64,000 nucleotides of DNA. It comes from Candidatus Aminicenantes bacterium. Its GTDB lineage: Bacteria; Acidobacteriota; Aminicenantia; Aminicenantales; Saccharicenantaceae. Made by a program: the position numbers and the translations under genes. This document shows, piece after piece, positions 1 through 64,000 of the stretch (positions within the stretch are counted from its first letter, which is position 1; every line of letters starts with the position of its first letter). The DNA is taken from NCBI GenBank assembly GCA_963773685.1, contig CAVZBY010000002.1, positions 274,038 through 338,037 of the forward strand, given 5' to 3'. The notes under the pieces are model-generated. The model was not told the origin of the DNA and searched no databases. It was given only the letters and a program-made list of their open reading frames with translations.

Positions 1-675
1 GGAGGCCACCAGGAACGCTTCGTCCCCCGCGGGGCGGAATTCAAGGGCGTCCTTCATCTGAGAGGGACTGTGCTCGGCCTCGAAGATCTCGTCGAGGGAC
101 TCGCGGAGGAGCTCCCTCCGAGCCCACCGGTCGAACGGGGCCTCTCCCGCCGAGCCGTCGGGGATATGGAGGGTATGGATACAGGGGGTCTTCAGCTCGC
201 GGCCGATGAAGGCGCTGATCTTGCGGCTGCGCCGGACATGTTCGGTCCAGAAGCGGCGGACGTCCTTTTCCCGGATGGCTCAGCGTGAATCCCGAGGCGG
301 CCAGGGGATGCCCGTAGCACGCCGCGGCAAAGTCGAGCTTGACGCCTTCCTGTTTGGCCCATTCGACCCACCTCCGGAAATGGGCGGGCTCGAGGACGTT
401 GCGCTCCGGCGGGCCATCGGTGGACTCCGCGTGCACGGCGCACAGCCCGAGGCGATGGGGGGCCGGGATGAGCCGGAGGGCCTCATGAAGGTCCTCGCGG
501 AGCCCGGGAATTCCGATCGCGGGCCGCGTCGGCGCCGTCGGGTTCCGGCCGGCACTGGAGGGATAATGGGAATACGGCCGAGGGCCGCCAGGGCCTTCTC
601 CGTATCGATCCCGAGCGCGGCATATCGCTCGCGGCTCGAAGCATAATTCTCCTCGATCAATGCAGAATCCGACAT
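1..675 (-). CDS. rhaA: L-rhamnose isomerase (RhaA family), 5' part only. The C-terminus runs past the window start and the gene is interrupted by at least 2 frame shifts
   Basis: N-terminus MSDSALIEENYASSRERYAALGIDTEKALAALGRIPI matches the E. coli RhaA start (..[25 protein letters not shown]..). A downstream frame gives PAHFRRWVEWAKQEGVKLDFAAACYGHPLAASGFTLSH, matching RhaA [32 protein letters not shown]. There is a GGAGAG ribosome-binding site upstream of the ATG at 675. Frames switch near 565 and 260. Confidence 0.55.
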
Positions 676-823
676 CAGCTCTCCAGAATCCAAGGTTCCC
701 GCCCCATTTATAATCCGGCCGGAGGGCGCTGTCAAGAGCCCGGCCTCTCGGATCGCGGGCGCTGGAAAAGGCCGGGTGTTTATCCTATGATAGGAGCGCG
801 GCCCGGACGAAAGGCGCACGATA

Positions 824-2156
824 ATGACCCTCGACGACAAGCTGAGATCGCTGAGAAAAGAGCGCGCCGCCCGGTCCCGCTCGCGGAACGTCGAGGACGC
901 CTGGAACAAGATCGACCGGGACGCCGGGAACCTGACCGTCAAGGAGAAGCTCGAGCGCCTCATCAGCCTGACCGGCGGAAGATACCCGGCGAAACCTCCG
1001 GCGGCTCCGGTTTCCGGGCCCCTGCGCCGCGAGCCTTTCCGCTTCGTCGAGAACCCCTTTGCGCTCGGCACGCGCTACGGCGACGTCTCCATCGCCCAGG
1101 GGCTCGAGATCCCGGGAAAGGCGCTCGCGTTCCTGAGCCACGAGATCGGGTTCGAAGCCCTGACCCTCGATTCCGCCCTGTTCCTCGACCTCGAGACGAC
1201 GGGCCTCGCCGGCGGGACCGGGACCCTGCCCTTCCTCGTCGGCATGGGATACTACCGGGACGGAAAGTTCAAGGTCGCCCAATACTTCCTCGGCGAGATG
1301 GCCGACGAGGACGCGATGGTCCGCGACCTCTCGCGATTCATCCGGGACATGGATTTCAAGTCCGTCGTCACCTACAACGGCAAGGCGTTCGACCTCCCCC
1401 TGCTCGAGACGCGTTTCGCCATGCACCGGGAGCGTTTCCCGCTCGCCGACCTCCCGCACCTCGATTTCCTTTTCGCCGCGCGCCAGCTCTGGAAACATCA
1501 GTACGAGAGCTGCCGCCTTTTCCACCTGGCCCGGGAGATCGTCCGGGCCGAACGGGACGAGGACATCCCCGGAGCCGAGATCCCGCTCCGCTACTTCCAA
1601 TACATCCGGACGGGAGACGAATCGCTCATCGAGCCCATCCTCTATCACAACCAGGAGGACATCCTCTCGCTCCTGGGCGTCGTCATCGCCGGGGCCCTGC
1701 TCCTGGGCCGCGGCCAGCGGCCGGACGCGGGAGAGGAGATGGATCCGTTGGACCTCGTCGGCGTCGGGCGACTCTACGAAAGCGCCGGGGACATGGAGCG
1801 GTCGGCGCGAGCTTTTCGAGCAGGCCTTGAAGCGGAACCTTTCGGGCGAGCTCTCGGTCCGGGTCCACAAGAAGCTCTCTTCGCACCTCAAGAGGAACAA
1901 GGACTGGGAAAAGGCTGTCGTCCTCTGGAAGGACCTCTCGCGACAGGACCAGCTCGATGCGTTCCGGGAGCTGGCCATGTATTACGAACACAAGGAAAAG
2001 AGATACGACGAGGCCCTTCGCGCCGCGGAGGAGGGCCTGGCGATGTCCTCGGGCCTGCCCGGGCCGCACGAACAGGACTTCCGCAAGCGCCTGGAAAGGC
2101 TCCGGGGGAAGATGAAGAGGGCGGAGGCCTGTCCGGTCCGCGGGAAAAAGCGGTGA
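824..2156 (+). CDS. RNase H-like exonuclease domain plus C-terminal TPR protein (YprB/COG3359-like), 1 frame shift near 1805
   Basis: Residues 1-330 are intact and carry the ..FLDLETTGLAGGTGTLPFLVGMGY..YNGKAFDLPLLETRF..YHNQEDILSL.. motifs of a predicted exonuclease. The C-terminal TPR tail continues in ORF 1827..2156 (DQLDAFRELAMYYEHKEKRYDEALRAAEEGL). Confidence 0.55.
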
Positions 2157-3156
2157 AAGCGATGGTCCTCCGGGCTTTCGGCCCGGTCGAACGCGAACCC
2201 CTCGAATACGGCGATATCCCGACGCCCGAGCCCGGGCCCGGAGAGATCCTCGTAAAGGTTTCATGCTGCGGCGTCTGCCATACCGACCTCCATACGGTCG
2301 AAGGCGAGCTCGAGGGCGTCAGCCTTCCGCGCGTCCCCGGCCATGAGGTCGTCGGGACCGTCGTCAGGGCGGGGGAGGGGACGGCAGGGCGATTCGCTCC
2401 CGGCGAGAGGGTCGGCATCGCTTGGCTTCATCGTGCCTGCGGCAAGTGCCGGTATTGCCTGAGCGGGCGTGAGAACCTCTGTCCGGATGCGCGTCTTCAC
2501 GGGCCTGGGCGCCGACGGCGGGTACGCCGAGTACCTCACGGTCCCCGAAGCGTTCGCCTATGCCATCCCCGGGGGTTTCGGGGACGCGGAGGCGGCGCCG
2601 CTCCTGTGCGCGGGGATCATCGGCTTCCGGGCTCTCCGGATATCCGGGATATCGCCCGGGGCCGTACTTGGGCTGTATGGATTCGGAGCTTCGGCCCATA
2701 TCGCCATCCAGATCGCAAGATACTGGGGGTGCGAGGTGTACGTGTTCTCGAGGAGCGAGGAGCACAGGGCCCTGGCTCGGGAGCTGGGCGCGGCATGGAC
2801 GGGCTCGGCACAGGACGAACCTCCGCGGAAGCTCGATGGCGGCTATCATCTTCGCGCCGGCGGGAGGCCTCGTGCCCATGGCCCTTCGCGTCCTGGATAG
2901 GGGAGGGACAGTCGCCTTGGCCGGCATCTCCATGACGCCCATCCCTGCGATGGAGTACGGCCCATATCTCTATCACGAGAAGGTCCTCCGAAGCGTCGCC
3001 AACGCCACGCGTCAGGATGGGGCGGATCTCCTGCGGCTGGCCGCGGAGATCCCCATCCGGACCACCGTCAGGACGTTTCCGCTGGCCCGGGCGAACGCGG
3101 TCCTGCGCCTTCTCAAAGAAGGCCGGATAACAGGCGCCGCCGTCCTGACCGTATAG
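2154..3156 (+). CDS. Zn-dependent alcohol dehydrogenase (MDR family), 2 frame shifts near 2490 and 2830
   Basis: [32 protein letters not shown].. and a structural-zinc motif [15 protein letters not shown]. The middle ([37 protein letters not shown]) and the C-terminus ([19 protein letters not shown]) sit in two other frames. GTG start overlaps the upstream stop (GTGA). Confidence 0.7.
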
Positions 3157-3340
3157 TTCCAACCTATCCGGCGTCCTGCCAAACGGGACGCCGGGTCCTT
3201 CAATACCGTCGGGGCCTTCCTGTTTCCCAGGGGAAAGAGGCGGAACGGCGGGAGTGGCTGTTTGGCATAAATCTTGCCGCAGAAGGGGACGACGGCGCTT
3301 GGCGCCGGATGGATCATTAGTAGGATTCGAGGAGGGATTT

Positions 3341-3961
3341 ATGAACTCATCGTTAAATCGCCTGTTGGCGGTGCTTGTCGCCGTCATCCTCGCCGCGCCC
3401 CTGGCCGTCCCGGCAACGGCGGCGGCCCAGGAAATGTCCGATCAGGACAAGAAGATGATGGAGATGATGCAGAAGTACGGCACGCCCGGGAAGCCCCATC
3501 AACTGCTTATGAAGTACGCCGGGGATTGGGAGGTCGAGATCAAGACCTGGCGCAAACCCGACACGGAGCCCGAGATCAGCCTGGGCACGATGAAAAACAA
3601 GATCATCTTCGACGGCCGCTTCGTCAAGTGCAATTTCGAAGGGATGATGGGGGGCATGAAGGCCGTGGGGCTCGAGATCATCGGCTACGACCTCTACCAG
3701 GACAAATATGTCACGTTCTGGATCGACGGCTGGAGCACGAGCTTCGCCCTGACGACCGGGACGCTCGACGCCTCGGGGATGGTCCTCACGGAGACAGGCA
3801 CCTATCCGGACCCGATGACCGCGGGCAAGACGGTACAGAAGGTCAAGAACGTGACCAAGTTCATGCCGAAGGGGGGATATAAGTTCGAGATGTTCATGAT
3901 CATGCCCGACGGGAAAGAGGTCAAAGGCATGGAGATCGTCACGAAGCGGAAGATGATGTGA
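3341..3961 (+). CDS. secreted DUF1579-family protein
   Basis: GAGGAGGG ribosome-binding site, then signal peptide MNSSLNRLLAVLVAVILAAPLAVPATAAAQ. The body (..HQLLMKYAGDWEVEIKTW..FDGRFVKCNFEG..GYDLYQDKYVTFWIDGWST..) is typical of DUF1579. Intact. Confidence 0.5.
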   Translation: MNSSLNRLLAVLVAVILAAPLAVPATAAAQEMSDQDKKMMEMMQKYGTPGKPHQLLMKYAGDWEVEIKTWRKPDTEPEISLGTMKNKIIFDGRFVKCNFEGMMGGMKAVGLEIIGYDLYQDKYVTFWIDGWSTSFALTTGTLDASGMVLTETGTYPDPMTAGKTVQKVKNVTKFMPKGGYKFEMFMIMPDGKEVKGMEIVTKRKMM

Positions 3962-4020
3962 CGCGTCGTCCGGCTCCCGATCGGCGGGCGCCGGGGGAAT
4001 CGGGGGAAAGGAGAGGATAG

Positions 4021-4392
4021 ATGGACAAGGTCATCATGTTCGAGCTTCCGGTCAACAACCTGAAACGGGCCTCGGCGTTCTACAAGAAGGCCTTCGGCTG
4101 GCGTATCGACGAGTGGAACGGCTCCTTCGGCGTCGTGACCGTCCCTGAAGACAAGAACTGGGTCCCCAAGGAGAAGGGAGCGATCAACGGAGAGATGTAC
4201 CGGCGGGAATCCAAGGAAGACCGGGCGCTCGTGGTCGTCCAGGTCTCTTCGATCGCGCGTACGCTGGACAAGCTGAAAAGGGCCGGCGGGAAGGTCGTCT
4301 CCGAAAAGGAGGCCTACGGCGATTGGGGTTGGTACACGCGCGTCAAGGATCCCGAGGGCAATCTCTTCGGGCTCTGGGAGCACAAGAAGTAA
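4021..4392 (+). CDS. VOC-family (glyoxalase/bleomycin-resistance fold) protein
   Basis: 123 aa, intact, GGAAAGGAGAGG ribosome-binding site. FELPVNNLKRASAFYKKAFGW..GNLFGLWEH are typical VOC core motifs. Confidence 0.6.
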   Translation: MDKVIMFELPVNNLKRASAFYKKAFGWRIDEWNGSFGVVTVPEDKNWVPKEKGAINGEMYRRESKEDRALVVVQVSSIARTLDKLKRAGGKVVSEKEAYGDWGWYTRVKDPEGNLFGLWEHKK

Positions 4393-4507
4393 GACAGGGA
4401 ATCGCTTAAGGCATTGACGTCCTCGGGGCCCATCGATTATCCTGCCCCTGTAGCCGCAGGCTTTAGCCCGCGTCTTCCTTAAGCCTCAGGTCAGCAGAGA
4501 GGAATCC

Positions 4508-4990
4508 ATGGACATCAAGGTCGTTGCCATCGACAAGCCGGAGGACATGAATTTCATCCTCGGCCAGGCCCATTTCATCAAGACCGTCGAGGACCTTCAC
4601 GAGGCCATCGTCACGACCGCGCCGCAGATGAAGTTCGGGCTCGCCTTCTGCGAATCGTCGGGGGAGGCCCTCGTCCGCTGGTCGGGCAACGACGACACCC
4701 TCGTCGATATCGCCCGGAAGAACGCCCTGGCCCTGGCGACCGGCCATGCGTTCATCATCTTCATGGCGAACGGCTTCCCGGTCAACATCCTCAACGCCGT
4801 CAAGAACGTGCCCGAGGTCTGCCGGATCTATTGCGCGACGGCCAATCCCGTCGAGGTCATCGTCGCCGAGACCGCGACGGGCCGGGGCATCCTGGGCGTC
4901 GTCGACGGCGTGAAAAGCAAGGGCGTCGAGGGGCCCGACGGCATAGCCTGGCGCAAGGGTTTCCTGAGGAAGATCGGCTATAAGTTCTGA
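4508..4990 (+). CDS. adenosine-specific-kinase family protein (PF04008/DUF355-like)
   Basis: 160 aa, intact. MDIKVVAIDKPEDMNFILGQAHFIKTVEDLHEAIVTTAPQMKFGLAFCESSG closely resembles the conserved N-terminus of that family. Confidence 0.5.
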   Translation: MDIKVVAIDKPEDMNFILGQAHFIKTVEDLHEAIVTTAPQMKFGLAFCESSGEALVRWSGNDDTLVDIARKNALALATGHAFIIFMANGFPVNILNAVKNVPEVCRIYCATANPVEVIVAETATGRGILGVVDGVKSKGVEGPDGIAWRKGFLRKIGYKF

Positions 4991-5090
4991 GGCTCGGAAC
5001 TTCCGCTTGAACCGCGGGCGCCGCCCCGGACACGGGCGACCTTGACCTTCGCTTTTTCTTACGCTATCATTATCTGGCTTTTCCTGACGT

Positions 5091-5164
5091 GCGCCCGTAG
5101 CTCAGTTGGATAGAGCGTCTGACTACGAATCAGCAGGTCGGGTGTTCGAGTCACCCCGGGCGCG
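5091..5164 (+). tRNA. tRNA-Arg (anticodon ACG)
   Basis: Cloverleaf read by hand. Acceptor stem GCGCCCG/CGGGCGC, D-arm GCTCAGTTGGATAGAGC, anticodon stem-loop TCTGA-CTACGAA-TCAGC (anticodon ACG), T-arm GGGTG-TTCGAGT-CACCC, discriminator G. No encoded CCA. Confidence 0.9.
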
Positions 5165-5589
5165 CTTTCCTTTCTTCACCTTATAAATCAGCGGGTTAGG
5201 GCTGATCTATACCCCTCGTGTTGTCGCTCAGAATCCCCAATAAGATGCATGTTTCCAGGACGCCGCTCCACAGGCCGACCAGGACGAATCGAAGAAAAAG
5301 CTTCGACAGCTGCGATAGGGCGATCAATTCAGGCCGGATCGGAGGGCCATATGTCGTTTTATAGGACCTTTGCTGTTTAATTGGACAATGATCTGGAAAG
5401 AATCCAGTTCAGATCGGGGGACCGGGCTGCCCCAAATCTAATGGGCGCGATTCTCAGCCTGCCGGCCGAACGGAAAGCATTTGGCATGAAAGCCGCACCT
5501 GTAAGGGCAGCCTCTGTAGAATTCATGGCGTGATCCGATAGCGGAAGGGCGCAGGACAGCGAGAGGCATGAGGAAACAAGGAGGTCAGT

Positions 5590-6135
5590 ATGCGTGAGAT
5601 TATCTTGATCATCGCTTTGGCCGTGGTCGTGATCGCGGGCATCGCCACTTTGCTCATTCTGCGAAAGCGCCGGACCGAAAGACTGCGCAGCAAGTTCGGC
5701 GGCGCTGAATACGCCCGTGCCGTGAAGGAAGGGGGCAGCCGGCGGCACGCGGAGGCCGGGCTCGACAAGCGCACGGAGCGAGTCGATCGTTTCCACGTCC
5801 GGCCCCTTGCGCCCGCCGATCGCACGCGTTTTGAAGACTCCTGGCGCAGGATCCAGGCGCGATTTGTGGACGGCCCCGCTCTTGCGGTAGGGGAAGCCGA
5901 CCAGCTCCTGGGGGACGTGATGTCGACGCGAGGCTATCCGGTAAGCGACTTCGAACAGCGTGCCGCTGATATCTCCGTGGACCATCCCCTGGTCATGGAA
6001 AATTATCGAAAAGCCCACGAAATCGCGCTTCGCCAGACAAAGGGGCAGGCGAGTACGGAAGAGTTGCGACAGGCCATGATCCATTACCGGACCCTATTCG
6101 AGGAGCTGGTCAGCGAGCGGGAACATCCTGTATGA
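5590..6135 (+). CDS. hypothetical membrane-anchored protein (one N-terminal TM helix plus a charged cytoplasmic domain)
   Basis: 181 aa, intact, AGGAGG ribosome-binding site. TM helix IILIIALAVVVIAGIATLLIL followed by RKRR. It lies in a lower-GC stretch downstream of the tRNA. No family recognised. Confidence 0.4.
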   Translation: MREIILIIALAVVVIAGIATLLILRKRRTERLRSKFGGAEYARAVKEGGSRRHAEAGLDKRTERVDRFHVRPLAPADRTRFEDSWRRIQARFVDGPALAVGEADQLLGDVMSTRGYPVSDFEQRAADISVDHPLVMENYRKAHEIALRQTKGQASTEELRQAMIHYRTLFEELVSEREHPV

Positions 6136-6212
6136 AGGCGGCGTCAAGAAGTCGGCTTATGAAATAGCCGAACGCTTCTTGAGGCCCTGAGGGGACCGGC
6201 GGATCCGGCGAT

Positions 6213-6863
6213 TCAGCCCGTCGTCTGCGCCCCGCGGCGTCCACGAAACAATAAGGTCAACGCGAACCCCGCCACGAACCCGCCGATATGCGCCATGTAA
6301 GCGACGCCGCCGGTCTGCGCCGCTCCGGCAATGGAGCCAAGCCCGCTGAATAACTGCAGGACGATCCACATCCCAATGACTATCAGCGCGGGCACTTGAA
6401 CCACCTGTTGACCCTGTAATACTTTGACCTTCCCCTTTGGGAACAGCAGAATGTAGGCCCCGAGCACCCCCGCGATCGCTCCCGAAGCTCCCAAATTCGG
6501 CACCTTTGATCCCTGGCTGAACGCCAACTGCGCAAAAGTCGCCACAAGCCCGCAGAGCAGGTAGAAGATCATGAACTTGATGTGCCCGAAACGGTCCTCC
6601 ACATTATCACCGAAGATCCATAAGTACAGCATGTTGCCTCCCAGGTGAAGCCACCCGGCATGCATGAACATGGAAGTGAAGAGCGTCAGAAGATCACCTG
6701 AGGGATCGGCGAGGAATCGGCCGGGAACGAAAGCCCACTTCCCAATAAAAGCGTCACCGCCTCTGAGTTCCACAAAGAAGAACAGGACGTTCAGAGCGAT
6801 CAGGGCATATGTGACCAGCGGAACGGTCCTGCGAGAGCCGTCGTCATCACCGATCGGTAACAT
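6213..6863 (-). CDS. rhomboid-family intramembrane serine protease
   Basis: 216 aa, intact, multi-pass. Catalytic Ser motif GASGAIAG and His motif AHIGGFVAG, with rhomboid-like HAGWLHLGGNMLYLWIFG. Confidence 0.7.
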   Translation of the reverse strand: MLPIGDDDGSRRTVPLVTYALIALNVLFFFVELRGGDAFIGKWAFVPGRFLADPSGDLLTLFTSMFMHAGWLHLGGNMLYLWIFGDNVEDRFGHIKFMIFYLLCGLVATFAQLAFSQGSKVPNLGASGAIAGVLGAYILLFPKGKVKVLQGQQVVQVPALIVIGMWIVLQLFSGLGSIAGAAQTGGVAYMAHIGGFVAGFALTLLFRGRRGAQTTG

Positions 6864-7246
6864 TGGATTTCCCTCCTGCTTCCTGAGTATCCGCGGAGGC
6901 CGCGGCGCTAACGACTCCAGGCTGGCACTTGAAAAGAAGATCCATTCCCGCCTTTATCCGACCTGCCTTCACCCAATGTACCACTATTTCAGTATGGCAT
7001 GCCAGGGAATATGTTCGTTATTGCAGGACTTGTGCTGCTTTAAAGGACAATCGCGCCGGAACGATCCGGTTATTTCGCAGGAACGGGCTGCCCCGTGATC
7101 CTTAATGGGCGATCTCGACCTCAAAGAGGGATTCCCCGCCTGCCGGCCCAGGGAATGGACTTGGCACAAAAACCGCAGATGCATGAAACAACCGGCCTGG
7201 AAAGGACTGATGGCCGAATAACGTATCCATATACAGGAGGCAGAAG

Positions 7247-7411
7247 ATGGGCGAAATCGTGGACAAGAGCAAAGGCAAGATCAAGCAGGCGGTGGGGGAC
7301 TTGACCGGCAACAAGAAGCTCAAGCAAGAGGGCGAGAGGGATGTACTCAAGGGACGATTAAAGGGCGTGGTCAAAGATGTGAAGCGCGCGGTCAAAGATG
7401 CCGTGAAGTAA
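7247..7411 (+). CDS. csbD: CsbD-family general stress protein (54 aa)
   Basis: Absent from the 60-aa-minimum ORF track. AGGAGG ribosome-binding site 6 nt upstream. MGEIVDKSKGKIKQAVGDLTGNKKLKQEGERDVLKGRLKGVVKDVKRAVKDAVK is a canonical CsbD repeat. Confidence 0.6.
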   Translation: MGEIVDKSKGKIKQAVGDLTGNKKLKQEGERDVLKGRLKGVVKDVKRAVKDAVK

Positions 7412-7481
7412 GAATGGACGCGGAGTCCAAGAGTCCTCGAGAAGGATACGGATACCACACAAATACCGGGAGGAAATCACC

Positions 7482-7571
7482 ATGAGTAACACAACACTCA
7501 TCATCATCATCGTTTTGGCGGTCCTTTTACTCGGCGGGGGCGGCGGATACTATTGGAGGAAACGGCGGTAG
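7482..7571 (+). CDS. small hydrophobic peptide (29 aa, single TM helix, GGGGG then YYWRKRR tail)
   Basis: GGGAGGAAATCACC ATG ribosome-binding site. MSNTTLIIIIVLAVLLLGGGGGYYWRKRR*. It sits 70 nt after csbD, a typical stress-locus small membrane peptide. Confidence 0.3.
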   Translation: MSNTTLIIIIVLAVLLLGGGGGYYWRKRR

Positions 7572-7660
7572 GGGCTATTGCTGCCGTCCTGGAGCGCGCG
7601 ATCGCCGACCCACGACGGGCTTGCTTGTGATCCATCCTCGGGAGGCGCTCTCCGCGATCA

Positions 7661-7689
7661 TTGACAGTGCCTCCCGGACGGTGATAAAT
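7661..7689 (+). promoter_or_regulatory. sigma70-like promoter candidate for the aldo/keto reductase gene
   Basis: TTGACA, a 17-nt spacer, then ATAAAT, about 120 nt upstream of the 7810 start. Confidence 0.35.
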
Positions 7690-7809
7690 TCCCAGCTGTG
7701 GTCAGGGTCGGGGGAATCGGCGCCTGGGGCGGCTATCCGCCGGTCCGGGAAATCAGGAAATCTCCGTCCACTGATCCCATTCTCCTAAGGCGTCCGGAGG
7801 CATAAGAAC

Positions 7810-9024
7810 ATGAGCCAAAACCAACGTCGTGAATTCCTCAAGAAGGGTCTCGTCGGGATATGCGGGGCGACCATTATCCCGGGTGCGTCGATGGCCTCTT
7901 TCGGAAAACGGGGCGAACGGGATGCCTTCCCCGCGCTGGCCAGCCGGACGTTGGGGAGGACCGGGATCAAGACCCCCCTGATCAGCATGGGGACCAGCGA
8001 GGTCAGCAGCGTCGACCTTGTCCGCAGGGGATACGATGCGGGCATAAAGCTCTTCTTTTCAGCCACCTACTATGGCGAAGGAAACAACGAAAGACTGGTG
8101 GGCGAGGCGTTGAAAGGCCTGCCGCGCGATTCGTTCGTCGTCGGGACGGCCGCCACCCCCGAGGGCCTCGATCCCCGGGCCGGCACGCTCCCCAAAGACA
8201 TGACGGCTCAAGCCTATATGCGGACGGCCGAGGAGAGCCTGAAACGGTTCGGGCTCGATCACGTGGATATCCTGTTATTGCCCTTTGCGGGCAATAGGGA
8301 ATACGTCCTATCCGATCCGATATTGGAGGCCATGACGGAGCTCAAGAAGCAGGGTAAGATCCGCTTCGCGGGGATCGCCACGCACGGCGGCTGCGAGGAG
8401 GCTCTCAGAGCCGCCGCCGACGCCAAGGTTTACGATGTGGCGATGACAGCGTACAACTTCAAGACCGAAAACAAGGATGCCATGAACGAAGCCCTGGCCT
8501 ATGCGGCGAAAGAGGGAATGGGCATCGTCGCCATGAAGACGACCGCCGGCGTCGCCCGGGACAAGAACAGGACGAATCCGCTGAATATCGGCGCCGCCTT
8601 GAAATGGGTGCTTCAGAATCCGAATATTTCAAGCATCGTTTCAGGAATGTCCTCGATCGAAGAATTGCGGAAGAACCTGGAGATGATCCAGGACCCGCGG
8701 CTTTCCGATCAGGATCTGAAAGATCTCGAACTGGCGGACATGGGAACCGAACCCGGCTTGTATTGCCGTCAATGCCGGAAGTGCGTTCCCCAGTGCCCGA
8801 ATAACCTGGATATTCCGACCTTGATGCGCAGCTATATGTACGCTTATGGATACCGAAATGTCGTGCACGCCCGGCATACACTCGACACCGTCGATATGTC
8901 CGGCAAGCCATGCGAGAAATGCGGGGTTTGCAGGGTCACCTGCGGCTCCGGGTTCGACGTCAAGGACAGGATCCAGGATATCGTCAGGCTGAAGGATGTT
9001 CCTCTGGATTTCTTAAGGGCCTAG
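7810..9024 (+). CDS. Tat-exported aldo/keto reductase with a C-terminal Cys-rich (ferredoxin-like) extension
   Basis: 404 aa, intact. Tat motif QRREFLKKG, an aldo/keto-reductase core (..LGRTGIKTPLISMGT..GIKLFFSATYYGEG..VDILLLPF..) and a C-terminal CxxCxxCxxxCP..CEKCGVCRVTCG cluster. Confidence 0.65.
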   Translation: MSQNQRREFLKKGLVGICGATIIPGASMASFGKRGERDAFPALASRTLGRTGIKTPLISMGTSEVSSVDLVRRGYDAGIKLFFSATYYGEGNNERLVGEALKGLPRDSFVVGTAATPEGLDPRAGTLPKDMTAQAYMRTAEESLKRFGLDHVDILLLPFAGNREYVLSDPILEAMTELKKQGKIRFAGIATHGGCEEALRAAADAKVYDVAMTAYNFKTENKDAMNEALAYAAKEGMGIVAMKTTAGVARDKNRTNPLNIGAALKWVLQNPNISSIVSGMSSIEELRKNLEMIQDPRLSDQDLKDLELADMGTEPGLYCRQCRKCVPQCPNNLDIPTLMRSYMYAYGYRNVVHARHTLDTVDMSGKPCEKCGVCRVTCGSGFDVKDRIQDIVRLKDVPLDFLRA

Positions 9025-9121
9025 GAGAAGACCCGCCGGATCGCTCTGGGCACTTCTCCCGCAATGGGGGCCCTCAAGGCCGGTAACTCCATTGAGGATT
9101 CAGGGAGCGGCCGTCCTCGGA

Positions 9122-9589
9122 TCACCTCGGCACCGAGAAGCTTGCGATCTTGGGCTTCGCGAGCTTGACGTAATCGTCGTATTTGAGCTTGACGAGCTCG
9201 GAGTGGGAGCAGGCGTTGAAGGCGATCTCCGTGTTCTCGGCGAGGAGCGCGTCCACGAGGACATCCATCCCGTAGAGGTTCCCGAAGGGCGGCATGGCGC
9301 CGGTGTCGCAGCCCGGGAACATGTCCTTGAAATCGGCCTCGTGGGCGATCTCGACATCGCGCGCCGCGACGGCCTTCTTCAGGAGCGGAAGGTCGAGCTT
9401 GTGCGACGCGGGCAGGACGGCGATGGTCATCCGGCCGTCGATCCTGAGGACGACGGTCTTGGCCAGCTCCTTTCCCGGGATGTGGGCGGAAGCCGCGGTC
9501 TCCTGGGCGGTAAAGGCCGTCGAATGACGGATCGTGACGTACTTGACCTTGTTCGCGTCCAGGAATTCCCTGAGCTTTTGGATAGGCAT
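9122..9589 (-). CDS. ybaK: YbaK/ProX-type aminoacyl-tRNA deacylase domain protein
   Basis: 155 aa, intact. ..KTVVLRIDGRMTIAVLPASHKLDL..GCDTGAMPPFGNLYGMDVLVDALL.. fits the YbaK/EbsC fold. Confidence 0.55.
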   Translation of the reverse strand: MPIQKLREFLDANKVKYVTIRHSTAFTAQETAASAHIPGKELAKTVVLRIDGRMTIAVLPASHKLDLPLLKKAVAARDVEIAHEADFKDMFPGCDTGAMPPFGNLYGMDVLVDALLAENTEIAFNACSHSELVKLKYDDYVKLAKPKIASFSVPR

Positions 9590-9726
9590 GACCCCTCCTT
9601 ACGACCCTGGCGTTCCCTTTATCAACTTAGGTTCGCCCCGGAACGTTGTCAAGCGCCTCCATGGGAAGCCGCACCGGTTGCACTTTGCCTGCCCCTGGGC
9701 TAGAATCCCATTTTCGGAGGTGCCCC

Positions 9727-11550
9727 ATGAATCTCACGGACGGACGCAGGCGCTACGGCGCTCTCCCGGCTATCCTGATCTTCGTATTCCTGGCCCTCGC
9801 GGCCGGGCAGGCCGCGGATGCCCAGGACGCGGCCCTGGCCAAGAAGCTGAAGGGCTTCGACGCCTACATGACGAAGGTCGTCAAGGACTGGAATGTTCCG
9901 GGCATCGGGGTCGGGATCGTGGCCGGCGACAAGCTCGTTTTCGTCAAGGGCTACGGCTACCGGGATTACGGAAAGAAGCTCCCGTTCACGGACGGGACCC
10001 TGTTCCAGATCGCTTCGAACACGAAGCTCTTCACGGCGGTGGCGGCGGGGATGCTCGTGGACGAGGGGAAGCTCACCTGGGACGAGCCCGTTCGCGAATC
10101 GGTCCCCGTCATCCGCTTCTACGACGACCAGCTCAACAACACGGTGACCCTCCGGGACATGCTCGCCCACCGGACGGGCATCACGCGGCATGATTCCATC
10201 TGGTACAAGTCGGACTTCACGCGCAAGGAGCTCTTCGAGAAGACCCGGTATCTTGAGCCCTCCGCGCCCATCCGTCAGACCTTCCTTTACAATAATCTGA
10301 TGTACGCGGCGACAGGCTACATCATCGAGCTCCAGTCGGGCAAGACCTGGGAGCAGTTCGTCCGCGAGAGGATCTTCGCCCCGCTGGACATGACGAGCAC
10401 GGTCTTTACGGTCGGCGAGATGGAGAAGGCGCCGGACCACGCGGTCCCGTTCACCGAGAAGCGGGACAGCTTCGAGCTGTACGAGATCCCCATCTACGCC
10501 GAATCCGGCGGCGTCGCCCCCTGCGGGGCCATCATCTCCAACATCCGGGATATGTCCCACTGGCTCACGGCCCTGATGAACGACGGGAAATATCAGGGCA
10601 AGCAGGTCATTCCGGCCGACGTCCTCAAGGCGACCCTGGAGCCGGCCATCGCCCTCCCGAACAATATGGCCGAGATGTTCGGGTACTGGGAGCTCCTGAA
10701 CTCGGCCTACGGCATGGGCCGCGAAACGGCCTCGTACCGGGGCCATTTCCTGACGTCCCACGGGGGCGACCTTCCCGGCCTCCATTCCCAGATCTCCTTC
10801 CTGCCGAAGGAGAAGCTGGGCGTCATCGTCTTCGTCATCGGGAACCACTGCTCCCAGCTCTATGACCTCGTCAGCTGGAACCTCTACGAGCGCCTCCTGG
10901 GCCTCGACGAGACCCCGTGGATCTCCCGGATGCTCGAGATGCGGCTGAAAGGGAAGAAGGCGGGCACCGAGGCCCGGGCCAAAGCCGGGGCGGACAAGGT
11001 GCCGAACACGATGCCTTCCCACAAGCTCTCCGACTACGCGGCCGAATACGAGAACCCCGCCTACGGCGTCCTCAAGATCACCTTCGAAGGCGCCGGGCTC
11101 CAGTCCGACTTCCACAAGATGAAGCTCCCGTTGTCCCACGTCCATTACGACCGCTTCGACACGCCGGACGACGAGCAGTACGGCAAGTTCTCCATCAACT
11201 TCCGGACGAACCCCCAGGGCGACATCGATAAGGCCGTCATCTCCCTGGACGAGGCCGAGGCCGTCTTCACGAGAAAGGCCGACAGGCTGTCCCCCGAGAT
11301 GCTCGCCAAGCTGGCCGGGACCTACGAGACGCCCACGGCCGTCAAGTTCCGGGTGGTCCTGAAGGAGGACGGCAGCCTTAACCTGGCCTTCCCGGGCCAG
11401 GGCGACGAGCTTCTCATCCCTTACAAAGGATTGAAGTTCCGGATCAAGGCGTTCTCCGACGTGATGTGGGAGTTCATCCTGGAGAACGGCGAGGTCAAGG
11501 GTCTCAAGCAGACCGACCCGTCCTCGTCGACCGTTTTCAAGCGGCTCTGA
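9727..11550 (+). CDS. secreted serine hydrolase, beta-lactamase (class C/PBP-like) family, with a C-terminal DUF3471-like domain
   Basis: 607 aa, intact, signal peptide. SxxK motif IASNTKLFTA, YxN region and HGG triad (FLTSHGGDLPG). The long C-terminal extension is typical of Acidobacteria paralogs. Confidence 0.7.
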   Translation: MNLTDGRRRYGALPAILIFVFLALAAGQAADAQDAALAKKLKGFDAYMTKVVKDWNVPGIGVGIVAGDKLVFVKGYGYRDYGKKLPFTDGTLFQIASNTKLFTAVAAGMLVDEGKLTWDEPVRESVPVIRFYDDQLNNTVTLRDMLAHRTGITRHDSIWYKSDFTRKELFEKTRYLEPSAPIRQTFLYNNLMYAATGYIIELQSGKTWEQFVRERIFAPLDMTSTVFTVGEMEKAPDHAVPFTEKRDSFELYEIPIYAESGGVAPCGAIISNIRDMSHWLTALMNDGKYQGKQVIPADVLKATLEPAIALPNNMAEMFGYWELLNSAYGMGRETASYRGHFLTSHGGDLPGLHSQISFLPKEKLGVIVFVIGNHCSQLYDLVSWNLYERLLGLDETPWISRMLEMRLKGKKAGTEARAKAGADKVPNTMPSHKLSDYAAEYENPAYGVLKITFEGAGLQSDFHKMKLPLSHVHYDRFDTPDDEQYGKFSINFRTNPQGDIDKAVISLDEAEAVFTRKADRLSPEMLAKLAGTYETPTAVKFRVVLKEDGSLNLAFPGQGDELLIPYKGLKFRIKAFSDVMWEFILENGEVKGLKQTDPSSSTVFKRL

Positions 11551-11610
11551 GCGAACGGGGAGCGCGGCATCCGGGGCCCTTCAGGGCCTCCGGCTGCGAA
11601 GGAGGACCGG

Positions 11611-12968
11611 GTGATATTCCGTGTCGGCGTCTGTCTCTTGATCGCCTTGTTTTGGGGGACCGGGGCGTCCGGGGCGGGGACGGGGCCCGGGCGGACGGAG
11701 ATCTGCAAATGGCCGAACGGGAGCCGGGCGGCGATCTCCCTGACTTACGACGACGGCAGCATCAACCAGTTCCGGGTCGCCGTGCCCATCATGAAGGACC
11801 TGGGATTCCCCGCGACCTTCCATATCATCACGGGCCGGGTTCCCGGCTCGACGTATCCCGGCCGGTTCATCGGGCGGCCCGTCAAAGATATCGTTGCCGG
11901 TACCGCTTCCGTCCCGACCGGAAAGGACAACCTCTTCGAACGGGCTTCGGCGATCGCCCACCTCGGATTCGAGGAAGGGGTCGAATGCCACGGCCGCGCG
12001 GGGGAGCTCTTCGAGGACGGGGAAATCAGACGAAGCGTATCGCGTCATCGACAAGGGATATGCGGATTTCCGTTCGGGGGCCTGGGTGAAAAAGCTTCCG
12101 ACGGATACGAGCGCGGAGTCGCGGGACGTCGTCGGCTGGGACGATCTCTCGAACCTGGCCCGGGAAGGATTCGAGATCTCGAGCCACACGATCACCCATC
12201 CGCGCCTGGCCGTTCTCGACGAGGCCAACCTGGTCTATGAGCTCGAGAAGAGCCGCCAGGATATCCTCGACCACCTCGGCCCCGAACAGACCTTCACGGT
12301 CGAATGTCCCTACGGAACCGAGGACGAGCGCGTGATGAGATATGCGCTGGCCCGCTACCCGGCGTCGCGCAACCGGATGCCCGAGCCCTGGCTCGAGGAG
12401 ATCAACCGGGCGAGCGAAAAGGACCCGCTATCCGCGGACCGGGACTACGTTCAGTGGCAGCGCGGGGCGCTGACCGATACCCCGATGGAGCTGATGAAAG
12501 CCTGGGTGGACACGGTCGCGTCCCGCGACAACATGTGGCTGGTCCTGGTCTTTCACGGCGTCGACGGCGTCGGTTGGGAGCCGAAGACGGGCGCCGAGCT
12601 CTCCGAATACTTCGGCTATATCAAGTCCCTCGGAGGCCGGGTCTGGGTGGCGACATTCCAGGACGTCGCGAAGTACATGCGCGAGCGGATGCGCGCGAAC
12701 GTCCGCGTCCGTCCGGAAGGGGAGGGGTTCGAAGTCTCCGTGAGCCATGACCTGCCGCCGGAACTTTACGACAGGCCGCTCACCCTGAGGACGGCGGTCC
12801 CGGACGCGTGGCCCGCCGCCGAGGTCCGGCAGGGGAGCCGCGTCGTCAGGGTGCGCGTGGAAGGGACGATCGGAGCCCGCTTCGTTCTGTATGAAGCGGC
12901 CCCGAATTCCGGGTCCGTGACGCTCGCCTGCGCGGGCGTCACGGACCGCAGACTGTGCCTTTCGTTAG
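11611..12968 (+). CDS. polysaccharide deacetylase (NodB-homology) family protein. There is 1 frame shift near 12015 and the 3' end is uncertain
   Basis: GTG start after a GAAGGAGGA ribosome-binding site, then a signal peptide. ISLTYDDGSINQF and ATFHIITG are NodB motifs. The sequence continues in the next frame (..HTITHPRLAVLDEANLVYELEKSRQDILDHLG..). No in-frame stop occurs before it overlaps the convergent TonB receptor, so the stop is probably hidden by a further shift. Confidence 0.55.
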
Positions 12969-15718
12969 AACATGACCCGGATGCCGACCCTCGCGGCGCG
13001 CGGATCGACGAAGCTGAGAAGCTCATGCCCGTCCGTCGACGGGGTGTCCCCGGGGATCCAGTCGTAGCCGATACGCGTTCCCCAGTCATCGATCGTGTTG
13101 TCGTTCAGGACGTTGAATACGTCCAGGATGATGCCGAGGCGGTATCTCCCGGACAGCAGAAACGTCTTTTCCAGACGGAGGTCGAGACCCGTGGCCATCT
13201 TGTAGTGTTCGGAGCCGCGGGTTTTGACGAAGACGGTCTCGCGGCCCTGGTTGAGGAGCGAAGATGGCGTCCGATATCTCATCGTCCAGGCGCGGCCGGT
13301 GATGGAGTGGAAGTAGGCGTTGAAGTTGATGTCGAAAGGAAGGACATAGGTCGCCTGGACCTTGAACATATGGGTCGGGTCGGAAGAGCAGTTGCCCTCG
13401 CCGTTGATCCAGAAGTTCGGGTCGACCGTGTTGTTCCATCTGCCGAAATCGTCCGACTGGCCGTTGTCGATCGTCCCGGTGGCCTTGCCGTAGACATAGG
13501 ACGCGAGGAACTGCCATCTGTTCGAGAACCGCTTGTTGAACATGAACTCGACGCCCGTGTATTTCCGGTAGGGATCGAGCAGGATCCAGGGATTGTCCTT
13601 GCTGATATTGCCCAGGACGAAGTCGTGGTTGTCCCCGGAGATGAGGTTGTATAAGGTCAGGGTCTTGTCGGCGTCGGGGATGGCGACGTCGACCGTTTCG
13701 TATTGGGCGGCCATATCATAGACCCCCATGATGTTCTTCCAGCGGCGCGAGATGAACGACGCGGAGAAGGAGGCGTCCTTGAAGAGCTCGCGCTCCAGGC
13801 TCACCGTGAACTGTTCCATATACGGGTGTTTCGTCCCCTCGGCCAGCCGGTACGTGTTCAGGGTCCGCTCGAATTCCACGAACCTGCCCTCGTTGATATC
13901 CCACATGGAGCTGATAAAGGGCTTGAACGCCGTCGGGCTGAGGCGGTCGAAGGCGTTGCTCAGCATGGCCTCGGTGAATTGGCCGTAGTGGGCCTTGAGG
14001 ATCGTCGTCTTGTCGCCCAGGATATCGAACGTGAAGCCGAGCCGGGGGGCGATCCGGGACGTCTTGAAGACCGAGCCCGACACGCCGTTGACGAAGCCCC
14101 AGTTCTGGCTGAAGCGGACGCCGGCGCTGACGTTCAGGCGTTTCGTCACCTGCCAGGAATCCTGGGCGAAGGCCTCGATCCGGAGGTATTTGCTGTTGAG
14201 GTCGTAGCCTTCGTACTGGTAGGCCAGGTACTCGCCGTTGGGCCCGGCGTAATAATAGCCGAGATAATCCACGTAGTACGTGTTATTCGCGCCGGTGAAT
14301 CCGTACCGGCTCCGGACGCCCGATCGTTCGACCTCGACGCCGAACTTGAAGTCGTGGTCGCCCTGGATGAAGTCCTCGGCGTAATGCGTCAGGCTGGCGT
14401 TGACCTGGAGGCGGGAGCGGTCGGCGAGATAGTAGTGGTAGGAATTCCCCAACAGCTTGTTGACGTTGATGTCGAAATGGGCGTTGACGTCGCGGCCCAT
14501 CTTCGGCTCGAGGTAGTAGTAGCCCCAGAAGTAGGCGGCCTTGAAATCGAGGAACGTCTTGGGGCTGAGGATGTGGGTCATGGTCAGGCTGCCGACGACC
14601 TCGGGGGATTTCTGCTCCACGGTGGATTCCGTGCCGAGCTCGGCGTGGGAGAACCCGAACGGGGCGCGGTTGACGCCGTTGTAGGTGTCGACCTCGAGGG
14701 AGAAGGTGGCGTTGGTCTTCGGGGAGAGCTGGGAGCTCAACTTCGCGAAGGACCGGGGCTGATAGTAGTTGCGCGCTTCGGGGAACCCGGTCGGGAAGAA
14801 CCAGGTCTCGTAATATTGGAGGCCGAGGTAGAACCACAGCTTGTCCTTGATGATCGGACCGCCGAGGTGGCCGTTGACGTCGAACAGCTTGTTGACGGGG
14901 GAGGTGACGTCGGGGAAGTCGCCCGCGTAATCCTTGTTATTGGTGGTCTGCCACAGGCCCTTGGGGAACTCGCCGGGCTTGCCCTGGAAATCGAGCTCGA
15001 AATGGCCGGAGAGGGAATTGCCTCCGGACTTGGTGACGAGGTTGAAGATGACCCCGGTGAAGTTGCCGTACTCGGCCGGCAGGCCGAGGCCCATGATCTT
15101 GGCCTCCTCGATGATGTTGTGATCGAGGAAGACCCAGGCCGAGCCGCCCTCGGGGTCCGAGACGTTGACGCCGTCCATGGCATAGGCGATGCCCGTGTCC
15201 TGGGCGGAGCCGTAGGCGGAATTGTCGGTGACGCCCGGGGCCAGGTTGACGATGTTCGCGGTGAACTGGTTGTACGGGATGTTCCGCAGGATCTCGTTGC
15301 TCAGGGTGACCGAAGCCGACTCGGTCGATTTGACGTCGACGGTCGGCGCCTCACCGACGACGGTGACCTCCTCGGCCACGGTCGACTGGGGGAGCACGAT
15401 GTCCACGGTCAGCCGGGTCGTCGTGGTCAGCCGGATGGCTTCCCGGACGACCGTCCGGAACCCCTGCATCTCGGCCTTGAGCGCATAGGTTCCCGGCGGG
15501 AGCGCCGGGAATCGGAACTGGCCGTTGGGATCGGTCAGGGCCGACCTCGTGCCCATAAGGTTCGGGGACGTCAGCGTCACGGAGACCCCGGGCAGGGGAG
15601 CGTTCTCCGCATCCGTGACCGTCCCTTCGATGGCGCCGGTGTCCTTGGATTGGGAAAGGACGAACGGCGACAGGAAGAACAGCAGGGCCGCCGCCGCGGC
15701 AAACAATTTGAGTCTCAT
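12965..15718 (-). CDS. TonB-dependent receptor with an N-terminal carboxypeptidase-regulatory-like domain (TBDR #1)
   Basis: 917 aa, intact. Signal peptide, CarbopepD_reg motifs (GTVTDAENAPLPGVSVTL..TDPNGQFRF..LPPGTYAL), plug and barrel, and a C-terminal ..GIRVMF aromatic end. Confidence 0.8.
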   Translation of the reverse strand: MRLKLFAAAAALLFFLSPFVLSQSKDTGAIEGTVTDAENAPLPGVSVTLTSPNLMGTRSALTDPNGQFRFPALPPGTYALKAEMQGFRTVVREAIRLTTTTRLTVDIVLPQSTVAEEVTVVGEAPTVDVKSTESASVTLSNEILRNIPYNQFTANIVNLAPGVTDNSAYGSAQDTGIAYAMDGVNVSDPEGGSAWVFLDHNIIEEAKIMGLGLPAEYGNFTGVIFNLVTKSGGNSLSGHFELDFQGKPGEFPKGLWQTTNNKDYAGDFPDVTSPVNKLFDVNGHLGGPIIKDKLWFYLGLQYYETWFFPTGFPEARNYYQPRSFAKLSSQLSPKTNATFSLEVDTYNGVNRAPFGFSHAELGTESTVEQKSPEVVGSLTMTHILSPKTFLDFKAAYFWGYYYLEPKMGRDVNAHFDINVNKLLGNSYHYYLADRSRLQVNASLTHYAEDFIQGDHDFKFGVEVERSGVRSRYGFTGANNTYYVDYLGYYYAGPNGEYLAYQYEGYDLNSKYLRIEAFAQDSWQVTKRLNVSAGVRFSQNWGFVNGVSGSVFKTSRIAPRLGFTFDILGDKTTILKAHYGQFTEAMLSNAFDRLSPTAFKPFISSMWDINEGRFVEFERTLNTYRLAEGTKHPYMEQFTVSLERELFKDASFSASFISRRWKNIMGVYDMAAQYETVDVAIPDADKTLTLYNLISGDNHDFVLGNISKDNPWILLDPYRKYTGVEFMFNKRFSNRWQFLASYVYGKATGTIDNGQSDDFGRWNNTVDPNFWINGEGNCSSDPTHMFKVQATYVLPFDINFNAYFHSITGRAWTMRYRTPSSLLNQGRETVFVKTRGSEHYKMATGLDLRLEKTFLLSGRYRLGIILDVFNVLNDNTIDDWGTRIGYDWIPGDTPSTDGHELLSFVDPRAARVGIRVMF

Positions 15719-15932
15719 GTTTCCTCCTCTCGATCAGATCGGCAATATCTAAAACACGATAGGATCCGCTATTTCGCTGACTGCCCAAAATATAGGAAAT
15801 CGTTTCTGCCTTGTCAACGGATATAATTCCAAAATTCTGAATATCGCGCCCGTGCGCCGAACGGGTTGATTGGCGGATGCCTCCGTGATATATATCGGCC
15901 ATGTTCGTGCGGCGCGCGCCGGTGGAGGGATC

Positions 15933-16832
15933 ATGAAAAGAACGATGGTCGTCCTCGCGGGACTCGTCTTGATGGCCGGGCTCACGGCGGCGCAATCCCC
16001 GAAACCCGGGCTCAGGGTCTTCGTTTCGGCGGACATGGAGGGGATCTGGGGCGTCGTCCACGGCGATCAGACCTCGTCGGAATCCCCCGAATACGGGCCG
16101 GCCCGCCGCTGGATGACCGAGGACGTCAACGCGGTCGTCGCCGGGCTCTTCGAGGCCGGGGCGACGGAGGTCGTGGTCAACGATTCCCACGGGAGCATGC
16201 GCAACATCATTCCCGACGAGCTCGACCCGCGGGCCAGCCTGATCAGCGGATCGCCGAAACCCCTGTCGATGATGCAGGGGATCGGAGAGTCCTTTCAGGC
16301 CTGTCTCTTCATCGGCTACCACGGCAAGGCCGGCACCGAGGCCGCGATCCTCGACCATACGATCTCCGGCTCGGTCGTCTATGCCATCCGGATCAACGGC
16401 GTCGAGATGCCCGAGCTCGGGATGAACGCGGCCATCGCGGGGTATTTCGGCGTCCCGGTCGTCATGGTCAGCGGTGATACCTCGTTCTGCGACCAGGCGA
16501 AGGCCATGCTGGGACAGGGGACCGTCGCGGTCGCCGTCAAAGAGGGCTTTGGACGATATGCGGCCCGCCTTTTCCCCAGGGAGTCGGCCCGCAAGGCGCT
16601 CCGGGACGGGGCCCGGGAGGCCCTGCTCCGGCGCGCGGCGGCGAAGGTGTTCCGCATCGAGCCCCCCTGCCGTTTCGAGGTCGCGTTCCACACCAGCGGC
16701 CAGGCCGAGATGTCGATGCTCCTGCCGGCCGTCTCCCGTCTGGATTCCCGGACCGCGGTCTTCTCGACGAACGATTATCTCGAGGGGTTCAAGCTGATGA
16801 GGGCCATGATCGCCCTCGGCTCGGGCCGGTAA
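15933..16832 (+). CDS. D-aminopeptidase DppA-like M55 peptidase, secreted
   Basis: 299 aa from MKRTMVVLAGLVLMAG. ..VFVSADMEGIWGVVH..VVNDSHGSMRN..GYHGKAGT.. are M55 hallmarks. Confidence 0.65.
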   Translation: MKRTMVVLAGLVLMAGLTAAQSPKPGLRVFVSADMEGIWGVVHGDQTSSESPEYGPARRWMTEDVNAVVAGLFEAGATEVVVNDSHGSMRNIIPDELDPRASLISGSPKPLSMMQGIGESFQACLFIGYHGKAGTEAAILDHTISGSVVYAIRINGVEMPELGMNAAIAGYFGVPVVMVSGDTSFCDQAKAMLGQGTVAVAVKEGFGRYAARLFPRESARKALRDGAREALLRRAAAKVFRIEPPCRFEVAFHTSGQAEMSMLLPAVSRLDSRTAVFSTNDYLEGFKLMRAMIALGSGR

Positions 16833-16837
16833 GCCCG

Positions 16838-17171
16838 GTGAAGAAGCTCGCGGCGCTGGCCCTCGTCGCCGCTGTCGGCATCCTCGTTTACACCCGATTA
16901 TACCGATCCCCCGCGCTCGCCCGAAGAGACGGAGTACCGGCGCATCACGAAGGCCTTCGATGCGGCCCTCGGACGCTACGGCCAGGCGAACCGCATGACG
17001 GCCGCGGGAGGCCTGGACATGACGGCGGACATCGGGGATATCGCTGCGACGGTCGATGCCCTTCGGGTGGAATCGGTCGCTCTCGAAGCGCGGGTCGTGG
17101 ACGATAAGCTCCTCGCGAAGGTCCGCGACCTGGGTGCGCGGATGGAGCGGTTCCTGGCCGACAAGCGATGA
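16838..17171 (+). CDS. small hypothetical membrane-anchored protein, 1 frame shift near 16912
   Basis: MKKLAALALVAAVGILVYTRLY followed in another frame by ..EYRRITKAFDAALGRYGQANRMTAAGGLDM..VDDKLLAKVRDLGARMERFLADKR*. No family recognised. Confidence 0.25.
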
Positions 17172-17266
17172 GCGGCGGCCGAGGGCGCGCGGGGACGAAG
17201 GGGCCTTGACAGCGGGCCCGATCAAGGCTATGAATACGGCTTCATTCCTGAGCCGGAGGAGGATCC

Positions 17267-18671
17267 ATGGGCGGTTTCTTCGGGATCGCATCGCGACGGG
17301 ACGCCATTACCGATCTCTATTACGGGACGGACTACCATTCGCACCTGGGGACGAAGAGGGGCGGCCTGGCCGTCCTTCGGGACGACGGCTTGCGCCGGGT
17401 CATCCATAACATCGAGAACGCCCAGTTCCGCTCGAAGTTCGACGACGATATCGGGCGCATGCATGCCCATACGGGGATCGGCGTCATCAGCGATACCGAC
17501 GACCAGCCGCTTCTCATCCGGTCGCACCTCGGAGATTTCGCGATCGCGACGGTCGGGACCATCAAGAACGCTTCCGAGCTCGCCGGCGAGGCCTTCCGGA
17601 GCCGGCGCCTGCACTTCTCCGAGATGGGCGGCGGGGAGCTCAATCCGACCGAGCTCGTGGCCACGCTCATCAACCAGGGAGAGAGCTTCGAAGAGGGGAT
17701 CCGCATCGCCCAGGATTCCATCGTCGGCTCGTGCTCGATCCTTCTCCTTACGAAAGAAGGCATCTACGCGGCGAGGGACAGGCGGGGAAGGACCCCGGTC
17801 ATCATCGGCCGGAACCACGAGAGCGTCGTCGTGACGATGGAGACCTGCGCCCTTCCCAACCTGGGTTTCGACGCCTGGAAGGACCTGGGGCCGGGAGAGA
17901 TCGTCTTCGTGACGGCCGAGGGCGTCGAACGCCGCGGCGAACCCGGAGACGTTCTCCAGATCTGCGCCTTCCTTTGGGTCTATTACGGGTATCCGGCATC
18001 GAGCTACGAAGGCATCAACGTCGAATGCACGCGGAACCGATGCGGCGCCGCCCTGGCGCGGCGCCACCCGGCAGACGATCGATTTCGTGGCCGGCATCCC
18101 GGATTCCGGGGTGGGACACGGGCTCGGCTTCGCGGCGGAGTCCGGGGTCCCGTTCCGGCGCCCCTTCGTCAAGTACACGCCGACCTGGGCCCGAAGCTTC
18201 ATGCCCCAGAACCAGGACGTCCGGGACCTCGTCGCCCGGATGAAGCTCATCCCCATCCGGGAGATCATCGAGGGAAGGCGGTTCCTCTTCTGCGAGGATT
18301 CCATCGTCCGCGGGACCCAGCTCAAGGATACCGTCCAGCGGCTTTACGACGTCGGGGCGCTCGAGGTCCATATGCGCCCGGCCTGCCCGCCTCTCGTCTT
18401 CGGCTGCAAGTTCCTGAACTTCTCCGTATCCCGGTCGGTCATGGACCTTGCCGCGCGCCGCGCCATCCGCGAGCTCGAGGGCCCGGATTTCGAGGAGTTC
18501 GCCAGGTACGCCCGGTACGACTCTCCGGAATACGCCGCCATGGAAGAAAGCATCCGGAAGCGGCTCAACCTGACCTCGCTCAAGTACCAGCGCCTCGACG
18601 ACCTCGTCGAGGCCATCGGATTGCCCAAGGAAAAGCTCTGCACGTATTGTTGGGACGGGGTCGAACGCTGA
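17267..18671 (+). CDS. amidophosphoribosyltransferase-like protein (class-II GATase domain plus PRTase domain), 1 frame shift near 18060. Gly replaces the N-terminal catalytic Cys
   Basis: GGAGGAG ribosome-binding site. MGGFFGIASRRD..HLGTKRGGLAV.. aligns to PurF MCGIVGI..HRGQDAAGI. The C-terminal PRTase part (..FLFCEDSIVRGTQLKDTVQRL..) sits in ORF 18087..18671. Confidence 0.6.
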
Positions 18672-18696
18672 GGCGCAAATATATCTTCGTGACGTC

Positions 18697-18725
18697 TTGA
18701 CAACCGTCCTCCCCGAACCTAGATT
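18697..18725 (+). promoter_or_regulatory. sigma70-like promoter candidate upstream of the tricorn-like gene (TTGACA, 17-nt spacer, TAGATT)
   Basis: Sequence match. It is followed by about 280 nt of leader that contains a GCGCCCGC-AAAC-GCGGGCG hairpin. Confidence 0.3.
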
Positions 18726-19004
18726 GATATTGTTCCCGGACGCGGGTCCGGAAGGCGGTTCGAACGGAAATCCGGGACGGCCGGATCGACCCTTGGGAAG
18801 GCCTTCCCAAGAGAGCTTCGAGGGCGCCCGCAAACGCGGGCGGAAGGTCTGTAGGGGCCAGGATGAGGCGGGCCCGACAGACATAGAGAAGGAAGGCCTG
18901 GGACGGAGAAGGGGAGAGAAGGTCGTCCCGGTCTTTTTATATCCTCTCTTTGACGAAACCCCCGACATGAAAAATACGTACCTATCCATATAGGACGGAA
19001 ACTC

Positions 19005-22000
19005 TTGACCCGGAGGCCACCCATGACGATTCGGACCAGACTCGCGGCCGCGCTCGGGATCGCGGTACTCCTGGCGTTGCCGGCATTCGCCGCAAGCGAA
19101 CGGCCGATGCTCTTCCAAGAACCTTCGATAAGCGACGCGGCGGTCGTATTCGCGTTCGCCGGGGACCTCTGGACGGCCCCCCGTAACGGCGGGACCGCCC
19201 GCCGCCTGACGGCCGGCGCCGGGGTCGAGAGCCGCCCGGTCTTTTCGCCCGACGGGAGCCTCGTGGCCTTTACCGGCGAGTATGACGGGAATACCGACGT
19301 CTACGTCATTCCCGCTTCGGGCGGCGTGCCGCTCCGGCTCACGCACCACCCGGACGCCGATACGGTGATCGGTTGGACGCCGGACGGCAAGCGGGTCCTC
19401 TTCATCTCGTCGCGCCTCAACTTTTCGCCGTTGCCCCAGCTGTTCACGGTTCCCGCCGAGGGCGGATTCCCCATGCCCCTTCCGCTGCCCTCGGGAACAT
19501 GGGCTTCTTACTCGCCCGACGGCAGGCGCCTGGCTTATGTGCCCAAGGCCCAGTGGCAGAGGTCCTGGAAGCGCTACCAGGGCGGGCAGACCTATCCCAT
19601 CTGGATCATCGACCTCGCCGGCCTCAAGGTCGAGAAGGTCCCGAGGGAGAATTCCAACGACTTCAATCCCATGTGGATAGAGGATAAAGTCTATTTTCTG
19701 TCCGACCGCAAGGGCGCCGTCTCGCTCTTCGCCTATGATCTGGCCACGAAGTCGGTGGCCGAGGTCCTTCCCAACGACGGGTTCGATTTCAAGTCCGCCT
19801 CGGCCGGACCCGGCGGCATCGTCATCGAACAGCTCGGATCCCTTCTCCTCTTCGATCCGGCGACGGCCAAGTCCCGGAAGCTGGATGTCCGGGTCGACGG
19901 GGACCTGGCGGAGGTCCGGCCGCGTTTCGTCAAGGTCGGGAGCCGCATCGCCGCCGCCAACATCTCGCCGAACGGGGCCCGGGCCGTCTTTGAAGCCCGC
20001 GGGGAGATCCTGACCGTCCCGGCCGAGAAGGGCGACATCCGGAACCTGACCCGGACGGCCGGGGTCATGGAGCGCGATCCGTCCTGGTCGCCCGACGGGC
20101 GCTCCATTGCCTATTTCTCGGAAGCCTCCGGCGAATATGCCCTCCATATCATCGACCAGGCGGGAAAGGGCCCGGTGAAGAAGATCGGACTCGGCGAGCC
20201 GCCCTCCTTCTATTACAGGCCCGTGTGGTCGCCCGACGGAAAGAAGATCGCCTATAACGACAAGAGGCTCGCCCTCTGGTACGTGGACGTCGAAAAGGGC
20301 GTCCCGGCGAGGGTCGACACGACCTTTTATTATAATCCGGTGTTCGGGTTCCACGCCGGCTGGTCCCCGGACAGCCGGTGGCTCGTCTATACGAAACAGC
20401 TGAAGAACCACTTCAACGCCGTATGCGTCTATTCCCTCGAAACGGGGAAGACCTCTCAGCTCACCGACGGCATGAGCGATGCCCGGTTCCCGGTCTTCGA
20501 CAAGGGCGGCAAGCACCTCTTCTTCACCGCCAGCACCGATGTCGGCCTGCTGCCCGGCTGGCTCAACATGTCCAGCATGGATCGGCCCGTGACCCGGAGC
20601 GTCTATGTCGCCGTGCTCCGCAAGGACCTGCCTTCGCCCCTCGCGGCCGAGAGCGACGAGGAAAAGCCCAAGGAAGAGGACAAGGCCGATAAGGCCAAGC
20701 CCGCTGATAAGGGAGAAAGAGACAAAAAGGATGCCGGCAAGCCCGAGGACAAGGCCAAGGAGCCCGAGAAGGTCGTCATCGACCTCGAGGGCATCGGCCA
20801 GAGGATCCTGGCCCTGCCCGTCGAGGCCAAGGACTACGTCGAACTGGCCGCGGGCAAGGAGGGGATCCTCTTCATCCATGAAGGGCCTCCCGTCACGAGC
20901 GGCTTCGGCGCCCCGGGCCAGACGTTGCATAAGTTCGACCTGGCGACCCGGAAGCTCGACAAGTTCCTGGACGGCGTCAACGGCTTCGTCGTTTCGGCGA
21001 CCGGAGAAAAGATCCTCCTGAACCAGGGCGAGTCATGGTCCATCGCCGCCGCGGCCGGGCCCGTGGAGCCGGGCAAGGGCGTGCTCAAGACCTCCGAGAT
21101 GGAGGTCTATGCCGAGCCGCTCGTCGAATGGAGGCAGATGTTCCACGAGGCCCTGCGCCTCGAGACGGGACTTCTTCTACGATCCCGACCTCCATGGCCT
21201 GAACCTCGAGGCGACGAAGGCGCGCTACGCCCCGTTCCTCGAAGGGCTTGGGAGCCGTGGCGACCTGAACTATCTCTTCGAGGATATGCTCGGAGAGCTC
21301 ACCTGCGGCCACGTCTTCGTGAGCGGGGGCGACCAGCCCGAAGTCAAGCCGATCCCCACCGGCCTGCTCGGCGCCGATTACGAGATCTCGGACGGCCGCT
21401 ACCGGTTCGCCAGGGTCTATGACGGGGAGAACTGGAATCCGCGCCTCAAGGCGCCGCTGACCCAGCCGGGCGTCAACGTCAAGGCCGGAGAGTACCTCCT
21501 GGCCGTCAACGGGCGGGACGTCCCCGCCTCCGACGAGATATACAAGCTCTTCGTCGGGACGTCCGGGAAGCAGACGACGATCAAGGTCGGGCCGAGCCCC
21601 GACGGCAAAGCCGCCCGCGAAGTCACGGTCGTTCCCGTGGCCAACGAGTACGGCCTCCGCAACCGGGCCTGGGTCGAGGACAACCGGAGGAAGGTCGACG
21701 CCCTGAGCGGCGGAAAACTGGGCTATGTCTGGATCCCGGATACGGGCGACGGCGGCTTTACCTACTTCAACCGTTACTATTTCGCCCAGGTCGGCAAGGA
21801 GGGCGTGGTCGTCGACGAGCGGTTCAACAGCGGCGGCCTCATCGCCGATTACATCATCGATTACATGCGCCGCCCGCTGGCCGGCTATTTCGCCGTCCCG
21901 CGACGGGGCCGATTACATCACGCCCGTAGGCTCGATCTACGGGCCCAAGGCGATGATCATCAATGAGTATGCCGGCTCGGGCGGGGACATGATGCCCTGG

Positions 22001-22324
22001 CTGTTCCGGGCGGCCGGGATCGGGCCCCTCGTCGGGACCCGGACCTGGGGCGGGCTGGTCGGCATGGCCGGGGCCGCTCCCCTCATGGACGGCGGATTCA
22101 CCGGCGCCCCCCAGAGCGGGTTCTGGAATCCGAACGGGACCTGGGACGTCGAGAATTGGGGCGTCGCGCCCGACGTCGAAGTGGAGATGGACCCGGCATC
22201 CGTCAAGGCGGGTCACGATCCCCAGCTCGAGGCGGCCGTAAAGGTCGTCCTCGGCCTCCTGGAAAAGAACCCGCCGGCGAAGCACACGAAACCGGCCTAT
22301 CCGGTCTATAAAAGGAATTGGTGA
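19005..22324 (+). CDS. tricorn-protease homolog (S41 family, beta-propeller/PDZ/catalytic domains), at least 2 frame shifts near 21150 and 21890
   Basis: About 1100 aa reconstructed from ORFs 19005..21422, 21109..21966 and 21725..22324. Signal peptide, repeated ..SPDG.. WD-like propeller repeats, and a C-terminal ..AGSGGDMMPWLFRAAGIGPLVGTRTWGG.. block. It contains a K/E/D-rich low-complexity insert at about 20650..20775. Confidence 0.7.
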
Positions 22325-22935
22325 GAGTTCCGGCGATCCTTCTTGCCGGCCCGACAGGCTCGGGGAAAACGCCGCTCGGGGATCTCCTGGAGCGGGAGGG
22401 CTTGGGCGGACGGAGATGCCGCCACTTCGATTTCGGCGCCCGACTGAGGGACGCGGCCTCCTCCAAAGCCCCGCCGGGATTCACCCCGCATGACATCGAG
22501 GTCATCAGGCGCTCCCTGACCACCGGGGCGCTTTTCGAGGATGCCGAATTCCCCGTCGCCGTGAAGATGTTCCGCCTCTTCGCGGCCTCGGATGAGGCGC
22601 GGAGCGGGGACCTCATCGTCTTGAACGGATTCCCCCGGCATCTCGGGCAGGCGCGGGCCCTCGAAGGAGACGTCGCGGTCGAGGCGGTCGTCCTTCTCGA
22701 AGCTCCGGCCGAGGTCGTCGCGGACAGGATCCGCCGGGATACGGAAGGGGATAGGGGAGGCCGGGCCGACGATTCCCCGGCCGAGATCCTGAGGAAGCTC
22801 GAGACGTTCCGCGAAAGGACCCTTCCTCTCCTCGACTTTTATGCTTCGCGGGGGGCTAAGATCGCGCGGGTCCCTGTCACGGCTTCCTCGACGGCGGTAG
22901 ACCACCTGGCCGCTCTTCTCGAGCAATTGTTCTAG
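22318..22935 (+). CDS. adenylate-kinase-like nucleoside-monophosphate kinase
   Basis: P-loop GPTGSGKT, LNGFPRHLGQARAL (matching AK LDGFPRT..QA) and an R..D..GRADD..ILRKL..F lid region. TTG or GTG start. Confidence 0.6.
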   Translation: MVRVPAILLAGPTGSGKTPLGDLLEREGLGGRRCRHFDFGARLRDAASSKAPPGFTPHDIEVIRRSLTTGALFEDAEFPVAVKMFRLFAASDEARSGDLIVLNGFPRHLGQARALEGDVAVEAVVLLEAPAEVVADRIRRDTEGDRGGRADDSPAEILRKLETFRERTLPLLDFYASRGAKIARVPVTASSTAVDHLAALLEQLF

Positions 22936-22990
22936 CCGCCCGCGATAAATCCCGCCCTGCATAGGGCCGAGGGCCGCGATTTCTTTCCTT

Positions 22991-23110
22991 CCCTGTAAAA
23001 GGGGATCGATGGATTCGATCCTCCTGGGGCTGGGGGAGCTAATCCTCCCCTTTATAAAAGGGGGGTTGGGGGGAGAAATTCCCCCCTTTGTAAAAGGGGG
23101 GCTGGGGGGA
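22991..23110. repeat. tandem hairpin-forming repeat of about 35 bp (3 copies of GGGGG(C/T)TGGGGGGA..CCCCTTTRTAAAAGGGG) between convergent genes. Candidate bidirectional terminator
   Basis: Hairpins CCCTGTAAAAGGGG (22991), CCCCTTTATAAAAGGGGGG (23047) and CCCCCCTTTGTAAAAGGGGGG (23081). The G-tract units recur at 23026, 23061 and 23097. Confidence 0.5.
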
Positions 23111-23122
23111 TTTTATAATGCC

Positions 23123-24460
23123 CTAGGAAAGCTTCCGGGCCTCCATATAGAACCTCTTCTCCCAGGCCTCGCCCATGGAGAAGGTCTTGCGCGGCAGGGC
23201 CCCGTCCAGAATGACCGTGCGGAAGAGCTGGTTCTTGTCCATGGCCGGCAGGTAGAAGCCCCGGTTCCCGGCCAGGCTTCCGATCTTGACGACGGCGTCG
23301 GTCCCATGGACGTAGTCGATGCCCGCCGCTCCCCGGTTCTTCAGGAAGGCGTCGAGGAAGCTCTGAAGAGTTCCGACGGCCAGGTTGGAATCCGGGCCTT
23401 CGATCTCGATGACGCCGAACTCGCCGGCGCGGATGACGCCGATCCGGTGCTTTCCCGACGGCGCGCCGTCGACGGCGGCCTTCATGGCCCGAAAATCGCC
23501 CGCCGGCTCGAAGGAATAGCGTCCGCGGTAGAAGTCCTTCATCTCCTCGAGAGGGTAGCGCCCCGGGGCCGTGTCGAAGATGACCCGGTGGATCGGTTCG
23601 AAGCTCAGGGCGTCATCATGGAGGTTGACCAGCTCGACGAGGGCGTGCCTCAACGGCGAGGACATGATCGCGGCCGGATCGGGGGCGGACTCCTTGGCCT
23701 TTTCCCATATGGCCTTGGCCGTCGCCAGGGAATGGTTGCCGTCGCCCATCGCATAAAGAAGGACGGGCGTCCCCGGAGGCAGGCCGAACCGGCCCGCAAA
23801 ATGCGCCGGGTCGGCCAGGCCTTCCAGGGCCCGGACGACGCCGTGCTCCAGGGCGGGTTCGCTCACCCGGCGGCCGGCCAGGCGCCCGGAGTCCATCATC
23901 AGCTCGAAGTCATAGAGAAGCTCGAGGCGGTCCCGATTCCTCCGCAGGGGGCCGATCACCGTGTCCTCCGGGTCGTCGATGAGGACCATGATGTGAGGGA
24001 GCTCGAGGGGCGCGCCCTCGCGGATCCGGACCCTGGGCGGAATGCGCTCGAGGATCGTGCCTTCGGTCGCCCGGATCATGCTCGTCGAGCCCTTCCGGAA
24101 ATCGTAGTGTTCGAGGTCGAGGCAGACGACCAGCCCCTTGCGCGTGTGCCCTCCCGTCTGGCGTTCGACGTAAACGAGGCCTTCGAGCTCGCGGAACAGG
24201 CCGGAATCCAGGTACGCCTTCATGGAGCGGCGGATCCCGGCGATCCGCGCTTCGGGGTCCTTCTCGTTGAGATAGACCTCGGGATAGATGAGGTTCAACG
24301 TGGATGGGGCGGAGCCGGCCACCTCGGCGACCCTCTGCCAGTATTCGGGCTCCGACGTGTATTGATCGCAGGCGATGACGGCCCATTTCCTGAGGTCCGT
24401 GCCCGGCTTCGGGAGACTGATCTCCGGGATGCCCAGGCCGATCGATTTGTGCGTCTTCAT
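23123..24460 (-). CDS. DUF1015-family protein
   Basis: 445 aa, intact. ..DLRKWAVIACDQYTSEPEYW..RATEGTILERIPPRVR..HIMVLIDDP.. resembles conserved DUF1015 blocks. The 536-aa ORF on the + strand here is antisense noise. Confidence 0.5.
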   Translation of the reverse strand: MKTHKSIGLGIPEISLPKPGTDLRKWAVIACDQYTSEPEYWQRVAEVAGSAPSTLNLIYPEVYLNEKDPEARIAGIRRSMKAYLDSGLFRELEGLVYVERQTGGHTRKGLVVCLDLEHYDFRKGSTSMIRATEGTILERIPPRVRIREGAPLELPHIMVLIDDPEDTVIGPLRRNRDRLELLYDFELMMDSGRLAGRRVSEPALEHGVVRALEGLADPAHFAGRFGLPPGTPVLLYAMGDGNHSLATAKAIWEKAKESAPDPAAIMSSPLRHALVELVNLHDDALSFEPIHRVIFDTAPGRYPLEEMKDFYRGRYSFEPAGDFRAMKAAVDGAPSGKHRIGVIRAGEFGVIEIEGPDSNLAVGTLQSFLDAFLKNRGAAGIDYVHGTDAVVKIGSLAGNRGFYLPAMDKNQLFRTVILDGALPRKTFSMGEAWEKRFYMEARKLS

Positions 24461-24588
24461 GATGCGTTCCTTTCCTTAATATCGTGTATGAACGCCGTTG
24501 GATTTTATACATCAAAGGGCCGCCTTTTTCAACGTCTTGTCCGGCCGGACGGCGTATGGTATAAGCAGGGCGTCGAGGCGTCATCCCC

Positions 24589-26063
24589 ATGCCCAAACCG
24601 CGTTCCGCCGGTCTCGTGATCATCTGCGGGCTGGCGTCCGTCTTTCTTGCGGCGGGCTGTCAGACGCGGGCCTCGCTGACGAAGGCGAGGATGAAGAAGG
24701 TCGAAAGGGGGCTCCTCCGGGCTGTCGTCATCAAGGGGACCAAGAGCGAACGATCGCCTTTGGGCGAGCGGATGGAATTCTACAAGGTCCCCGGGGCGAG
24801 CATCGTTCTCCTCGACCGCTATGAGGTCGATTGGGCGAAAGCCTATGGATACCGCGATATCCAATCCTACGCGCCGGTAACGCCGGATACGCTCTTCCAG
24901 GCCGGGGCGCTCGGCCAGCCCGTCGCGGCGGCGGCCCTTCTCTCCCTGGTCGACCGCGGGAAGCTGGACCTGGATGCCGACGCGGGACGGGCGCTGCGTT
25001 CCTGGAAACCGGCCCTTCCGGAAAGCGGCGCCTCGAAGCCCCCGTCCTGACCCTGAGGAAGCTCTTGGCCCACGCGTCCGGCCTCGGAGGCCAGGTTTTC
25101 GAGGGCCGCCCCAGGAAGGACCCCCTGCCGTCGCTCGCTCAGGTCCTCGACGGGATTCCTCCCGCGGCGAATCGGCCCGTCCTCGAGGGGTTCCGGCCGG
25201 ACGCGATCGGCGATTCCGAATCCGGATATGTCATCGTCGAGCAGATCGCCGCCGATGCGGGCGGAATGCCGTTCCCGGCCCTTGCCGAAGAAGCCGTCCT
25301 CGGTCCGCTGGGCATGAAGGACAGCTCCTTCGAAGCGCCGCTTCCGGCGGCCCTCGAAGCCCGGGCCGCCTCCGGACACCTCCGGCAGGGACCGGGCGTT
25401 TCGGGAGGCTGGCTGAACTACTGCGAATCCGCCTCCAAGGGATTGTGGGCGACCCCGCTCGATTACGCGAGCTTCCTTGTCGGCCTCGTTTCCGACGCCA
25501 GGGGGGGGCCGAAAAAGATGTTGTCGCCCGAGTCGGCCAGGGCCGTCCTGACGCCCCAGTTCCGTGACCGGGGCTTCGGGGTCCGGGTCGGCGGGACCGG
25601 GAACGACGTCCATTTCATCGTCCGGGGGCGGACGTGCGGGTTCGCCGCCCTGGCCGTGTTCTATCCGGGCCGGGGCCAGGGACTCGTCGTCATGGCGAAC
25701 AGCGACAACGGGGGCCTGCTCGCCGACGAGATCCTGCGGGCGGCGTCGGCCGCTTACGAGTGGCCGGACTTCAAACCGGAAGAAAGGCCCCTCTATCGGC
25801 TCGACCCCTCGACCTACGCCCCGTACGTCGGGCGGTACGAGATCTCACCGGACTATGCCCTCGATGTCGCCGTCGAGGATTATTACCTCGTCGTCCGTCC
25901 GACGGGCCAGGCGCGGACGAAATTCTTTGTGGAGAGCGAGACGATCTTCTTCTCGGTAGATCCCTTCATCCGCATCCAGTTCCGGCGCGACGACAAGGGC
26001 CTCGTGGCAGGGCTCGTCCTCTGGCAGGAGGATTTCGAGCAGAAGGCCGTGAAGGTGCGATGA
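24589..26063 (+). CDS. lipoprotein paralog of the beta-lactamase-fold serine hydrolases with a degenerate active site (SxxK replaced by ALGQ), 1 frame shift near 25035
   Basis: Lipobox LAAGC. TLFQAGALGQPVAAAALLSLVDRGKLDLDAD aligns to the paralog at 62240 (TLFQAASISKAVAAGAALRLVEQGLLDLDAD), with Ser and Lys both lost. The body continues in ORF 24831..26063. Confidence 0.6.
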
Positions 26064-26996
26064 CGACCGGGGCGCTTTCGGTCCTGTTCAATCCGTCGGC
26101 CGGGCAGGGGAGGGCCCTCGGTCAACGGGGCCGCGTCGAGTCCCGACTCCGGGAGAACGGGGTCGTGTTCGACCTTGTCGTGACGCGGAGCGAAGACGAG
26201 TTGAGAAGCCTGGCCCGGACCCACGGCCGGAAATATGGGACGGTCGTCGCGGCCGGGGGCGATTCCACCTTCCATCATCGTCGCCAACGAGCTCCTGGCG
26301 ACCGGATCGGCCGCCCGCCTGGGCATGATCGGCGTCGGGTCCTCCAACGACATCGACCGGGAATTCGGTCTGGATTCGCTGGACAAGGCGTGCGCGGCGC
26401 TGCGGGCGGGACGCACGCGCCGGATCGACGCGGGGCGCATCGTCCGCGGGGGCGAGACTCGGCGCTATTTCCTGGGCCAGGCCAATGTGGGGCTCGGCGC
26501 AATGGTGAATGCGTACGTTGCGGATCTCGCCCGAAAGAGGTCCAGGCTTGCCGCGCACCAGACCCTGGCCGGGGTTCTCGGGGATCCTCAAGGCATACCG
26601 ATCGGGACGGCTTCCTGTCACGCTCGAGGTCTCGGGCGGGGATAGGGAGGTCCATGGCGGCTTCGTCCTCGCCGTCTTCGGGAACACCCGCTACTGGGCG
26701 ACCGGCAAGAATATCGTTCCCGACGCGAAGCCCGACGACGGAGTCCTCGACGCGTGCCTTGTCGAAGCGTGCCCGTTCGTGCGGCTCGATCCGGATCGCG
26801 GTCCTGGCGTCGCGCGGGGCCCACGGCCGCGCGAAAGGGGTTTCGTTCCTGAAAGCGGCGGCCTTCGACGTCTCCGGGCCGGTCCCCTTCGAGGTCCAGA
26901 CCGACGGCGAGATCCTCGGGCGGCGCGGAGCATCCGGAGATGTTCGATGCCGTCAGGTTCGACATCCTGCCCGGGGCCCTGGAGATCGTCTGCTGA
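26060..26996 (+). CDS. diacylglycerol-kinase-catalytic-domain lipid kinase (YegS/BmrU-like), at least 4 frame shifts
   Basis: The ATG overlaps the upstream stop (ATGA). ..AAGGDSTF.. corresponds to the GGDGT motif, followed by IIVANELL, ..GQANVGLGAMV.., ..VFGNTRYWATGKNIVPDAKPDDGVLDACLV.., ..FEVQTDGEIL.. and ..FDILPGALEIVC* in four different frames. Confidence 0.5.
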
Positions 26997-27009
26997 GCGG
27001 GGCCGCGGA

Positions 27010-27535
27010 TCAGCGCGTCACGCTGCGGATGCCCTCTTTGACGTAGGCTTCCCAGAACTCCCGGTAATGCGATCGCACTCTCGGCGATCTTCTCGATCTC
27101 TTCGGGCGTGAGCTTTCTGACGACCTTGGCGGGGGAGCCCAGGAGGAGCGTCCCCTCCGGATATGTCTTTCCCGGCGGGACGAGGGAGCCGGCGCCGACG
27201 ATGGAATCGCGGGAGATGACACAGCCGTCGAGGAGGACGGCCCCCATGCCGACGATGCAGTTGTCGCCGACCGTGCAGGCGTGGAGAATGGCTCCGTGCC
27301 CCACCGTGACCGCGCGGCCGAGGACCGTATTCCGGCCGTGATCGACATGGACGACGCCATTGTCCTGGATGTTGGTATTCTCGCCGATGACGATATCGGC
27401 GATGTCCGCACGGAGGACGCTGTTGTACCAGACGCTCGCTCCGGCGGCCAGCACGACGCGTCCGATGAGCCGGGCGCCTTCGGCGATGAAGGTTTCCGGA
27501 TCGAGCACCGGGAGCCTTTCCTTGAGTTGTTCCAT
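27010..27535 (-). CDS. gamma-class carbonic anhydrase / hexapeptide-repeat (PaaY/YrdA-like) protein, 1 frame shift near 27065
   Basis: ..VWYNSVLRADIADIVIGENTNIQDNGVVHVD..VTVGHGAILHACTVGDNCIVGMGAVLLDGCVI.. is a left-handed beta-helix. The C-terminus ..YREFWEAYVKEGIRSVTR* lies in another frame. Confidence 0.65.
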
Positions 27536-27588
27536 TCCGACCTCCGTACCTGCGATCGTTCCCTTCTTCGGCGCGGCGCCCTTCCGGC

Positions 27589-28052
27589 GCTAGAAGACGA
27601 TGAGGACGAGAAGCTCCGCGACCACAGCCGGCCGTCCTTCGCCTTCGATCTCCATCGTATTCCCGACCGTCGCCAGCATCCGGCGGAAGCCCTTCCGCTC
27701 GACGCTCTCGAGGACGGCGCGGTTGCGGACCCGTGCCGCCCGTCGGGACGGGGCTGACGAAGCGGACGCGGTTCAGTCCGTAATTGACCGCCATCCTGGG
27801 CCCCTCGCGGAGCAGGGCGCTTTGACCGAGGAAATGGGGCAGGAGGGAGAGGAGGAGGAATCCGTGAGCGACGGTGCCGCCGAGAGGGCCTTCCGCGGCC
27901 TTCACGCGGTCCACGTGGATCCACTGGCGGTCCTCGGTGCATTCGGCGAACGCGTCGACCCGTTCCTGGGTCACCGTGAGCCATTCGGATAGGCCGATCT
28001 CCTTTCCGACGAGGGCCCTGAGCTTTCTAGGGGTCAACCGGTCCCGAGCCAT
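27589..28052 (-). CDS. MaoC-like (hotdog-fold) dehydratase, 1 frame shift near 27740
   Basis: ..GLSEWLTVTQERVDAFAECTEDRQWIHVD..GGTVAHGFLLLSL..AVNYGLNRVRFVSPV.. The C-terminus ..LIVF* is in another frame. Confidence 0.55.
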
Positions 28053-28178
28053 GGACCCGATATATCAGGAATCGTTTCCCAAGTAAAGAAGGCCGGCCGC
28101 AGGTCGGTCCCGCCGCCTTCTCAAATCCCCGGGAGTCGGGTATACTAAGGACTTCGGCCGGTCGGATAAAGGATAGAG

Positions 28179-28883
28179 ATGAAAAAAATGACGCTTTTTC
28201 TGGCCGCGGTCCTGGCGGCATGGACTCCGGCGCGGGCCGACGACCTGATCGCCCCGGCCGTCCGTTGGGACCGGACCTCGACGAGCAGGCCGTTCCTCAC
28301 GGTTTCGGTTCTCAGGAACACCCTTGAAGGCGACCTCGACGGGCTTCTTGCGTTGGGGACCACGGAGAAGGTCTTCTATATCCCCAAGCTGGACCCGGGG
28401 CTCGGCCTCAGCGTCGGCTATGGGAGGATCCGCAAGAACGGGCTCTGGATGGTCAATATCACGCGTTCCTTCCACAACGCCACGTTCCGCGGCACGGATA
28501 GCTCGGCTTCGTACAACGCGGTCGAGTTCGGCGGCCGGGGCTATCTATGGTCCCGGGCGCCGGTCCGGCCTTATCTCCAAGCGGGGTTCGGCATGTCGCT
28601 GCTCCACGTCCGCGATGCGGCCGAGCGGGGCGGGACGATCTACGACGCCAACTATATAGGCCTGTCGGTCAACGGCGGGGCCGGCGTTCATGTCCCGCTG
28701 GGCCCGCGGATGTTCCTGACCGGAGGCGCGACCTACCGCTTTTTCGCCGGAATGTACGCCAAGGGCCCGGGGCGGGGCCGGGACGTCACCAACCTCTACA
28801 TCGATCGCACCGGTCCGAGGCGTCATATTTTCCTCAAGGTCCCGGGACTCCGGCTGGAGGCCGGCGTCGGTTACTTCTTCTGA
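28179..28883 (+). CDS. outer-membrane beta-barrel protein (OmpA-like barrel / OmpW-type porin family)
   Basis: 234 aa, intact. Signal peptide MKKMTLFLAAVLAAWTPARA, alternating amphipathic beta-strands and a C-terminal GVGYFF. Confidence 0.5.
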   Translation: MKKMTLFLAAVLAAWTPARADDLIAPAVRWDRTSTSRPFLTVSVLRNTLEGDLDGLLALGTTEKVFYIPKLDPGLGLSVGYGRIRKNGLWMVNITRSFHNATFRGTDSSASYNAVEFGGRGYLWSRAPVRPYLQAGFGMSLLHVRDAAERGGTIYDANYIGLSVNGGAGVHVPLGPRMFLTGGATYRFFAGMYAKGPGRGRDVTNLYIDRTGPRRHIFLKVPGLRLEAGVGYFF

Positions 28884-28927
28884 TCGGCCCCGCGACGCGG
28901 GCCAACCCACGACGAGGATTCCTATCG

Positions 28928-29674
28928 ATGTATAAGGACCTTTCGGGCAAAAGAGTCGTGATCACGGGGGGGGCGAGCGGTATCGGGCTGGCGACGGCCC
29001 TTCGGTTCGTCGCGGAAGGGGCCCGGGTTGCGATCATGGATATCGACCGCTCGGGTCTGACGGCCGCTGTCGAGCGCCACCCGGGCTTCCGTGCGGCGAT
29101 CGAAGCGGATGTCAGCGATCCCGCCCGGGTCGAAGGGGCCTTCCGGGAAGCGGACGCCTGTCTCGGAGGCGTCGACGTTCTCGTCGCCAACGCGGGGATC
29201 AGCGTTCGCAGGGATTTCACGGACATCCCGAACGAGCAGTGGGCGCGCGTCCTCGGCGTCAATCTCCATGGCGTCTTTTATTGCGCCCGCGAGGCCGCCC
29301 GGCGGATGCAGGCGCAGGGTTCGGGCGTCATCCTGATGACGGCGTCCACGAACGGGACCGAAGGCCACCCCCTTTATGCCGACTACAACGCCTCGAAGGC
29401 GGGCGTCATCCTTCTCGCCAAGACCATGGCCCTCGAGCTGGCGCCGGCCATCCGCGTCAACGCCGTCTGCCCGGGATACGTCCTCACGCCCATGCAAAAA
29501 GCCGAATATACCCCTGAAATGCTCGAGAGCGTGAACCGGAAGATCCCCATGAAGCGCCACGCCGAACCCGACGAGGTCGCCGCCCTGTTCGCGTTCCTGG
29601 CGTCCTCGGAAGCCGCCTACATCACCGGGGCGGAGATCTGCATCGACGGCGGAGAGACCGCCGGGCTTATATAG
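28928..29674 (+). CDS. SDR-family short-chain dehydrogenase/reductase
   Basis: TGGASGIGLA cofactor motif, NAG, and the catalytic YxxxK (YNASK). 248 aa, intact. Confidence 0.8.
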   Translation: MYKDLSGKRVVITGGASGIGLATALRFVAEGARVAIMDIDRSGLTAAVERHPGFRAAIEADVSDPARVEGAFREADACLGGVDVLVANAGISVRRDFTDIPNEQWARVLGVNLHGVFYCAREAARRMQAQGSGVILMTASTNGTEGHPLYADYNASKAGVILLAKTMALELAPAIRVNAVCPGYVLTPMQKAEYTPEMLESVNRKIPMKRHAEPDEVAALFAFLASSEAAYITGAEICIDGGETAGLI

Positions 29675-29710
29675 GTCGGGGCGCCGCTCCGGCCTCTCCC
29701 GCCGGCTCAG

Positions 29711-32700
29711 CTATTTTTTCCAGACGGGCACTCCGCGGCCCGGCGTCCAGGGCGCGCCGGCCGCTTCGAGCTCGTCGCCGAGCTTCTTGAGATCGACCTC
29801 GATGATGGTCCGGAACTCGTCCTGGAGCTTCTCATATTCGGAGGCCGCGATCTCGTAGCCGCGCCTCGCCGTCTCCGTGACCGGGCAGGTCGTCGACAGC
29901 TGGGTCGAGACGCGTTCCATGAGCGAGGGCTCGACCGCCTCCGAGCGCTGCCGCTTGGTCCTATCCCCGAAGAGCCGCCGTGTCGCGGCCCTCAGCCTTT
30001 CCCGGAGGGCCGCGACCTTCTCTCCAAGCTTCGGACCGGCGCCGGGGGTCGCGAGAAGGGCTTTATTCATGGCCTCGAGGTTCCGGCCGGCTTCCTGGGC
30101 CGCGGAGCCGGCGCCCATCATGGCGCGCTGGAGCTCGCCGGCCTTCTTCTGGAAAGCGAGGAGCGAGGCCTTGTCCTTCTCGGCCAGGGCCGAAAGCCCC
30201 AGGGATTCGACCATGAACGTTTGCGGCTCTCCCAGGGGGGTCAGGACGCCGTCCGCGAGCTTGGCCATGGATACCGTGAACTTGCCGGGGACGACCAGGG
30301 GCCCCTCGGGGGCACGGTCCCAATCATCCCATTCCTCCGGCTGTCGGGCTTCGGGCTCGATGGGATCGACCGGCGGGTAGCGAAGGTCCCAGGCGATGCG
30401 GTGGACGCCCTTGCCCGCGGGTACCGGGATCCGCCGCACGACGCCGCCGGCTTCGTCCGTTATCGTCAGGATGAGGACGGGCTTGTCCTCCGCCTCTTCT
30501 TTCCGCAGGGCCTCCCATCCGGGGAAGGGGATGGGCTTCCCGGCCTTGGAGATCTCTTTCTCGCGCTCGCGCCGGGCTTCGGCCGATGTTCTCAGGGAGT
30601 CCTTGAGATAATACGTGAACTCGGCTCCGAAGGGCGGATTGGGAGCGAGGTAATAGCCCTCGCCGAAGAAGCTCTTGCCGGACGAGTCGAACGCCCGGTA
30701 CGGCACATATATCAGGGCCTTCCGAGGCGCGAACAGGACGGATTCCCGGCCCAGGGCCGTCGCATCGAGCGCCCTGAGGGGCGAATAGTCGTCGAGGACG
30801 AAGAAGCCGCGCCCGAACGAGGCGCCGACGAGGTCGCCTTCGCGCTCCTGGACCTCGATGTCCCGGAACGAAATGGTCGGGACCCCGCCCGAGAGCTTCG
30901 CCCAGCTCCTGCCGCCGTCGAGCGTGGCGTAGATGCCGAACTCCGTGCCGGCGAATAGGAGGTCCTTCTTGACGTTGTCCTGGGCGACCGACCAAACGAT
31001 CATTCGGTCCGGCAGTCCGGCGCCGATGTTGGTCCAGGTTCTGCCCCGGTCGGCGCTCATGAGCAGGTAGGGCTTATAGTTTCCCATTTTATGATCGTCC
31101 ACGGCCGCGAAGACCGTGTTCCCGTCATGCTTCGACGCCTTGATCCGATTGACGAAATAGGAAGGGGGGACTCCCGGAATGCTCTCGATCCGGCGCCACG
31201 TGGCGCCGCCGTCCTCTGTGACCTGGATGAGGCCGTCGTCGGTGCCGGCGTAGATGAGCCCATCGACGAGGGGCGATTCCGCGATGGCGGAGATCGTCCC
31301 GAACATCGACATCGCGCCGTGGTCCCAAAGGGCGTCCACGCTCCAGGTCCGGCCCATTATGCTCTGCTCGAGGCGGAAGACGCCGCGGGTCAGGTCCGGG
31401 CTGATGCGCTTCCAGGAGTTGCCGCGGTCGTCGCTCTTCCAGACGTGCTGGGACGCGTAGTAGAGCCGGGAGGGGGAATGGGGGCTGATGAGGATCGGCG
31501 AGTCCCAGTTGAAGCGGAGCGGAGGGTCGCCGGGCTCCGGGCGCGGGCTGATATAGACGGCTTCCTTGCTCTTCTTGTCGAACCGGAGGAGGTTCCCTTC
31601 CTGCCACTCGACGTAGACGACGTCGGGGTCCGTCGGGTCCACGGCGCTGGCGTAGCCGTCCGCCCCGAAGGTGATGAGCCAGTCGGCGTTGGCGATGCCG
31701 TTCGCCTTGAGCGTCCGCGAGGGTCCGAGCTGGCTGCCGTTGTCCTGGGCTCCGCCGTGGATGTTGTAGAAGGGGAGGGCGTTGTCGAGGGCCAGCTTGT
31801 AGAACTGGGTCACCGGCAGGTTGTCGAAGAAACGCCACGTCCGGCCGCGGTCGAAGCTCTCGTACAATCCCCCGTCGCAGCCGCTGAGGAGATAGTCCGG
31901 ATCGCCGGCGACGAAGGCCAGGGCATGATTATCGACGTGCTTGTTCCTTTCTCCGACGGGGCGCCACGTCCTTCCGCCGTCGTCGCTCACCCTCTGGACG
32001 GGGTCCATCTGGTAAACGCGGTCGAAGGTATTGGGATCGGCGAAGATCTCCTGATAGTAGTGCGGGCCCGTCCCGCCGGAGATGTAGGAGCTCCGCTTCT
32101 CGAAGCTCTCGCCCCGGTTCGCCGACCTGTAGAAGCCCTTCTGCTCCGGCCCGGCCTCGACGGTCGCGTAAACGACGCGCGGGTCCAGGGGGGAGACGGC
32201 GAGGCCGATCTTCCCGATGTCTCCCGAAGGCAATCCGACCGTGAGCTTCCGCCATGTCGCGCCGGCGTCCTCGCTCTTGTAGATCCCGGATTCGGGCCCG
32301 CCGGCCATGAAGGCGGCCACGGACCTCCGCCTCTGGTAGGCGGCCGCGTAGATGACGTCGGGATTCGAGGGGTCGAATTCGGCGCTGGCGACTCCCGTGT
32401 CCTTGGACACTTCGAGCGACGGCTTCCATGTTTTTCCGCCGTCGACGCTCTTGAACAATCCCCGCTCGCCCCCGGGCGACCAGAGAGGCCCCTCGGAGGC
32501 GACGTATACGGTCGCCGCGTCGCGGGGGTCGACGAGGACGCGGGCGATATGCTCGGAGGCTTTGAGACCCATGTTCGTCCATGTCTCGCCGCCGTTCAGG
32601 CTCTTGTAGACGCCGTCGCCGTAACCGACGTGACGGCCGCTGACGTTCTCGCCGGTCCCCACCCAGACGATCTCCGGGTTTCCGGGGGTCAGCGTGATAC

Positions 32701-33010
32701 AGCCGATGGAATAGGAGCCTTGATCATCGAAAATAGGCTTCCAGGTCAGTCCGGCGTTCTCAGTCTTCCAGACGCCCCCCGAAGCGGCGGCAACGTACCA
32801 GACGCGCCGGTTCCGGGGATGGATGGCGACGTCGCTGAGGCGGCCGGATGTCAGCGCGGGGCCGATGTTGCGGAACGCCAGCCCGGCGAGGATGTCGGAC
32901 GTCAGCCCGCCGGCCTTCTCCGCCTGAGCGGCGGGCCGGTCCTTCCCGGCCGAAAGGACCGGAGACAAGGCCCAAAGGAGGACGCAGAAACCGACGAGAT
33001 ATTTCTTCAT
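29711..33010 (-). CDS. secreted BNR/Sortilin-Vps10-repeat glycosyl-hydrolase-like protein (about 1100 aa)
   Basis: Intact. Signal peptide MKKYLVGFCVLLWALSPVLSA. Many BNR/Asp-box-like repeats (S.DGG.TW / SxDxGxTW: SVDGGKTWK, SEDAGATWR, SDDGGRTWR, TEDGGATWR, ..). It is a common Acidobacteria family. Confidence 0.7.
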   Translation of the reverse strand: MKKYLVGFCVLLWALSPVLSAGKDRPAAQAEKAGGLTSDILAGLAFRNIGPALTSGRLSDVAIHPRNRRVWYVAAASGGVWKTENAGLTWKPIFDDQGSYSIGCITLTPGNPEIVWVGTGENVSGRHVGYGDGVYKSLNGGETWTNMGLKASEHIARVLVDPRDAATVYVASEGPLWSPGGERGLFKSVDGGKTWKPSLEVSKDTGVASAEFDPSNPDVIYAAAYQRRRSVAAFMAGGPESGIYKSEDAGATWRKLTVGLPSGDIGKIGLAVSPLDPRVVYATVEAGPEQKGFYRSANRGESFEKRSSYISGGTGPHYYQEIFADPNTFDRVYQMDPVQRVSDDGGRTWRPVGERNKHVDNHALAFVAGDPDYLLSGCDGGLYESFDRGRTWRFFDNLPVTQFYKLALDNALPFYNIHGGAQDNGSQLGPSRTLKANGIANADWLITFGADGYASAVDPTDPDVVYVEWQEGNLLRFDKKSKEAVYISPRPEPGDPPLRFNWDSPILISPHSPSRLYYASQHVWKSDDRGNSWKRISPDLTRGVFRLEQSIMGRTWSVDALWDHGAMSMFGTISAIAESPLVDGLIYAGTDDGLIQVTEDGGATWRRIESIPGVPPSYFVNRIKASKHDGNTVFAAVDDHKMGNYKPYLLMSADRGRTWTNIGAGLPDRMIVWSVAQDNVKKDLLFAGTEFGIYATLDGGRSWAKLSGGVPTISFRDIEVQEREGDLVGASFGRGFFVLDDYSPLRALDATALGRESVLFAPRKALIYVPYRAFDSSGKSFFGEGYYLAPNPPFGAEFTYYLKDSLRTSAEARREREKEISKAGKPIPFPGWEALRKEEAEDKPVLILTITDEAGGVVRRIPVPAGKGVHRIAWDLRYPPVDPIEPEARQPEEWDDWDRAPEGPLVVPGKFTVSMAKLADGVLTPLGEPQTFMVESLGLSALAEKDKASLLAFQKKAGELQRAMMGAGSAAQEAGRNLEAMNKALLATPGAGPKLGEKVAALRERLRAATRRLFGDRTKRQRSEAVEPSLMERVSTQLSTTCPVTETARRGYEIAASEYEKLQDEFRTIIEVDLKKLGDELEAAGAPWTPGRGVPVWKK

Positions 33011-33305
33011 GGATCCCTCCGTCGCGATTGAATCGAACATGATCTTCGGAAAGTCATAAATACGACAGAATGGCGGGAAATTCAATGGGTCCTTGCTTCC
33101 TTTCCGCCCGGGCGCTAGAATAGGTGCGATGAAGCAAGCGCTCGTCCCCATCATCGCGGCGCTAATTTTCCCGTTCGCGCTCCTCCTGTTCATATCGGTC
33201 GTCCCGTTCATCTCGATCATCCTCCTGGCGCGCGCGTCCCCGCCCGGCCCCTTCCGGGCGCTTTCTCTTTCTTTGTGTCCTTCCACCGGAAGAAGCCCCC
33301 CTATC

Positions 33306-33460
33306 ATCTAACGGAGACACGTTCCATCCGCCCCCTTGAATTCCAAGGGGGAAGGGGGATTAAGAGCTCCAAGGGCAGGATTCGTGTCTCCGCAAATATA
33401 TCTAACGGAGACACGCTCCATCGGCCCCCCTTGAATTCCCGTTCCGACCCGTGTCTCCGT
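33306..33460. repeat. structured direct plus inverted repeat element in the divergent intergenic region upstream of the secA2-like gene
   Basis: The direct repeat ATCTAACGGAGACACG(T/C)TCCATC(C/G)GCCCCCTTGAATTCC appears at 33306 and 33400. Inverted copies CGTGTCTCCG(T) at 33384 and 33450 give two consecutive stem-loops with 10-11 bp stems. There is an inner palindrome CCCCTTGAATTCCAAGGGG. Confidence 0.5.
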
Positions 33461-33509
33461 AACGGCTCGAGAACGTGTCCCGCTTGGATGACCGGATAGG
33501 AGGTCTGTC

Positions 33510-36011
33510 ATGAAGTACAAAGCGCTGTTCGCCCGGGCCGCGGGCGACACGATCGAAACCGATCTCGGACCTTATCGGAAGGCCCTTGAAGAGATCCTGA
33601 GCCGTCCGACCGGACGGCTCGACGACGCTGAGTTGAAATCCGCATCGGAGCGTCTCATCGGAGGCGCACGGGCGGGAGGGGCGGAGCCCGGCCCTCGGGC
33701 GCCCTCGGTACCGGAGATACCGAAGGTTGCCATCGAAGCCTTCGCCCTCGTCCGGGAAGCGTCGCGCCGCGTCCTTGGGCTCGATCCGTTCGACGTCCAG
33801 ATCATCGCCGGGCTCGCCATGTCCGCCGGCCGGATCGTCGAGTTGCCGACGGGGGAGGGGAAGACCCTCGCCGCCGTGTTCCCGGCGTATCTTCATGCCC
33901 TTTCGGATCGCGGCGTCCACGTGCTGACATTCAACGATTACCTGGCGCGGCGCGACGCCTCCTGGATGGGTCCCGTGTTCTCTTTTCTCGGCCTATCGGT
34001 CGGATGCGTCCGGGAGGGAATGCCTGCTGCCGACCGGCGCCGGGCCTATGCTAGCGACATTACTTACGCCGCCGCGCGGGAAGCGGGGTTCGATTTTCTG
34101 CGCGACAGGCTCGCTATCGTGCCCGGCGACGTCGTCCACAGGCCGTTTCACCTGGCCCTCGTCGACGAGGCCGACTCCGTTCTCATCGACGAGGCGCGCG
34201 TCCCGCTCGTCATTTCGGCGAACGCGGACCCCAGCGGGCTCGACGCCGGGCGGCTGGCCGCTCTCGTCCGGACGCTCGAGCCGGGCCGGGACTACGCGAC
34301 CGACGCCGAACACAGGAACGTCTCCCTGACCGACACCGGCCTGGACCGGGTCGAGGCCGCTCTCCGGACCGGGAGCCTCTATGAAGAGGCGAGCCGGGAC
34401 CTTCTGACGGCCGTCCATTGCGCGCTCCACGCCGAGGCCCTGCTCCGCAGGGACGTCGATTATATCGTCCGGGAGCGGGGCGTCGAGATCGTCGATGAGT
34501 TCACCGGGCGGGTCGTCGACGGACGGCACTGGCCCGACGGGCTCCAGGCGGCCGTCGAGGCCAAGGAAGGGATCTCCCGGAACGCCGGGGGGCGCATCCT
34601 CGGCTCGATCGCCCTCCAACAGTACTTCGGCCTTTACCCCCGCCTCTGCGGAATGACGGCGACGGCGCGTTCGGCCGCGCCCGAGCTCGCGGAATTCTAC
34701 GGTTTGAAGGTCGTCGTGGTCCCGTCCCACGTCCCGAGCGTCCGGGAGGACCTCCCTGACGTCGTCTTCACCGACGCGGCGGCCAAGCGCGACGCCCTCG
34801 TGAGCGAGATCGGCGCGGCGCATGCGGCCGGAAGGCCCGTCCTGGTCGGCACCGCGAGCGTCAGGGAATCGGAAGGCCTGGCCGCCGGCCTGAAGGCGGC
34901 GGACATTCCCTGCGAGGTCCTCAACGCGCGGAACGACGAACTCGAAGCGGGAATCGTCGCCCGGGCCGGAAGCCGGGGCGCGGTCACCATCTCGACGAAC
35001 ATGGCCGGCCGCGGGACCGATATCAAGCTCGGGGGCCCCGACGAGCGGGACCGCGCTGCGATCGCCGCGCTCGGGGGTCTTTATGTCATCGGCACGAACC
35101 GGCACGAGAGCCTCCGCATCGACCGCCAGCTGAAGGGGAGGGCGGGGCGACAGGGAGACCCGGGGAGCTCCCGGTTCTTCATCAGTTTCGAGGACGACAT
35201 CTTCGTGCGGTACGGCCTCGACGGGATGCTGAGGAAACGGTACGGCCCGGTGCGCCGGAGCGAGCCCGTCGCCGGCCGCTTGGTCCGGAACGATATCGCC
35301 CACGCCCAGCGCGTCATCGAAGGCCAGAACTTCGATATCCGCCGCTCCCTGCGAAAATATTCCGCGCTGGTCGAGCGCCAGAGGATCATCGTCCAGGCGT
35401 GGCGCGACGATGTCCTCGTCCCTGGGGAACGCAAGGCGGAGGGAGAGGAGAGGGCCCGCGAGTGGGAACCCGTCGGGATCGTCCGAAGAAAGGACCGCGG
35501 TCTCTTCGCCGGGGGAGAGGCGCTCTTCGGGAAGGAGCCGATCGCGGAGCTCGAGAGGAGGCTGACGCTCTTGGCCATCGACAGGGCCTGGTCGGACCAC
35601 CTGGCCTGGGTGGCGGACTCCAGGGAAAGCATCCACCTCGTGGCCGTGGGAGGGAAGACGCCCCTCGACGAATTCGTCCGCTCCGCGACGGCTGAGTTCA
35701 TGGAGATCCCCGGCCGTATCGAGAACGCCGTTGTCGCCGGCTTCGCCTCGATGATCAACAGGAACGGGCCTCTGGACCTGGACGCCGACGAGCTCAAGGG
35801 CCCGGCGTCGACCTGGACCTATCTGGTTAATGAGGACCAGTTCGGCTGGGGGATGGAAATGTTGAAAGGGCGGAACATCGGCCTGGCCGCGGGGGCGGCG
35901 CTATATGCGGGCCCGCTGTTCCTCCTGACCCTGCTCTTGCGGAAGCTCCGGAGATCCGGAAGGTCCCGGAGTCCCGAAACCGAAGGCCGCGGACCGGGAC
36001 GGGAGGGCTAA
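33510..36011 (+). CDS. secA2: SecA-family preprotein translocase ATPase of the accessory SecA2 type
   Basis: 833 aa, intact. Walker A ELPTGEGKTLAA, DEADSVLIDEARVPLVIS (the SecA2 signature DEADSVL against housekeeping DEVDSIL), TNMAGRGTDIKLGG, RIDRQLKGRAGRQGDPGSSRFFISFEDDIF. It is shorter than canonical SecA (no HWD-like insert, no Zn-finger C-terminal tail) and has a 100-aa atypical N-terminus and a hydrophobic C-terminal tail. Confidence 0.75.
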   Translation: MKYKALFARAAGDTIETDLGPYRKALEEILSRPTGRLDDAELKSASERLIGGARAGGAEPGPRAPSVPEIPKVAIEAFALVREASRRVLGLDPFDVQIIAGLAMSAGRIVELPTGEGKTLAAVFPAYLHALSDRGVHVLTFNDYLARRDASWMGPVFSFLGLSVGCVREGMPAADRRRAYASDITYAAAREAGFDFLRDRLAIVPGDVVHRPFHLALVDEADSVLIDEARVPLVISANADPSGLDAGRLAALVRTLEPGRDYATDAEHRNVSLTDTGLDRVEAALRTGSLYEEASRDLLTAVHCALHAEALLRRDVDYIVRERGVEIVDEFTGRVVDGRHWPDGLQAAVEAKEGISRNAGGRILGSIALQQYFGLYPRLCGMTATARSAAPELAEFYGLKVVVVPSHVPSVREDLPDVVFTDAAAKRDALVSEIGAAHAAGRPVLVGTASVRESEGLAAGLKAADIPCEVLNARNDELEAGIVARAGSRGAVTISTNMAGRGTDIKLGGPDERDRAAIAALGGLYVIGTNRHESLRIDRQLKGRAGRQGDPGSSRFFISFEDDIFVRYGLDGMLRKRYGPVRRSEPVAGRLVRNDIAHAQRVIEGQNFDIRRSLRKYSALVERQRIIVQAWRDDVLVPGERKAEGEERAREWEPVGIVRRKDRGLFAGGEALFGKEPIAELERRLTLLAIDRAWSDHLAWVADSRESIHLVAVGGKTPLDEFVRSATAEFMEIPGRIENAVVAGFASMINRNGPLDLDADELKGPASTWTYLVNEDQFGWGMEMLKGRNIGLAAGAALYAGPLFLLTLLLRKLRRSGRSRSPETEGRGPGREG

Positions 36012-37063
36012 TCGCCGGCGACGAGGACGAGACGGACCCGGCGCTCCTTGTCCTCTCGCTTCACGGTCAGGGTCACGGCGTCCCCGATGCGCCTCTCTTC
36101 GAGCGCCGTATAGAGGTCGTCGTACGACGTCACCTTTGTCCCGTCCACGGCGACGACGACGTCCCCCAGGAAGAGGCGGCCGAAGCGGTCGCGCCCCAGT
36201 CCCTGGAGTCCCGCCCGCGCGGCGTCGCTCCCCCGGGGAACTTCGAGGACGGCGACCCCCTCGACGCCGATACGCCGGGCGTATTGATCGCTCATCAGGG
36301 AGACGCCCAGCCCCGGATGGACGACCTTCCCGTTCCGGATGATCTCGGGGACGATCTTCCGGATCGTGTCCACGGGGACGGCGAACCCGATCCCGCTCGA
36401 CGCCCCCGAGGGCGAGATGATCAGGGTGTTCATCCCGATGAGCCTGCCGGCCGAGTCGAGAAGCGGCCCGCCCGAGTTCCCGGGGTTGATGGAGGCGTCC
36501 GTCTGGATCATGTCGCGAATGGTGACCCCGCCCGCGCCGGGCATGCTGCGTCCCAGGGCGCTGACGATCCCGGTGGTGACCGTGTGGTCGAAGCCGAAGG
36601 GATTGCCGATGGCGATGACCTTCTGTCCGACCTGAAGGTCCCTGGAGATCCCGACATCGACGGGGAAGAGGCCCGCGAGGTCGCCCTCGACCTTGAGGAC
36701 CGCGATATCTTTGTTGGGCTCGCGGCCGACGAGCCGGGCCCGCCTCTGTTCGCCGCCCGGCAGGGCGACGTTGAAGATGTCGCCGTCCTCGATGACGTGG
36801 AAATTCGTGACGATGTGGCCCCGGTCGTCCCAGACGAATCCGGAACCGCTGCCCCGGGGCACGGCCTCCTCGCTCGAGAAGAAGGATTCCTTGACGAGCT
36901 GGATATTGGTCACGAACACGACCGAGTTCTTTGTCCTCCGGACGACCTCGATGGTATTGCTCTCGTCCTCGAGGAAGCGGGATTCCTGCCCCCGCGCGGG
37001 GACGGTTCCCAGCAGGGCGACGAGCCCCGGGACCGCGGCCCAGACCAGCCATTTCGTTCTCAT
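36008..37063 (-). CDS. htrA: HtrA/DegP-family periplasmic serine protease (trypsin domain plus one PDZ)
   Basis: 351 aa, intact. Signal peptide, His (TNFHVIEDG), Asp (DIAVLKV) and Ser (GNSGGPLLD) of the triad, then a PDZ domain. Overlaps the secA2 stop by 4 nt (convergent). Confidence 0.8.
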   Translation of the reverse strand: MRTKWLVWAAVPGLVALLGTVPARGQESRFLEDESNTIEVVRRTKNSVVFVTNIQLVKESFFSSEEAVPRGSGSGFVWDDRGHIVTNFHVIEDGDIFNVALPGGEQRRARLVGREPNKDIAVLKVEGDLAGLFPVDVGISRDLQVGQKVIAIGNPFGFDHTVTTGIVSALGRSMPGAGGVTIRDMIQTDASINPGNSGGPLLDSAGRLIGMNTLIISPSGASSGIGFAVPVDTIRKIVPEIIRNGKVVHPGLGVSLMSDQYARRIGVEGVAVLEVPRGSDAARAGLQGLGRDRFGRLFLGDVVVAVDGTKVTSYDDLYTALEERRIGDAVTLTVKREDKERRVRLVLVAGD

Positions 37064-37148
37064 GATGAAGGCTCCTTCCGACGCTGGATACCCAGGAGAA
37101 ATCTACCGGAACGACCGGCGGAAAACAAGCCCCGGGAGCCCGGACGAT

Positions 37149-37559
37149 TCAGGCCCGGCCGATGGGCCTGGCGAGGGAGCAAGCCCATCGGTAGAACTCG
37201 GACGCGGCCCGGACCAGCTCCTCGGCCTCCCTGGCGGTGAGGTTCCGGCGCTCGTATTGGACGAGGTTCTTTTTCCCGATGACGCGGCGAAGGAGAGCGG
37301 CCTGCGCCGCGGCCTCGGGGAGGGGGATGGCGGCGACGAGCTCGCAGATGTCGAGGTCGTCCTGGGAAACGGACCGGATCCCCTTGAAATAGACGCACAG
37401 GGCGTCGGCCGAAGAGACCGAACACTGGAGGGCCAGAGTGCCGGCGGCGTTATGGTGCTTCGCGGCGAAGGCGGCCAGCATGGCCCCGTGGTTGTCCTCG
37501 GCCTTGTTGAAATAATCGATGGCGGCGCTGCGGTCCTCTTTGCGCGTCCTGACCTTCAT
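37149..37559 (-). CDS. HEPN-domain protein (partner of the upstream nucleotidyltransferase)
   Basis: 136 aa. Its helical profile (AIDYFNKAEDNHGAMLAAF..AGTLALQCSVSSADALCVYF..) resembles PF05168-type HEPN. It lies 10 nt downstream of the NTase gene in the classic MNT-HEPN order. The canonical Rx4-6H motif is not obvious. Confidence 0.45.
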   Translation of the reverse strand: MKVRTRKEDRSAAIDYFNKAEDNHGAMLAAFAAKHHNAAGTLALQCSVSSADALCVYFKGIRSVSQDDLDICELVAAIPLPEAAAQAALLRRVIGKKNLVQYERRNLTAREAEELVRAASEFYRWACSLARPIGRA

Positions 37560-37568
37560 GACGGCACC

Positions 37569-38204
37569 TCACAGGAACGCGATCGGGTCCTTCCCGAAGA
37601 GCGTTCGATAGGTTTTCATCAGGGTCGAGACCGGCGGCTCATTCCGGCGGGCCTTCCTCCGGAACTCGGCCTCCGTTTTGATATAGGGATCGACATGGAA
37701 GCCGAATTCGCCGAAGAACCCGGCCGCGACCGTCTCCCGGAGGGCCTTCTCGAGGCGGGCCTTGGCCCGGGCGTCCCGGACGACGAAGGCCACGTCGCCG
37801 TCGCTCGTCTCCCGGGTCCGTCCCGCGGCCAGGCTTCCGTAGAGAAGCGCGGACACGACGGACGGCCTCAGGCCCAGTTCGGCGATCCGTTTCTCCAGAA
37901 AGGCCCCGACATCTTCCCGGAGCGCGTGCTCGCGGGCGAAAAGCGGCCGGAGAATGTCCCGGACGAGGCGGGCCCGCGAGTTCAGGCGGTACAGATGCTG
38001 TCGTCCGACGATCTCGCGCCCGACGACGCGGGCGTCGAGCAGGGACCGGAGGGCGGCGTGAGCGGCGGGGGGGGACAGGGCCGTCAGCCGGGCGACCTCC
38101 CTTCCGGAGGCCAGGAAATCGTCCGTCCGCAGGGCGAAGAGGCGAACGACGCGGACCTTCGACCGTCCGTCGAGAACGTCATCCAGGATCGTTTCCAGGG
38201 CCAT
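37569..38204 (-). CDS. nucleotidyltransferase-domain protein (minimal-NTase/MntA-like) with an N-terminal winged-HTH extension
   Basis: 211 aa. LLYGSLAAGRTRETSDGDVAFVV is the GS..x9-13..DxD polymerase-beta-type NTase motif. The N-terminal roughly 90 aa look like a wHTH (..VVRLFALRTDDFLASGREVARLTALSPPAAHAALRSL..). Confidence 0.65.
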   Translation of the reverse strand: MALETILDDVLDGRSKVRVVRLFALRTDDFLASGREVARLTALSPPAAHAALRSLLDARVVGREIVGRQHLYRLNSRARLVRDILRPLFAREHALREDVGAFLEKRIAELGLRPSVVSALLYGSLAAGRTRETSDGDVAFVVRDARAKARLEKALRETVAAGFFGEFGFHVDPYIKTEAEFRRKARRNEPPVSTLMKTYRTLFGKDPIAFL

Positions 38205-38440
38205 GGCGTGTCAATCTTTTGATACGGATGTCAATTATATTTAACATTGCCCGCCCCTGTCAAGCGCCCGAAAGCCCGCTCGTTCCGTATCCAAATATCC
38301 GTATCGGCTGTAAACGGATGCCCGGCCGTTTTACATGATTCCGCATTTTCGGCCCGGTCCCTTCCCCTGTATCGATGGCACGTCTTTTGCAGAGGGGAGA
38401 TGCGCATCATCTCAAAGTCTATCGGATACAGGAGGCTGAT

Positions 38441-41225
38441 ATGTTCAAACGATCGTGCGTTCTGATCCTGCTCCTGGCCGCGGTAGCGGCGGCGGGATGG
38501 GCGCAGCTCGCCCAGACCGGCTCCATCGTCGGCAAGGTCAGGGACGCGCAGGGAGCGCCGCTTCCGGGCGTCGAGGTCGTCCTCAGGTCGCCCGCCATCA
38601 TCGTTTCCCAGATGGCGACGGTGACGAATGAGAACGGCGGCTATCGATTCCCGTCGCTTTCGCCGGGGATCTATGAGCTGACCTTCACGCTCTCCGGATT
38701 CAATACGCTCGTCCGGAAGGAGATCAAGGTCAGCATCGGCCAGACGGCCTCGATCGACGCGGCCCTGGACGTCAAGACCCTCGAGGAACAGGTGACCGTC
38801 ATCGGGCAAGCCCCGGCGGTCGATCTCAAGACGACGACCAAGAACATCAACCTCGAGACGGCCTTCCTGAGCTCCATCCCGGCCGTCCGCGACCTGGCCA
38901 CGTTCGTCAACATGACCCCCGGCTTCACCTCGGACACGTCCCACGGGAGCTCGGTCCGGGACAACACCTACAATCTCGACGGGGTCAACCTGGGCGATCC
39001 GACCGTCGGGACGCAGGCCGTCTTCTTCGGGCTCGACCTGATGGAGGAGATCTCCGTCCAGTCCGGCGGCCTCTCGGCCGAGTACGGCGGCGTCCGGGGC
39101 GCCATGATCAACGTCGTCAGCAAGTCCGGAGGGAACCAGTTCAGCGGCGCGGCGTCCTTCTATTACCGGAACGAGAAGTTCCAGTCGAAGAACACCGCCG
39201 GCACGCCCCTCGAAGGGCGGCTCAGCGGCTTCAAGTACGAGATGGAGCCGATCTTCGATCTCGGCGGGCCCATCCTCAAGGACAAGCTCTGGTTCTTCAT
39301 GAACCTCAGCTTCTCCAAGAACCAGACGTACGTGGACGGCTTCCCCTACGACAAGACGGCCAACACGCCCGTGGACAGCTACATGCCCTATCCGTACATC
39401 AAGTTCAGCTTCCAGCCCGATCAGGGGAACAAGTTCATCCTTTCCTATAATTATTCCGACATCAAGTACACCAACCGTTTCGCCGACAGGTTCCAGACCG
39501 AGGACACGACCGTCAAGCAGGTCACGCCGACCCACGTCTTCAACTTCCAATGGACGCGGTTCTTCTCGAGCGACCTGTTCGCCAACCTGCGGGTCGGCTA
39601 CGTCAAGTCCGACTTCAACATGCTGGCCAAGACCGCGCTCCCGAACCTCTACGAGGTCACGACCGGGAACGTCTCGGGAAGCTACGGCAACGACGACCTC
39701 AACAAGAGGGACCGGCTCCAGATCAACGTCGACGCGACCCGGTTCATCGACGGGCTGGCCGGCTCCCACGAGCTGAAGTTCGGCGGGGAGTTCATGTACT
39801 CCTGGAGCTACTGGGGCCTGCATTGGAAGACCGATCCGCAGGAACGGCATGTCCTCCATCAACACCTGGGGCGGCGAGCCCTGGTACGGGACCTATTACG
39901 CGGACCTCGACAAGCACGAGAACACGATGAACTCCGCCGCCTTCATCAACGACTCCTGGACGCTCAATAACCGTCTGACGCTGAACCTGGGCCTGAGATT
40001 CGAGCACCAGCGCGGCATCATCCCTCCCCAGAACCAGGGCGAGGGGGAACAGAGCCTTTACGGCTACACCTACAATCGCAGCGTGACCAAGAGCCTGACG
40101 CCCCTGAAATGGACCACGCTGGCCCCGAGACTGGGCGGGATCTTCGACCTCACGGGAGACGGGAAGACCCTGGTCAAGGCCAGCTTCTCCCGCTACTACG
40201 CGGCCAACCTCACCCAGTGGTTCTCCTACCTCAATCCTAACGACTTCGTTGTGGCGCTGGACATGCTGAATCCCGACTGGTCCCGGGCCGACACGCCGTT
40301 CTATCATTTACGTTCCCGGCAGCAACACGGCCGGATACGGGGACCATAAGCTGAAGAACCCGTACATCGATGAGTTCACGATCGGCGTCGAGCGCGAGGT
40401 CATGACCGATCTTTTCGATGGGCGTCCGCTACATCAAGAAATGGGACAGGAACCTCATCGAGGACGTGAACGCCAACATGCTGGACATGGACGCGCTGAT
40501 GGACCGGGGCGAGCTCATCTGGAAGAACTGGGAGGCCGTCACGGTGACGGACCCCTATGACGGGAGCACGCAGACGTTCTACAGCCAGACGGCCTTCCCG
40601 GCGGCCGTCTATTACACCGTCAATCCTCCCGGCGCGGAGCGGAACTACGACGGCTTCGAGGCCACGCTGAACAAGAGGTTCTCCGGGAGATGGGGCCTGT
40701 CGGTCTCCTACACCTATCAGAATTCCCGGGGACTCATCGGAACGGATTTCAACGACAGCTACGGCGCCCGCGGCTATTTCGACGACCCCAACTGAGCACA
40801 CGAACGCGTTCGGGCACATGAACCTCGAGCGCCCGCATCAATTCAAGGTCCAGGGCATGGTCAAGGGGCCCTGGGGGATCATGGGCAGCTGCTATTACCG
40901 GTACCTGTCCGGTCAGCGCTACACGCGGAAGATCAACAGCACCGATCTCGGCCTTGATCTGGGCCAGGGGGACACGACCATATACGCGGAAAAGCGCGGG
41001 TCCCGCGGACTTCCGGCCTTCAACGTTCTCGACCTCCGGCTGGAAAAGACGGTCCGCCTCAGGAGACTCGCCCTGAGCGTGTTCGTCGACGGCTTCAACG
41101 TCTTCAACGCCAACAAGGCGACCGGGGTGGAGGACCTGTCGGGCAACGCAAGCCGGGTCTTCGGAGAGATGACCGCCATCCAGAACCCGCGCATCTTCAG
41201 GCTGGGGGCGAAGTTCGAATTCTGA
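38441..41225 (+). CDS. TonB-dependent receptor with a carboxypeptidase-regulatory-like domain (TBDR #2), about 4 frame shifts near 39840, 40310, 40400 and 40795
   Basis: Signal peptide MFKRSCVLILLLAAVAAAGWAQ, GSIVGKVRDAQGAPLPGVEVVL..NGGYRF..LSPGIYEL. The body is spread over ORFs 38375..39970, 39849..40349, 40418..40795 and 40818..41225 and ends ..RLGAKFEF*. Confidence 0.7.
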
Positions 41226-41250
41226 TCTGACCTATATAGATCCTTTTCGC

Positions 41251-41283
41251 GGGAGAGGGGCGACGATAAGTCGCCCTTCTCCC
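41251..41283 (+). terminator. strong stem-loop after TBDR #2 (perfect 14-bp stem GGGAGAGGGGCGAC-GATAA-GTCGCCCTTCTCCC)
   Basis: Starts 26 nt after the stop codon. There is no clear U-tract, so it may be a partial terminator or RNA-stability element. Confidence 0.45.
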
Positions 41284-41348
41284 GTTCCTCCAACCTCTCG
41301 AACGGCTCCCCTTTAACGTTCCCGGACCTCGCGCGCGGGCCGGTCCGA

Positions 41349-41377
41349 TTGACAACGGGCGCAGGGCGGGATACGAT
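41349..41377 (+). promoter_or_regulatory. sigma70-like promoter candidate (TTGACA, 17-nt spacer, TACGAT) for the TPR-protein gene
   Basis: Sequence match about 40 nt upstream of the 41414 start. Confidence 0.3.
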
Positions 41378-41413
41378 AAATCCGTTAGAGCATGTCATCA
41401 CAGGAAGGATAGG

Positions 41414-42352
41414 GTGAGCCTCATGAGGAACGATCGCTCTCGTCTTGCGGCATGGGCTTTGGTCGCGGCCGTGCTATTCTGCGTCCAGAACCTGCCGGGC
41501 CCGGTCCAGGGCACGGTCAAGGGCGTGATCAAGGACAAGAAGGGAAATCCCCTCGAGGGCGCCAAGGTCACGGTCGTATCCATCCTGTACTCCGCCGTGA
41601 GGTACACGCTCAAGACCAATGCCAAGGGGGAGTTCATCCAGATCGGCCTCCAGCCCGACTACTATCAGATCAAGGCCGAGAAGGACGGGTTCCTGCCCTG
41701 CGTTCACGGAGAAGCACGTCGGCATCCAGGACATCGTCGAGGTCGTTCTGGAGCTCGAAGAAGGCAAGTACTTCATCGGGGCAGTCCCCGGGGGACAAGG
41801 ACTTCAAGCTGGGCAATGAGCTGTTCGTGGCCGGGAAATACGCCGGAGGCCGCGGAGGCCTACAAGACCGCCATCGGCAAGGAGCCGGGGGAGCCCGTCT
41901 ATTACGGCAATCTCGGATCGAGCTACCTGAAGCTCGGGAACATCGACGAAGCCCTGGCCGCGTTCAAGAAGATGCTCGAGGTCCAGCCGGAGAGCTATAG
42001 CGCGAATAAGAACATCGGCGAGATCCTCGGGGCCCAGAAGAAGTACGAGGAGGCGCTCCCGTACTTCCAGAAGGCCTCGGAGCTGAGCACGTCCGACCCG
42101 GACGCCTTCTACAATCTCGGGGCCTGCCTCGTCAACCTCCAGGACTACGAGAAGGCGGCGGCGGCCTTCACCAGGGCGATCGAGCTGAAGCCGGACCTCG
42201 CCCCGGCTTATTATCAGCTGGGGATGATCTACGTCAACCAGAACAAGAAGCCCGAAGCCATTCAGAACCTGGAAAAGTTCGTCGAGCTCGCGCCCGACGA
42301 TCCGAACGCCGCCGTGGCCAAGCAGATCCTGGCGTTCCTGAAATCGCAGTAG
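41414..42352 (+). CDS. carboxypeptidase-regulatory-like domain plus TPR-repeat protein, 2 frame shifts near 41700 and 41830
   Basis: Signal peptide, then GTVKGVIKDKKGNPLEGAKVTVVS..TNAKGEF..LQPDYYQIKAEKDGF, then a TPR run (..EAYKTAIGKEPGEPVYYGNLGSSYLKLGNIDEALAAFKKMLEVQPES..AFYNLGACLVNLQDYEKAAAAFTRAIELKPD..YYQLGMIY..). Confidence 0.5.
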   Translation: MSLMRNDRSRLAAWALVAAVLFCVQNLPGPVQGTVKGVIKDKKGNPLEGAKVTVVSILYSAVRYTLKTNAKGEFIQIGLQPDYYQIKAEKDGFLPCVHGEARRHPGHRRGRSGARRRQVLHRGSPRGTRTSSWAMSCSWPGNTPEAAEAYKTAIGKEPGEPVYYGNLGSSYLKLGNIDEALAAFKKMLEVQPESYSANKNIGEILGAQKKYEEALPYFQKASELSTSDPDAFYNLGACLVNLQDYEKAAAAFTRAIELKPDLAPAYYQLGMIYVNQNKKPEAIQNLEKFVELAPDDPNAAVAKQILAFLKSQ

Positions 42353-42379
42353 GCCGCGGGCGGGACCGAGGAGAGGACG

Positions 42380-44140
42380 ATGACCGGACAAGGACGGAAT
42401 TGGGCGCTCTGGCGTTGATCGTCGGAGGGGCGTTCCTGTCCGCCGGCCCGGCTCCGGCCGCGGCGGCCGCGGCGCACCGGGCCCCGGCGCCGTCCAGGAA
42501 GCGAAGAAGGCCGAGCAAGCGCCCGGCCCTCTCCGAGAAATACAAGAAGTGGCTGGACGAGGAGGTCGTCTATATCATCTCCGAGAACGAAAGGGACGTC
42601 TTCCGCAGTCTGCGGACCGACGCCGAGCGCGAGAACTTCATCAAGATGTTCTGGAAGCGGCGCGACCCGACGCCGGAGACCCCGATCAACGAGTTCCGCG
42701 AAGAGCACTACCGGAGGATCGCCTTCGCCAACGACACGTATTTCGAGGGGAAGGCGGGCTGGCGATCGGACCGGGGAAGGGTCTATATCATGTTCGGCCC
42801 GCCGGATTTCTTCGAGACGAACCCGGGCGGGGGAAGGGGCTTCCTCCTGGGGACCAACGCGCCCACCGCCGAGTTCCCGTCCGAGGTCTGGACCTACAGG
42901 GAGATCCCGGGGCTCAAGCTCCAGGAAAGCCGCGTCGATTTTACGTTCGTCAATTATTACGCCGCCGGGCTCCTACCAGCTGACGGACAACCCGGCCCTG
43001 GCCAACGCGCTCCGGAACATTTCGGTCCCCGCTCGCTACGCCGGATACAACGACTACCCGAGGGACAATAACTGATTCACCCCGACCGAGATCGCCGGAA
43101 GGTCCCAGAAGCCTACAAGCAGCCGCTCCAGCAGCTCCAGCTGATGGCCGAGCTGACCAAGTCGCGGGGAGAGGTCCTCGAGGAGCTCGAACGGAGCTCC
43201 CGGCAGAGGAAGCTCAAGGGGATCGTCGAGTCCAAGGCCTCGGTGAGCGCCTTGGCCGTCGTCTTCGAAGCAAAGCTTCCTCCGCGGATCGAACGGGATG
43301 ACCTACGTGCCCATGGTCCTCGAGGTGCCGGCGAAGGACGTGGAGTTCCGTCCCGTCAAGGACAGGTACCAGGGCCTCGTCAACTTCTATATCGAGGTGA
43401 AGGACGCGGACGGGCCGGTCTTCCAGAAGAGCGACAGGCTGGAGATGAACCTCAAGGAGGACAGCTACCGGCGAAGGGTCGCGGAGAACTATCAATATCT
43501 CCAGGGCGCGAGCCTGAAGCCCGGCCGGTACTTCCTCCACCTGGTCGTCTGGGACGAGATGAGCGGCAAGGTCGGCTATTCGGACCGCTGGATCGACGTG
43601 CCGGACATGGCGTCCGGAGAATTCGGCGCGAGCGATATCATCCTCGCCCGCGACATCCGGAGGCTCGAGGAGAAGACGCCGGAGGTCACGATCGACACGA
43701 AGGACCTCCCGGCCATGAAGACGCTCCGGACGACGGACCTCAAGGTCCCCGACAAGATGAGCATGCGCGGCCGCGGGGCGGCCCTTACACCTTCGGAGAT
43801 CTGGACGTCAATCCCGGCCATGACGCTCGGTCTATGCCAAGGGCGACGAGCTGGCCTATTTCTATCAGATCTACAACGCGACCTTCGATGAGGCCCTCGG
43901 CGTCGCCCGACTCCGGATCGAGGAACGGATCCTCAAGGGCGGCCAGACGGCCGCCGAGATCGCGCGATTCCGGCGACTTCCAGGTTCCGATCGCCCGCAA
44001 GACCGAGCAGGGGGATCAACCGGGGCAACCGGTTCCGCTTGCCGGACCTGGCCCCGGGGAAGTACGAGCTTGTCGTCCGGGTGAGGGACATCTTCTCGGG
44101 GAAGACCTCCGAGAAGAGGGCGGCATTCGAAGTGAAGTGA
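42380..44140 (+). CDS. GWxTD-domain protein #1 (Acidobacteria-type), several frame shifts
   Basis: GAGGAGAGGA ribosome-binding site. ..EKYKKWLDEEVVYIISENERDVFRSLRTDAERENFIKMFWKRRDPTPETPINEFREEHYRRIAFANDTYF..KAGWRSDRGRVYIMFGPPD.. contains the eponymous GWxSD motif. The pieces are collinear with GWxTD #2, and the gene ends ..ELVVRVRDIFSGKTSEKRAAFEVK*. Confidence 0.5.
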
Positions 44141-44215
44141 ATCCAGAAAAACGAATCCAATTCAAATTATTGGATAGTTCCCGTCGGCATGAGCCTTCCC
44201 GAGTCATTCTACTTA

Positions 44216-44232
44216 AATATTATGATATCATC
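44216..44232. promoter_or_regulatory. palindromic Fur-box-like operator candidate (AATATTATGATATCATC) in an AT-rich island about 250 nt upstream of TBDR #3
   Basis: TATGATATCAT is an 11/12 palindrome and resembles the TGATAAT half-sites of Fur boxes. It sits in an unusually AT-rich 160-bp stretch in front of a TonB-dependent receptor. Confidence 0.25.
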
Positions 44233-44472
44233 CACTTAGTCTCGAGTTCCAATGGCCATCACGGGATGGCACCGAACTTGCATAATACCGTAGGACAGGA
44301 AGGTATCTTGACAGGGGAGGAGTATACAGCCGACAAACCATGCAGAGAGCTCGGAAGGGCGGAGCGCCGTGCCCGGCATGGCTCTCCCGAGGGATTCCCG
44401 CGAGGCGGGAAGGAGCTTCGCGGGAGGGGGAAAACAACAAGATCCCATGACCATGGGATTCGGAGGAGTTGA

Positions 44473-47400
44473 ATGACCTTAAGAAAGCTGTCTTTTGTCT
44501 GTGTCGCTTTTCTTTTGGTGGCTTCTCTCGGAATGGCCCAGTCCAAGGATACGGGGAACTTCGTCGGGACCGTTTATCGACGTCGAGGGGGCCCCGCTCC
44601 CGGGCGTCACGGTTACGGCGAAGAACATCCAGATGGGCCTGGTCCAATCGACCGTGACCAACGACAGCGGGCGAGTACCGGATCGAGAGGCTGCCCCGCG
44701 GAATGTACACGCTGACCGCGGCCATCCAGGGCTTCAAGACGACGACCCGGGAAGGGCTCGAGCTCTCGATCGGCGGCCGAGAGTCAAGGTCAACTTCAAC
44801 CTGGAGATCGGAAAGCTCGAGGAGAATATCACGGTCATCGGCGTTTCGCCTCTGGTCGAGACGACGCGCGCCCAGGTCTCCACCGTCATCACCGAGAAGG
44901 AATTCCTGAGCTATCCGCAGGGCAACCGTGACTACACGTCCCTGATCGCCTACGCCCCGGGGACTTTGCCCGGCGCCGGCCGTTCCGGCTACGCGGTCAA
45001 CGGGATGCGCGGCTCTTCGAACAACTTCCAGATCGACGGCATCGACAACAACGACAACGGCACGGCCACCAATGCCGTGACGAGCATGCCGCCCGAATCC
45101 ATCCAGGAGTTCCGCCTGGTTTCCAACAACTTCTCGGCCGAGTACGGCCGGAACTCCGGCGGCGTCATCAACGCCGTCATGAAGTCCGGGACCAACGAGT
45201 TCCACGGCAGCGCCTGGATCTTCCATCGCGGGGGCAGCGCGCTGTTCCAGAGCGAAGACTGGCTGACCCACGACCTGCCTCCCTACAAGAGGTACCAGTA
45301 CGGCGCGACGGTCGGCGGCCCCATCATCAAGGACAAGACGTTCTTCTTCGCCTCGTTCGAAGGCGTCATCCAGGACGACGAGGCCCGGACGCCGCAGACT
45401 GTTCTTCACGCCGGAAGCCATCGCGCGGGCCCGGGACCGGCCAAGACTTACTTCGACAAGTACGGCTCCACCTATCCCAAGCCGACATACGATTTCGTCG
45501 ACATCGACGGCGACGGCCTCGTCGACGCCGGCAAGTATGTCTGGGACGGGACGACCAAGACCCGAGGCTACAACTTCGGCCTCAAGATCGACCACATCTT
45601 TTCCGAAAAGGACCGTATAGCCGTCCGCTGGCTCTTCAACACCTATAATTACGAGTGGGATTTCGCCGCAGCTTCCCGGTATCGTCAAGAAGAATCCCTA
45701 TTCCTATCACACCGGCGGCTTGACCTGGCTGCACCTCTTCAGCCCGACCACGTACAACGAAGTCCGGATCGGCTATCACCGGGACTACGCGGATTGGCCG
45801 CGGCTCGCCCCCGAGGTTCCGTCGATCGGCGGCTATTCCTTCGCCGACGACGTGACCGTCATCGGCGACTACCCGAACATGCCGCAGAAGTTCGCCAACA
45901 ATACCTATCAGCTGGTGGACGTCCTGAACTTCCAGGTCGGCAACCACAGCATCAAGCTCGGCGGCGAGGCCAGGCTCTGGAATTCGGACTCGACGTTCGA
46001 CGCCAACGTCGCGGGGAGCTTACTATTTCATCGATTCGACGTGGTTCCTCTATGACCTCGGCGCCTATTACCTTGTCATCGGGGCTGACCCGCCCAATCC
46101 GCCCGAGGGCAACCCCTACGTCACCGGCGCCGCCAGCGGCGAATGGAAGACCTGGCGATTCCCATCGGAAATGGCAAGGCTTCGAAGGCGGCCTGTTCGT
46201 CCAGGACGACTGGCGCGTGACGGACAAGCTGACCGTTTCCTTGGGCCTGAGATGGGAATACTACGGGGTCCCCAAGGAAAAATCCGGAGTGGGCATCAAC
46301 ATGCCCGCTTTCGGGACCAAGGCCGGCTTCGATGCGAACCCGAAGCAGATCATCGAAGGGAAGTTCGGCGAAGAGGGGATCAAGTACCTCATTTTCGACG
46401 GACGCCAGCAGCTCGGCAAGGGATTGTGGAATCCCTATTACAAGGCCTTCGCTCCCAAGGTCAGCTTCGCTTACGACCTGACCGGCGACGGCAAGACGTC
46501 GCTTCGGGCCGGGGCGGGCATCTCGTACGACCGGACCTTCAATAATACGTACGAGAATGACCGGTTCAACTATCCCGACTTCACGTTCGCGTCGATGGGC
46601 GGAGGGTACGGGTACGGCACGCCGTACATCAACGTCACTTATCCCGGGACCGTTCCCGCGGCGAACATCCAAGGATACAGGGCCGCCCTGCGCTGGATGC
46701 TGCCCGACCTCCTGCCTCAGAAGGCATATAACTGGCTGGTCGGCGTCCAGAGAGAGCTTTCGACGAACGTCTCCATCGAGCTCAACTACACCGGCTCCAA
46801 GGGCATGAACCTGGGCTCCATCCAGAGGCCGAACCGCTTCACCGGGGACAGGCTGGACGGGATCGCGGACGGGATCAACGCGTACACGGCCATCCGCGAC
46901 CTCAACCTGCGGACCCAGAACCTGAAGTCCGACTACTCCGCCTTCACGGCGACCATCAACAAGAGGTTCGCCAACGGCTGGTCCTGGTACACGGCCTACA
47001 CCTACGGCATCGCCAAGGACCAGAACTCCGACTATTTCGGGAGGCGACACGCGGAGCGGCACCGTCATGGAAGCCGTCTCCAACGAACGGATCGGCGACG
47101 AGTACGGCTACGCCCAGTTCGACCGTCGGCACAGGGTCGTCGGCGGCATGATCTTCGACATGCCCTTCTTTAAGAACTCCAAGAACTGGTTCCTGAGGAA
47201 CGTCGTCGCCGGCTGGCAGGTCTCCACCAATTTCCACTTCACCTCCGGCGCCGGCCGTTCACCATCAGGTCCACCTCGTCCTCCTACGATTGGAACAAAG
47301 ACTACGACTACAACGACAGGCCCCTGTGGATCGGACGGAGACAACTACCAGGAGCTCATCACTTGGACGAACGGACAGGCCCGGCTGGGACAAGAGCCTG

Positions 47401-47707
47401 TTCGCGTTCCCGGTTGCCCCGACGGCCGCCAGAGATCTCTCCTACTACGATCAGAATTTCGTCGCCGAGGAACTCGTTCCGGTGGTTCCCGACCCATAAC
47501 ATCAACATCTCCCTGCAGAAGTACTGGACGGTCCCCATGGCCGGGAGGGAATTCACGGTCCAGGCCATCTTCGAGGTCTTCAACGTCCTCAAGTCCTACT
47601 TCTGGGACCTTCCGTCCACGACTCCTGGACGTCCGCCCTGTTCGGCCAATCGCTGCGGATGAGCGGCCAGAGGACAGTCTCAAGTCTCGCTCCGGATCAT
47701 GTTCTAA
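44473..47707 (+). CDS. TonB-dependent receptor with a carboxypeptidase-regulatory-like domain (TBDR #3), many frame shifts
   Basis: Signal peptide MTLRKLSFVCVAFLLVASLGMAQS, ..IDVEGAPLPGVTVTAKN.., ..YRIERLPRGMYTLTAA.. (the CarbopepD_reg domain appears in shifted frames), plug and barrel blocks across at least 6 frames, and a C-terminal ..SLRIMF* aromatic end. Confidence 0.65.
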
Positions 47708-47734
47708 GGTTCACGCGCGCACACGAGCTCACAA

Positions 47735-47772
47735 GCCCTGCCCCGGCTTCGCCGGGGCAGGGCTTTTCTTTT
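47735..47772 (+). terminator. rho-independent terminator (GCCCTGCCCCGGC-TTCG-GCCGGGGCAGGGC plus TTTTCTTTT)
   Basis: Perfect 12-13 bp GC stem followed by a U-run, 28 nt after the TBDR #3 stop. Confidence 0.7.
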
Positions 47773-47815
47773 GAGGCGATTTGAAGCCATGAGCGGAGTC
47801 TGATATATTTTCAAT

Positions 47816-49960
47816 ATGGTGCGAGGCGGATCTGCACGGCCGGCATCGGTTTCTTTCTGCTCTTCACGGGCTCGGGGGCCCCGGGCCTCGCGGGCGGCGC
47901 AGGGCGAGATCCAACAGGGACGGGAAGCCTCAACGTCCTGCTCGTCACCCTGGATACGACGAGAGCCGACCATATCGGGGCCTACGGCTGGAGCAAGGCG
48001 AGGACCCCGAACCTCGATTCGCTGGCGGCCGGGGGGGTCAGGTTCGCGAACGCTTATTGCCCGGCGCCCGCTGACGCTCCCTTCCCATTGTTCCATCCTG
48101 ACGGGAACCTATCCTCTGTACCATAAGGTCCGCAACAACGGCTCCTACTATCCTGGCCCCGGAGGCCGTGACCCTGGCCGAGAGGCTCCGGGACCGGGGG
48201 TTCCGGACGTCGGCCTTCGTCGCCTCGTTCAACGTCGATTCCCGGTTCGGCGTGGACCAGGGTTTCGCCGTGTACGACGACCGTTCGACGACGACCAGAT
48301 GCTCAAGACGTTCCGGTCCGAGCGCAAGGCCGACAAGGTCGCCGACGCGTTCATCGGCTGGCTGGGGGCGAACGCCGGGAGCCGGTTCTTTTCCTGGGTC
48401 CATTTCTTCGACCCCCATATGCCCCACGATCCGCCCTCGCCCTATAAGGAGGAATTCGCCGGCGACCTCTACGACGGCGAGGTCGCGTTCGTGGACCACG
48501 AGCTGGGGCGGGTCATCGAGGCCCTGCGGGCGAAGGGCATCCTGGAGAGGACGCTCGTCGTCGTCGCCGGCGACCACGGCGAGGCGCTCGGCGAGAAGGA
48601 AGAGCTCGACCACGGCATCTTCATCTACGACGGGACGATGAAGGTCCCGCTGATCTTCTACGCGGACAAGCGCCTGCCCGGCGGGACGGGTCGTCGATGC
48701 CAGGGTCAGGCTCATCGATCTCATGCCGTCGGTGCTGGACATGATCGGGATCCCGGTGAACAAGGAGGTCCAGGGGACGAGCCTCATGCCCTACATCGAA
48801 GGCAAGAGGGACGACGACCTGCCCTGCTATCTCGAGTCCTACTATCCTCCGGAGACCTACGGCTGGTCGGAGCTTCGAGGCCTCGTCGACGGGGACTGGA
48901 AGTTCATCCGCGCCCCCCGTTCGGAGCTCTACGACCTGAAGACGGACCCGAAGGAGGAGAAGGACCTCGTCGCGCGCGAGGCCGGGACGGCCGCCCGGCC
49001 TCAACAGGAAGCTGGACGAGATCATCAAGGCCTACACTTCGAAGACGGAAGCCGGGCCGGAGGACGCTGACCCGGGAGGAGGAGGACCGCCTGCGGTCGC
49101 TGGGCTATATCGGGGCCGGATGCGTCGGTCAAGGTCGGGAAGGGCCCGCTTCCCGATCCCAAGGACCGGATGGACGAGTTCAAGATCCTCTTCAAGGCGA
49201 AGCTTCTGGAGTACCAGGGGGAACTTCACGGAGTCGGAGAAGTGCTATCGGGAGCTCCTCCGCCTCGAGCCGGACGTGTCCTGGCACTATATCGGGCTGG
49301 CCATCCTCCTGGCGAGGGACCGGAGGGTCGGCGACGGCATCGAGGTCCTGAAGGGCGGGCTCCGAAGACTGCCCGATTCGACGGTCCTGATGTCGCGGCT
49401 GGCCAGCTTCTACATGAGGGTCGGGAACTTCAAGGAGGCCTTCGCCATGAGCCAGGCCACCCTGAAGCGCGACCCGCGGCATCTCGACGCCTTGGTCATC
49501 GCCGGCTGGTCCGAGGACATGCAGGGCCGACTGGAAGGAATCGGCCGGGTATTTCGGGAAGGCCCTGAAGATCGAGCCGGAGAACAAGTACATCCGGCTG
49601 AAATATGCCTATGCCCTGGGGGCCCTCGGCCGGGGAGAGGAGGCCGCCCGGATCGACGAAGCTCTCAAGAAGGAGTATCCCGACGACCATCGGGTCCATG
49701 CCGACCTCGGCGATCATCTACGCGTCGATGAACAGGCTGGACCTGGCCGAGGAGAACCTGCGGAAGGCCGTCGAGCTCGAATCCCGGGCCCGATTCCTAT
49801 CTGAGCCTGTGCGGCGATCCTCGAGCGGACGGGCAAGCTCGAGGACGCCATCGCCTATCTGAAGCTGTTCCTCGAGACGTCGAAGGAAGGCGAAACGCCC
49901 CGGATCAACAAGGCCCGAAAGGCCCTCGCGGAATGGGAGCGGCGGATCAAAGGGCGATGA
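47816..49960 (+). CDS. sulfatase-family (alkaline-phosphatase superfamily, Thr-nucleophile type) domain fused to C-terminal TPR repeats, paralog #1, several frame shifts
   Basis: ..LNVLLVTLDTTRADHIGAYG.. (metal-binding DxxxD), ..LTLPSHCSILTGTYP.. (the sulfatase Cys/Ser position is Thr and the Arg is His), ..VVAGDHGEALGE..HG.., then TPRs (..CYRELLRLEPDVSWHYIGLAILL..). It ends ..EWERRIKGR* and overlaps the next start (ATGA). Confidence 0.65.
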
Positions 49961-52067
49961 GGCTCCCGGCGCTCCTCCTCGTCCTCGCCCTGCCGTCCGG
50001 CGCGTCCCGGGTCTTCTCCGCCGCGCGGCAGGGAAGAGGGCGACCCGAACGTCCTTCTCGTGACCCTCGACACGACGCGGGCGGACCACATCGGGGCCTA
50101 CGGATACGCGAAGGCCCGGACGCCGGTCCTCGATGCCCTGGCCCGGAACGGCGTCCGCTTCGCCAACGCTGTATTGCGCGACGCCGCTGACCCTCCCTTC
50201 GCACTGCTCGATCCTCACGGGGACCTATCCGCTCCGGCACAAGGTCCGCAACAACGGGTCCTATTATCTCGGAGACGATGCGGTGACGCTGGCCGAGAGG
50301 CTCAAGGAGAGCGGATACGACACCGCCGCGTTCGTCGCTTCGTTCAACACCGATTCGCGGTTCGGGCTCGGCCAGGGGTTCGACGTCTACGACGACCAGT
50401 TCCTCGAGGACGAGCTCCTGAAGGCGTTCAAGTCCGAGAGGACGGCCGACAAGGTCGCGGACGCGTTCATCTCCTGGCTGGGGGCGAAGCCCCGGGACCG
50501 CTTCTTTTCCTGGGTCCATTTTTTCGATCCCCATGCGCCTTATGAGCCTCCCGCGCCCTATAAAGAAAGGTTCGCCTCCGACCCCTATGACGGCGAGATC
50601 GCCTTCATGGACCACGAGCTCGGGAGGATCATCGAGGCCTTGAAGGCCAAGGGCCTTCTCGAGCGCACCCTGATCGTCCTGGCCGGAGACCACGGCGAAT
50701 CCCTGGGCGAGCACGGGGAGAGCGATCACGGCATCTTCATCTACGACGCCGCGATGAAGGTCCCTCTCGTCCTCCATGCCCCGGGGGCCCTTCCGCGGGG
50801 GACGGCCGTGGGCGCGCGCGTCCGGCTTATCGACATCATGCCGACCGTCCTCGATTGGCTGAAGGCGGGCGTGAATCCCGAGGTCCAGGGGACGAGCCTC
50901 CTGCCCTTCATCGAGGGGAAGAGGAAGGATGACCTGCCCTGTTACCTCGAGACCTTCTACCCGAGGGAGACCTTCGGCTGGTCCGAGCTCGTGGGGCTCG
51001 TCGATGCGGACCGGAAGTTCATCCGGGCCCCCCGTTCGGAGCTCTACGACATCGAAAAGGACCCCGGAGAGCTGAAGGACCTGGCCTCGAGGGAATCCCG
51101 GACGGCCACGGCCCTCAACAAGAAGCTCGACGAGGTCATCCGCGCCCACGTCTCGAACGCGGAACCGGGACGCAGGACCGTGACGGGGGCCGAGGCCGAC
51201 CGCCTGCGCTCCCTGGGCTACGTCGCGGCGGGCGCGGCCCCGACGTCCGGGAAAGGCCCTTTGCCGGACCCGAAGGACAAGATCGGGGAAAACGCCATCC
51301 TGTCGCGGGCGCGGCTCCTGGAAGCGGAGGGCAAGTACGCCGAATCGGAAAAGGAATATCGCGACCTGCTCCGCCTGCGGCCCGAGGTGCCCTGGAACTA
51401 CATCGTCCTGGGCCTCCTGCTGGCCAAGGCCGAGCGGGCGGACGAGGGCATCGAGGTCCTGCAGGACGGCCTGAGGAGGATACCGGATTCGCTCGACCTG
51501 CTCTCGAACCTGGCCGAGCTCCTATATGAGGGCCGGCAAGTTCCCCCAGGCTTCCGAGACGAGCCGTGATGTTCTGAAGCGCGACCCCCGGAATTTCGAC
51601 GCGATGGTCATCGCGGGCTGGTCCGAGGACATGCTCGCCCATTGGACGGAGCGCGGCCGGCTTCTACCGCATGGCCTTGGAGGTCGAGCCGGAGAACAAG
51701 ACCCTCCGGATGAAATATGCCTATGTCCTGGGCGCCCTGGGCCGGGGCGACGAGGCCGCCGGCCATGGATGAGGCGCTCAAGAAGGAGTATCCGGCGGAC
51801 CCGAAGATCCGGACCGATCTCTCGGTCATCTATACGGCCCTGGGGAAGATGGACCTGGCGGAGGAGAACCTCCGGAAGGCGGTCGCCCTGAGCCCGACGC
51901 CCGAGAATCATCATCGGCTGGCCTCGCTCCTCGGCCGGGTCGGAAAGCTCGAGGAGGCCGTCGTCCAGATGAAGCTCTATCTCAGGACGACCAAAGAAGG
52001 GGAGACGCCCCGGAAGGCCCGCGCCCGCGAGGCCGTCGCGGAATGGGAAAGGCGGATATCGAAATGA
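49957..52067 (+). CDS. sulfatase-family domain plus TPR fusion, paralog #2, several frame shifts
   Basis: MRLPALLLVLALPSGAS.., ..VLLVTLDTTRADHIGAYG.., ..LTLPSHCSILTGTYP.., ..VLAGDHGESLGEHGESDHGIFIY.., TPRs (..EYRDLLRLRPEVPWNYIVLGLLL..), ends ..EWERRISK*. Confidence 0.65.
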
Positions 52068-54174
52068 AGAGGCGCTGGGCCTGTCCTGGCCGTCGCGGTC
52101 CTCGCCGCGGGGGGACCGCTTCCCGGGAGCGCCGCGGGCGACGTGAAACGGGAGGAAGGGCTCAACGTCCTCCTCGTGACCCTGGACACGACGAGGGCCG
52201 ACCGTCTCGGCGCGTACGGATATGACAAGGCCCGGACGCCCGCCCTCGATGCCCTGGCGAAGAACGGGGTTCGGTTCGCGAACGCTTATTGCGAGGTCCC
52301 GATGACCCTGCCCTCGCACTGTTCCATCCTCACGGGAACCGGTCCGCTCTACCACAAGGTCCATAACAACGGGACCTATTACCTCAACAAGGACATCGTC
52401 ACCCTGACCGAGAGACTCAAGGCCAAGGGGTATGCGACGGCGGCGTTCGTCAGCTCGTTCAACGTGGACTCCCGCTTCGGCGTCGGGAAAGGGTTCGATG
52501 TCTTCGACGACCGGTTCCGCGACGACGAGATGATGAAGACCTTCCGTTCGGAGAGGCGGGCGGGGGAGACCACGGCGGCCTTCCTCCGCTGGCTGGACGG
52601 GCGGGGGGACGGACCGTTCTTCTCATGGATCCATTATTACGACCCCCATACGCCCTATAAACCCCCGTCGCCGTTCCGGGAACAGCTCGCTCCGACCCGT
52701 ACGACGGCGAGATCGCCTACATGGACGAGTGCTTCGGGAAGGTCCTGGCGCGGCTCCGCGAAAAGAACCTGCTCGAGCGGACGCTCATCGTGGTCGCCGC
52801 CGACCACGGCGAGGCCTTTGGAGAGCGGGGGGAGCTGGGTCATGGCGTTTTCATCTACGACGTCACGATGAAGGTCCCGCTCCTCATCCACGCCCCCAAG
52901 AACCTTCCGGCGGGCCTGGTCGTCGCGTCGCGGGTCAGGCTCATGGATATCATGCCGACCGTCCTGGACGCGCTGAAGATGCCCGCGGGCAAGGAGGTCC
53001 AGGGGACGAGCCTTCTGCCCTACATCGAGGGTCGAAGGAAGGACGATCTTCCCTGCTACATGGAAAGCTATTATCCGCTGGAGACCTACGGCTGGTCCGA
53101 GCTGGTCGGCCTCGTCGACGGCGACTGGAAATTCATCCGCGCCCCGCGGCCCGAGCTCTATGATCTCAAGTCGGACCCGGCGGAGATGCGGGACCTCGTC
53201 CAGAAACAGGCGGGGCGGGCCTCGGGCGATGATGCGCGAGCTCAAGGACATGATCGCCGCGTCCGCATCCGACCTCGGCCAGAGCCGGAGGAAGCTCAGC
53301 CGGGAAGAGGAGGAGCGCCTGAGGTCTCTCGGCTACGTGGGGAGCGACGCTTCGGTCCGTGTCGGCAAAGGCCCGCTTCCCGACCCCAAGGACATGATGT
53401 CCGAGTTCCAGATCCTCTACCGGGCCAAGACGAACGAATGGGACGAGAAATGGGACGCCGCGGAGAAGGATTACCGGGAGATCCTCCGCCTCCAGCCCGA
53501 CGTCGCCTGGCGTTATGTCGACCTGGCGATCTTCCTGACGATCCGGGACAGGCTCCCCGATGCCATCGAGGTCCTCAGGCAGGGGCTGGCGCGGATGCCG
53601 GATTCCTTCGTCCTCCTCACGCGGCTCGCCCATCTGGAGATGGGTGCGGGCCGATACGACGAGGCCTACGAAATGAGCCAGGCGGCCCTCCGGATCGACC
53701 CCGGGTATTTCGACGCCCTGGTCATCGCCGCCGGGGTCGAGGACGTCCGCGGCCATTGGGAGGCTTCCGAAAAGGATCTACCGGCGGGCCCTCGCGGTCG
53801 AGCCCGAGAACAAAAAGGTCCGGATGAAGCAGGCCTATCGCGCTGGGAGCCATGGGGCGGGGAGAGGAGGCCGTGAAGATCGACGAGGCCTTGAAGGCGG
53901 AATACCCCGACGACTCCCGGCTCCGCCAGGACCTGGGCGTGATCTACGCCGACCTCGGCCGATGGGACCTGGCCGAAGAGAACATGAGGAAGGCCGTCGA
54001 GCTCCAGCCGTCGCCCGAGACCTGGTTCAACCTCGCGTCCGTCCTCGAACAGGCGGGGAACCTCGCCGAGGCCGTCCGCTATCTCAGGCTCTACATCGAG
54101 AAGACCACGGAGGGCGAGACGCTCCGCAAGGCGAACGCCCGGAAGGCCCTGGCCGATTGGCAGAGGCGCGCTGA
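52064..54174 (+). CDS. sulfatase-family domain plus TPR fusion, paralog #3, several frame shifts (3' end approximate)
   Basis: MKRRWA then a frame shift, then ..LNVLLVTLDTTRADRLGAYG.., ..MTLPSHCSILTGTGP.., ..VVAADHGEAFGERGELGHGVFIY.., TPRs (..DYREILRLQPDVAWRYVDLAIFL..), ending ..LADWQRR. The true stop is masked by a frame change within 54170..54215. Confidence 0.6.
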
Positions 54175-54223
54175 AGCCGCCGGAGGGCCCGTGACCGATA
54201 ATCGGAAAACCATGGAGGTTCAG

Positions 54224-55668
54224 ATGAAAACAAAAGGTCATCGTCCTGGCGACCCTGCTCGTCGTCGGTCTCGCCGGGCTCGTCCCGAGCGCGTCCGCGG
54301 CGAAGAAGGAGCCGGACAAGTACGAGAAGTGGCTCAAGGAAGAGGTCCCGCTCCTCATCCTTCCCGAAGAGAAGGCCGAGTTCGAAAAGCTCAAGACGGA
54401 CGAGGACAAGGACCGGTTCATCGAGCTGTTCTGGGCCAAGAGGGACCCGTCGCCCAACTCCAAGGTCAACGAGTTCCGGGACGAGTGGATGGCGCGGCTC
54501 GCGCACGTCACCAAGGCCTATGCGGCCGGCGTCGGGCCCAAGGGCTGGCGCTCGGATATGGGCAAGGTCTATCTGTTCTTCGGGCCCCCGGCCCAGGTCC
54601 AGGGAGGGGCGACCGGGGTGAGGCGCGAGTCCACGGAAGGGTCCCAGATGGATGCCCCGTCCGAGACCTGGGTCTATCCGCCGATGCCCGACCTCAGCCT
54701 GACCGACCAGTTCCCGATCATTTTCCGGAACTATCAGTTCGGGTACGAGCTCGACCCGGCGACCCCCCAGAAGATCCGCCGGGCCATGGAGGTCTTCCCC
54801 AAGGTCGTCGTCTTCAACCCCGACCTCAAGGAACTGCCGATGTACAAGTACGTCCTGGACGAGAATTCTCTCGGAGGGCAAGATGATCCGGGACTTCATC
54901 GCGACCGGGAACGAGATCAAGGGAATCGCCCTCGAGTGGGCGCCGATTTACACCCGGGCCATGGGCGGCAGCACGTATGTCTCCCTGCTCGTCCAGGTCG
55001 ACCCGGGGACCATCGACCGGAAGAAGCTGAAGGAAACGACCTTCTTCGGCCGTCTCAAGGGCGACGGCGAGGAGGTCCAGGACTTCCTGACGACGGTCCG
55101 GGTCGAAAAGGAGAAGGCCGACAAGCTGGTCATGGTCTTCGGCTTCCCCGCCAAGCCCGGAAGGTCGGTCCTCTATCTCGGCGCGGAGGACAAGGACAAG
55201 GAGAACCCGACCCTGCTCAAGGCCGACTTGGACGTCAAGGATTTCTGGAAGGGCGAGCTCGATACGAGCTCCCTCATCCTCAGCTCCGAGGTCGTCTCCA
55301 AGCCCAAGGAAGAAGCGGCCGGGGAATTCAGCCCCTACGTCACGAGCGATTACCGGGCCACGCCACGATGGGGAAGCGTCTTCCGGGCGAACGAGGACCT
55401 GAGCGTCCTGTTCCACATCTACAACGCCGCGTTGCAGAACGGCGAGGTCGATCTGATCGTCGACTACTTCATCATTTCGGCCGAGGTGGGCTTTCGGCTG
55501 AATCCGCAGACGATCCGGGCGAAGGTCGAGGAGAACCAGGCCGTTGCCGGAGGAACCCAGGTTCCGCTGTCCCCGCTCAAGCCCGGAAAATACACGTTCA
55601 AGATCAAGATCACCGACAAGATCGCCAACAAGACGATCGATCGGACCACGGAATTCGCGGTCGAATAA
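54224..55668 (+). CDS. GWxTD-domain protein #2, 2 frame shifts (in the aaaacaaaa homopolymer at the start, and near 54880)
   Basis: MKTK then a frame shift, then ..VIVLATLLVVGLAGLVPSASAAKKEPDKYEKWLKEEVPLLILPEEKAEFEKLKTDEDKDRFIELFWAKRDPSPNS..GPKGWRSDMGKVYLFFGPP.. (the GWxSD motif). It continues in ORF 54883..55668. Confidence 0.6.
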
Positions 55669-55679
55669 GGGGGGAGCCG

Positions 55680-56288
55680 ATGAAACGAAACTTCCCGGTG
55701 TTGGCCCTTTGCGGACTGGCGGTCCTGGCCGCGGCGTGCGCGACCGTCGCCCCGGCGGGGACGGGGGGCGAGGCGTCGCGGGCGGCGACGTTCAGCTACA
55801 AATGGGAGGACACGAACCTGGCGATCGTCCTGGACGTCGAGCTGGCCCGGAGGCGCACGGACGAAGCCTATTTTCCCCTGGGCATCAAGATCGCCAACAA
55901 GCGCCTGAATAGGATCATCGTCGACCGGGAGACGCTCTTCCTGGTCGATGAGAACGGGACCGTTTACCCGATGCCGTCGGTCGAGGAGCTGTCGCTCCAG
56001 TACAACAAGCTCGTCCCGGACAACAAGTTCAAGAGCCAGACCGGCGTCCTGGGGGACGAGATGATGACCGGATTCACGATGTACCGGAAGGCCGTCGGGA
56101 GGCTCTTCCCGCAGACCCAGGGCGGCGGACGGACCGTGGATTCCATCTACGTCCAGAAGAACGGCTACATGGAGGACCTCGTCTATTTCCCGATGCCCGA
56201 GGGCGGGATCAAGGGAAAGACCCTCAGGCTCAGGCTGGACGTCTATGAGCTGGGCAAGCCGCTCGATGTCGCGTTCCGCGTCGAATAG
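55680..56288 (+). CDS. putative lipoprotein / secreted protein of unknown function
   Basis: MKRNFPVLALCGLAVLAAACATVAP.. is a signal peptide with a lipobox-like AAAC. 202 aa, intact, 11 nt after GWxTD #2. No family recognised. Confidence 0.45.
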   Translation: MKRNFPVLALCGLAVLAAACATVAPAGTGGEASRAATFSYKWEDTNLAIVLDVELARRRTDEAYFPLGIKIANKRLNRIIVDRETLFLVDENGTVYPMPSVEELSLQYNKLVPDNKFKSQTGVLGDEMMTGFTMYRKAVGRLFPQTQGGGRTVDSIYVQKNGYMEDLVYFPMPEGGIKGKTLRLRLDVYELGKPLDVAFRVE

Positions 56289-56354
56289 ACCTTCCCGAGC
56301 CTTGGCCGGGTCCTGGCGGCCGCCGGCGCGGCCGTCCTGGCCCTCGGAGCCTCG

Positions 56355-57167
56355 GTGCCGCCGGCCGGACAGGATCCGGCGGGGACGGAACCGGCGGCGT
56401 GGAGCCGGGAGGTCAAGGAGGATTTCCTGCGGACGGCGGAGATCGTCAGCACCAAGGTCATCACGGAGGGAACGACGCGGTCGGAGCGCGCCACCCTCCA
56501 GGACGCGCGGGGCGTCCATGACGCCCACATCCAGAAGATCGACGTGTCCGCGACCAAGTTCGAGGGCGTCGGGGGGCAGTGGGAGCTCAATTTCCGGGAC
56601 ACCTGTAAGTTCAACCTGGCCGCTTACATCCTGAACCGCCTCCTGGGGATGAACATGATCCCGCCGACGGTCGAGCGGAAGGTCGGCAAGCGGCCGGCGG
56701 CCGTGACCTGGTGGATCGACGATGTCCTGATGGATGAAAAGGAGCGGCTCGAGCGGGAGGTGCTCCCGCCGGTCCCGGAGAGGGACCGCTGGAACCGTCA
56801 GATCCATATCGTCCGCGTCTTCGACCAGCTCATCGCCAACAAGGACCGGAACATCGAGAATATCATCATCACCCGCAGCTGGGACGTCTGGATCATCGAC
56901 CACACGCGCGCCTTCCGCGCCTATAAGCAGCTCCTCAGCTCCGACGACCTGGTCCGTTGTGACCGGGTCCTGCTCGAGGCGATGCGCCGGCTGGACAAGC
57001 CGACCGTCGTCGAAAAGCTCGGGGCTTATCTTACGGACCTGGAGATCGACGGGATCCTGGCGCGTCGCGACAGGATCGTCCGGTTCTTCGACGCCAAGGC
57101 CGCCGGGGAAGGCGGGGATACCGTGCTGTTCGATTATCTCTCCGAGCGGAAGGTCGACGGACCCTGA
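56355..57167 (+). CDS. atypical protein-kinase-like (PKL/APH-type catalytic-loop) domain protein, probably exported. N-terminus uncertain
   Basis: ..VFDQLIANKDRNIENIIITRSWDVWIIDHTRAF.. resembles the D(L/R)xxxNI(L/I)(L/I) catalytic loop and the xIDFG/IDH activation segment of ePK/APH-like kinases. The in-frame upstream ..RVLAAAGAAVLALGAS.. looks like a signal-peptide h-region but lacks a start codon, so a frame shift or rare start is likely. Confidence 0.4.
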   Translation: MPPAGQDPAGTEPAAWSREVKEDFLRTAEIVSTKVITEGTTRSERATLQDARGVHDAHIQKIDVSATKFEGVGGQWELNFRDTCKFNLAAYILNRLLGMNMIPPTVERKVGKRPAAVTWWIDDVLMDEKERLEREVLPPVPERDRWNRQIHIVRVFDQLIANKDRNIENIIITRSWDVWIIDHTRAFRAYKQLLSSDDLVRCDRVLLEAMRRLDKPTVVEKLGAYLTDLEIDGILARRDRIVRFFDAKAAGEGGDTVLFDYLSERKVDGP

Positions 57168-57192
57168 AAGGAATGAACGGCGAGCCCCGCGC

Positions 57193-57456
57193 TCAGGCCA
57201 GGAACCGCAAGCCGTAGCGGGTGCTGGCGCTCGCCGGCACGGCCCAGACGACCTCGGCCCGGAGGGGAAGGCTCATCGACGGCTCCGGACCGGGGATCAG
57301 GATCCGGATAATGTCCTTTTCGCGAAGGGAGAGACGGGTGATCAGTCCGATCCCTCCCTGGCTGATGTCCACGGCCTGGGCGAGGAATTGCATGGCGGCG
57401 GGAACTCCCGCCCGTCTCATCGAGGGTCCCCGGCTCGAAATAAACCGGCCCGGCAT
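57193..57456 (-). CDS. stand-alone PilZ-domain protein (c-di-GMP receptor), copy 2
   Basis: 87 aa. ..RGPSMRR.. then ..AVDISQGGIGLIT.. (the RxxxR and DxSxxG PilZ motifs). Paralog of the upstream copy; both end GLRFL(A/S). Confidence 0.5.
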   Translation of the reverse strand: MPGRFISSRGPSMRRAGVPAAMQFLAQAVDISQGGIGLITRLSLREKDIIRILIPGPEPSMSLPLRAEVVWAVPASASTRYGLRFLA

Positions 57457-57521
57457 GGGACCACCGCCGATGGGCCCGGTTCTCCGCTCGGTTTTCCACG
57501 TTGTCCCTCACCTCACCGCGA

Positions 57522-57821
57522 TCAGGACAGGAACCGGAGGCCGGAGCGGAACTTGGCGCCTTCGGGCTTCGACCAGACCACCCCCGCGGCCACCGGGAGG
57601 TTCACGGTCAGGTCCGGCATCGGGAACAACAGGCGCACGGCCTCGTCCGGGACGAGCGGCTGAGGGGTGATGAGGCCGATGCCGCTCTGGCTGATGTCGG
57701 TTCCGTGGGCCATCACCGAGGAGTAGCCCGGATTCTCCGCGGACACGGAGAGGCGTTCGATATAAACGGGCTTGAGGTGCGGCCGGCGCGAATGAGACCT
57801 TTTGTCGTCGTAGAGTTCCAT
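57522..57821 (-). CDS. stand-alone PilZ-domain protein (c-di-GMP receptor), copy 1
   Basis: 99 aa. ..RSHSRRPH.. (RxxxR) then ..GTDISQSGIGLIT.. (DxSxxG). GGAGAAGGGGG ribosome-binding site upstream. Confidence 0.55.
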   Translation of the reverse strand: MELYDDKRSHSRRPHLKPVYIERLSVSAENPGYSSVMAHGTDISQSGIGLITPQPLVPDEAVRLLFPMPDLTVNLPVAAGVVWSKPEGAKFRSGLRFLS

Positions 57822-58010
57822 CCCCCTTCTCCTTATATTACTAATATATAGGCCCCCGGTCCCTGTCTGTCAACTAGGACCTCACCCCTCTCACCCCTTG
57901 AGGGGAGGGGGAGACCCCGAAAATCACCCCCGGATATCATCCTCCGAAGCGATTCCCCCCGGGGACCGGGTAGAGGATGATTCCATCCTCGACGCTCAGG
58001 ATCGACTAAA

Positions 58011-59878
58011 TTGGCAGAGATGCAAAAGCCTGGAAACGGCACGAAGCGGAATGCCTGCCGCGCGGGGCGGGGTCCGCGTGCGGGCCGGGAGCGCCGGCGT
58101 CCGGCCGCCCGGGAGATCGACGACCTGCGACGCCGGGCCCACCAGGCCGAACGGGAGGCCCAGGCCGCGAAGGCCCGACTGGAACATCTCCTCAGCGCGA
58201 GCTCGGGCGTCATCCTGAGCTGCCGGGCCGCCGATCACGGGGCCACCTTCGTCAGCCGGAGCGTGAAGACGGTCCTCGGTTACGAGCCCGACGAGTTCCT
58301 GAAGGAGCCGGCTTTCTGGCTCGAGGCCGTCCATCCCGAGGACCGGGAAGAGGTCGAGGCCATGTTCGCTTATGTCAGCGAGGTCGGGAACCTTGTCCAC
58401 GACTTCCGGATAAGGCACAGGGACGGAGGGTATCGCTGGCTCCGCGACGAGCTCCGCCTGTCCGTTCCTTCCGACGGGCGGGGGGCCGGCGAGATCGCCG
58501 CCTACTGGATCGACATCACCGAATCCAAGTCGCTCGAGGAACAGTACCTCCACGACGCCTTCCATGATACCCTGACCAACCTCCCGAACCGCGCCCTATT
58601 CGAGGACCGCCTCCGGGTATCCTTCGCCCGGGGCCGCCGGCGGAAAGGCTCCACGTTCGCCGTCCTGTACGTCGATCTCGACCGCTTCAAGAACGTCAAC
58701 GAGAGCCTGGGGCATGCCTTGGGGGACCGGCTCCTGGTGGCGGCGTCACGAGGCTGTTGAAGTGCGTCCGATTCGGGGACATCGTCGCCCGGCTCGGCGG
58801 AGACGAGTTCATCATCATCCTCGAGGACATCAAGGACCGGGCGGACATCGAAACGACGGCGGCGCGCATCCAGACGGAGATCGGGCGCCCCTACGACCTC
58901 GGCGGGGAGACGGAGGCGTTCGCCTCGGTCAGCATCGGTATCGCCATCGCCCACCCGGCCCTCGAAAGGCCCGAGCACCTTGTCCGGGACGCCGAGACCG
59001 CGATGTTCCGGGCGAAGGCCTCAGGCCGGGCCTGCCACGTCGTCTTCGACGGCGCCATGCGCGACAAGGCCATGACCGCCCTCCGGCTGGAAACGGACCT
59101 CCGGCGCGCGGTCGAGAGGAACGAGTTCGTCCTCTATTACCAGCCGATCTGCCGGCTGAAGGAAGGGACCGTGGCCGGGTTCGAGGCGCTTATCCGGTGG
59201 CGCCACCCGACACGTGGCCTGATCCTCCCGGGCCAGTTCATCTCCCAGGCCGAGGAGACGGGGCTCATCGTCCCGATGGGAGAATGGGCGCTCCGGGAAG
59301 CCTGCCGGCAGATGCGGGCCTGGCAGGAGGCCTTCCCGGGGACCCCGCCGCTCGGCATCAGCGTCAACCTCTCCAGCAAACAGCTCCTGCCGGGGTTCGC
59401 GGACCGTGTCCGGGACATCCTCTTCGAAACGGGGCTCGAGCCCTCCTCCCTGCAGCTCGAGATCACGGAAAGCACGATCATCGACGATCCCGATTGGGCG
59501 GCGGGCCTCTTCGCGGAGCTCCGGAACATGAAGGTCCGCGTCCTCATCGACGACTTCGGGACGGGGTACTCGTCCATGAACTACCTCAGCAAGCTCTCGA
59601 TCGACGGGCTGAAGATCGACCGGAGCTTCATCGGCGCCATGAGCCCGTCGGGGGAGGGGCTGGAGATCGTCCGGATGATCCTGGCCCTCGCCCGGAACCT
59701 GGGCCTCACGGTCGTGGCCGAGGGCGTCGAGACGGCCGAGCAGATGGAATTCCTGAGATGGCTGAACGGCGAGTTCGCCCAGGGGTTCTACTTCGCCGAG
59801 CCGCTGGACGCCTCCGCGGCCGAGCGGTTCCTGGCCGCCAAGACGAAGGGAGCGTCGGCGACCCGTCCCGGCCTCTGA
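58011..59878 (+). CDS. PAS-GGDEF-EAL c-di-GMP turnover protein, 1 frame shift near 58745
   Basis: N-terminal coiled-coil, PAS (..FVSRSVKTVLGYEPDEFL..VHPEDREEV..), GGDEF (..NLPNRALFEDRL.., RLGGDEF in the second frame) and EAL (..FEALIRW.., EITES, DDFGTGYSS, QGFYFAEP). TTG start. Confidence 0.8.
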
Positions 59879-59895
59879 AGCCCCGCCATCGTGGC

Positions 59896-59924
59896 TTGCC
59901 AATTGCCTCCTCCGGTCCTATAAT
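59896..59924 (+). promoter_or_regulatory. near-consensus sigma70 promoter (TTGCCA, 17-nt spacer, TATAAT) 26 nt upstream of the S9-peptidase gene
   Basis: Direct sequence match. AAAGGAG ribosome-binding site at 59937. Confidence 0.55.
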
Positions 59925-59949
59925 CCCCATCTTCGCGAAAGGAGCGTCC

Positions 59950-62900
59950 ATGCGCAAACGCCCGTTCGTTCTTCCGGTTCTTGCCGTCCTCCTCGGCACG
60001 GTATCAGCGGCCGCCCAGGATCGTCTGAAGACCATGCCGGGATATGCACGCTACGAGAAGATGAACATGGAGATCCCGTCGGCGGCCAAGCTCGGCGCCT
60101 TAACGGTGACCTGGAGCCCGGACGGGAAGACGTTCGAGTACGCGAAGGACGGAAGGCTGTACCGGTACGATGTCGGGGCCCGCAGGGCCATGGAGGCCGG
60201 GGCCGCCCCGGCCGAGGCCCCGCGCCGGGGTCGTCCCGGGGCGGGCCCCGTCCGCGGGCGCCAATGGGACAGCGCGGTCTCGCCGGACAAGAAGCTCAAG
60301 GCCTTCTATCGCGACCGGAACCTCTGGTTGAGCGATGCCGACGGGAAGAACGCGTTCGCCGTCACCGAAGACGGCGCCGTGAAGACGCGGGTCAAGTCGG
60401 GGACGGCGAGCTGGGTCTATGGCGAGGAGCTCGATCAGGCTACCGCCATCTGGTGGTCTCCCGATTCCAAAAAGATCGCGTTCTACCGGTTCGACGAGAG
60501 CCGAGTCCCCGACTACTTCCTCCAGATCGACCAGACGAAGCTTTACAGCGCGCCCGATATCGAAGCCTATCCCAAGGCGGGGGAGCCGAACCCCGTCGTC
60601 GACGTCCTGATCTATGACGTCGCCTCGAAAAAGACCGTCCGGGCCGACGTGCGGGACGGGAAGGCCTTCGACGACGCCGTCGTCGGTCATTATGTCTACA
60701 ACTCCCGGTGGTCGCCCGACGGTTCGGTCCTCCTCTTCAACCGCACGAATCGGCGCCAGAACGTGCTCGAGCTGGCCGCCTGCGATCCGGCCACCGGGAC
60801 CTGCCGGGTCGTTGTACGGGACGAGTGGCCGACCGGCTGGGTCGAGAACAACCCCGAGATGCGGTTCCTCGCGGACGGAAGACGATTCATCCGGCTATCG
60901 GAGCGGACGGGCTGGAAGAACTATTATCTTCACGACCTCGACGGCTCGCTCCTCCGGCCGCTCACGAACCACGCCTTCGAGGTCGCCGGCATCGTTCATG
61001 TCGACGAAAAAGGGGGTGTCCTCTATTACCTAGCCCGCAGCGGCGACAATCCCATGAAGATCCAGCTGCACCGCGTCGGGCTGGACGGAAGGATGGACAG
61101 ACGTCTGACCGACCCCGCCTTCCATCATACGATCACCATGGCCCCGAACGGGAAGCACTTCGTCGACGTCGCCCAGACCCATGACGCCGCCCCAATGACC
61201 CGGCTCATGGACGCGGGGGGAAGGCCCGTCGCCGTGCTGGCCACAAGCGACCTGACGAAGTTCGACGCGCTGGGGCTGAAGAAACCTGAGATCTTCACAT
61301 TCAAGGCCGCGGATGGGGTCACCGATCTTTACGGCCTCTTGAACTTTCCCTCGAACTTCGATCCGGGCAGGAAATACCCGCTCCTCGTCAGCGTTTATGC
61401 GGGTCCCGGGACCAACGGTTCCAACGAGAGCTTCTTGACGAGCGCCCCCCTGACGGAATTCGGCTTTCTCGTCGCCTCCTTCGATACGCGCGGCGCCGGC
61501 GGGCGCGGCCGGCAGGCCCTCGACGCCATCTACATGCGGTTGGGGATCGTCGAGATGGACGATCAGGCGGCGGGGGTCAAGGCCTTATGGGACCGGCCAT
61601 ACGTGGACAGGACCCGCATCGGCATATTCGGGACCTCTTATGGAGGCTACGCCGCGGCGATGTGCCTCCTCCGCTACCCGGAGATCTTCCGTGCCGCCTG
61701 CGCTTCGTCCCCCGTCACCGCCTGGGAACAGTATGACAGCGTCTACACGGAACGCTACATGTGGATCCCCCGGGAGAACGCGATAGGCTACGAGGCCGGG
61801 AACGCCATGACATATGCCGCCAAGCTCGATGGCCGGCTGATGATCTACTACGGGACGGCGGACAACAACGTCCATCCGAACAACTCCATGCAGCTCATCC
61901 AGGCCCTCCAGAAGTCCGGCAAGAGCTTCGAGGTCCAGGTCGGGCCCGACGCCGGACATTCGTCCCTCAACCGGGACCGAATGATGGAGTTTTTCATCGA
62001 GAACCTGGTCATGAACACTCCGCGGCCTGCCGGCTCCTCCTCAGCCGCCGGCGCTCCGGACGAGGCCACGCTCGAAAGGATCAAGAGGATCGAGGCCGGA
62101 CTCCTCAAGAAGGTCCGGATCGAAGGCCGGCCCTACGAAAAAATGACTTTGGCCGAGCGCATGACGGCCCACAAGGTTCCGGCATTGAGCGTCGCGGTCA
62201 TCAGGGATTCGAAGATCGAGTGGGCGAAGGCCTATGGCGTCCAGGACAAGGAGGCCGGAACGGCGGCCACGACAGAGACCCTCTTCCAGGCCGCTTCCAT
62301 CAGCAAGGCGGTCGCCGCCGGGGCCGCGCTCCGGCTCGTGGAACAGGGCCTGCTCGACCTTGACGCGGACGTCAACGGAACGCTCGCCACCTGGAAGGTC
62401 CCCGAAAGCCCGTTCACGAAGGACGCCAAAGTCACGCTTCGACGGATCCTCAGCCACAGCGCCGGGCTGACCGTCCACGGGTTCGAAGGCTACGCGGCCG
62501 GGAAGCCGGTCCCGACGCTCCTCCAGGTCCTCAACGGCGATAAGCCCGCCAATTCGGCGCCCATCCGTGTCGATATCCCCCCGGGCTCCCAGTGGCGTTA
62601 TTCGGGCGGGGGTTATACCGTCATGCAACAGATGATGATGGACGCCGCCCGGAAGCTCTTCCCGGATATCATGAGAGAGTCTGGTCCTCGTGCCCGCGGG
62701 CATGACGTCGAGCACCTACGAACAGCCGATCTCTTCCGAACGGCTGGCCCGGGCCGCGGTTGGATATAGGGCGGACGGGGCGGCGATAGACGGGAAGAGG
62801 AATGTCTATCCCGAAATGGCCGCGGCCGGCCTCTGGACGACACCGAGCGATCTCTGCCGTTACGCCATCGCCGTCATGAACGCCCTCAGCGGCCGGTCAG

Positions 62901-63444
62901 ACGCGCTCCTGTCGAAGGACACGGTGCGGAGGATGCTCACGGTCGAGAAGGCGCCGAGCGGATTGGGGGTTTTCCTGAGCGGGGAAGGCGAGAGCCTGAG
63001 CTTCGGCCACGGCGGGGCGAACGAGGGATTCCGCTGCGACCTGTTCGCGTTCCCGGGCAAGGGTATCGGGGCGGCGATCATGACCAATTCGGACGCGGGC
63101 GGGTCCTGGTGGACGAAGTCCGGCGCGCGATCGCGGCCGAGTACGGCCTTCCTGGATTCGATCCCGTAGTCAAGTCCCTGGCAGACCTCGACGCCCGGGC
63201 CCTCGATCGATATCAGGGCCGGTACGAGATCGATTTCGACGGACAGACCGTTCCCGTCCTGGTTTCGCTAACCGGCGATCATCTGCGCTTGAACTTCAAG
63301 GGCGGCGATTGGGAGCTGTATCCCGAGTCCGAGACCAAGTTCTTCACCATGGACGCGGCGCTCGTCGTCACTTTCATCGTTGACGGCGAAGGACGGGCGA
63401 CCGGTTTCGTGGTCAACGAGACGATGACGGCGAAGAAGGTCTAA
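59950..63444 (+). CDS. secreted fusion protein: DPP-IV-like S9 serine peptidase (beta-propeller plus alpha/beta hydrolase) fused to a C-terminal beta-lactamase-fold serine hydrolase domain. 2 frame shifts near 62690 and 63110
   Basis: Signal peptide MRKRPFVLPVLAVLLGTVSAAAQ, propeller repeats (..WSPDG..), the S9 nucleophile GTSYGGY, ..DNNVHPNNS..HS.., linker TPRPAGSSSAAGAPDE, then a beta-lactamase-fold domain with an intact SxxK (FQAASISKAV) and ..SFGHGG.., ending ..VVNETMTAKKV*. Confidence 0.7.
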
Positions 63445-63483
63445 GCCCCGAGCCGATTCAGGACGTGGGCAGGCGACGGTCCG

Positions 63484-64000
63484 TCATTTCCAGAACAGGA
63501 TCTCGGGGGCTTTTCTCTCCATGGTCGCGAATCCGCCGGCGGGATGGCCGACGATGATGGGGCGCCACGATCGCGCGGTCTTCCGGGAAGCCGAACCGGG
63601 CCCGGCCCTCGGGCGTCCCCAGGTACATCCCCGTGAATCCCATCCAACAGGTCCCGAGCCCGAGGCCGCGGGCCGCGAGCATCAGGTTCTCGGCCGCCAG
63701 AGTGCAATCGACCTCGGCCGTCGGGCTGAGATTCGGCTTTGCGCAGATGACGACGAGCGCGGAGGCACCGTAAAAGAGATCGACCGCCAGGTCCGCGAAC
63801 ATGTCCCGGTATGAGGCGAGCGGCGACATCGGGTCCTGGGAGGCGAGCACGAGCATGTGGGCCTTGGTTCGGGCGTTGAGGTCGGCGAGGACGGCGGGGT
63901 CCTGGATGACGGCAAATTCCCAAGGCTGGAAACCCATGGCGCACGGCGCCTGCACGGCGGCATCGATCAGCTGACGGATCAGATCCTTGTCGACAGGTTT
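63484..64000 (-). CDS. nitroreductase-family protein, partial (5' end beyond window), 1 frame shift near 63560
   Basis: ..[92 protein letters not shown] (the last block is in a second frame). Confidence 0.5.

Follow-up and report, generated by a model that had tools for sequence, protein, structure and literature searches.

The locus described here, from Candidatus Aminicenantes bacterium (GCA_963773685.1, contig CAVZBY010000002.1), is best explained as a two-gene regulatory unit in which a small upstream ORF (uORF) precedes secA2. The product of the second gene is a SecA2-type (accessory-type) protein with an unusual membrane-anchor-like tail that, by analogy, would serve as a protein-export motor. 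We place the probability of this explanation as a whole at about 0.65: the membrane-tailed SecA2 would be controlled by a stall peptide and switched on when membrane insertion or export falters. Coordinates refer to the window, the entire 64,000-nt stretch that was analyzed (274,038–338,037 of the contig, forward strand).

Architecture and family placement of the ATPase

The ATPase was characterized from its ORF, profile searches, structure comparison, and a tree. It is 833 aa in length and is encoded at 33510..36011 (+). The ORF and its DEADS motif, both reported in a preliminary description of this DNA, are real, with the ORF containing LALVDEADSVLIDEA. Walker A is PTGEGKT (residues 113–119), Walker B is DEAD (residues 219–222), and a GRAGRQGDPG motif is present; the ATPase motifs are invariant in 50 homologs. 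The protein lacks the helical wing domain as well as the zinc finger. The landmarks that flank the wing region are 88 aa apart, compared to 120–238 aa in 63 canonical SecAs, and the alignment with B. subtilis SecA is split into two stretches, with approximately 48 residues absent at the position of the wing domain. The absence of the zinc finger, already pointed out in the preliminary description, is borne out by the lack of a C-terminal CxCx8-10C[HC] in the protein. The scaffold and IRA1 helices are retained. At the tip of the two-helix finger the aromatic residue is replaced, VAVGG being aligned to RAYAQ of B. subtilis.

The observations made previously on this DNA are confirmed in part, two details being wrong. 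The first 100 aa had been considered unlike SecA, but the Pfam SecA_DEAD match begins at residue 17 (profile position 11), the TIGR04221 match begins at residue 35, and residues 73–100 (AIEAFALVREASRRVLGLDPFDVQ) represent a canonical SecA motif; the sole oddity of the N-terminus is a low-complexity insert at about residues 55–70. DEAD had been taken as a SecA2 signature, but represents a strong tendency rather than a diagnostic feature, being found in 80 of 90 wing-less SecA2-like proteins and in 7 of 63 canonical SecAs, among the latter a Chloroflexi SecA with a zinc finger.

Assignment to the SecA2 type, also made previously, is supported by three tests: a curated HMM, the architecture, and the phylogeny. 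The protein scores 783.5 with TIGR04221, the NCBI curated model for SecA2 of the mycobacterial type, and so passes the cut-off of 725. Its score of 707.7 with TIGR00963, a model for housekeeping SecA, fails the cut-off of 800; it is also under the cut-off of the housekeeping SecA model PRK12904 and far under that of the Strep/Staph SecA2 model. The closest solved relative is SecA2 of M. tuberculosis (Mtb; 4uaq), with which it aligns in a single stretch (residues 77–777). Both proteins are without wing domain and zinc finger, and both have the Walker B sequence DEADS and a STWTY motif; their hosts are an actinobacterium for Mtb SecA2 and a diderm member of the Acidobacteriota/Aminicenantes for the protein described here. 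All 87 wing-less sequences in the tree, Mtb SecA2 among them, form one clade apart from canonical SecA (bootstrap 100). Inside it, the clade of our protein and the Mtb clade are each supported by a bootstrap of 100, the former being a separate Acidobacteriota/Aminicenantes branch whose branching order relative to the Mtb branch is not settled by the tree. The 60–63% relatives (from Aminicenantes and Acidobacteriota MAGs) are named 'accessory Sec system translocase SecA2' by NCBI. Orthologs are carried on contigs of 4.07 Mb (ERZ25039602:contig_7625) and 2.27 Mb. As judged from its sequence, the ATPase is a SecA paralog that belongs, together with mycobacterial SecA2, to the wing-less 'SecA2' superfamily.

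It is unlikely that the protein is instead the organism's only SecA, a divergent housekeeping motor that lost its wing and zinc finger and came under SecM-like regulation. Such a reading would accommodate the intact ATPase motifs and has a precedent in the SecM circuit of E. coli, which controls housekeeping SecA (PMC10987492). It would also agree with the finding that no second secA is present in the 64-kb window or within 4.5–10 kb of secA2 in 76 related loci, although an absence within 10 kb says little because SecA genes need not adjoin. The profile scores argue against it, as does the replaced aromatic residue of the finger tip, and the sole characterised member of the bootstrap-100 clade, Mtb SecA2, is accessory. 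Furthermore, related secondary SecA_DEAD proteins of other diderm phyla (Planctomycetes, Verrucomicrobia, Proteobacteria, Nitrospirae, and Chlorobi) co-exist with canonical SecA (PMC4452313). As proposed for our protein, these are second SecA-like ATPases; by phylogeny they are related to actinobacterial SecA2, and they have a reduced wing/scaffold region (PMC4452313). They are without most or all of SecA_SW and are found in a conserved HlyD/OEP/peptidase-M50 module (PMC4452313), whereas our protein keeps the scaffold and IRA1, and the window contains no HlyD, OEP, or peptidase-M50 genes. The ATPase is thus probably accessory rather than the sole SecA of the organism.

The hydrophobic C-terminal end noted previously was also borne out. 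The protein finishes with ...NIGLAAGAALYAGPLFLLTLLLRKLRRSGRSR..., an ending kept in every close homolog inspected, in which a hydrophobic segment at residues 790–811 (IGLAAGAALYAGPLFLLTLLLR; 35877..35942, +) is followed by the basic cluster KLRRSGRSR. The tail is conserved among SecA2 homologs of 58–88% identity; N789, G791, and L803 are invariant and A796, A797, G801, P802, and L808 nearly invariant in 50 homologs. AlphaFold predicts, at low confidence, a helix at residues 790–815. The tail was found in 42 of 76 wing-less cluster representatives, being common to more than half of the non-actinobacterial wing-less branches and present in none of the Mtb-type clade. SecA2 proteins of the Mtb type end shortly after STWTY, whereas those of the clade described here continue with a tail of 50–67 aa that has a hydrophobic helix and a basic end. 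Conservation and the predicted helix are consistent with a putative membrane anchor. The basic C-terminal end speaks against the topology of a simple tail-anchor, and makes it most likely that the helix would lie in the cytoplasmic leaflet as a monotopic or hairpin anchor.

The convergent HtrA gene

The ORF at 36008..37063 (−) encodes a 351-aa periplasmic serine protease of the HtrA/DegP family, based on its profile match (Trypsin_2 and PDZ); its N-terminus resembles a signal peptide. HtrA is an envelope-stress protease. As described previously, the gene converges on secA2 and the two ORFs share 4 nt at their ends, an arrangement conserved in close relatives. From this arrangement a dedicated export route had been proposed, taken here as one for the export and quality control of special substrates, and the known role of HtrA would suit such a route, as would the many secreted hydrolases and outer-membrane proteins encoded near secA2. 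We nevertheless consider the proposal very unlikely. HtrA adjoins secA2 in 11 of approximately 80 loci, all within the nearest subclade and in some of them 0.6–4 kb away, and there is no HtrA beside the ortholog of 61% identity that the 4.07-Mb contig carries; this lack of conserved synteny largely refutes the proposal. In addition, the two genes are convergent and hence not co-transcribed, and no SecY2, Asp, or SatS-like genes are found within the 64-kb window. The earlier interpretation is therefore supported for the SecA2 type and unsupported for the functional link to HtrA, which from the gene arrangement appears to be a neighbour and not a demonstrated part of the SecA2 system.

A conserved uORF and the secA2 leader RNA

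The preliminary description mentioned a structured leader, which is real (the fold of 33300–33512 has a z of −5.1, with 0 of 200 shuffles as stable), but missed that it is a small uORF together with an anti-Shine-Dalgarno helix. The uORF consists of 60 codons plus stop (MKQALVPIIAALIFPFALLLFISVVPFISIILLARASPPGPFRALSLSLCPSTGRSPPII; 33129..33311, +) and is unannotated; its conservation and coding signature make it a candidate ribosome-arrest 'monitoring substrate'. Residues 4–34 of the peptide (33138..33230, +) form a hydrophobic segment of 31 aa with internal prolines, based on hydropathy a putative membrane-insertion signal. Near the end of the peptide is R-S-P-P, encoded by AGA AGC CCC CCT (33291..33302, +) and followed by Ile-Ile and TAA; RSPP is a RAPP-like, arrest-permissive motif (PMC10987492, PMC7897499, PMC12992588). 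The peptide matches no Pfam or NCBIfam family. A possible −10 element, TAGAAT, is located 7 nt 5' of the uORF ATG (33116..33121, +), and TAnAAT-like hexamers are found at the equivalent position in many related loci; a consensus scan revealed no full sigma-70 site. Judging by the location of TAGAAT, the transcript may begin at the uORF, with no leader or a very short one.

Of 49 related loci, 46 have a uORF with the same plan of hydrophobic segment, linker, and R[SGA]PP near the stop, which gives 42 distinct peptides; the three loci without a uORF are all from one subclade. Among 5,903 small ORFs examined as controls, none combined a hydrophobic segment with the motif. The motif, which is RSPP in 35 peptides, RGPP in 5, and RAPP in 2, is always positioned 1–3 codons before the stop and is better conserved than any other feature of these peptides, which are otherwise dissimilar. 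The hydrophobic segment has a median length of 30 aa and a well conserved core (PFLILAVLFLPLPF). The linker that follows it, counted up to the motif's first Pro, measures 23–25 aa in 31 of the 42 peptides, its length being fixed and its sequence variable. Genome annotations call no gene at the related uORFs or call one on the opposite strand. The pattern of changes favors the uORF frame over the five others: the ratio of synonymous to nonsynonymous changes is 939:1602 in the uORF frame and 200–690:1783–2266 in the other five, and variability at the three codon positions is 0.32, 0.19, and 0.41.

The secA2 Shine-Dalgarno (SD) sequence, GGAGG, lies 6 nt 5' of the ATG (33499..33503, +). In the minimum-energy fold of 33285–33524, the predicted anti-SD bases at 33296..33301 (+), within the Pro-Pro codons of the uORF, pair with positions within 33494–33503. 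The structured spacer between them (33304..33491, +) is predicted to form an outer helix (33304–33324 with 33471–33491) around two hairpin units of approximately 94 nt, which are direct repeats at 33306 and 33400 with arms CGGAGACACG and CGTGTCTCCG. This hairpin insert is lineage-specific, with one copy in a related locus (L082) and none in two others (L083 and L084; spacer of 52 nt); from uORF stop to secA2 start the spacer is 47–61 nt in most loci. In silico, 29 of 36 minimum-energy folds have a paired SD, and in 23 of the 36 its partner is the segment that would be covered by a stalled ribosome. For two groups of related loci RNAalifold predicts an anti-SD:SD helix as the consensus, and one of these groups shows 3 compensatory pairs; the SD is constrained, so its pairing cannot show much covariation. 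Relative to the uORF stop, the anti-SD position varies by group, comprising either the Pro-Pro and following codons or the bases directly after the stop. It also counts against the sequestration that the uORF end, being C/U-rich, is by its composition partly complementary to any purine-rich SD: the longest pairing run has a mean of 8.05 nt, compared to 5.4–5.8 nt in control windows.

Two other explanations of the uORF were considered. The uORF may not be a stalling sensor at all, the RSPP end and the SD pairing being incidental or a matter of simple translational coupling. In favor of this explanation, the hydrophobic core is well conserved, Sec systems often include small membrane subunits, and known monitoring substrates have a longer linker. 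With 23–25 aa, a stalled ribosome would expose the hydrophobic segment just over its first half, and this length, below the expected spacer of more than 30 aa (PMC10987492), counts against the stalling-sensor reading. We still regard a non-sensor role as quite improbable: a tetrapeptide of a class strongly avoided in proteomes (PMC12992588) is fixed next to the stop, linker length is kept while linker sequence is not, and the anti-SD, although not at one position relative to the stop, is always inside the footprint of a ribosome positioned at the motif. We also consider it very unlikely that the uORF encodes a leader peptide monitoring how well proline codons are translated (EF-P or Pro-tRNA supply) and not membrane insertion. 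The proposed stall site is a Pro-Pro pair, and other PP/PxP stretches occur in the peptide (ASPPGP, FPP, and LPLP), but such a sensor would have no role for a conserved hydrophobic segment of 30 residues whose distance from the motif is fixed, the regulated gene is that of an export motor, and stalls of the RxPP type are reported to be EF-P-resistant (PMC12992588).

A proposed switch and its relation to known systems

The uORF looks like the SecM/MifM/VemP design combined with a RAPP-like arrest motif, and by this analogy is a candidate ribosome-stalling sensor. SecM of E. coli likewise comes from a same-strand uORF, with a localisation signal at the N-terminus and an arrest motif of the R-x-x-P type at the C-terminus, and a helix sequestering the downstream SD is opened by the stalled ribosome (PMC10987492), the corresponding helix of secA2 being based on fold prediction. 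The two share no sequence similarity and differ in arrest motif (RAGP in SecM, RSPP in the uORF) and in target (housekeeping SecA versus a SecA2-type paralog). SecM has 170 aa, a cleavable signal peptide, and a 70–130-aa spacer, whereas the uORF peptides have approximately 60–80 aa, a hydrophobic anchor, and a linker of approximately 24 aa. The logic proposed here is that of MifM-YidC2 (B. subtilis) and VemP-SecDF2 (Vibrio), in which stalling on a small peptide, membrane-bound or secreted, induces a back-up paralog of a localisation factor when the primary pathway is weak; MifM, like the uORF peptide by prediction, has an N-terminal transmembrane segment (PMC10987492). The arrest sequences of MifM and VemP differ from that of the uORF, and the median length of the MifM spacer is 54 aa.

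The uORF peptides also resemble the RAPP-like arrest peptides (ApdA, ApdP, ApcA, and the 'RQH family'), which have a C-terminal R/Q/H-x-P-P, are encoded 5' of sec/yidC genes, and share no further similarity among themselves (Fujiwara et al. 2024). RSPP is explicitly accepted among the motifs of that study. The groups that its main text places 5' of secA are from Pseudomonadales, Myxococcales, Bacteroidales, Desulfurobacteriales, and Fimbriimonadales, none being tied to SecA2, and the main text makes no mention of Acidobacteriota (Fujiwara et al. 2024). The RQH-family screen took annotated uORFs with a spacer of more than 30 aa, which places the whole localisation signal outside the ribosome (PMC10987492), whereas the secA2 uORFs are unannotated and have the shorter spacer.

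We propose that a ribosome reaching RSPP would stall, as on RAPP/RAGP arrest peptides, and would occupy the anti-SD bases, leaving the secA2 ribosome-binding site free so that SecA2 is made. Prompt engagement of the hydrophobic segment by the insertion machinery would exert a pulling force that releases the stall and permits termination, after which the anti-SD:SD helix would re-form and silence secA2. By analogy, SecA2 would be a motor that uses ATP and works with the ordinary SecYEG channel; unlike mycobacterial SecA2, it would be kept at the membrane by its conserved C-terminal hydrophobic helix with a basic end. The arrest-peptide literature searched contained no stall circuit regulating a SecA paralog, and we found no arrest-peptide uORF described for mycobacterial secA2. 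In that literature, no uORF of the stall type is reported for a SecA2 or for Acidobacteriota; through the proposed cycle of stall and release, the SecA2 paralog would be induced when membrane insertion or export capacity is in short supply.

Family placement of the SecA2-type ATPase

The ORF at 33510..36011 (+) was confirmed to encode a protein of 833 aa with the Walker B stretch LALVDEADSVLIDEA, as given in the preliminary description, and Pfam models identified SecA_DEAD, SecA_PP_bind, P-loop_SecA and a partial SecA_SW domain within it. The N-terminus had been described as unlike SecA, but it is in fact that of an ordinary SecA: the Pfam match begins at residue 17, the canonical AFALVREASRRVLGL...DVQ motif occupies residues 77-97, and a low-complexity insert around residues 55-70 is the sole interruption. 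Walker A, Walker B and GRxGRQGDPG were invariant among 50 homologs. The zinc-finger tail is absent, as first reported, the pattern CxCx8-10C[HC] not being present in the protein.

We compared the protein with curated models and solved structures. It scored 783.5 bits against the NCBIfam model for mycobacterial-type SecA2 (TIGR04221, cut-off 725), the match covering model positions 35-747 of 762, and failed the housekeeping SecA models TIGR00963 (707.7 vs 800) and PRK12904 (717.6 vs 814). It fell below the cut-offs of three other SecA2 models; the score for the Strep/Staph SecA2 model TIGR03714 was 523 against a cut-off of 930. The nearest solved relative is SecA2 of Mycobacterium tuberculosis (PDB 4uaq), which aligned as a single piece over residues 77-777. 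The alignment with SecA of B. subtilis broke into two pieces, with about 48 residues missing at the position of the helical wing domain. Correspondingly, the landmarks IEGQNFD and DRAWSDHL are separated by 88 residues, compared to 120-238 in 63 canonical (SecA1-type) SecAs. The AlphaFold model (pLDDT 69) has a SecA fold; a fold search confirmed this fold without telling SecA1 and SecA2 apart. At the tip of the two-helix finger the aromatic residue is replaced, VAVGG lying opposite B. subtilis RAYAQ, much as the aromatic is replaced in M. tuberculosis SecA2.

A search of 1.84 billion cluster representatives yielded 150 relatives of both SecA2-like and canonical form, and two groups could be differentiated in a common alignment. 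The canonical group has 120-238 residues between the landmarks, mostly carries DE[VI]DS, and retains the zinc finger in 39 of 63 members. The group lacking the helical wing domain, which we refer to as wing-less, has 39-94 residues between the landmarks, a STWTY motif and no zinc finger. The DEAD sequence, previously taken as diagnostic of SecA2, is not confined to this group, being found in 80 of 90 wing-less proteins and also in 7 of 63 canonical SecAs. In a distance-based neighbour-joining tree (150 sequences, 709 columns, 100 bootstraps, tips unlabelled), all 87 of 87 wing-less sequences, including M. tuberculosis SecA2, formed a single clade with support of 100 outside the canonical SecAs. 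The clade of the window protein and that of M. tuberculosis SecA2 each had support of 100, with the nodes between them not resolved by this tree, and the window protein fell outside the actinobacterial subclade.

The protein database contains more than 120 clusters at 58-88% identity to the window protein. The few that carry an organism name are labelled Aminicenantes, Aminicenantales or Acidobacteriota, with one Desulfaltia, and named relatives already bear the NCBI name 'accessory Sec system translocase SecA2'. The SecA2-type call is thus no novelty as far as automatic annotation goes, since pipelines already label such proteins in this way. The call made from the initial reading is supported by the curated HMM scores, the architecture (no wing, no zinc finger) and the position in the wing-less clade with M. 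tuberculosis SecA2. The Desulfaltia protein (P0042, labelled 'Candidatus Desulfaltia', Desulfobacterales) differs little from Aminicenantales-labelled sequences (comparison with P0040), which suggests either misbinning or a recent transfer. A pattern scan of species genomes returned mostly canonical SecA of Clostridia and Borreliella, with SecA2-like loci limited to L002, L003 and L008. In L003, from a Mageeibacillus MAG, tandem copies about 74 nt apart (4650-5290) read LQPGIAKQPIQAAFFASTRGLFTNDYSLESLSSQFRLHSSPRPGDYSPMITA in shifting frames upstream of the SecA2-like gene.

No other SecA was found in the 64-kb window, nor was a second secA found in the 4.5-10 kb flanks of 76 related loci, a flank result that is uninformative in itself. 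On the basis of the curated HMM, the tree and precedent, we consider it quite probable that the protein is an accessory SecA rather than the sole SecA of the organism. The nearest precedent is a 2015 report of secondary SecA_DEAD proteins that occur alongside canonical SecA in PVC and other diderm phyla (PMC4452313). The PVC-type proteins have lost SecA_SW, whereas the window protein keeps it in part, and their neighbourhood of HlyD, OEP and peptidase_M50 has no counterpart among the domains of the window. The protein is likewise not of the type of the Strep/Staph SecA2-SecY2 system, in which secY2, asp1-3 and glycosyltransferase genes are adjacent.

C-terminal tail and gene neighbourhood

The hydrophobic C-terminal end noted at the outset was confirmed as a hydrophobic stretch followed by basic residues. 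Beyond STWTYLVNEDQFGWG, all members of the clade of the window protein continue with ...NIG[FL]AAGAA..(G)PL(F)..L.LL..., which leads into a run of K/R. Residues N789, G791 and L803 are invariant, and A796, A797, G801, P802 and L808 nearly so; AlphaFold placed one helix at 790-815, with low confidence. Proteins of the M. tuberculosis type end about 27-34 residues past STWTY and have no comparable tail. A hydrophobic tail of at least 40 residues was found in 42 of 76 wing-less cluster representatives, and a Saprospiraceae MAG sequence and, more weakly, a Mageeibacillus MAG sequence carry similar tails.

We read the tail as a putative membrane anchor; transmembrane calls were made by hydropathy. 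Monotopic or hairpin insertion in the cytoplasmic leaflet is more likely than an N-in/C-out tail anchor, because a simple anchor of the latter kind would push the C-terminal basic cluster across the membrane. Alternatively, the same segment could be auto-inhibitory, filling the substrate groove of SecA itself in the manner of a signal peptide. Literature searches on membrane-anchored SecA returned no description of such a tail, and searches on SecA2 together with Acidobacteria or diderm returned nothing relevant. As far as the searchable literature shows, there is no description either of the conserved membrane-type tail, whose putative role we take as anchoring, or of how widely the wing-less family extends beyond Actinobacteria.

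The neighbouring 351-aa ORF at 36008..37063 (-) converges on secA2 with the 4-nt overlap of ends originally noted. Its product contains Trypsin_2 and PDZ domains (Pfam) and a signal-peptide-like start, and is a protease of the DegP/HtrA family. The genes run in the order BNR/sortilin protein, a small unannotated ORF (the uORF), secA2, HtrA, a 136-aa protein, nucleotidyltransferase, TonB-type receptor, TPR and GWxTD, an order shared, 4-nt overlap included, with relatives at 75-78% identity. Only 11 of about 80 loci have HtrA in the vicinity of secA2; all belong to the nearest subclade, and the distance is sometimes 0.6-4 kb. The adjacency is therefore local synteny and not a conserved system. 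The neighbours of secA2 on the 4.07-Mb contig that carries a 61%-identical ortholog are unrelated to those of the window, and none of the annotated ORFs of the window is a SecY2, Asp, SatS-like, HlyD, OEP or M50 gene. A dedicated HtrA-SecA2 export route, as had been suggested, is not supported, given an adjacency confined to the nearest subclade and a window without SecY2 or Asp genes. We also rejected HtrA, the BNR/sortilin protein and the nucleotidyltransferase pair as parts of a system, their synteny being limited to the nearest relatives.

Several other features of the window were observed. At 37149-38204 (-), next to HtrA, a 211-aa protein of nucleotidyltransferase fold (Polbeta/NTP_transf_2) adjoins the 136-aa protein, which has no Pfam match; the pair is kept in the related loci L082-L084, and its arrangement resembles that of an MNT/HEPN-type toxin-antitoxin pair. 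Frameshifts give apparently split or fused genes at 38375-40349, 47816-52871, 824-2935 and 58011-62769. The TonB-type receptor, 926 aa in L082 and L083, is broken into ORFs of 531 aa and 166 aa in the window; sulfatase domains are spread across three ORFs; one ORF fuses RNase_H_2 to ADH_N, and another combines DPPIV, S9 and beta-lactamase domains with a truncated GGDEF region. Such a pattern suggests indel errors of long-read assembly or pseudogenes. The secA2 ORF is equal in length to that of its 88%-identical relative. The sole Rfam match at the gathering threshold in the window is a tRNA gene at 5091-5164 (+).

An upstream ORF with a C-terminal RSPP motif and its leader RNA

Reading of the DNA upstream of secA2 revealed a 60-codon ORF at 33129-33311 (+), the uORF, which encodes the peptide MKQALVPIIAALIFPFALLLFISVVPFISIILLARASPPGPFRALSLSLCPSTGRSPPII followed by a stop codon. 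Close relatives encode the same peptide. The ortholog on the 4.07-Mb contig is preceded by a different peptide of the same plan, which ends in ...CLRSPPFFL before the stop. From metagenomes we retrieved another 80 loci of this SecA2 clade by means of an alignment of the clade-specific C-terminus. A plus-strand ORF that combines a hydrophobic segment with R[SGA]PP in its last residues was present in 46 of the 49 loci with enough upstream DNA, giving 42 distinct peptides. Among 5,903 control ORFs, taken from small ORFs elsewhere in the same loci in six frames, 228 were hydrophobic and the motif occurred in 75, but no ORF combined the two. The three loci lacking the uORF form one subclade, in which a different gene ends immediately ahead of secA2. 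No uORF was found ahead of the SecA2-like genes of Saprospiraceae, Mageeibacillus and Bryobacterales.

The 42 peptides are mostly 60-81 aa long, and in each of them hydropathy marks out a hydrophobic segment about 30 aa long that includes prolines. The motif is RSPP in 35, RGPP in 5 and RAPP in 2, and in every case is followed by 1-3 codons and then the stop. The distance from the hydrophobic end to the first Pro of the motif is 23-25 residues in 31 of the 42, with a median of 25 aa. A coding signature was apparent among twelve distinct 61-codon versions: variability at the three codon positions was 0.32, 0.19 and 0.41, and synonymous to nonsynonymous differences stood at 939:1602 in the uORF frame versus 200-690:1783-2266 in the five others. 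The peptides matched no Pfam or NCBIfam model, and gene callers either skipped the uORF or called the opposite strand.

A hexamer, TAnAAT, lies about 7-10 nt ahead of the uORF ATG in the window (33116-33121) and in loci L086, L089, L097, L105, L113, L126 and L153. The uORF has its own Shine-Dalgarno (SD) sequence in 17 of 42 cases, many lacking one, and it may be translated from a leaderless mRNA. The uORF stop and the secA2 start are 47-61 nt apart in most loci. Read-through of the stop codon to give a uORF-SecA2 fusion was considered and rejected, as these spacers are not all multiples of three and several loci contain in-frame stops. In many loci (L119, L121, L144, L150, L151 and others) the uORF and secA2 share a frame, with one UGA and about 58 nt free of stops between them, and read-through there would yield a SecA2 anchored through its N-terminus; this frame relation does not hold throughout the family, and the shared frame is probably incidental.

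A structured leader had been proposed, and the upstream RNA indeed shows much stronger structure than shuffled controls (z = -5.1). The secA2 SD is paired in 29 of 36 minimum-energy folds of distinct spacers, and in 23 of the 36 its partner is the stretch that would be covered by a ribosome paused at the motif. Consensus folds were computed by RNAalifold for two sequence groups, and the SD helix was the only consensus structure found in both. In the group of 16 loci, CCUCCUC straight after the stop codon pairs with GAGGAGG; in the group of 10 loci, codons past Pro-Pro pair with GACAGAGG, with compensatory changes at three pairs. In the fold of the window, 33296-33301, within the Pro-Pro codons, pair with bases of the SD region within 33494-33503, and the helix extends through 33304-33324 with 33471-33491, closing round an insert of two 94-nt hairpin units.

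This hairpin unit of about 94 nt is a tandem duplicate in the uORF-secA2 spacer (33306-33345 and 33400-33439), with 10-nt arms CGGAGACACG / CGTGTCTCCG at 33312, 33383, 33406 and 33450. The window has two copies, L082 one, and L083 and L084 none; no copy was found elsewhere in the window. The unit was accordingly rejected as a dispersed element or as the regulatory core, being confined to a single site in the window and lacking conservation among close relatives. It may be either a small insertion element or a palindrome to which a protein binds. The leader of the window looked so structured because of this two-copy insert. Rfam contained no known RNA family that matched the leader. The sequence comparisons suggest that the structured leader consists of a small gene plus an anti-SD helix.

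A candidate arrest-peptide switch

We propose that a ribosome stalled at RSPP would expose the SD of secA2, allowing SecA2 to be made. Insertion of the hydrophobic segment of the uORF peptide would then pull on the chain and end the stall, whereupon the anti-SD helix would re-form. Expression of the SecA2 paralog would thus be induced by a shortage of insertion or export capacity, and the pathways on which the peptide might report are SRP/SecYEG, YidC or SecA2 itself. With so short a linker, we infer that, at the stall, no more than the first half of the hydrophobic segment would have emerged from the ribosome; this half would end about 38-41 residues from the P-site, a plausible distance for the generation of force.

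In RAPP-like arrest, the block reportedly occurs with Pro-tRNA in the A-site. Motifs of this class block peptide-bond formation (PMC10951233), and Fujiwara et al. included RSPP among the RAPP-like motifs (PMC10987492). RSPP was recovered in random E. coli arrest screens and ranks among the tetrapeptides most strongly under-represented in bacterial proteomes (PMC12992588); when put into ApdA and ApdP it was only partly active (PMC7897499). The overall plan is that of SecM-secA, MifM-yidC2 and VemP-secDF2 (PMC10987492), with which the uORF-secA2 pair has in common a small ORF on the same strand, a membrane signal at its N-terminus, a downstream Sec gene and an anti-SD beneath the stalled ribosome (in silico here), the C-terminal RxPP at a fixed distance being a fifth feature likened to that design.

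The uORF has the position and strand, hydrophobic segment, R/Q/H-x-P-P and predicted SD-sequestering helix that mark monitoring substrates (SecM, ApdA/ApdP, RQH family). Its spacer from signal to arrest site, median 25 aa, falls short of the more than 30 residues asked for by Sakiyama 2021 and Fujiwara 2024, a figure that was set for searching and is not required by the mechanism. Median linkers are 54 aa in MifM and 71-133 aa in SecM and VemP, compared to the shorter 23-25 aa of the uORF peptides. The texts of the 2021 and 2024 screens make no mention of Acidobacteriota or SecA2. Both screens required annotated uORFs and spacers above 30 aa (PMC7897499, PMC10987492), and for this reason they would have missed the uORF family. 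On sequence and comparative grounds, these peptides are predicted to be RAPP-like arrest peptides, new in their SecA2-paralog target, their phylum and their atypically short linker.

Taken as a whole, our reading is that diderms possess a large and so far unstudied class of wing-less, membrane-tailed SecA paralogs, of which that of Acidobacteriota/Aminicenantes is feedback-controlled by a new RSPP family with an unusually short, fixed distance between anchor and stall; we put its probability at about one half. If it is correct, this would be the third circuit that pairs a monitor with a back-up paralog, after MifM-YidC2 and VemP-SecDF2, and the first for SecA2, as well as one that annotation-based screens would have missed. 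The RAPP-like arrest family would gain a phylum and a target gene that are both new to it, and the peptides would show that annotation-dependent searches miss such regulators. The linker of 23-25 residues would challenge the assumption that the whole signal leaves the ribosome before a stall is released by force.

To our knowledge, the biology of SecA2 rests almost entirely on Gram-positive pathogens. Mycobacterial SecA2 would be one twig of a far larger wing-less SecA family that spans Acidobacteriota, Bacteroidota, Clostridia and other groups, most of its branches bearing a membrane-anchor-like tail. The stall peptide would provide a testable hint on function, with the paralog turned on when membrane insertion or export is limiting, and SecA2 in this setting would therefore be a stress or back-up motor and not a virulence device.

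Follow-up and report, generated by a model that had tools for sequence, protein, structure and literature searches.

The locus lies in a window of 64,000 nt (the whole stretch of DNA that was analysed), and its genes run on the + strand in the order TBDR_A, CarboxypepD_reg-TPR, GWxTD_A, TBDR_B, Sulf-TPR 1, 2 and 3, GWxTD_B, a lipoprotein and a kinase-like protein. Gene spans were set using Pfam, NCBIfam and frameshift-aware alignment to the proteins of a relative, L086, and these comparisons bore out the gene families and order given in the first-pass annotation.

38441..41225, +: TBDR_A, TonB-dependent-receptor-like OMP of ~926 aa with CarboxypepD_reg, Plug and OMP_b-brl_4 domains (Pfam); four one-nt insertions (39839, 40305, 40411, 40793)
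41423..42352, +: secreted CarboxypepD_reg-TPR protein, 308 aa (Pfam); three +1 insertions (41696, 41775, 41845) that together restore the frame
42380..44140, +: GWxTD_A, ~582 aa (TIGR04514, PF20094); 10 frame shifts
44473..47707, +: TBDR_B, TonB-dependent-receptor-like OMP (CarboxypepD_reg, Plug, OMP_b-brl_4); 14 frame shifts
47789..49960, +: Sulf-TPR 1, secreted alkaline-phosphatase-superfamily (Sulfatase-fold) protein with a C-terminal TPR array; 13 frame shifts
49957..52067, +: Sulf-TPR 2, ~705 aa (Pfam); 5 frame shifts
52064..54194, +: Sulf-TPR 3, ~707 aa (Pfam), 84% identity to L086; 5 frame shifts
54224..55668, +: GWxTD_B, ~481 aa; 1 frame shift (54871-54873)
55680..56288, +: lipoprotein, 202 aa, intact; lipobox LASGC in the ortholog
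56245..57167, +: kinase-like protein, 308 aa, secreted or membrane-anchored, with DRNxGN ... IDH motifs; 1 frame shift near 56299-56314

By frameshift-aware alignment, TBDR_A shares 89% amino acid identity with its 926-aa ortholog in L086 (dN/dS 0.16), while the CarboxypepD_reg-TPR protein and GWxTD_A share 94% (dN/dS 0.08) and 87% (dN/dS 0.20), respectively, with theirs. TBDR_B, which matches OMP_b-brl_4 at 1.9e-75 and Plug at 2.4e-8 in Pfam, is 88-89% identical to the two halves of its L086 ortholog. Sulf-TPR 1 (Pfam Sulfatase, SGSH_C and TPR), which probably begins at the ATG at 47816, is 83% identical to a 718-aa L086 ortholog, and Sulf-TPR 2 is 80% identical to P0002. Both GWxTD proteins score well above the 28-bit cut-off of TIGR04514 (114 bits for GWxTD_A, which also matches PF20094, and 81 bits for GWxTD_B, which is 93% identical to its ortholog P0147). 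The 202-aa lipoprotein has no Pfam match and no known domain, but it is 87% identical to p202 of L086, and a homolog follows GWxTD_B in L002. The kinase-like protein, which was found only in the close relatives L081 and L085, had no match in Pfam or by PDB sequence search and matched the SCO1664 family (37.5 bits) and Kdo kinase weakly in NCBIfam.

Inspection of ortholog sequences by eye, rather than by a predictor, revealed an N-terminal signal-like segment on every product, plus a lipobox in the 202-aa lipoprotein, in agreement with the earlier proposal that every member is exported or envelope-associated. The 4-nt ATGA overlaps described between successive Sulf-TPR genes are present in the sequence at both the 1/2 and 2/3 junctions. 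The description of the locus as "duplicated cassettes" applies only loosely: the three Sulf-TPR proteins are closely related (60-64% identity), whereas the TBDR pair (24-33%) and the GWxTD pair (25%) are far apart and are therefore ancient paralogs.

Frame shifts in the locus

The heavy frame-shifting noted in the first-pass annotation was readily seen, with frameshift-aware alignment placing 56 shifts between 39839 and 56299. However, the shifts are not limited to exactly this region: although their density peaks at 40-50 kb, more were found in a GGDEF/EAL gene (58.0-59.9 kb), in the stretch 62-63.5 kb and probably also within 0.8-3.1 kb. The 56 shifts comprise 48 insertions of 1-2 nt and 8 deletions, mostly outside homopolymers. 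dN/dS was 0.08-0.32 in every gene, whatever its frame-shift load, and at most one nonsense codon, itself doubtful, was present in the locus, indicating that the genes are under purifying selection. The shifts that were compared fall at matching positions whether L081 or L085 is the reference, and so appear to be specific to the GCA_963773685.1 assembly. In L081 and L085, both derived from a single ENA sample, genes are split too, at different positions.

Real decay, in which the locus would be a run of true pseudogenes with accumulated frame-shift mutations, is improbable. It would fit the concentration of 56 shifts in 11 genes, a higher density than in several neighbouring genes, and the finding that 44-50 kb, where the shifting is heaviest, also shows the greatest divergence from L085 (~10% vs 2-3% at 50-58 kb). 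Nevertheless, the shifts vastly outnumber nonsense codons, dN/dS is no different in the shift-free 202-aa lipoprotein gene or in GWxTD_B, and the 6:1 excess of insertions is opposite to the bias toward deletion in bacterial mutation. Non-coding DNA has insertions too (ten extra bases in the intergenic region 44176-44500), the promoters, overlaps and terminator are all intact, the sister assemblies have different frame shifts, and unrelated genes outside the locus are frame-shifted as well. Thus, rather than needing a biological explanation, the frame-shifting behaves as an assembly-consensus artefact, and the 56 shifts are very probably consensus errors of a metagenome assembly, probably a long-read one.

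Conservation across Acidobacteriota

A relative with 80% identity (L081/L086) has the same 11 genes in nearly intact form. In close relatives, PilZ and GGDEF/EAL genes lie directly downstream, which would fit an envelope-polymer role.

CarboxypepD_reg-type TBDR, Sulf-TPR, CarboxypepD_reg-TPR and GWxTD genes also occur together in many distant Acidobacteriota MAGs, whether the search started from Sulf-TPR or from GWxTD. Sulf-TPR orthologs were found in 17 GTDB loci, most of which have an adjoining CarboxypepD_reg-type TBDR gene and most of which have 2-3 tandem Sulf-TPR genes; GWxTD is present in 6 of the 17, and in 0 of 63 loci with non-orthologous sulfatases. All three distant GWxTD proteins (30-43% identity) adjoin a CarboxypepD_reg-type TBDR, a CarboxypepD_reg-TPR protein and a second GWxTD protein, with Sulf-TPR at two of the three loci and a TonB gene at two of the three (TonB adjoins L082 and L087). 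Since L087 lacks Sulf-TPR, these enzymes may be accessory rather than core. The distant loci are flanked by unrelated housekeeping genes.

The first-pass annotation had named absent co-localisation and real decay as grounds for rejecting its proposal; instead, the families co-localise and their genes are under purifying selection. We are confident that these genes form a real cluster that has been conserved in Acidobacteriota; those relatives that carry a name belong to Candidatus Aminicenantes.

Promoters and terminators

38376..38391, +: sigma-54 (-24/-12) promoter TGGCACGTCTTTTGCA, 50 nt 5' of the TBDR_A start codon
41251..41283, +: GC-rich hairpin gggagaggggcgac-gataa-gtcgcccttctccc without a T tract, 3' of TBDR_A, read from the sequence
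41349..41377, +: sigma-70-like promoter TTGACA-17-TACGAT, ahead of the CarboxypepD_reg-TPR/GWxTD_A pair
44156..44174, +: palindrome TCCAAT-N7-ATTGGA, ~93 nt upstream of the second sigma-54 promoter
44267..44282, +: sigma-54 promoter TGGCACCGAACTTGCA, exact consensus match, upstream of TBDR_B
44283..44472, +: GC-rich 5' leader of TBDR_B, ~190 nt, >90% conserved relative to L081 and L085
47733..47765, +: intrinsic terminator 3' of TBDR_B, with a 15-bp stem (12 GC pairs) and a T tract (scan)

Exact matches to TGGCAC-N5-TTGCA occur twice in the window, compared with 0.01 expected, and both precede TBDR genes. The TBDR_A element is identical in L086 within a less conserved intergenic region, and the TBDR_B promoter is kept in L081 and L085. 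In the distant loci L001, L082, L083 and L084, equivalent motifs immediately precede the TBDR gene, and six of the eight matches in 1.3 Mb of relative loci are directly upstream of a GWxTD-locus TBDR gene. No enhancer-binding protein is encoded within the 64-kb window. The palindrome at 44156..44174, which was read from the sequence and falls in a block conserved in L081, is a candidate enhancer-binding-protein site. The TBDR_B leader is possibly structured (RNAalifold -55.8 kcal/mol, with a few compensatory pairs) and had no Rfam match. The sigma-70-like promoter matches 10 of 12 consensus positions in a scan, a match to consensus alone.

Terminators had been proposed after both TBDR genes. 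The one after TBDR_B is strong, while the GC-rich hairpin after TBDR_A lacks a T tract and was not called by the terminator scan. The Fur-box-like palindrome proposed before TBDR_B did not hold up: against the 19-bp Fur consensus it reaches at best 10/19, a score that ~550 window positions (both strands) equal or beat, and the proposed box is not conserved in L081. Instead of the elements of Fur/iron regulation, both TBDR genes have conserved sigma-54 promoters.

The nucleophile site of the Sulf-TPR enzymes

Like S1 sulfatases, which are their best PDB sequence matches, the Sulf-TPR enzymes match Sulfatase (PF00884) and SGSH_C in Pfam and retain the conserved metal-ligand Asp as well as the D-H-G and H-x-x-P-H motifs; the sequence of their N-terminal half resembles true sulfatases more than it does NPPs. 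In contrast with S1 sulfatases, they have a C-terminal TPR array of ~300 aa, and T-L-P-S-H stands in place of the sulfatase C-x-P-x-R (formylglycine Cys/Ser), such that in the alignment to an S1 sulfatase Thr occupies the formylglycine position and His the Arg position. T81, P83, S84 and H85, together with D41 and D247-H248, are invariant across 30 homologs.

The longer motif, T-L-P-S-H-C-S-I-x-T-G, resembles the NPP motif T-F-P-N-H-Y-S-I-V-T-G. Like NPP/Thr-nucleophile phosphoesterases, the Sulf-TPR enzymes have Thr in a T-x-P-x-H ... T-G motif, a secreted location and weak Pfam Phosphodiest (PF01663) matches (1e-9), although the overall sequence is nearer to sulfatases, and the TPR fusion and tandem triplication are absent from characterised NPPs. 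Because Thr replaces the formylglycine precursor, we predict, by analogy with NPP-type enzymes, that they are phosphoesterases that cleave phosphoesters and not sulfate esters. Of the two ester classes suggested as substrates in the first-pass annotation, the Thr at the nucleophile position thus favours phosphoesters and disfavours sulfoesters.

GWxTD proteins

GWxTD_A and GWxTD_B are no different from the TIGR04514/PF20094 family, which comprises >11,000 sequence clusters. An AF2 model of GWxTD_B (pLDDT 81.7) has an N-terminal GWxTD domain and two Ig-like beta-sandwich domains, and in every GWxTD protein modelled the two Ig-like domains come after an N-terminal alpha/beta domain that is predicted to be novel; no solved structural relative or functional precedent was found for it, nor any description of GWxTD in the literature searched. 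Of ten long GWxTD proteins, eight are fusions with a BlaR1-type M56 protein, and two of the eight (P0253 and P0343) end in TonB_C. In BlaR1/MecR1-type M56 proteins of other genomes, GWxTD occupies the extracytoplasmic sensor position and is sometimes followed by TonB_C, which links it to periplasmic sensing and TonB coupling. GWxTD_A and GWxTD_B, in contrast, are free-standing and secreted without M56 or TonB_C, and no BlaI-type repressor was seen at the locus, unlike in BlaR1/MecR1 systems.

Proposed function and alternatives

The predicted parts are two TonB-dependent transporters, each with its own sigma-54 promoter; three tandem secreted alkaline-phosphatase-superfamily hydrolases; and secreted adaptor or binding proteins (one CarboxypepD_reg-TPR, two GWxTD). 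We infer, with a probability of roughly 45%, that, under sigma-54 control, they take up phosphoester-bearing substrates with TonB power and process them in the periplasm. A nutrient-limitation signal would act through an enhancer-binding protein to induce sigma-54 transcription of the transporters, which would import a phosphoester-bearing organic substrate with TonB energy. Periplasmic Thr-nucleophile enzymes would then hydrolyse the imported substrate, and the TPR and GWxTD proteins may act in substrate binding or may link the enzymes with the transporter/TonB machinery, an adaptor role that for GWxTD is a guess.

An envelope biogenesis or remodelling machine, rather than nutrient uptake, is the strongest competing explanation, albeit an unlikely one. 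The Thr-nucleophile enzymes would trim or modify a periplasmic or surface polymer (exopolysaccharide, lipopolysaccharide-like glycan or osmoregulated glucans), with the TPR proteins serving as secretion scaffolds, the barrels forming conduits and c-di-GMP exerting control. Exopolysaccharide systems typically pair TPR scaffolds with alkaline-phosphatase-superfamily modifiers (e.g. BcsG, BcsC); moreover, the genes directly downstream in the window and in L081/L085 include two for PilZ proteins and one PAS-GGDEF-EAL gene, and the kinase-like protein has its faint Kdo-kinase match. However, the PilZ and GGDEF genes are not kept in distant loci, no conserved locus has a glycosyltransferase, polymerase or flippase gene, and the beta-sandwich matches are generic. 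The lipid-donor transferases EptA, LtaS and BcsG use a multi-pass membrane domain, whereas the Sulf-TPR enzymes have signal peptides only. Furthermore, the Plug domains of the barrels and the TonB genes adjoining two loci point to import.

Considerably less probable is a role in sulfated-glycan utilisation, in which the locus would be the acidobacterial counterpart of a Bacteroidota PUL with sulfatases and its three enzymes would be true sulfatases. The Sulfatase and SGSH_C domains favour this, as do the solved structures that match best in sequence (carrageenan, GAG and choline sulfatases) and the SusC-like N-terminal CarboxypepD_reg of the TBDRs. Bacteroidota PULs (SusC/SusD) likewise co-localise such a transporter with several secreted hydrolases, helical-repeat (TPR-like) binding proteins and paralogous enzymes in tandem. 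Nevertheless, the change from C/S-x-P-x-R to T-x-P-S-H is invariant in the family, and to our knowledge Thr cannot be converted to formylglycine. No SusD, glycoside hydrolase, formylglycine-generating or anSME maturase gene was found in the locus or its relatives. Other differences from Bacteroidota PULs are the partner proteins (GWxTD and CarboxypepD_reg-TPR), the promoters, which are of sigma-54 type versus hybrid two-component or ECF control, and the phylum, Acidobacteriota rather than Bacteroidota. A Fur-regulated iron or siderophore uptake locus, brought to mind by the TonB-dependent receptors (classically iron transporters) and the AT-rich palindrome seen before TBDR_B, is very improbable given the poor, non-conserved Fur-box match, the sigma-54 type of the conserved promoters, NCBIfam siderophore-receptor models far under their cut-offs, and the absence of siderophore biosynthesis or ABC-type iron-transport genes.

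Keyword searches of the literature found no described system combining these parts, as the first-pass annotation had supposed, and a lineage-wide envelope or nutrient-scavenging system of poorly characterised parts is still a reasonable reading of the locus.

Gene content and order of the locus

With a window GC content of about 64%, codon-position GC is a dependable frame signal, and GC3 tracking and a seven-state frame HMM applied across the window revealed that the + strand changes frame many times from 38.4 to 57.2 kb. Families were assigned by Pfam and NCBIfam scans of stop-to-stop fragments, which bore out those named in the first-pass annotation. Two of the proteins resemble TonB-dependent receptors (TBDRs), each combining CarboxypepD_reg, Plug and OMP_b-brl_4 in Pfam. 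TBDR_B matched Plug at 2.4e-8, OMP_b-brl_4 at 1.9e-75 and TonB_dep_Rec_b-barrel at 8e-8, and TBDR_A gave barrel matches with Plug at 0.0029 only; the N-terminal Plug and large beta-barrel of a TonB-dependent transporter are present, and orthologs in the closely related loci L081, L085 and L086 carry the same annotation. The locus further encodes one CarboxypepD_reg-TPR protein (CPD-TPR), two GWxTD proteins, and three Sulfatase/SGSH_C/TPR fusions (Sulf-TPR 1 to 3; Pfam Sulfatase 3.7e-32 and SGSH_C 5e-14 for copy 2, with fragments of copies 1 and 3 matching too). These are followed by a 202-aa lipoprotein that was domain-less in the Pfam/NCBIfam scan and a kinase-like protein with only weak NCBIfam similarity to the SCO1664 family and Kdo kinase, for which a search of PDB sequences gave nothing useful.

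The three enzyme genes are joined by ATGA start/stop overlaps at 49957-49960 and 52064-52067, as annotated at first pass. Terminators had been placed after both TBDRs; that after TBDR_B is a strong intrinsic terminator (47733-47765), but the one after TBDR_A is a GC hairpin without a T tract. Rfam returned nothing credible for 37-59 kb, its sole match being sub-threshold and over the terminator. Paralogy within the locus is old, with 24-33% identity between TBDR_A and TBDR_B and 25% between GWxTD_A and GWxTD_B, and a recent duplication of cassettes was rejected on this ground; the three Sulf-TPR enzymes are younger paralogs (60-64% identity).

A homolog search with the single long open Sulf-TPR fragment of the window recovered a database entry of 100% identity, which shows the source assembly to be public, and many full-length homologs of about 705 aa. 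One of these, P0002 (80% identical), lies on ENA ERZ25039513 contig_6389 (loci L081 and L086), where the same 11 genes occur in unchanged order, all uninterrupted except TBDR_B, which is split once. Their products measure 926 aa (TBDR), 308 (CPD-TPR), 582 (GWxTD), 427+651 (TBDR), 718/705/707 (Sulf-TPR), 481 (GWxTD), 202 and 308 aa, and convergent PilZ genes, a PAS-GGDEF-EAL gene and an S9 peptidase lie 3' of the cluster. L085, from the same ENA sample, shares 93.4% DNA identity with window 44135-64000. The window's own PilZ genes, which are convergent to the locus, lie beside the GGDEF/EAL gene and are kept in L081 and L085, are a c-di-GMP signalling pair:

57196-57453, - strand, small PilZ-domain gene
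57525-57821, - strand, small PilZ-domain gene

Frame shifts in the window assembly

Frameshift-tolerant protein-to-DNA alignment of the L081/L086 proteins against the window identified 56 frame shifts across the 11 genes (48 insertions of 1-2 nt and 8 deletions of 1 nt) and at most 1 in-frame stop, at 47801, which is probably upstream of the true Sulf-TPR 1 start. Once the shifts were corrected, amino-acid identity to L081/L086 was 79-94%. Nei-Gojobori dN/dS was 0.08-0.32 in all 11 genes and did not differ between the shift-rich Sulf-TPR 1 (0.26) and GWxTD_A (0.20) and the shift-free 202-aa protein (0.20) and GWxTD_B (0.23). Real decay is expected to bring many nonsense mutations, relaxed dN/dS and deletion bias. 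Frame shifts of this density might point to a pseudogene array in a decaying genome, but this is contradicted by the scarcity of stops, the low dN/dS and the excess of insertions; since none of these three signs was seen, we read the frame shifts, which the first-pass annotation had left unexplained, as probable metagenome-assembly consensus errors. Programmed frameshifting was rejected because the 56 sites have no common motif.

In a DNA alignment to L085, the compared frame shifts map to matching positions and so look private to the window assembly, and most inserted bases are not beside an identical base and are hence not homopolymer errors. Ten extra bases relative to L085 are also found in non-coding DNA (44176-44500), and two stretches outside the locus, 58.0-59.9 kb and 62-63.5 kb, carry frame-shifting indels. 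Substitutions relative to L085 form a mosaic, with a divergence of about 10% in 44-50 kb, 2-3% in 50-58 kb and 4-8% in 59-64 kb, and frame shifts are most frequent in the block of highest divergence; the step from about 10% to 2-3% marks the shift-dense part as a strain-variable segment. This mosaic suggests inter-strain recombination or a chimeric strain consensus, and we read the consensus errors as clustering where co-assembled strains differ. Judged only by contig naming common to MFD MAGs, the assembly probably derives from long reads. Split genes are found in L081 and L085 too, at positions other than those in the window. Two GWxTD_B orthologs from two other contigs, P0121 and P0123, are truncated at about 165 aa and end in an identical out-of-frame tail (RARPDD.PED.PG.GGLP...RRLQPRPQG), so that two different assemblies have a frame shift at one common site, which reflects either a systematic sequencing error there or common ancestry.

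Similar patches lie elsewhere in the window. The PAS-GGDEF-EAL gene downstream of the locus (58011-59860) has three frame shifts (58056, 58099 and 58749), and the long ORF at 58714-62769 is a frame-error fusion with the next gene, an S9 peptidase/beta-lactamase gene starting at 59950. At 824-2932, an RNase_H_2/exonuclease domain and an ADH_N domain stand together in one 703-aa ORF; the frame tracker made four switches around it, in 792-3116, and it is probably a further frame-error patch fusing two genes.

Conservation of the gene neighbourhood

Sulf-TPR neighbourhoods were surveyed in one genome per GTDB species. Among 17 loci with TPR-fused orthologs, a CarboxypepD_reg-type TBDR adjoins almost all, most have Sulf-TPR in two or three tandem copies, a CPD-TPR gene is present in many and GWxTD genes in 6; GWxTD genes were found in 0 of the 63 loci carrying unrelated sulfatases. 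The reverse survey took distant GWxTD proteins (30-43% identity) as its starting point: in each of the three loci looked up (L082, L087 and L088) the GWxTD gene adjoins a CarboxypepD_reg-type TBDR, a CPD-TPR gene and another GWxTD(-TPR) gene, with Sulf-TPR in two of the three and TonB plus an M1 peptidase likewise in two. A TonB_C gene lies adjacent in L082 and L087, and none is present in the window's own locus. Unrelated housekeeping genes flank the distant loci, which sets the boundaries of the module. The 202-aa lipoprotein recurs in another homologous locus, L002, and the kinase-like protein in close relatives only. Neither Pfam scans of the locus nor the precomputed annotations for related loci showed a SusD family match, and the adjacent SusC/SusD pair of a Bacteroidota-type PUL is thus lacking. 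Taken together, these data show that the four-family module is real, under purifying selection and conserved across Acidobacteriota. Literature searches for the module (Acidobacteria, sulfatase, TonB and TPR combined) and for GWxTD found no description.

Two further secreted or repeat proteins were observed near these loci. A 1,198-aa Sortilin/BNR-repeat protein is encoded about 5 kb upstream of the locus (29711-33307, - strand), and a full-length homolog (33% identity) lies at L001:15880-19128, <1 kb from a GWxTD gene; this proximity may be coincidence or may mark a loosely linked partner. A conserved 345-aa secreted protein without a Pfam domain (L082 10928-11965, L087 10981-12018) is always 3' of a short (302-319 aa) lipoprotein form of GWxTD, and has no detectable similarity to window proteins.

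The GWxTD family and its fusions

The GWxTD_A and GWxTD_B fragments scored above the curated cut-offs of both family models, with 114 and 81.2 bits for TIGR04514 (cut-off 28) and 51.3 and 30.4 bits for PF20094 (cut-off 26.9). An AlphaFold2 model of P0147, a 93% identical GWxTD_B ortholog A single-sequence search with the N-terminal GWxTD_B fragment returned 13 proteins, mostly truncated; a profile search of 1.84 billion representatives returned 11,455 members at E<=1e-3. The family comprises >11,000 sequence clusters at 50% identity. The profile found nothing useful among PDB sequences, and no papers were found for GWxTD, TIGR04514, PF20094 or IPR030959.

Fusions were checked in ten long members chosen for an internal or N-terminal GWxTD domain. 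Eight of the ten belong to the BlaR1-type Peptidase_M56 proteins, and in these GWxTD takes the sensor position; two of the long proteins (P0253 and P0343) end in TonB_C, and the remaining two of the ten are GWxTD-TPR fusions. The M56-GWxTD-TonB_C fusions tie GWxTD to the TonB machinery independently, through fusion, and hint at a role in trans-envelope signalling.

Active site of the Sulf-TPR enzymes

The Sulf-TPR proteins have the sulfatase-fold catalytic domain (PF00884) of type I sulfatases but not the C/S-x-P-x-R formylglycine motif. In a solved-structure search, P0002 aligned T-L-P-S-H-C-S-I-L-T-G with the formylglycine motif of the S1 sulfatase 6pt6, placing Thr at the Cys/Ser position and His at the Arg position. 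T-L-P-S-H is common to all three L081 paralogs and the distant L082 enzyme, and T81, P83, S84, H85, D41 and D247-H248 do not vary across 30 homologs. Thr is not known to undergo maturation to formylglycine, and no formylglycine maturase (FGE or anSME) was seen in the window or related loci. Use of sulfated glycans, which the sulfatase fold might suggest, is contradicted by the Thr motif. NPP-type phosphoesterases have a Thr nucleophile, and their motif is very similar to that of Sulf-TPR. All Sulf-TPR copies have signal peptides or lipoboxes, and none has the membrane domain of lipid-dependent transferases. From the Thr nucleophile position, the export signals and the missing membrane domain, we predict soluble periplasmic phosphoesterases, and the "sulfatases" are probably to be re-assigned as such.

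Sigma-54 promoters upstream of the transporters

Sigma-54 promoters were defined by a -24 TGGCAC and a -12 TTGCW element at 5-nt spacing, conserved and upstream of a gene. The perfect motif TGGCAC-N5-TTGCA occurs exactly twice in the window (38376 and 44267; 0.01 expected), once 50 nt before TBDR_A and once 190 nt before TBDR_B. Both sites are islands of identity in the L086 and L081 alignments and are kept in L081, L085 and L086. A relaxed motif occurred 8 times in 1.3 Mb of fetched loci, 6 of these directly upstream of a GWxTD-locus TBDR; the distant L001 and L082-L084 are among these six. Conserved sigma-54 promoters thus precede the module's transporters. Two further elements lie around the second promoter:

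44156-44174, conserved palindrome TCCAAT-N7-ATTGGA, about 93 nt upstream of the second sigma-54 promoter
44283-44472 (L081:4352-4545, L085:140-333), conserved leader of ~190 nt, from the sigma-54 promoter to the TBDR_B start codon

The palindrome is a candidate binding site for a sigma-54 enhancer-binding protein (bEBP). No Sigma54_activat protein was found among the scanned window ORFs, so a nearby-encoded bEBP was rejected. The leader is >90% conserved but the DNA just upstream is not; it matched no Rfam family. RNAalifold predicted a long-range helix and a 12-bp hairpin in it with a few both-sided changes, and it could be a cis-regulatory RNA, although a sample of three close relatives is too small for a verdict.

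The first-pass annotation had also placed a Fur-box-like palindrome before TBDR_B, which would fit an iron uptake locus. However, its best match to GATAATGATAATCATTATC is 10/19; counting both strands, about 550 positions in the window score as well or better, and L081 does not share the palindrome. Fur-regulated iron uptake was rejected on these grounds.

A possible TonB-coupled envelope machine

The closest known kind of system is a TonB-dependent utilisation locus, from which the present cluster differs in its partner proteins, enzyme chemistry and regulation. In our main functional reading, a phosphoester-bearing substrate would be imported by TonB power and hydrolysed in the periplasm by the Thr-nucleophile enzymes, with the TPR and GWxTD proteins in binding or coupling roles. 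The main rival is a role for the cluster in envelope polymers. More tentatively, at a probability of roughly three in ten, we propose that a CarboxypepD_reg-type TBDR, a CarboxypepD_reg-TPR protein and two GWxTD proteins constitute a TonB-coupled envelope machine of a kind not described before, present in Acidobacteriota and related phyla. Thr-nucleophile sulfatase-fold enzymes are frequently attached to this module. If the module is such a machine, the GWxTD domain would have a fold of its own and dock to the transporter/TonB system, where it would either capture substrate independently of SusD or relay signals across the envelope, and sigma-54 control would tie the machine to nutrient limitation.

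Region-specific frame shifts in MAGs can be tested from sequence alone, with indel direction, nonsense-to-frameshift ratio and dN/dS as sufficient measures, and this three-measure check belongs before any claim of gene decay.

In soils, Acidobacteriota rank with the most abundant bacteria, and their genomes hold a very large number of TonB-dependent receptors of the CarboxypepD_reg type, for which hardly any substrate or partner protein is known. The present work delimits a four-family module that recurs around these receptors, with conserved sigma-54 promoters as a regulatory handle, ties the uncharacterised GWxTD family to TonB-linked functions and supplies concrete proteins for biochemical and structural work. 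If the proposed function is true, the module could serve organic phosphorus acquisition in soils and sediments.

Follow-up and report, generated by a model that had tools for sequence, protein, structure and literature searches.

Tandem sulfatase-like proteins with a threonine nucleophile and a TPR array in Candidatus Aminicenantes, most likely secreted phosphoesterases

The closest relatives of the proteins described here, in both sequence and structure, are the S1 sulfatases and phosphonate monoester hydrolases (PMHs), such as YidJ, AslA, PsS1_NC (6PT4), the Rhizobium PMH (2VQR) and its Agrobacterium counterpart (4UPH). These enzymes have a two-subdomain fold (PF00884 plus SGSH_C), a first metal-binding Asp, a D-H/N pair and the His of PH-x-P, all of which recur in the clade to which the three proteins belong. 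The DT that starts the metal motif is common to the clade and YidJ. However, the clade has Thr in place of the Cys or Ser, His in place of the signature Arg and His in place of the distal Lys; it lacks the Lys/His pair of GKWH and has a C-terminal TPR array.

A second group of related enzymes comprises EptA, MCR-1 and LptA (and LtaS and OpgB), with which the clade shares the Thr nucleophile and the Asp-His metal pair of DHGE. In MCR-1/LptA the equivalents Glu246, Thr285, Asp465 and His466 bind Zn1, and in LptA the equivalents of His395 and His478 bind a second Zn (PMC5031297). A His 12 residues past the pair (in EptA the His of LHG, equal to MCR-1 His478) is also common to both, and the catalytic domain is extracytoplasmic in EptA, as it presumably is in the clade. 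Enzymes of the EptA type draw on lipid donors and carry a multi-pass membrane domain at the N-terminus, where the proteins described here have a signal peptide only. Their first metal ligand is Glu rather than Asp, and they have neither the SGSH_C subdomain nor the TPR array.

The NPP enzymes have the motifs DGFRxD and TFPNH, which D-x-x-R-x-D and T-x-P-x-H of the clade resemble. The clade also has the Asp-His pair in common with them, and g2 matches their family, PF01663, above the gathering score. Nevertheless, the fold matches of the clade are sulfatases, and its PF00884 score is far higher than that for PF01663.

The window, a 64-kb stretch of Candidatus Aminicenantes DNA, contains three tandem paralogs, g1, g2 and g3, on one strand (Table 1), as the first-pass annotation had described; no further copy was found in it by tblastn. 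The frame-corrected proteins are 65%, 60% and 58% identical to each other in pairs, slightly more than the 50-60% first given. Each copy owns an orthogroup, with 21, 16 and 19 clear orthologs for g1, g2 and g3 (that of g1 being P0019-P0037), and the triplet is syntenic in a related locus, L001, which shows that the duplications are old, in agreement with the initial reading. The EWERRI terminus, earlier ascribed to all three proteins, occurs in g1 and g2, and g3 has DWQRR instead. The end of g3 had been placed at 54174, but the gene most likely runs past an inserted base near 54169 to the TGA at 54189-54191.

Table 1. Features of the g1-g3 locus, in positions of the window
Feature	Position	Strand	Remarks
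TonB-dependent receptor gene, Oar-like (CarboxypepD_reg + Plug + OMP_b-brl_4)	44473..47704	+	About 14 frameshifts in the window
Terminator-like hairpin between receptor gene and g1	47733..47765	+	15-bp stem with 12 G-C pairs, then TTCTTTT
Promoter-like site	47781..47809	+	TTGAAG, 17-nt spacer, TATATT, TG extension; consensus match only
g1-g3	47816-54191	+	Tandem paralogs
g1	47816..49960	+	About 715 aa frame-corrected; 13 frame changes (frameshift-aware alignment); signal peptide, catalytic module, linker, TPR array (~49170-49957)
g2	49957..52067	+	702 aa frame-corrected; 5 frame changes; TPR array ~51280-52064
g3	52064..54191	+	About 705 aa frame-corrected; 6 inserted stretches of 1-2 bases; TPR array ~53395-54188
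ATGA overlap, g1 stop/g2 ATG	49957-49960		
ATGA overlap, g2 stop/g3 ATG	52064-52067		
L-D-T-T-R-A-D	g1 47950..47970; g2 50066-50086; g3 52182-52202	+	First metal-ligand Asp
T-L-P-S-H	g1 48074..48088; g2 50190-50204; g3 52305-52319	+	
Nucleophile Thr codon of g1	48074-48076	+	Within T-L-P-S-H
D-H-G-E	g1 48572-48583; g2 50688-50699; g3 52802-52813	+	
D-H-G-E plus second His	g1 48572..48631; g2 50688-50747; g3 52802-52861	+	HGIFIYD in g1
Linker motifs LRSLGY + DPKD	g1 49091..49166; g2 51204-51278; g3 53319-53393	+	Between catalytic module and TPR array
Downstream genes	54231..57161	+	Tightly packed past g3
GWxTD-domain protein gene	54231-55665	+	
Putative lipoprotein gene	55680-56285	+	202 aa
Gene without assigned family	56352-57161	+	308 aa

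The catalytic domain is preceded by only about 25-30 N-terminal residues, or in some members of the family by a single helix. Behind it lies the linker, which is poorly modelled in the predicted structure (pLDDT <50 at residues 406-435), followed by 20 helices predicted with high confidence between residues 441 and 704. Pfam TPR families match residues 445-680 (TPR_14, 3.9e-14). The TPR fusion had been taken for a non-standard arrangement. However, TPR was found in 58 of 64 cluster representatives sampled at random from the clade at 50% identity. This census rejects a rare architecture: Sulfatase plus TPR is the usual arrangement of a huge clade.

The LDTTRAD, TLPSH and DHGE motifs reported at the outset are present in each of the three proteins. 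TLPSH matches CSPSR of 6pt4, CTPAR of YidJ and SSPTR of AslA column for column, placing the Thr opposite Cys84 of PsS1_NC (6pt4), the YidJ Cys and the AslA Ser and confirming its assignment to the formylglycine position, and the His occupies the Arg position of C/S-x-P-x-R. The GKWH of YidJ aligns with A/S-F-N/V in the clade, the Lys/His pair being lost. The second His, 12 residues past the His of DHGE, aligns with the sulfate-binding distal Lys of YidJ and AslA but with the LHG His of EptA. Among 150 cluster representatives, T-L-P-[SA]-H is kept in about 95%, as is its Thr, and DT[TL]RAD and [GAS]DHGE are likewise conserved. In alignments A1 and A2 the D, T, R and D of LDTTRAD never vary, and LRSLGY and DPKD of the linker vary little or not at all. 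Residues D41, T81, D247, H248 and histidines 85, 190, 195 and 260 are invariant or nearly invariant in representatives that are 30-45% identical overall. The invariant H190, D193, H195 and H260 are candidate ligands of a second metal (Zn1 of NPP), and His195, in DPHxP, is presumably the counterpart of MCR-1 His395, going by structure comparisons within the superfamily. With Thr at the nucleophile position and the Arg changed to His, g1-g3 cannot be formylglycine sulfatases, as had been anticipated. The SulfAtlas authors state that oxidation of Thr would give a ketone and that formation of formylglycine from Thr has never been shown (PMC5066984).

Pfam recognizes PF00884 Sulfatase (2.8e-47) and SGSH_C (8.8e-14). 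The NCBIfam arylsulfatase model matches at 4e-51, versus 2e-11 for EptA and 4e-5 for LtaS, and the scores lie below the cut-offs (bits against cut-off: arylsulfatase 173.9/481, choline-sulfatase 140.2/433, PehA 127/900, EptA 42.6/561, LtaS 22.4/970). Against E. coli, a profile of the clade built from 140 catalytic domains found YidJ (8e-54), AslA (3e-23), EptA (2e-13) and OpgB (2e-5). Foldseek ranked only S1 sulfatases and phosphonate monoester hydrolases among its best 50 PDB matches, with 9fo1 at the top (2.6e-22) and no NPP. The NPP family PF01663 matches residues 32-247 of g2 with 59.9 bits (gathering cut-off 23), overlapping the stronger PF00884, and is also found, at E<=0.001, in every one of the 64 sampled members; it has no match in YidJ or EptA and is below threshold in AslA. 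EptA, OpgB and LapC each contain a dedicated membrane domain; Pfam gave no match to EptA_B_N or DUF3413, which EptA and LapC have, in the proteins described here. Membership in the LtaS/EptA/OpgB branch, where the proteins had initially been placed, is thus rejected by the profile scores, by the fold matches and by the lack of a multi-pass membrane domain. Judged by these comparisons, the scaffold is of the formylglycine sulfatase/phosphonate monoester hydrolase kind, and its catalytic residues resemble those of NPP and EptA.

Judging from the residues of the active site, the proteins are most likely secreted phosphoesterases that depend on metal and use Thr as nucleophile. The full reading, that g1-g3 are intact, functional genes for such an enzyme on a sulfatase scaffold with a TPR arm, is given somewhat better than an even chance. 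Each protein would be secreted by means of its predicted N-terminal signal peptide. The first module, of about 400 residues, is an alkaline-phosphatase-superfamily catalytic module with an alpha/beta core and an SGSH_C-type subdomain, its active site re-equipped with an Asp/Thr/Asp-His metal site like that of alkaline phosphatase, NPP and EptA and ringed by invariant histidines. A metal-activated Thr alkoxide would attack a phosphate ester, mono- or diester, forming a phospho-Thr intermediate that would then be resolved by water. The enzyme would accordingly act outside the cytoplasm on phosphoryl groups and not as a sulfatase, a chemistry suggested by residue identities alone. The second module, a TPR solenoid of about 270 residues joined by the flexible linker with LRSLGY and DPKD, may tether either a polymeric substrate or a partner protein. 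Through their ATGA overlaps g1-g3 are coupled in translation, and their place in a conserved cassette, together with GWxTD proteins and a TonB-dependent receptor of the Oar type, suggests a part in acquiring nutrients at the cell envelope.

Some observations count against this reading. In overall sequence and fold, by the profile and structure matches, the proteins are nearest to true sulfatases, and more distant relatives of the Thr type do not retain the His of T-L-P-S-H. Such relatives occur in cultured haloarchaea and Paenibacillus (WP_277506315, WP_152404553, WP_276256217). They score 250-283 bits on the clade profile, versus 171 for YidJ, and have Thr at the nucleophile position and the D-x-L-R-x-D motif in common with the clade. 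However, they are 420-477 residues long and lack TPR, and the fifth residue of the motif is Ser, Tyr or Leu, not His. Searches found no characterization of these TPR-less proteins.

It is conceivable, though rather unlikely, that the clade is a distinct enzyme class of the alkaline phosphatase superfamily, joining a formylglycine-sulfatase scaffold to a Thr/His/metal site like that of NPP or EptA and so maybe intermediate between sulfatases and phosphodiesterases, and that its TPR array docks onto the Oar-type transporter. The enzyme might then process cargo that the transporter imports, or the transporter might carry the enzyme out to the surface of the cell, by analogy with Myxococcus, in which secretion of PopC is Oar-dependent (PMC6434023).

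The receptor gene 44473..47704 is colinear with L001 genes 4541-7769, and its Pfam domains were read from the L001 ortholog. The same cassette is found in L001, L086, L002 and L090, with identical downstream gene order in L001, L086 and L090. When the receptor was recognized by its N-terminus, 13 of 55 informative genome loci had one immediately upstream on the same strand, some of them in lineages only 35-37% identical. Requiring the receptor C-terminus in that place gave 3 loci only, because this end has diverged too far for tblastn. With three Oar-type receptors in the 64-kb window, chance alone should produce some neighbors of this kind. The link between receptor and triplet is therefore moderate, and a conserved terminator parts the receptor gene from g1. 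L001 and L086 both keep the hairpin, L086 with a compensatory change of one pair (T-A to C-G), and the promoter-like site that follows it ends 7 nt ahead of the g1 ATG.

It is improbable that g1-g3 work at the membrane as phospho-group transferases like LtaS, EptA or OpgB. The Thr would in that case take phosphoethanolamine or phosphoglycerol from a lipid for transfer to a glycan of the envelope, and the acceptor, or else a partner in secretion, would be held by the TPR array. The Thr nucleophile and DHGE-x9-HG do match EptA, the NCBIfam profiles of EptA and LapC are matched weakly, an N-terminal membrane anchor is found in some relatives (P0028, P0036), and exopolysaccharide export systems often contain TPR scaffolds. 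However, the multi-pass lipid-binding domain is missing, similarity in profile and fold is far below that to sulfatases, and the conserved cassette (L001, L086) has no exopolysaccharide or LPS biosynthesis genes.

Very little probability attaches to catalytically dead scaffolds, in which the sulfatase fold would bind a ligand and TPR would be the functional part. TPR arrays are protein-interaction modules, and E. coli LapC/YejM, the suggested analog, is annotated as a signal transducer despite its PF00884 domain. However, every metal and nucleophile residue is kept nearly without exception at the low overall identity given above, so that an active enzyme is to be expected.

Ordinary sulfatases, as the automatic names and JGI have it and as the top Pfam, NCBIfam, PDB and Foldseek matches would suggest, are scarcely credible: C/S-x-P-x-R is absent, the sulfate-binding Arg and both Lys are replaced, Thr cannot become formylglycine, the scores for the NCBIfam sulfatase models all fall far short of the cut-offs, and no gene for FGE or an anaerobic sulfatase maturase was found within about 9-10 kb in L001, L086, L088 and L090.

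None of the three paralogs forms a continuous open reading frame in the window. About 24 insertions of 1-2 bases break g1-g3, a feature over which an earlier ORF-based reading passed silently. Frameshift-aware alignment to intact orthologs counted 13, 5 and 5 changes of frame; when aligned as DNA to L090, g3 has a sixth break, at 52085. Inserted bases occur about once per 300 bp of the assembly, and 56 frame changes in 17.8 kb affect 11 of 13 genes, with in-frame stops almost absent. Homopolymers as the cause find no support; of the 49 indels relative to L090, no more than 15 adjoin an identical base. All breaks in g3 are insertions in the window relative to L090, which is 93% identical in DNA and has the gene intact; its product, P0059, has 714 residues and is 96% identical to g3. 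After correction g1 is 82% identical to the S1 gene of L001 and g2 78% to S2; the 13 genes compared are 68-94% identical to those of L001, or 78-94% without one short PilZ gene.

The alignments show the frame breaks to be insertion errors of the assembly, not gene decay, because the same noise pervades neighboring genes and the genes are intact in a 93%-identical relative. That g1-g3 are decaying pseudogenes is highly implausible: the public contig does show identical broken ORFs, including P0018 (478 residues, 100% identical, the central g2 ORF) and, on the same contig, P0273 (215 residues, presumably a g3 fragment), but similar fragments occur on other long-read contigs, 1-base insertions are equally dense in the neighbors, among them the GGDEF-EAL and receptor genes, all catalytic motifs are kept in the frame-corrected proteins, and corrected identity to intact orthologs is 78-96%. 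Any ORF-based reading of this window requires frame correction.

More than 7,900 proteins match the family at E<=1e-10, and among the 120 listed nearly all are full-length Sulfatase+TPR proteins. The clade is present in Aminicenantes, Acidobacteriota and Planctomycetota. A plasmid collection held no close member (identity <=33.5%); its best three matches, once translated, are also Thr-type. No paper characterizing a Thr-type sulfatase-like+TPR family was found in the literature searched. Members are labelled 'sulfatase-like hydrolase/transferase', 'arylsulfatase A-like' or 'sulfatase', and JGI uses names of the arylsulfatase type. The name 'arylsulfatase' is probably a mislabel. Because thousands of proteins of the clade bear sulfatase names and are unable to be sulfatases, the 'sulfatase' counts used for organosulfur and polysaccharide degradation in uncultured lineages are probably inflated. 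The clade is also a natural test of how changes of nucleophile and charge turn a scaffold of the alkaline phosphatase superfamily from the chemistry of sulfate to, probably, that of phosphate.

Three homologous coding regions are found on the forward strand within 47.7-54.3 kb of the window by ORF listing and translation in all three forward frames. Each of them switches reading frame repeatedly, and the conserved segments were stitched across frames. A tblastn search of the whole window with the stitched middle copy returned exactly three copies and no fourth one anywhere. The stitched proteins of the three genes (g1, g2 and g3, in order) are 715, 702 and 705 residues long, with pairwise identities of 65% (g1/g2), 60% (g1/g3) and 58% (g2/g3). 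They have in common the motifs LDTTRAD, T-L-P-S-H, W-x-H-x-x-D-P-H, YDGE and DHGE, a further His 12 residues past the His of DHGE, and LRSLGY, DPKD and EPENK. ATGA overlaps occur at both gene junctions. The tblastn search, the stitched proteins and the mapped motifs thus confirm, with corrections, the three tandem Thr-type paralogs of the first-pass annotation, whose sequence description was right in substance but had silently corrected about 24 frameshifts. Each window gene has its own orthogroup (21, 16 and 19 clear orthologs for g1, g2 and g3), showing that the triplication is old, as had been proposed, and maintained.

Frameshift-aware alignment of the intact orthologs from the related locus L001 to the window requires 13 frame changes in g1 and five each in g2 and g3. 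The same procedure, applied to 13 syntenic genes in window 41300-59950, gives 56 frame changes over 17.8 kb, or about one per 317 bp, affecting 11 of the 13 genes, with nearly no in-frame stops. Amino acid identity to L001 is 68-94%, or 78-94% leaving aside one short PilZ gene. The locus L090 (GCA_040960625.1) has 93.3% DNA identity to window 51566-63455 and contains an intact g3 ortholog (P0059, 714 residues, 96% identical). Relative to L090, all frame breaks of g3 are insertions of one or two bases in the window, as are the two breaks in the 3' part of g2 covered by the alignment, and most insertion sites are not located in homopolymers. The same broken ORFs are present on the public contig, being represented by the proteins P0018 and P0273, both from one contig. 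Because the insertions are spread over the neighboring genes, in-frame stops are few and the relatives are intact, g1-g3 are to be read as intact in vivo and the frameshifts as an assembly artefact.

Pervasive single-base insertions probably extend over the whole window, and as a result naive ORF calls in it are fragments or false fusions. A single 713-residue ORF joins RNase_H_2/DNA-polymerase-exonuclease with alcohol-dehydrogenase N-terminal domains; two genes have most likely been falsely fused here through an inserted base. The L001 assembly also has at least one indel, since its receptor gene is called as two overlapping pieces (4541-5824 and 5814-7769), though its three Sulfatase-TPR genes are whole.

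In g2, Pfam identifies Sulfatase (PF00884, residues 30-302, E 2.8e-47), in agreement with the family assigned from the sequence alone, followed by Phosphodiest (PF01663, residues 32-247, E 4.4e-16), SGSH_C (residues 250-392, E 8.8e-14) and several TPR families (residues 445-680). All NCBIfam models score below their cut-offs. Arylsulfatase ranks first (173.9 bits versus a cut-off of 481), followed by choline-sulfatase and PehA; EptA scores 42.6 bits versus 561 and LtaS 22.4 versus 970. The top PDB-sequence matches of the catalytic domain, with 6pt4 and 4uph among the best (E 1e-34 to 1e-33), consist entirely of S1 sulfatases and phosphonate monoester hydrolases. The intact ortholog P0003 was modelled with AlphaFold2 at a mean pLDDT of 81, and the best 50 Foldseek matches of the model in the PDB are all S1 sulfatases or PMH. 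When a clade profile of 140 catalytic domains was scored against E. coli enzymes from NC_000913.3, the E-values were 8e-54 for YidJ, 3e-23 for AslA, 3e-18 for LapC/YejM, 2e-13 for EptA and 2e-5 for OpgB. These scores and the Foldseek matches speak against the LtaS/EptA branch to which the genes had been provisionally assigned. The linker that connects the catalytic module to the TPR array is of low confidence, but nonetheless has two short motifs, LRSLGY and DPKD, that are almost invariant clade-wide. Such conservation is unusual for a flexible linker, so that it may be a docking peptide.

In the phmmer alignment T-L-P-S-H falls on C-S-P-S-R of PsS1_NC (6pt4), column for column. The clade Thr is aligned with Cys in YidJ (CTPAR) and with Ser in AslA (SSPTR), which places it at the nucleophile position, as first read. 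The His of T-L-P-S-H is aligned with the Arg of both enzymes, and the His 12 residues past that of DHGE with their Lys. GKWH of YidJ is aligned with A/S-F-N/V, and by this alignment the Lys/His pair is lost in the clade. In EptA, the counterpart of the His beyond DHGE is the His of LHG, equivalent to MCR-1 His478; in LptA, this residue and the His395 equivalent coordinate the second zinc (PMC5031297). The clade scores above the threshold of PF01663 (NPP), AslA stays under it, and YidJ and EptA give no match. The picture suggested by these alignments is a sulfatase scaffold with NPP- or EptA-type catalytic residues. The SulfAtlas authors found Thr at this position in 30 of the 59 PF00884 seed sequences, and stated that formylglycine cannot arise from Thr and that Thr-type proteins are not demonstrated sulfatases (PMC5066984), in accord with the initial view that these enzymes are not sulfatases. 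Neither an FGE nor an anaerobic maturase gene was found in the Sulfatase-TPR neighborhoods examined.

The family is large. At E<=1e-10 a word-indexed protein search gave over 7,900 proteins; nearly all of the 120 matches listed are Sulfatase+TPR proteins of 700-770 residues, and names are limited to 'arylsulfatase A-like enzyme/...TPR' (JGI) and 'sulfatase-like hydrolase/transferase [Ca. Aminicenantes]' (MCK5058413.1). The best 150 matches among 50%-identity representatives in an exhaustive search all have E<1e-101 and a median length of 735 residues, about 95% of them with T-L-P-[SA]-H. TPRs are present in 58 of 64 random cluster representatives, contrary to the supposed rarity of the fusion. 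At least 598 stretches were matched in GTDB species representatives, and the loci listed are mostly from Aminicenantes, Acidobacteriota, Thermoanaerobaculia, Planctomycetota and Phycisphaerae. The family is catalogued, yet uncharacterised. Relatives lacking TPRs, about 30% identical, occur on plasmids of cultured haloarchaea and Paenibacillus. In these, too, Thr occupies the nucleophile position, and their scores against the clade profile exceed that of YidJ, so that the sulfatase-like scaffold has a broader Thr-type branch. On the haloarchaeal plasmids (L091, NZ_CP120472.1; L093, NZ_CP119797.1) they adjoin a family-4 glycosyltransferase and a lysyl-phosphatidylglycerol-synthase-like membrane protein, neighbors that hint at envelope modification in this branch.

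The window is colinear with L001 over 41.4-59.8 kb. The order is a CarboxypepD_reg-TPR protein, a GWxTD protein and an Oar-type TonB-dependent receptor, directly followed by g1-g3, then a second, different GWxTD protein, a 202-residue putative lipoprotein, a 308-residue protein without a Pfam match, two PilZ genes in reverse orientation and a PAS-GGDEF-EAL gene. The enzymes are thereby flanked by envelope proteins that are uncharacterised and form a recurrent cassette; no mention of GWxTD turned up in the literature searched. The tandem PilZ genes, divergent from the PAS-GGDEF-EAL gene, form a small c-di-GMP signalling module directly 3' of the cassette, conserved in L001 and L090. The same cassette occurs in L002, L086/L087 and L090 with two or three Sulfatase-TPR copies. 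L088 is arranged differently, having one copy followed by two receptors; Sortilin/BNR genes lie directly upstream of a family member there.

Tandem copies are present in 13 of 79 genome loci and a receptor lies at most 2.5 kb away in 23 of them. Of 55 informative loci, 13 have a same-strand receptor N-terminus 2.7-4.2 kb upstream, and lineages of no more than 35-37% identity are among them. The association is real, but only moderate given that three such receptors occur within the 64-kb window. The strong terminator-like hairpin between the receptor gene and g1 is conserved both in L001 and, with one compensatory pair, in L086. Together with the promoter-like site ending 7 nt ahead of the g1 ATG, it hints at a separate transcript with almost no leader.

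Features of the window (window coordinates)
Feature	Position	Strand	Remark
713-residue ORF	794-2932	+	
tRNA-Arg(ACG)	5091-5165	+	Sole RNA gene (ARAGORN, Rfam)
Oar-type receptor	12968-15733	-	
Large Sortilin/BNR-repeat protein	29714-33307	-	
secA	33492-36008	+	
Oar-type receptor	38339-39967	+	
Cassette, 5' part	41423-44137		L001 1515-4218
Terminator-like hairpin	47733-47765	+	15-bp stem, T-tract
Promoter-like site	47781-47809	+	
g1	47816-49960	+	
g1 linker motifs	49091-49166	+	
g1/g2 overlap	49957-49960	+	
g2	49957-52067	+	
g2 linker motifs	51204-51278	+	
g2 insertions	51650, 51759	+	
g2/g3 overlap	52064-52067	+	
g3	52064-54191	+	
g3 insertions	52085, 52690, 53228, 53777, 53839, 54169	+	DNA alignment to L090
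g3 linker motifs	53319-53393	+	
g3 stop codon	54189-54191	+	Most likely position
Cassette, 3' part	54231-57161		L001 14268-17215
PilZ genes	57196-57821	-	
PAS-GGDEF-EAL gene	58011-59842	+	

The analysis shows the structure of the genes and proteins, the matching of residues to sulfatases and EptA, the conserved state of the catalytic motifs, the size of the family, its synteny and the artefactual origin of the frameshifts. The evidence best fits the products of g1-g3 being hydrolases that are secreted, depend on a metal and use Thr as nucleophile. We infer phosphoryl chemistry, with phosphate esters as the most likely substrates, and likewise the metal number and the localisation. The TPR arm would serve as the holding site for a partner or a polymeric substrate. 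The setting would be a nutrient-acquisition locus at the envelope, with a probable functional link to the receptor.
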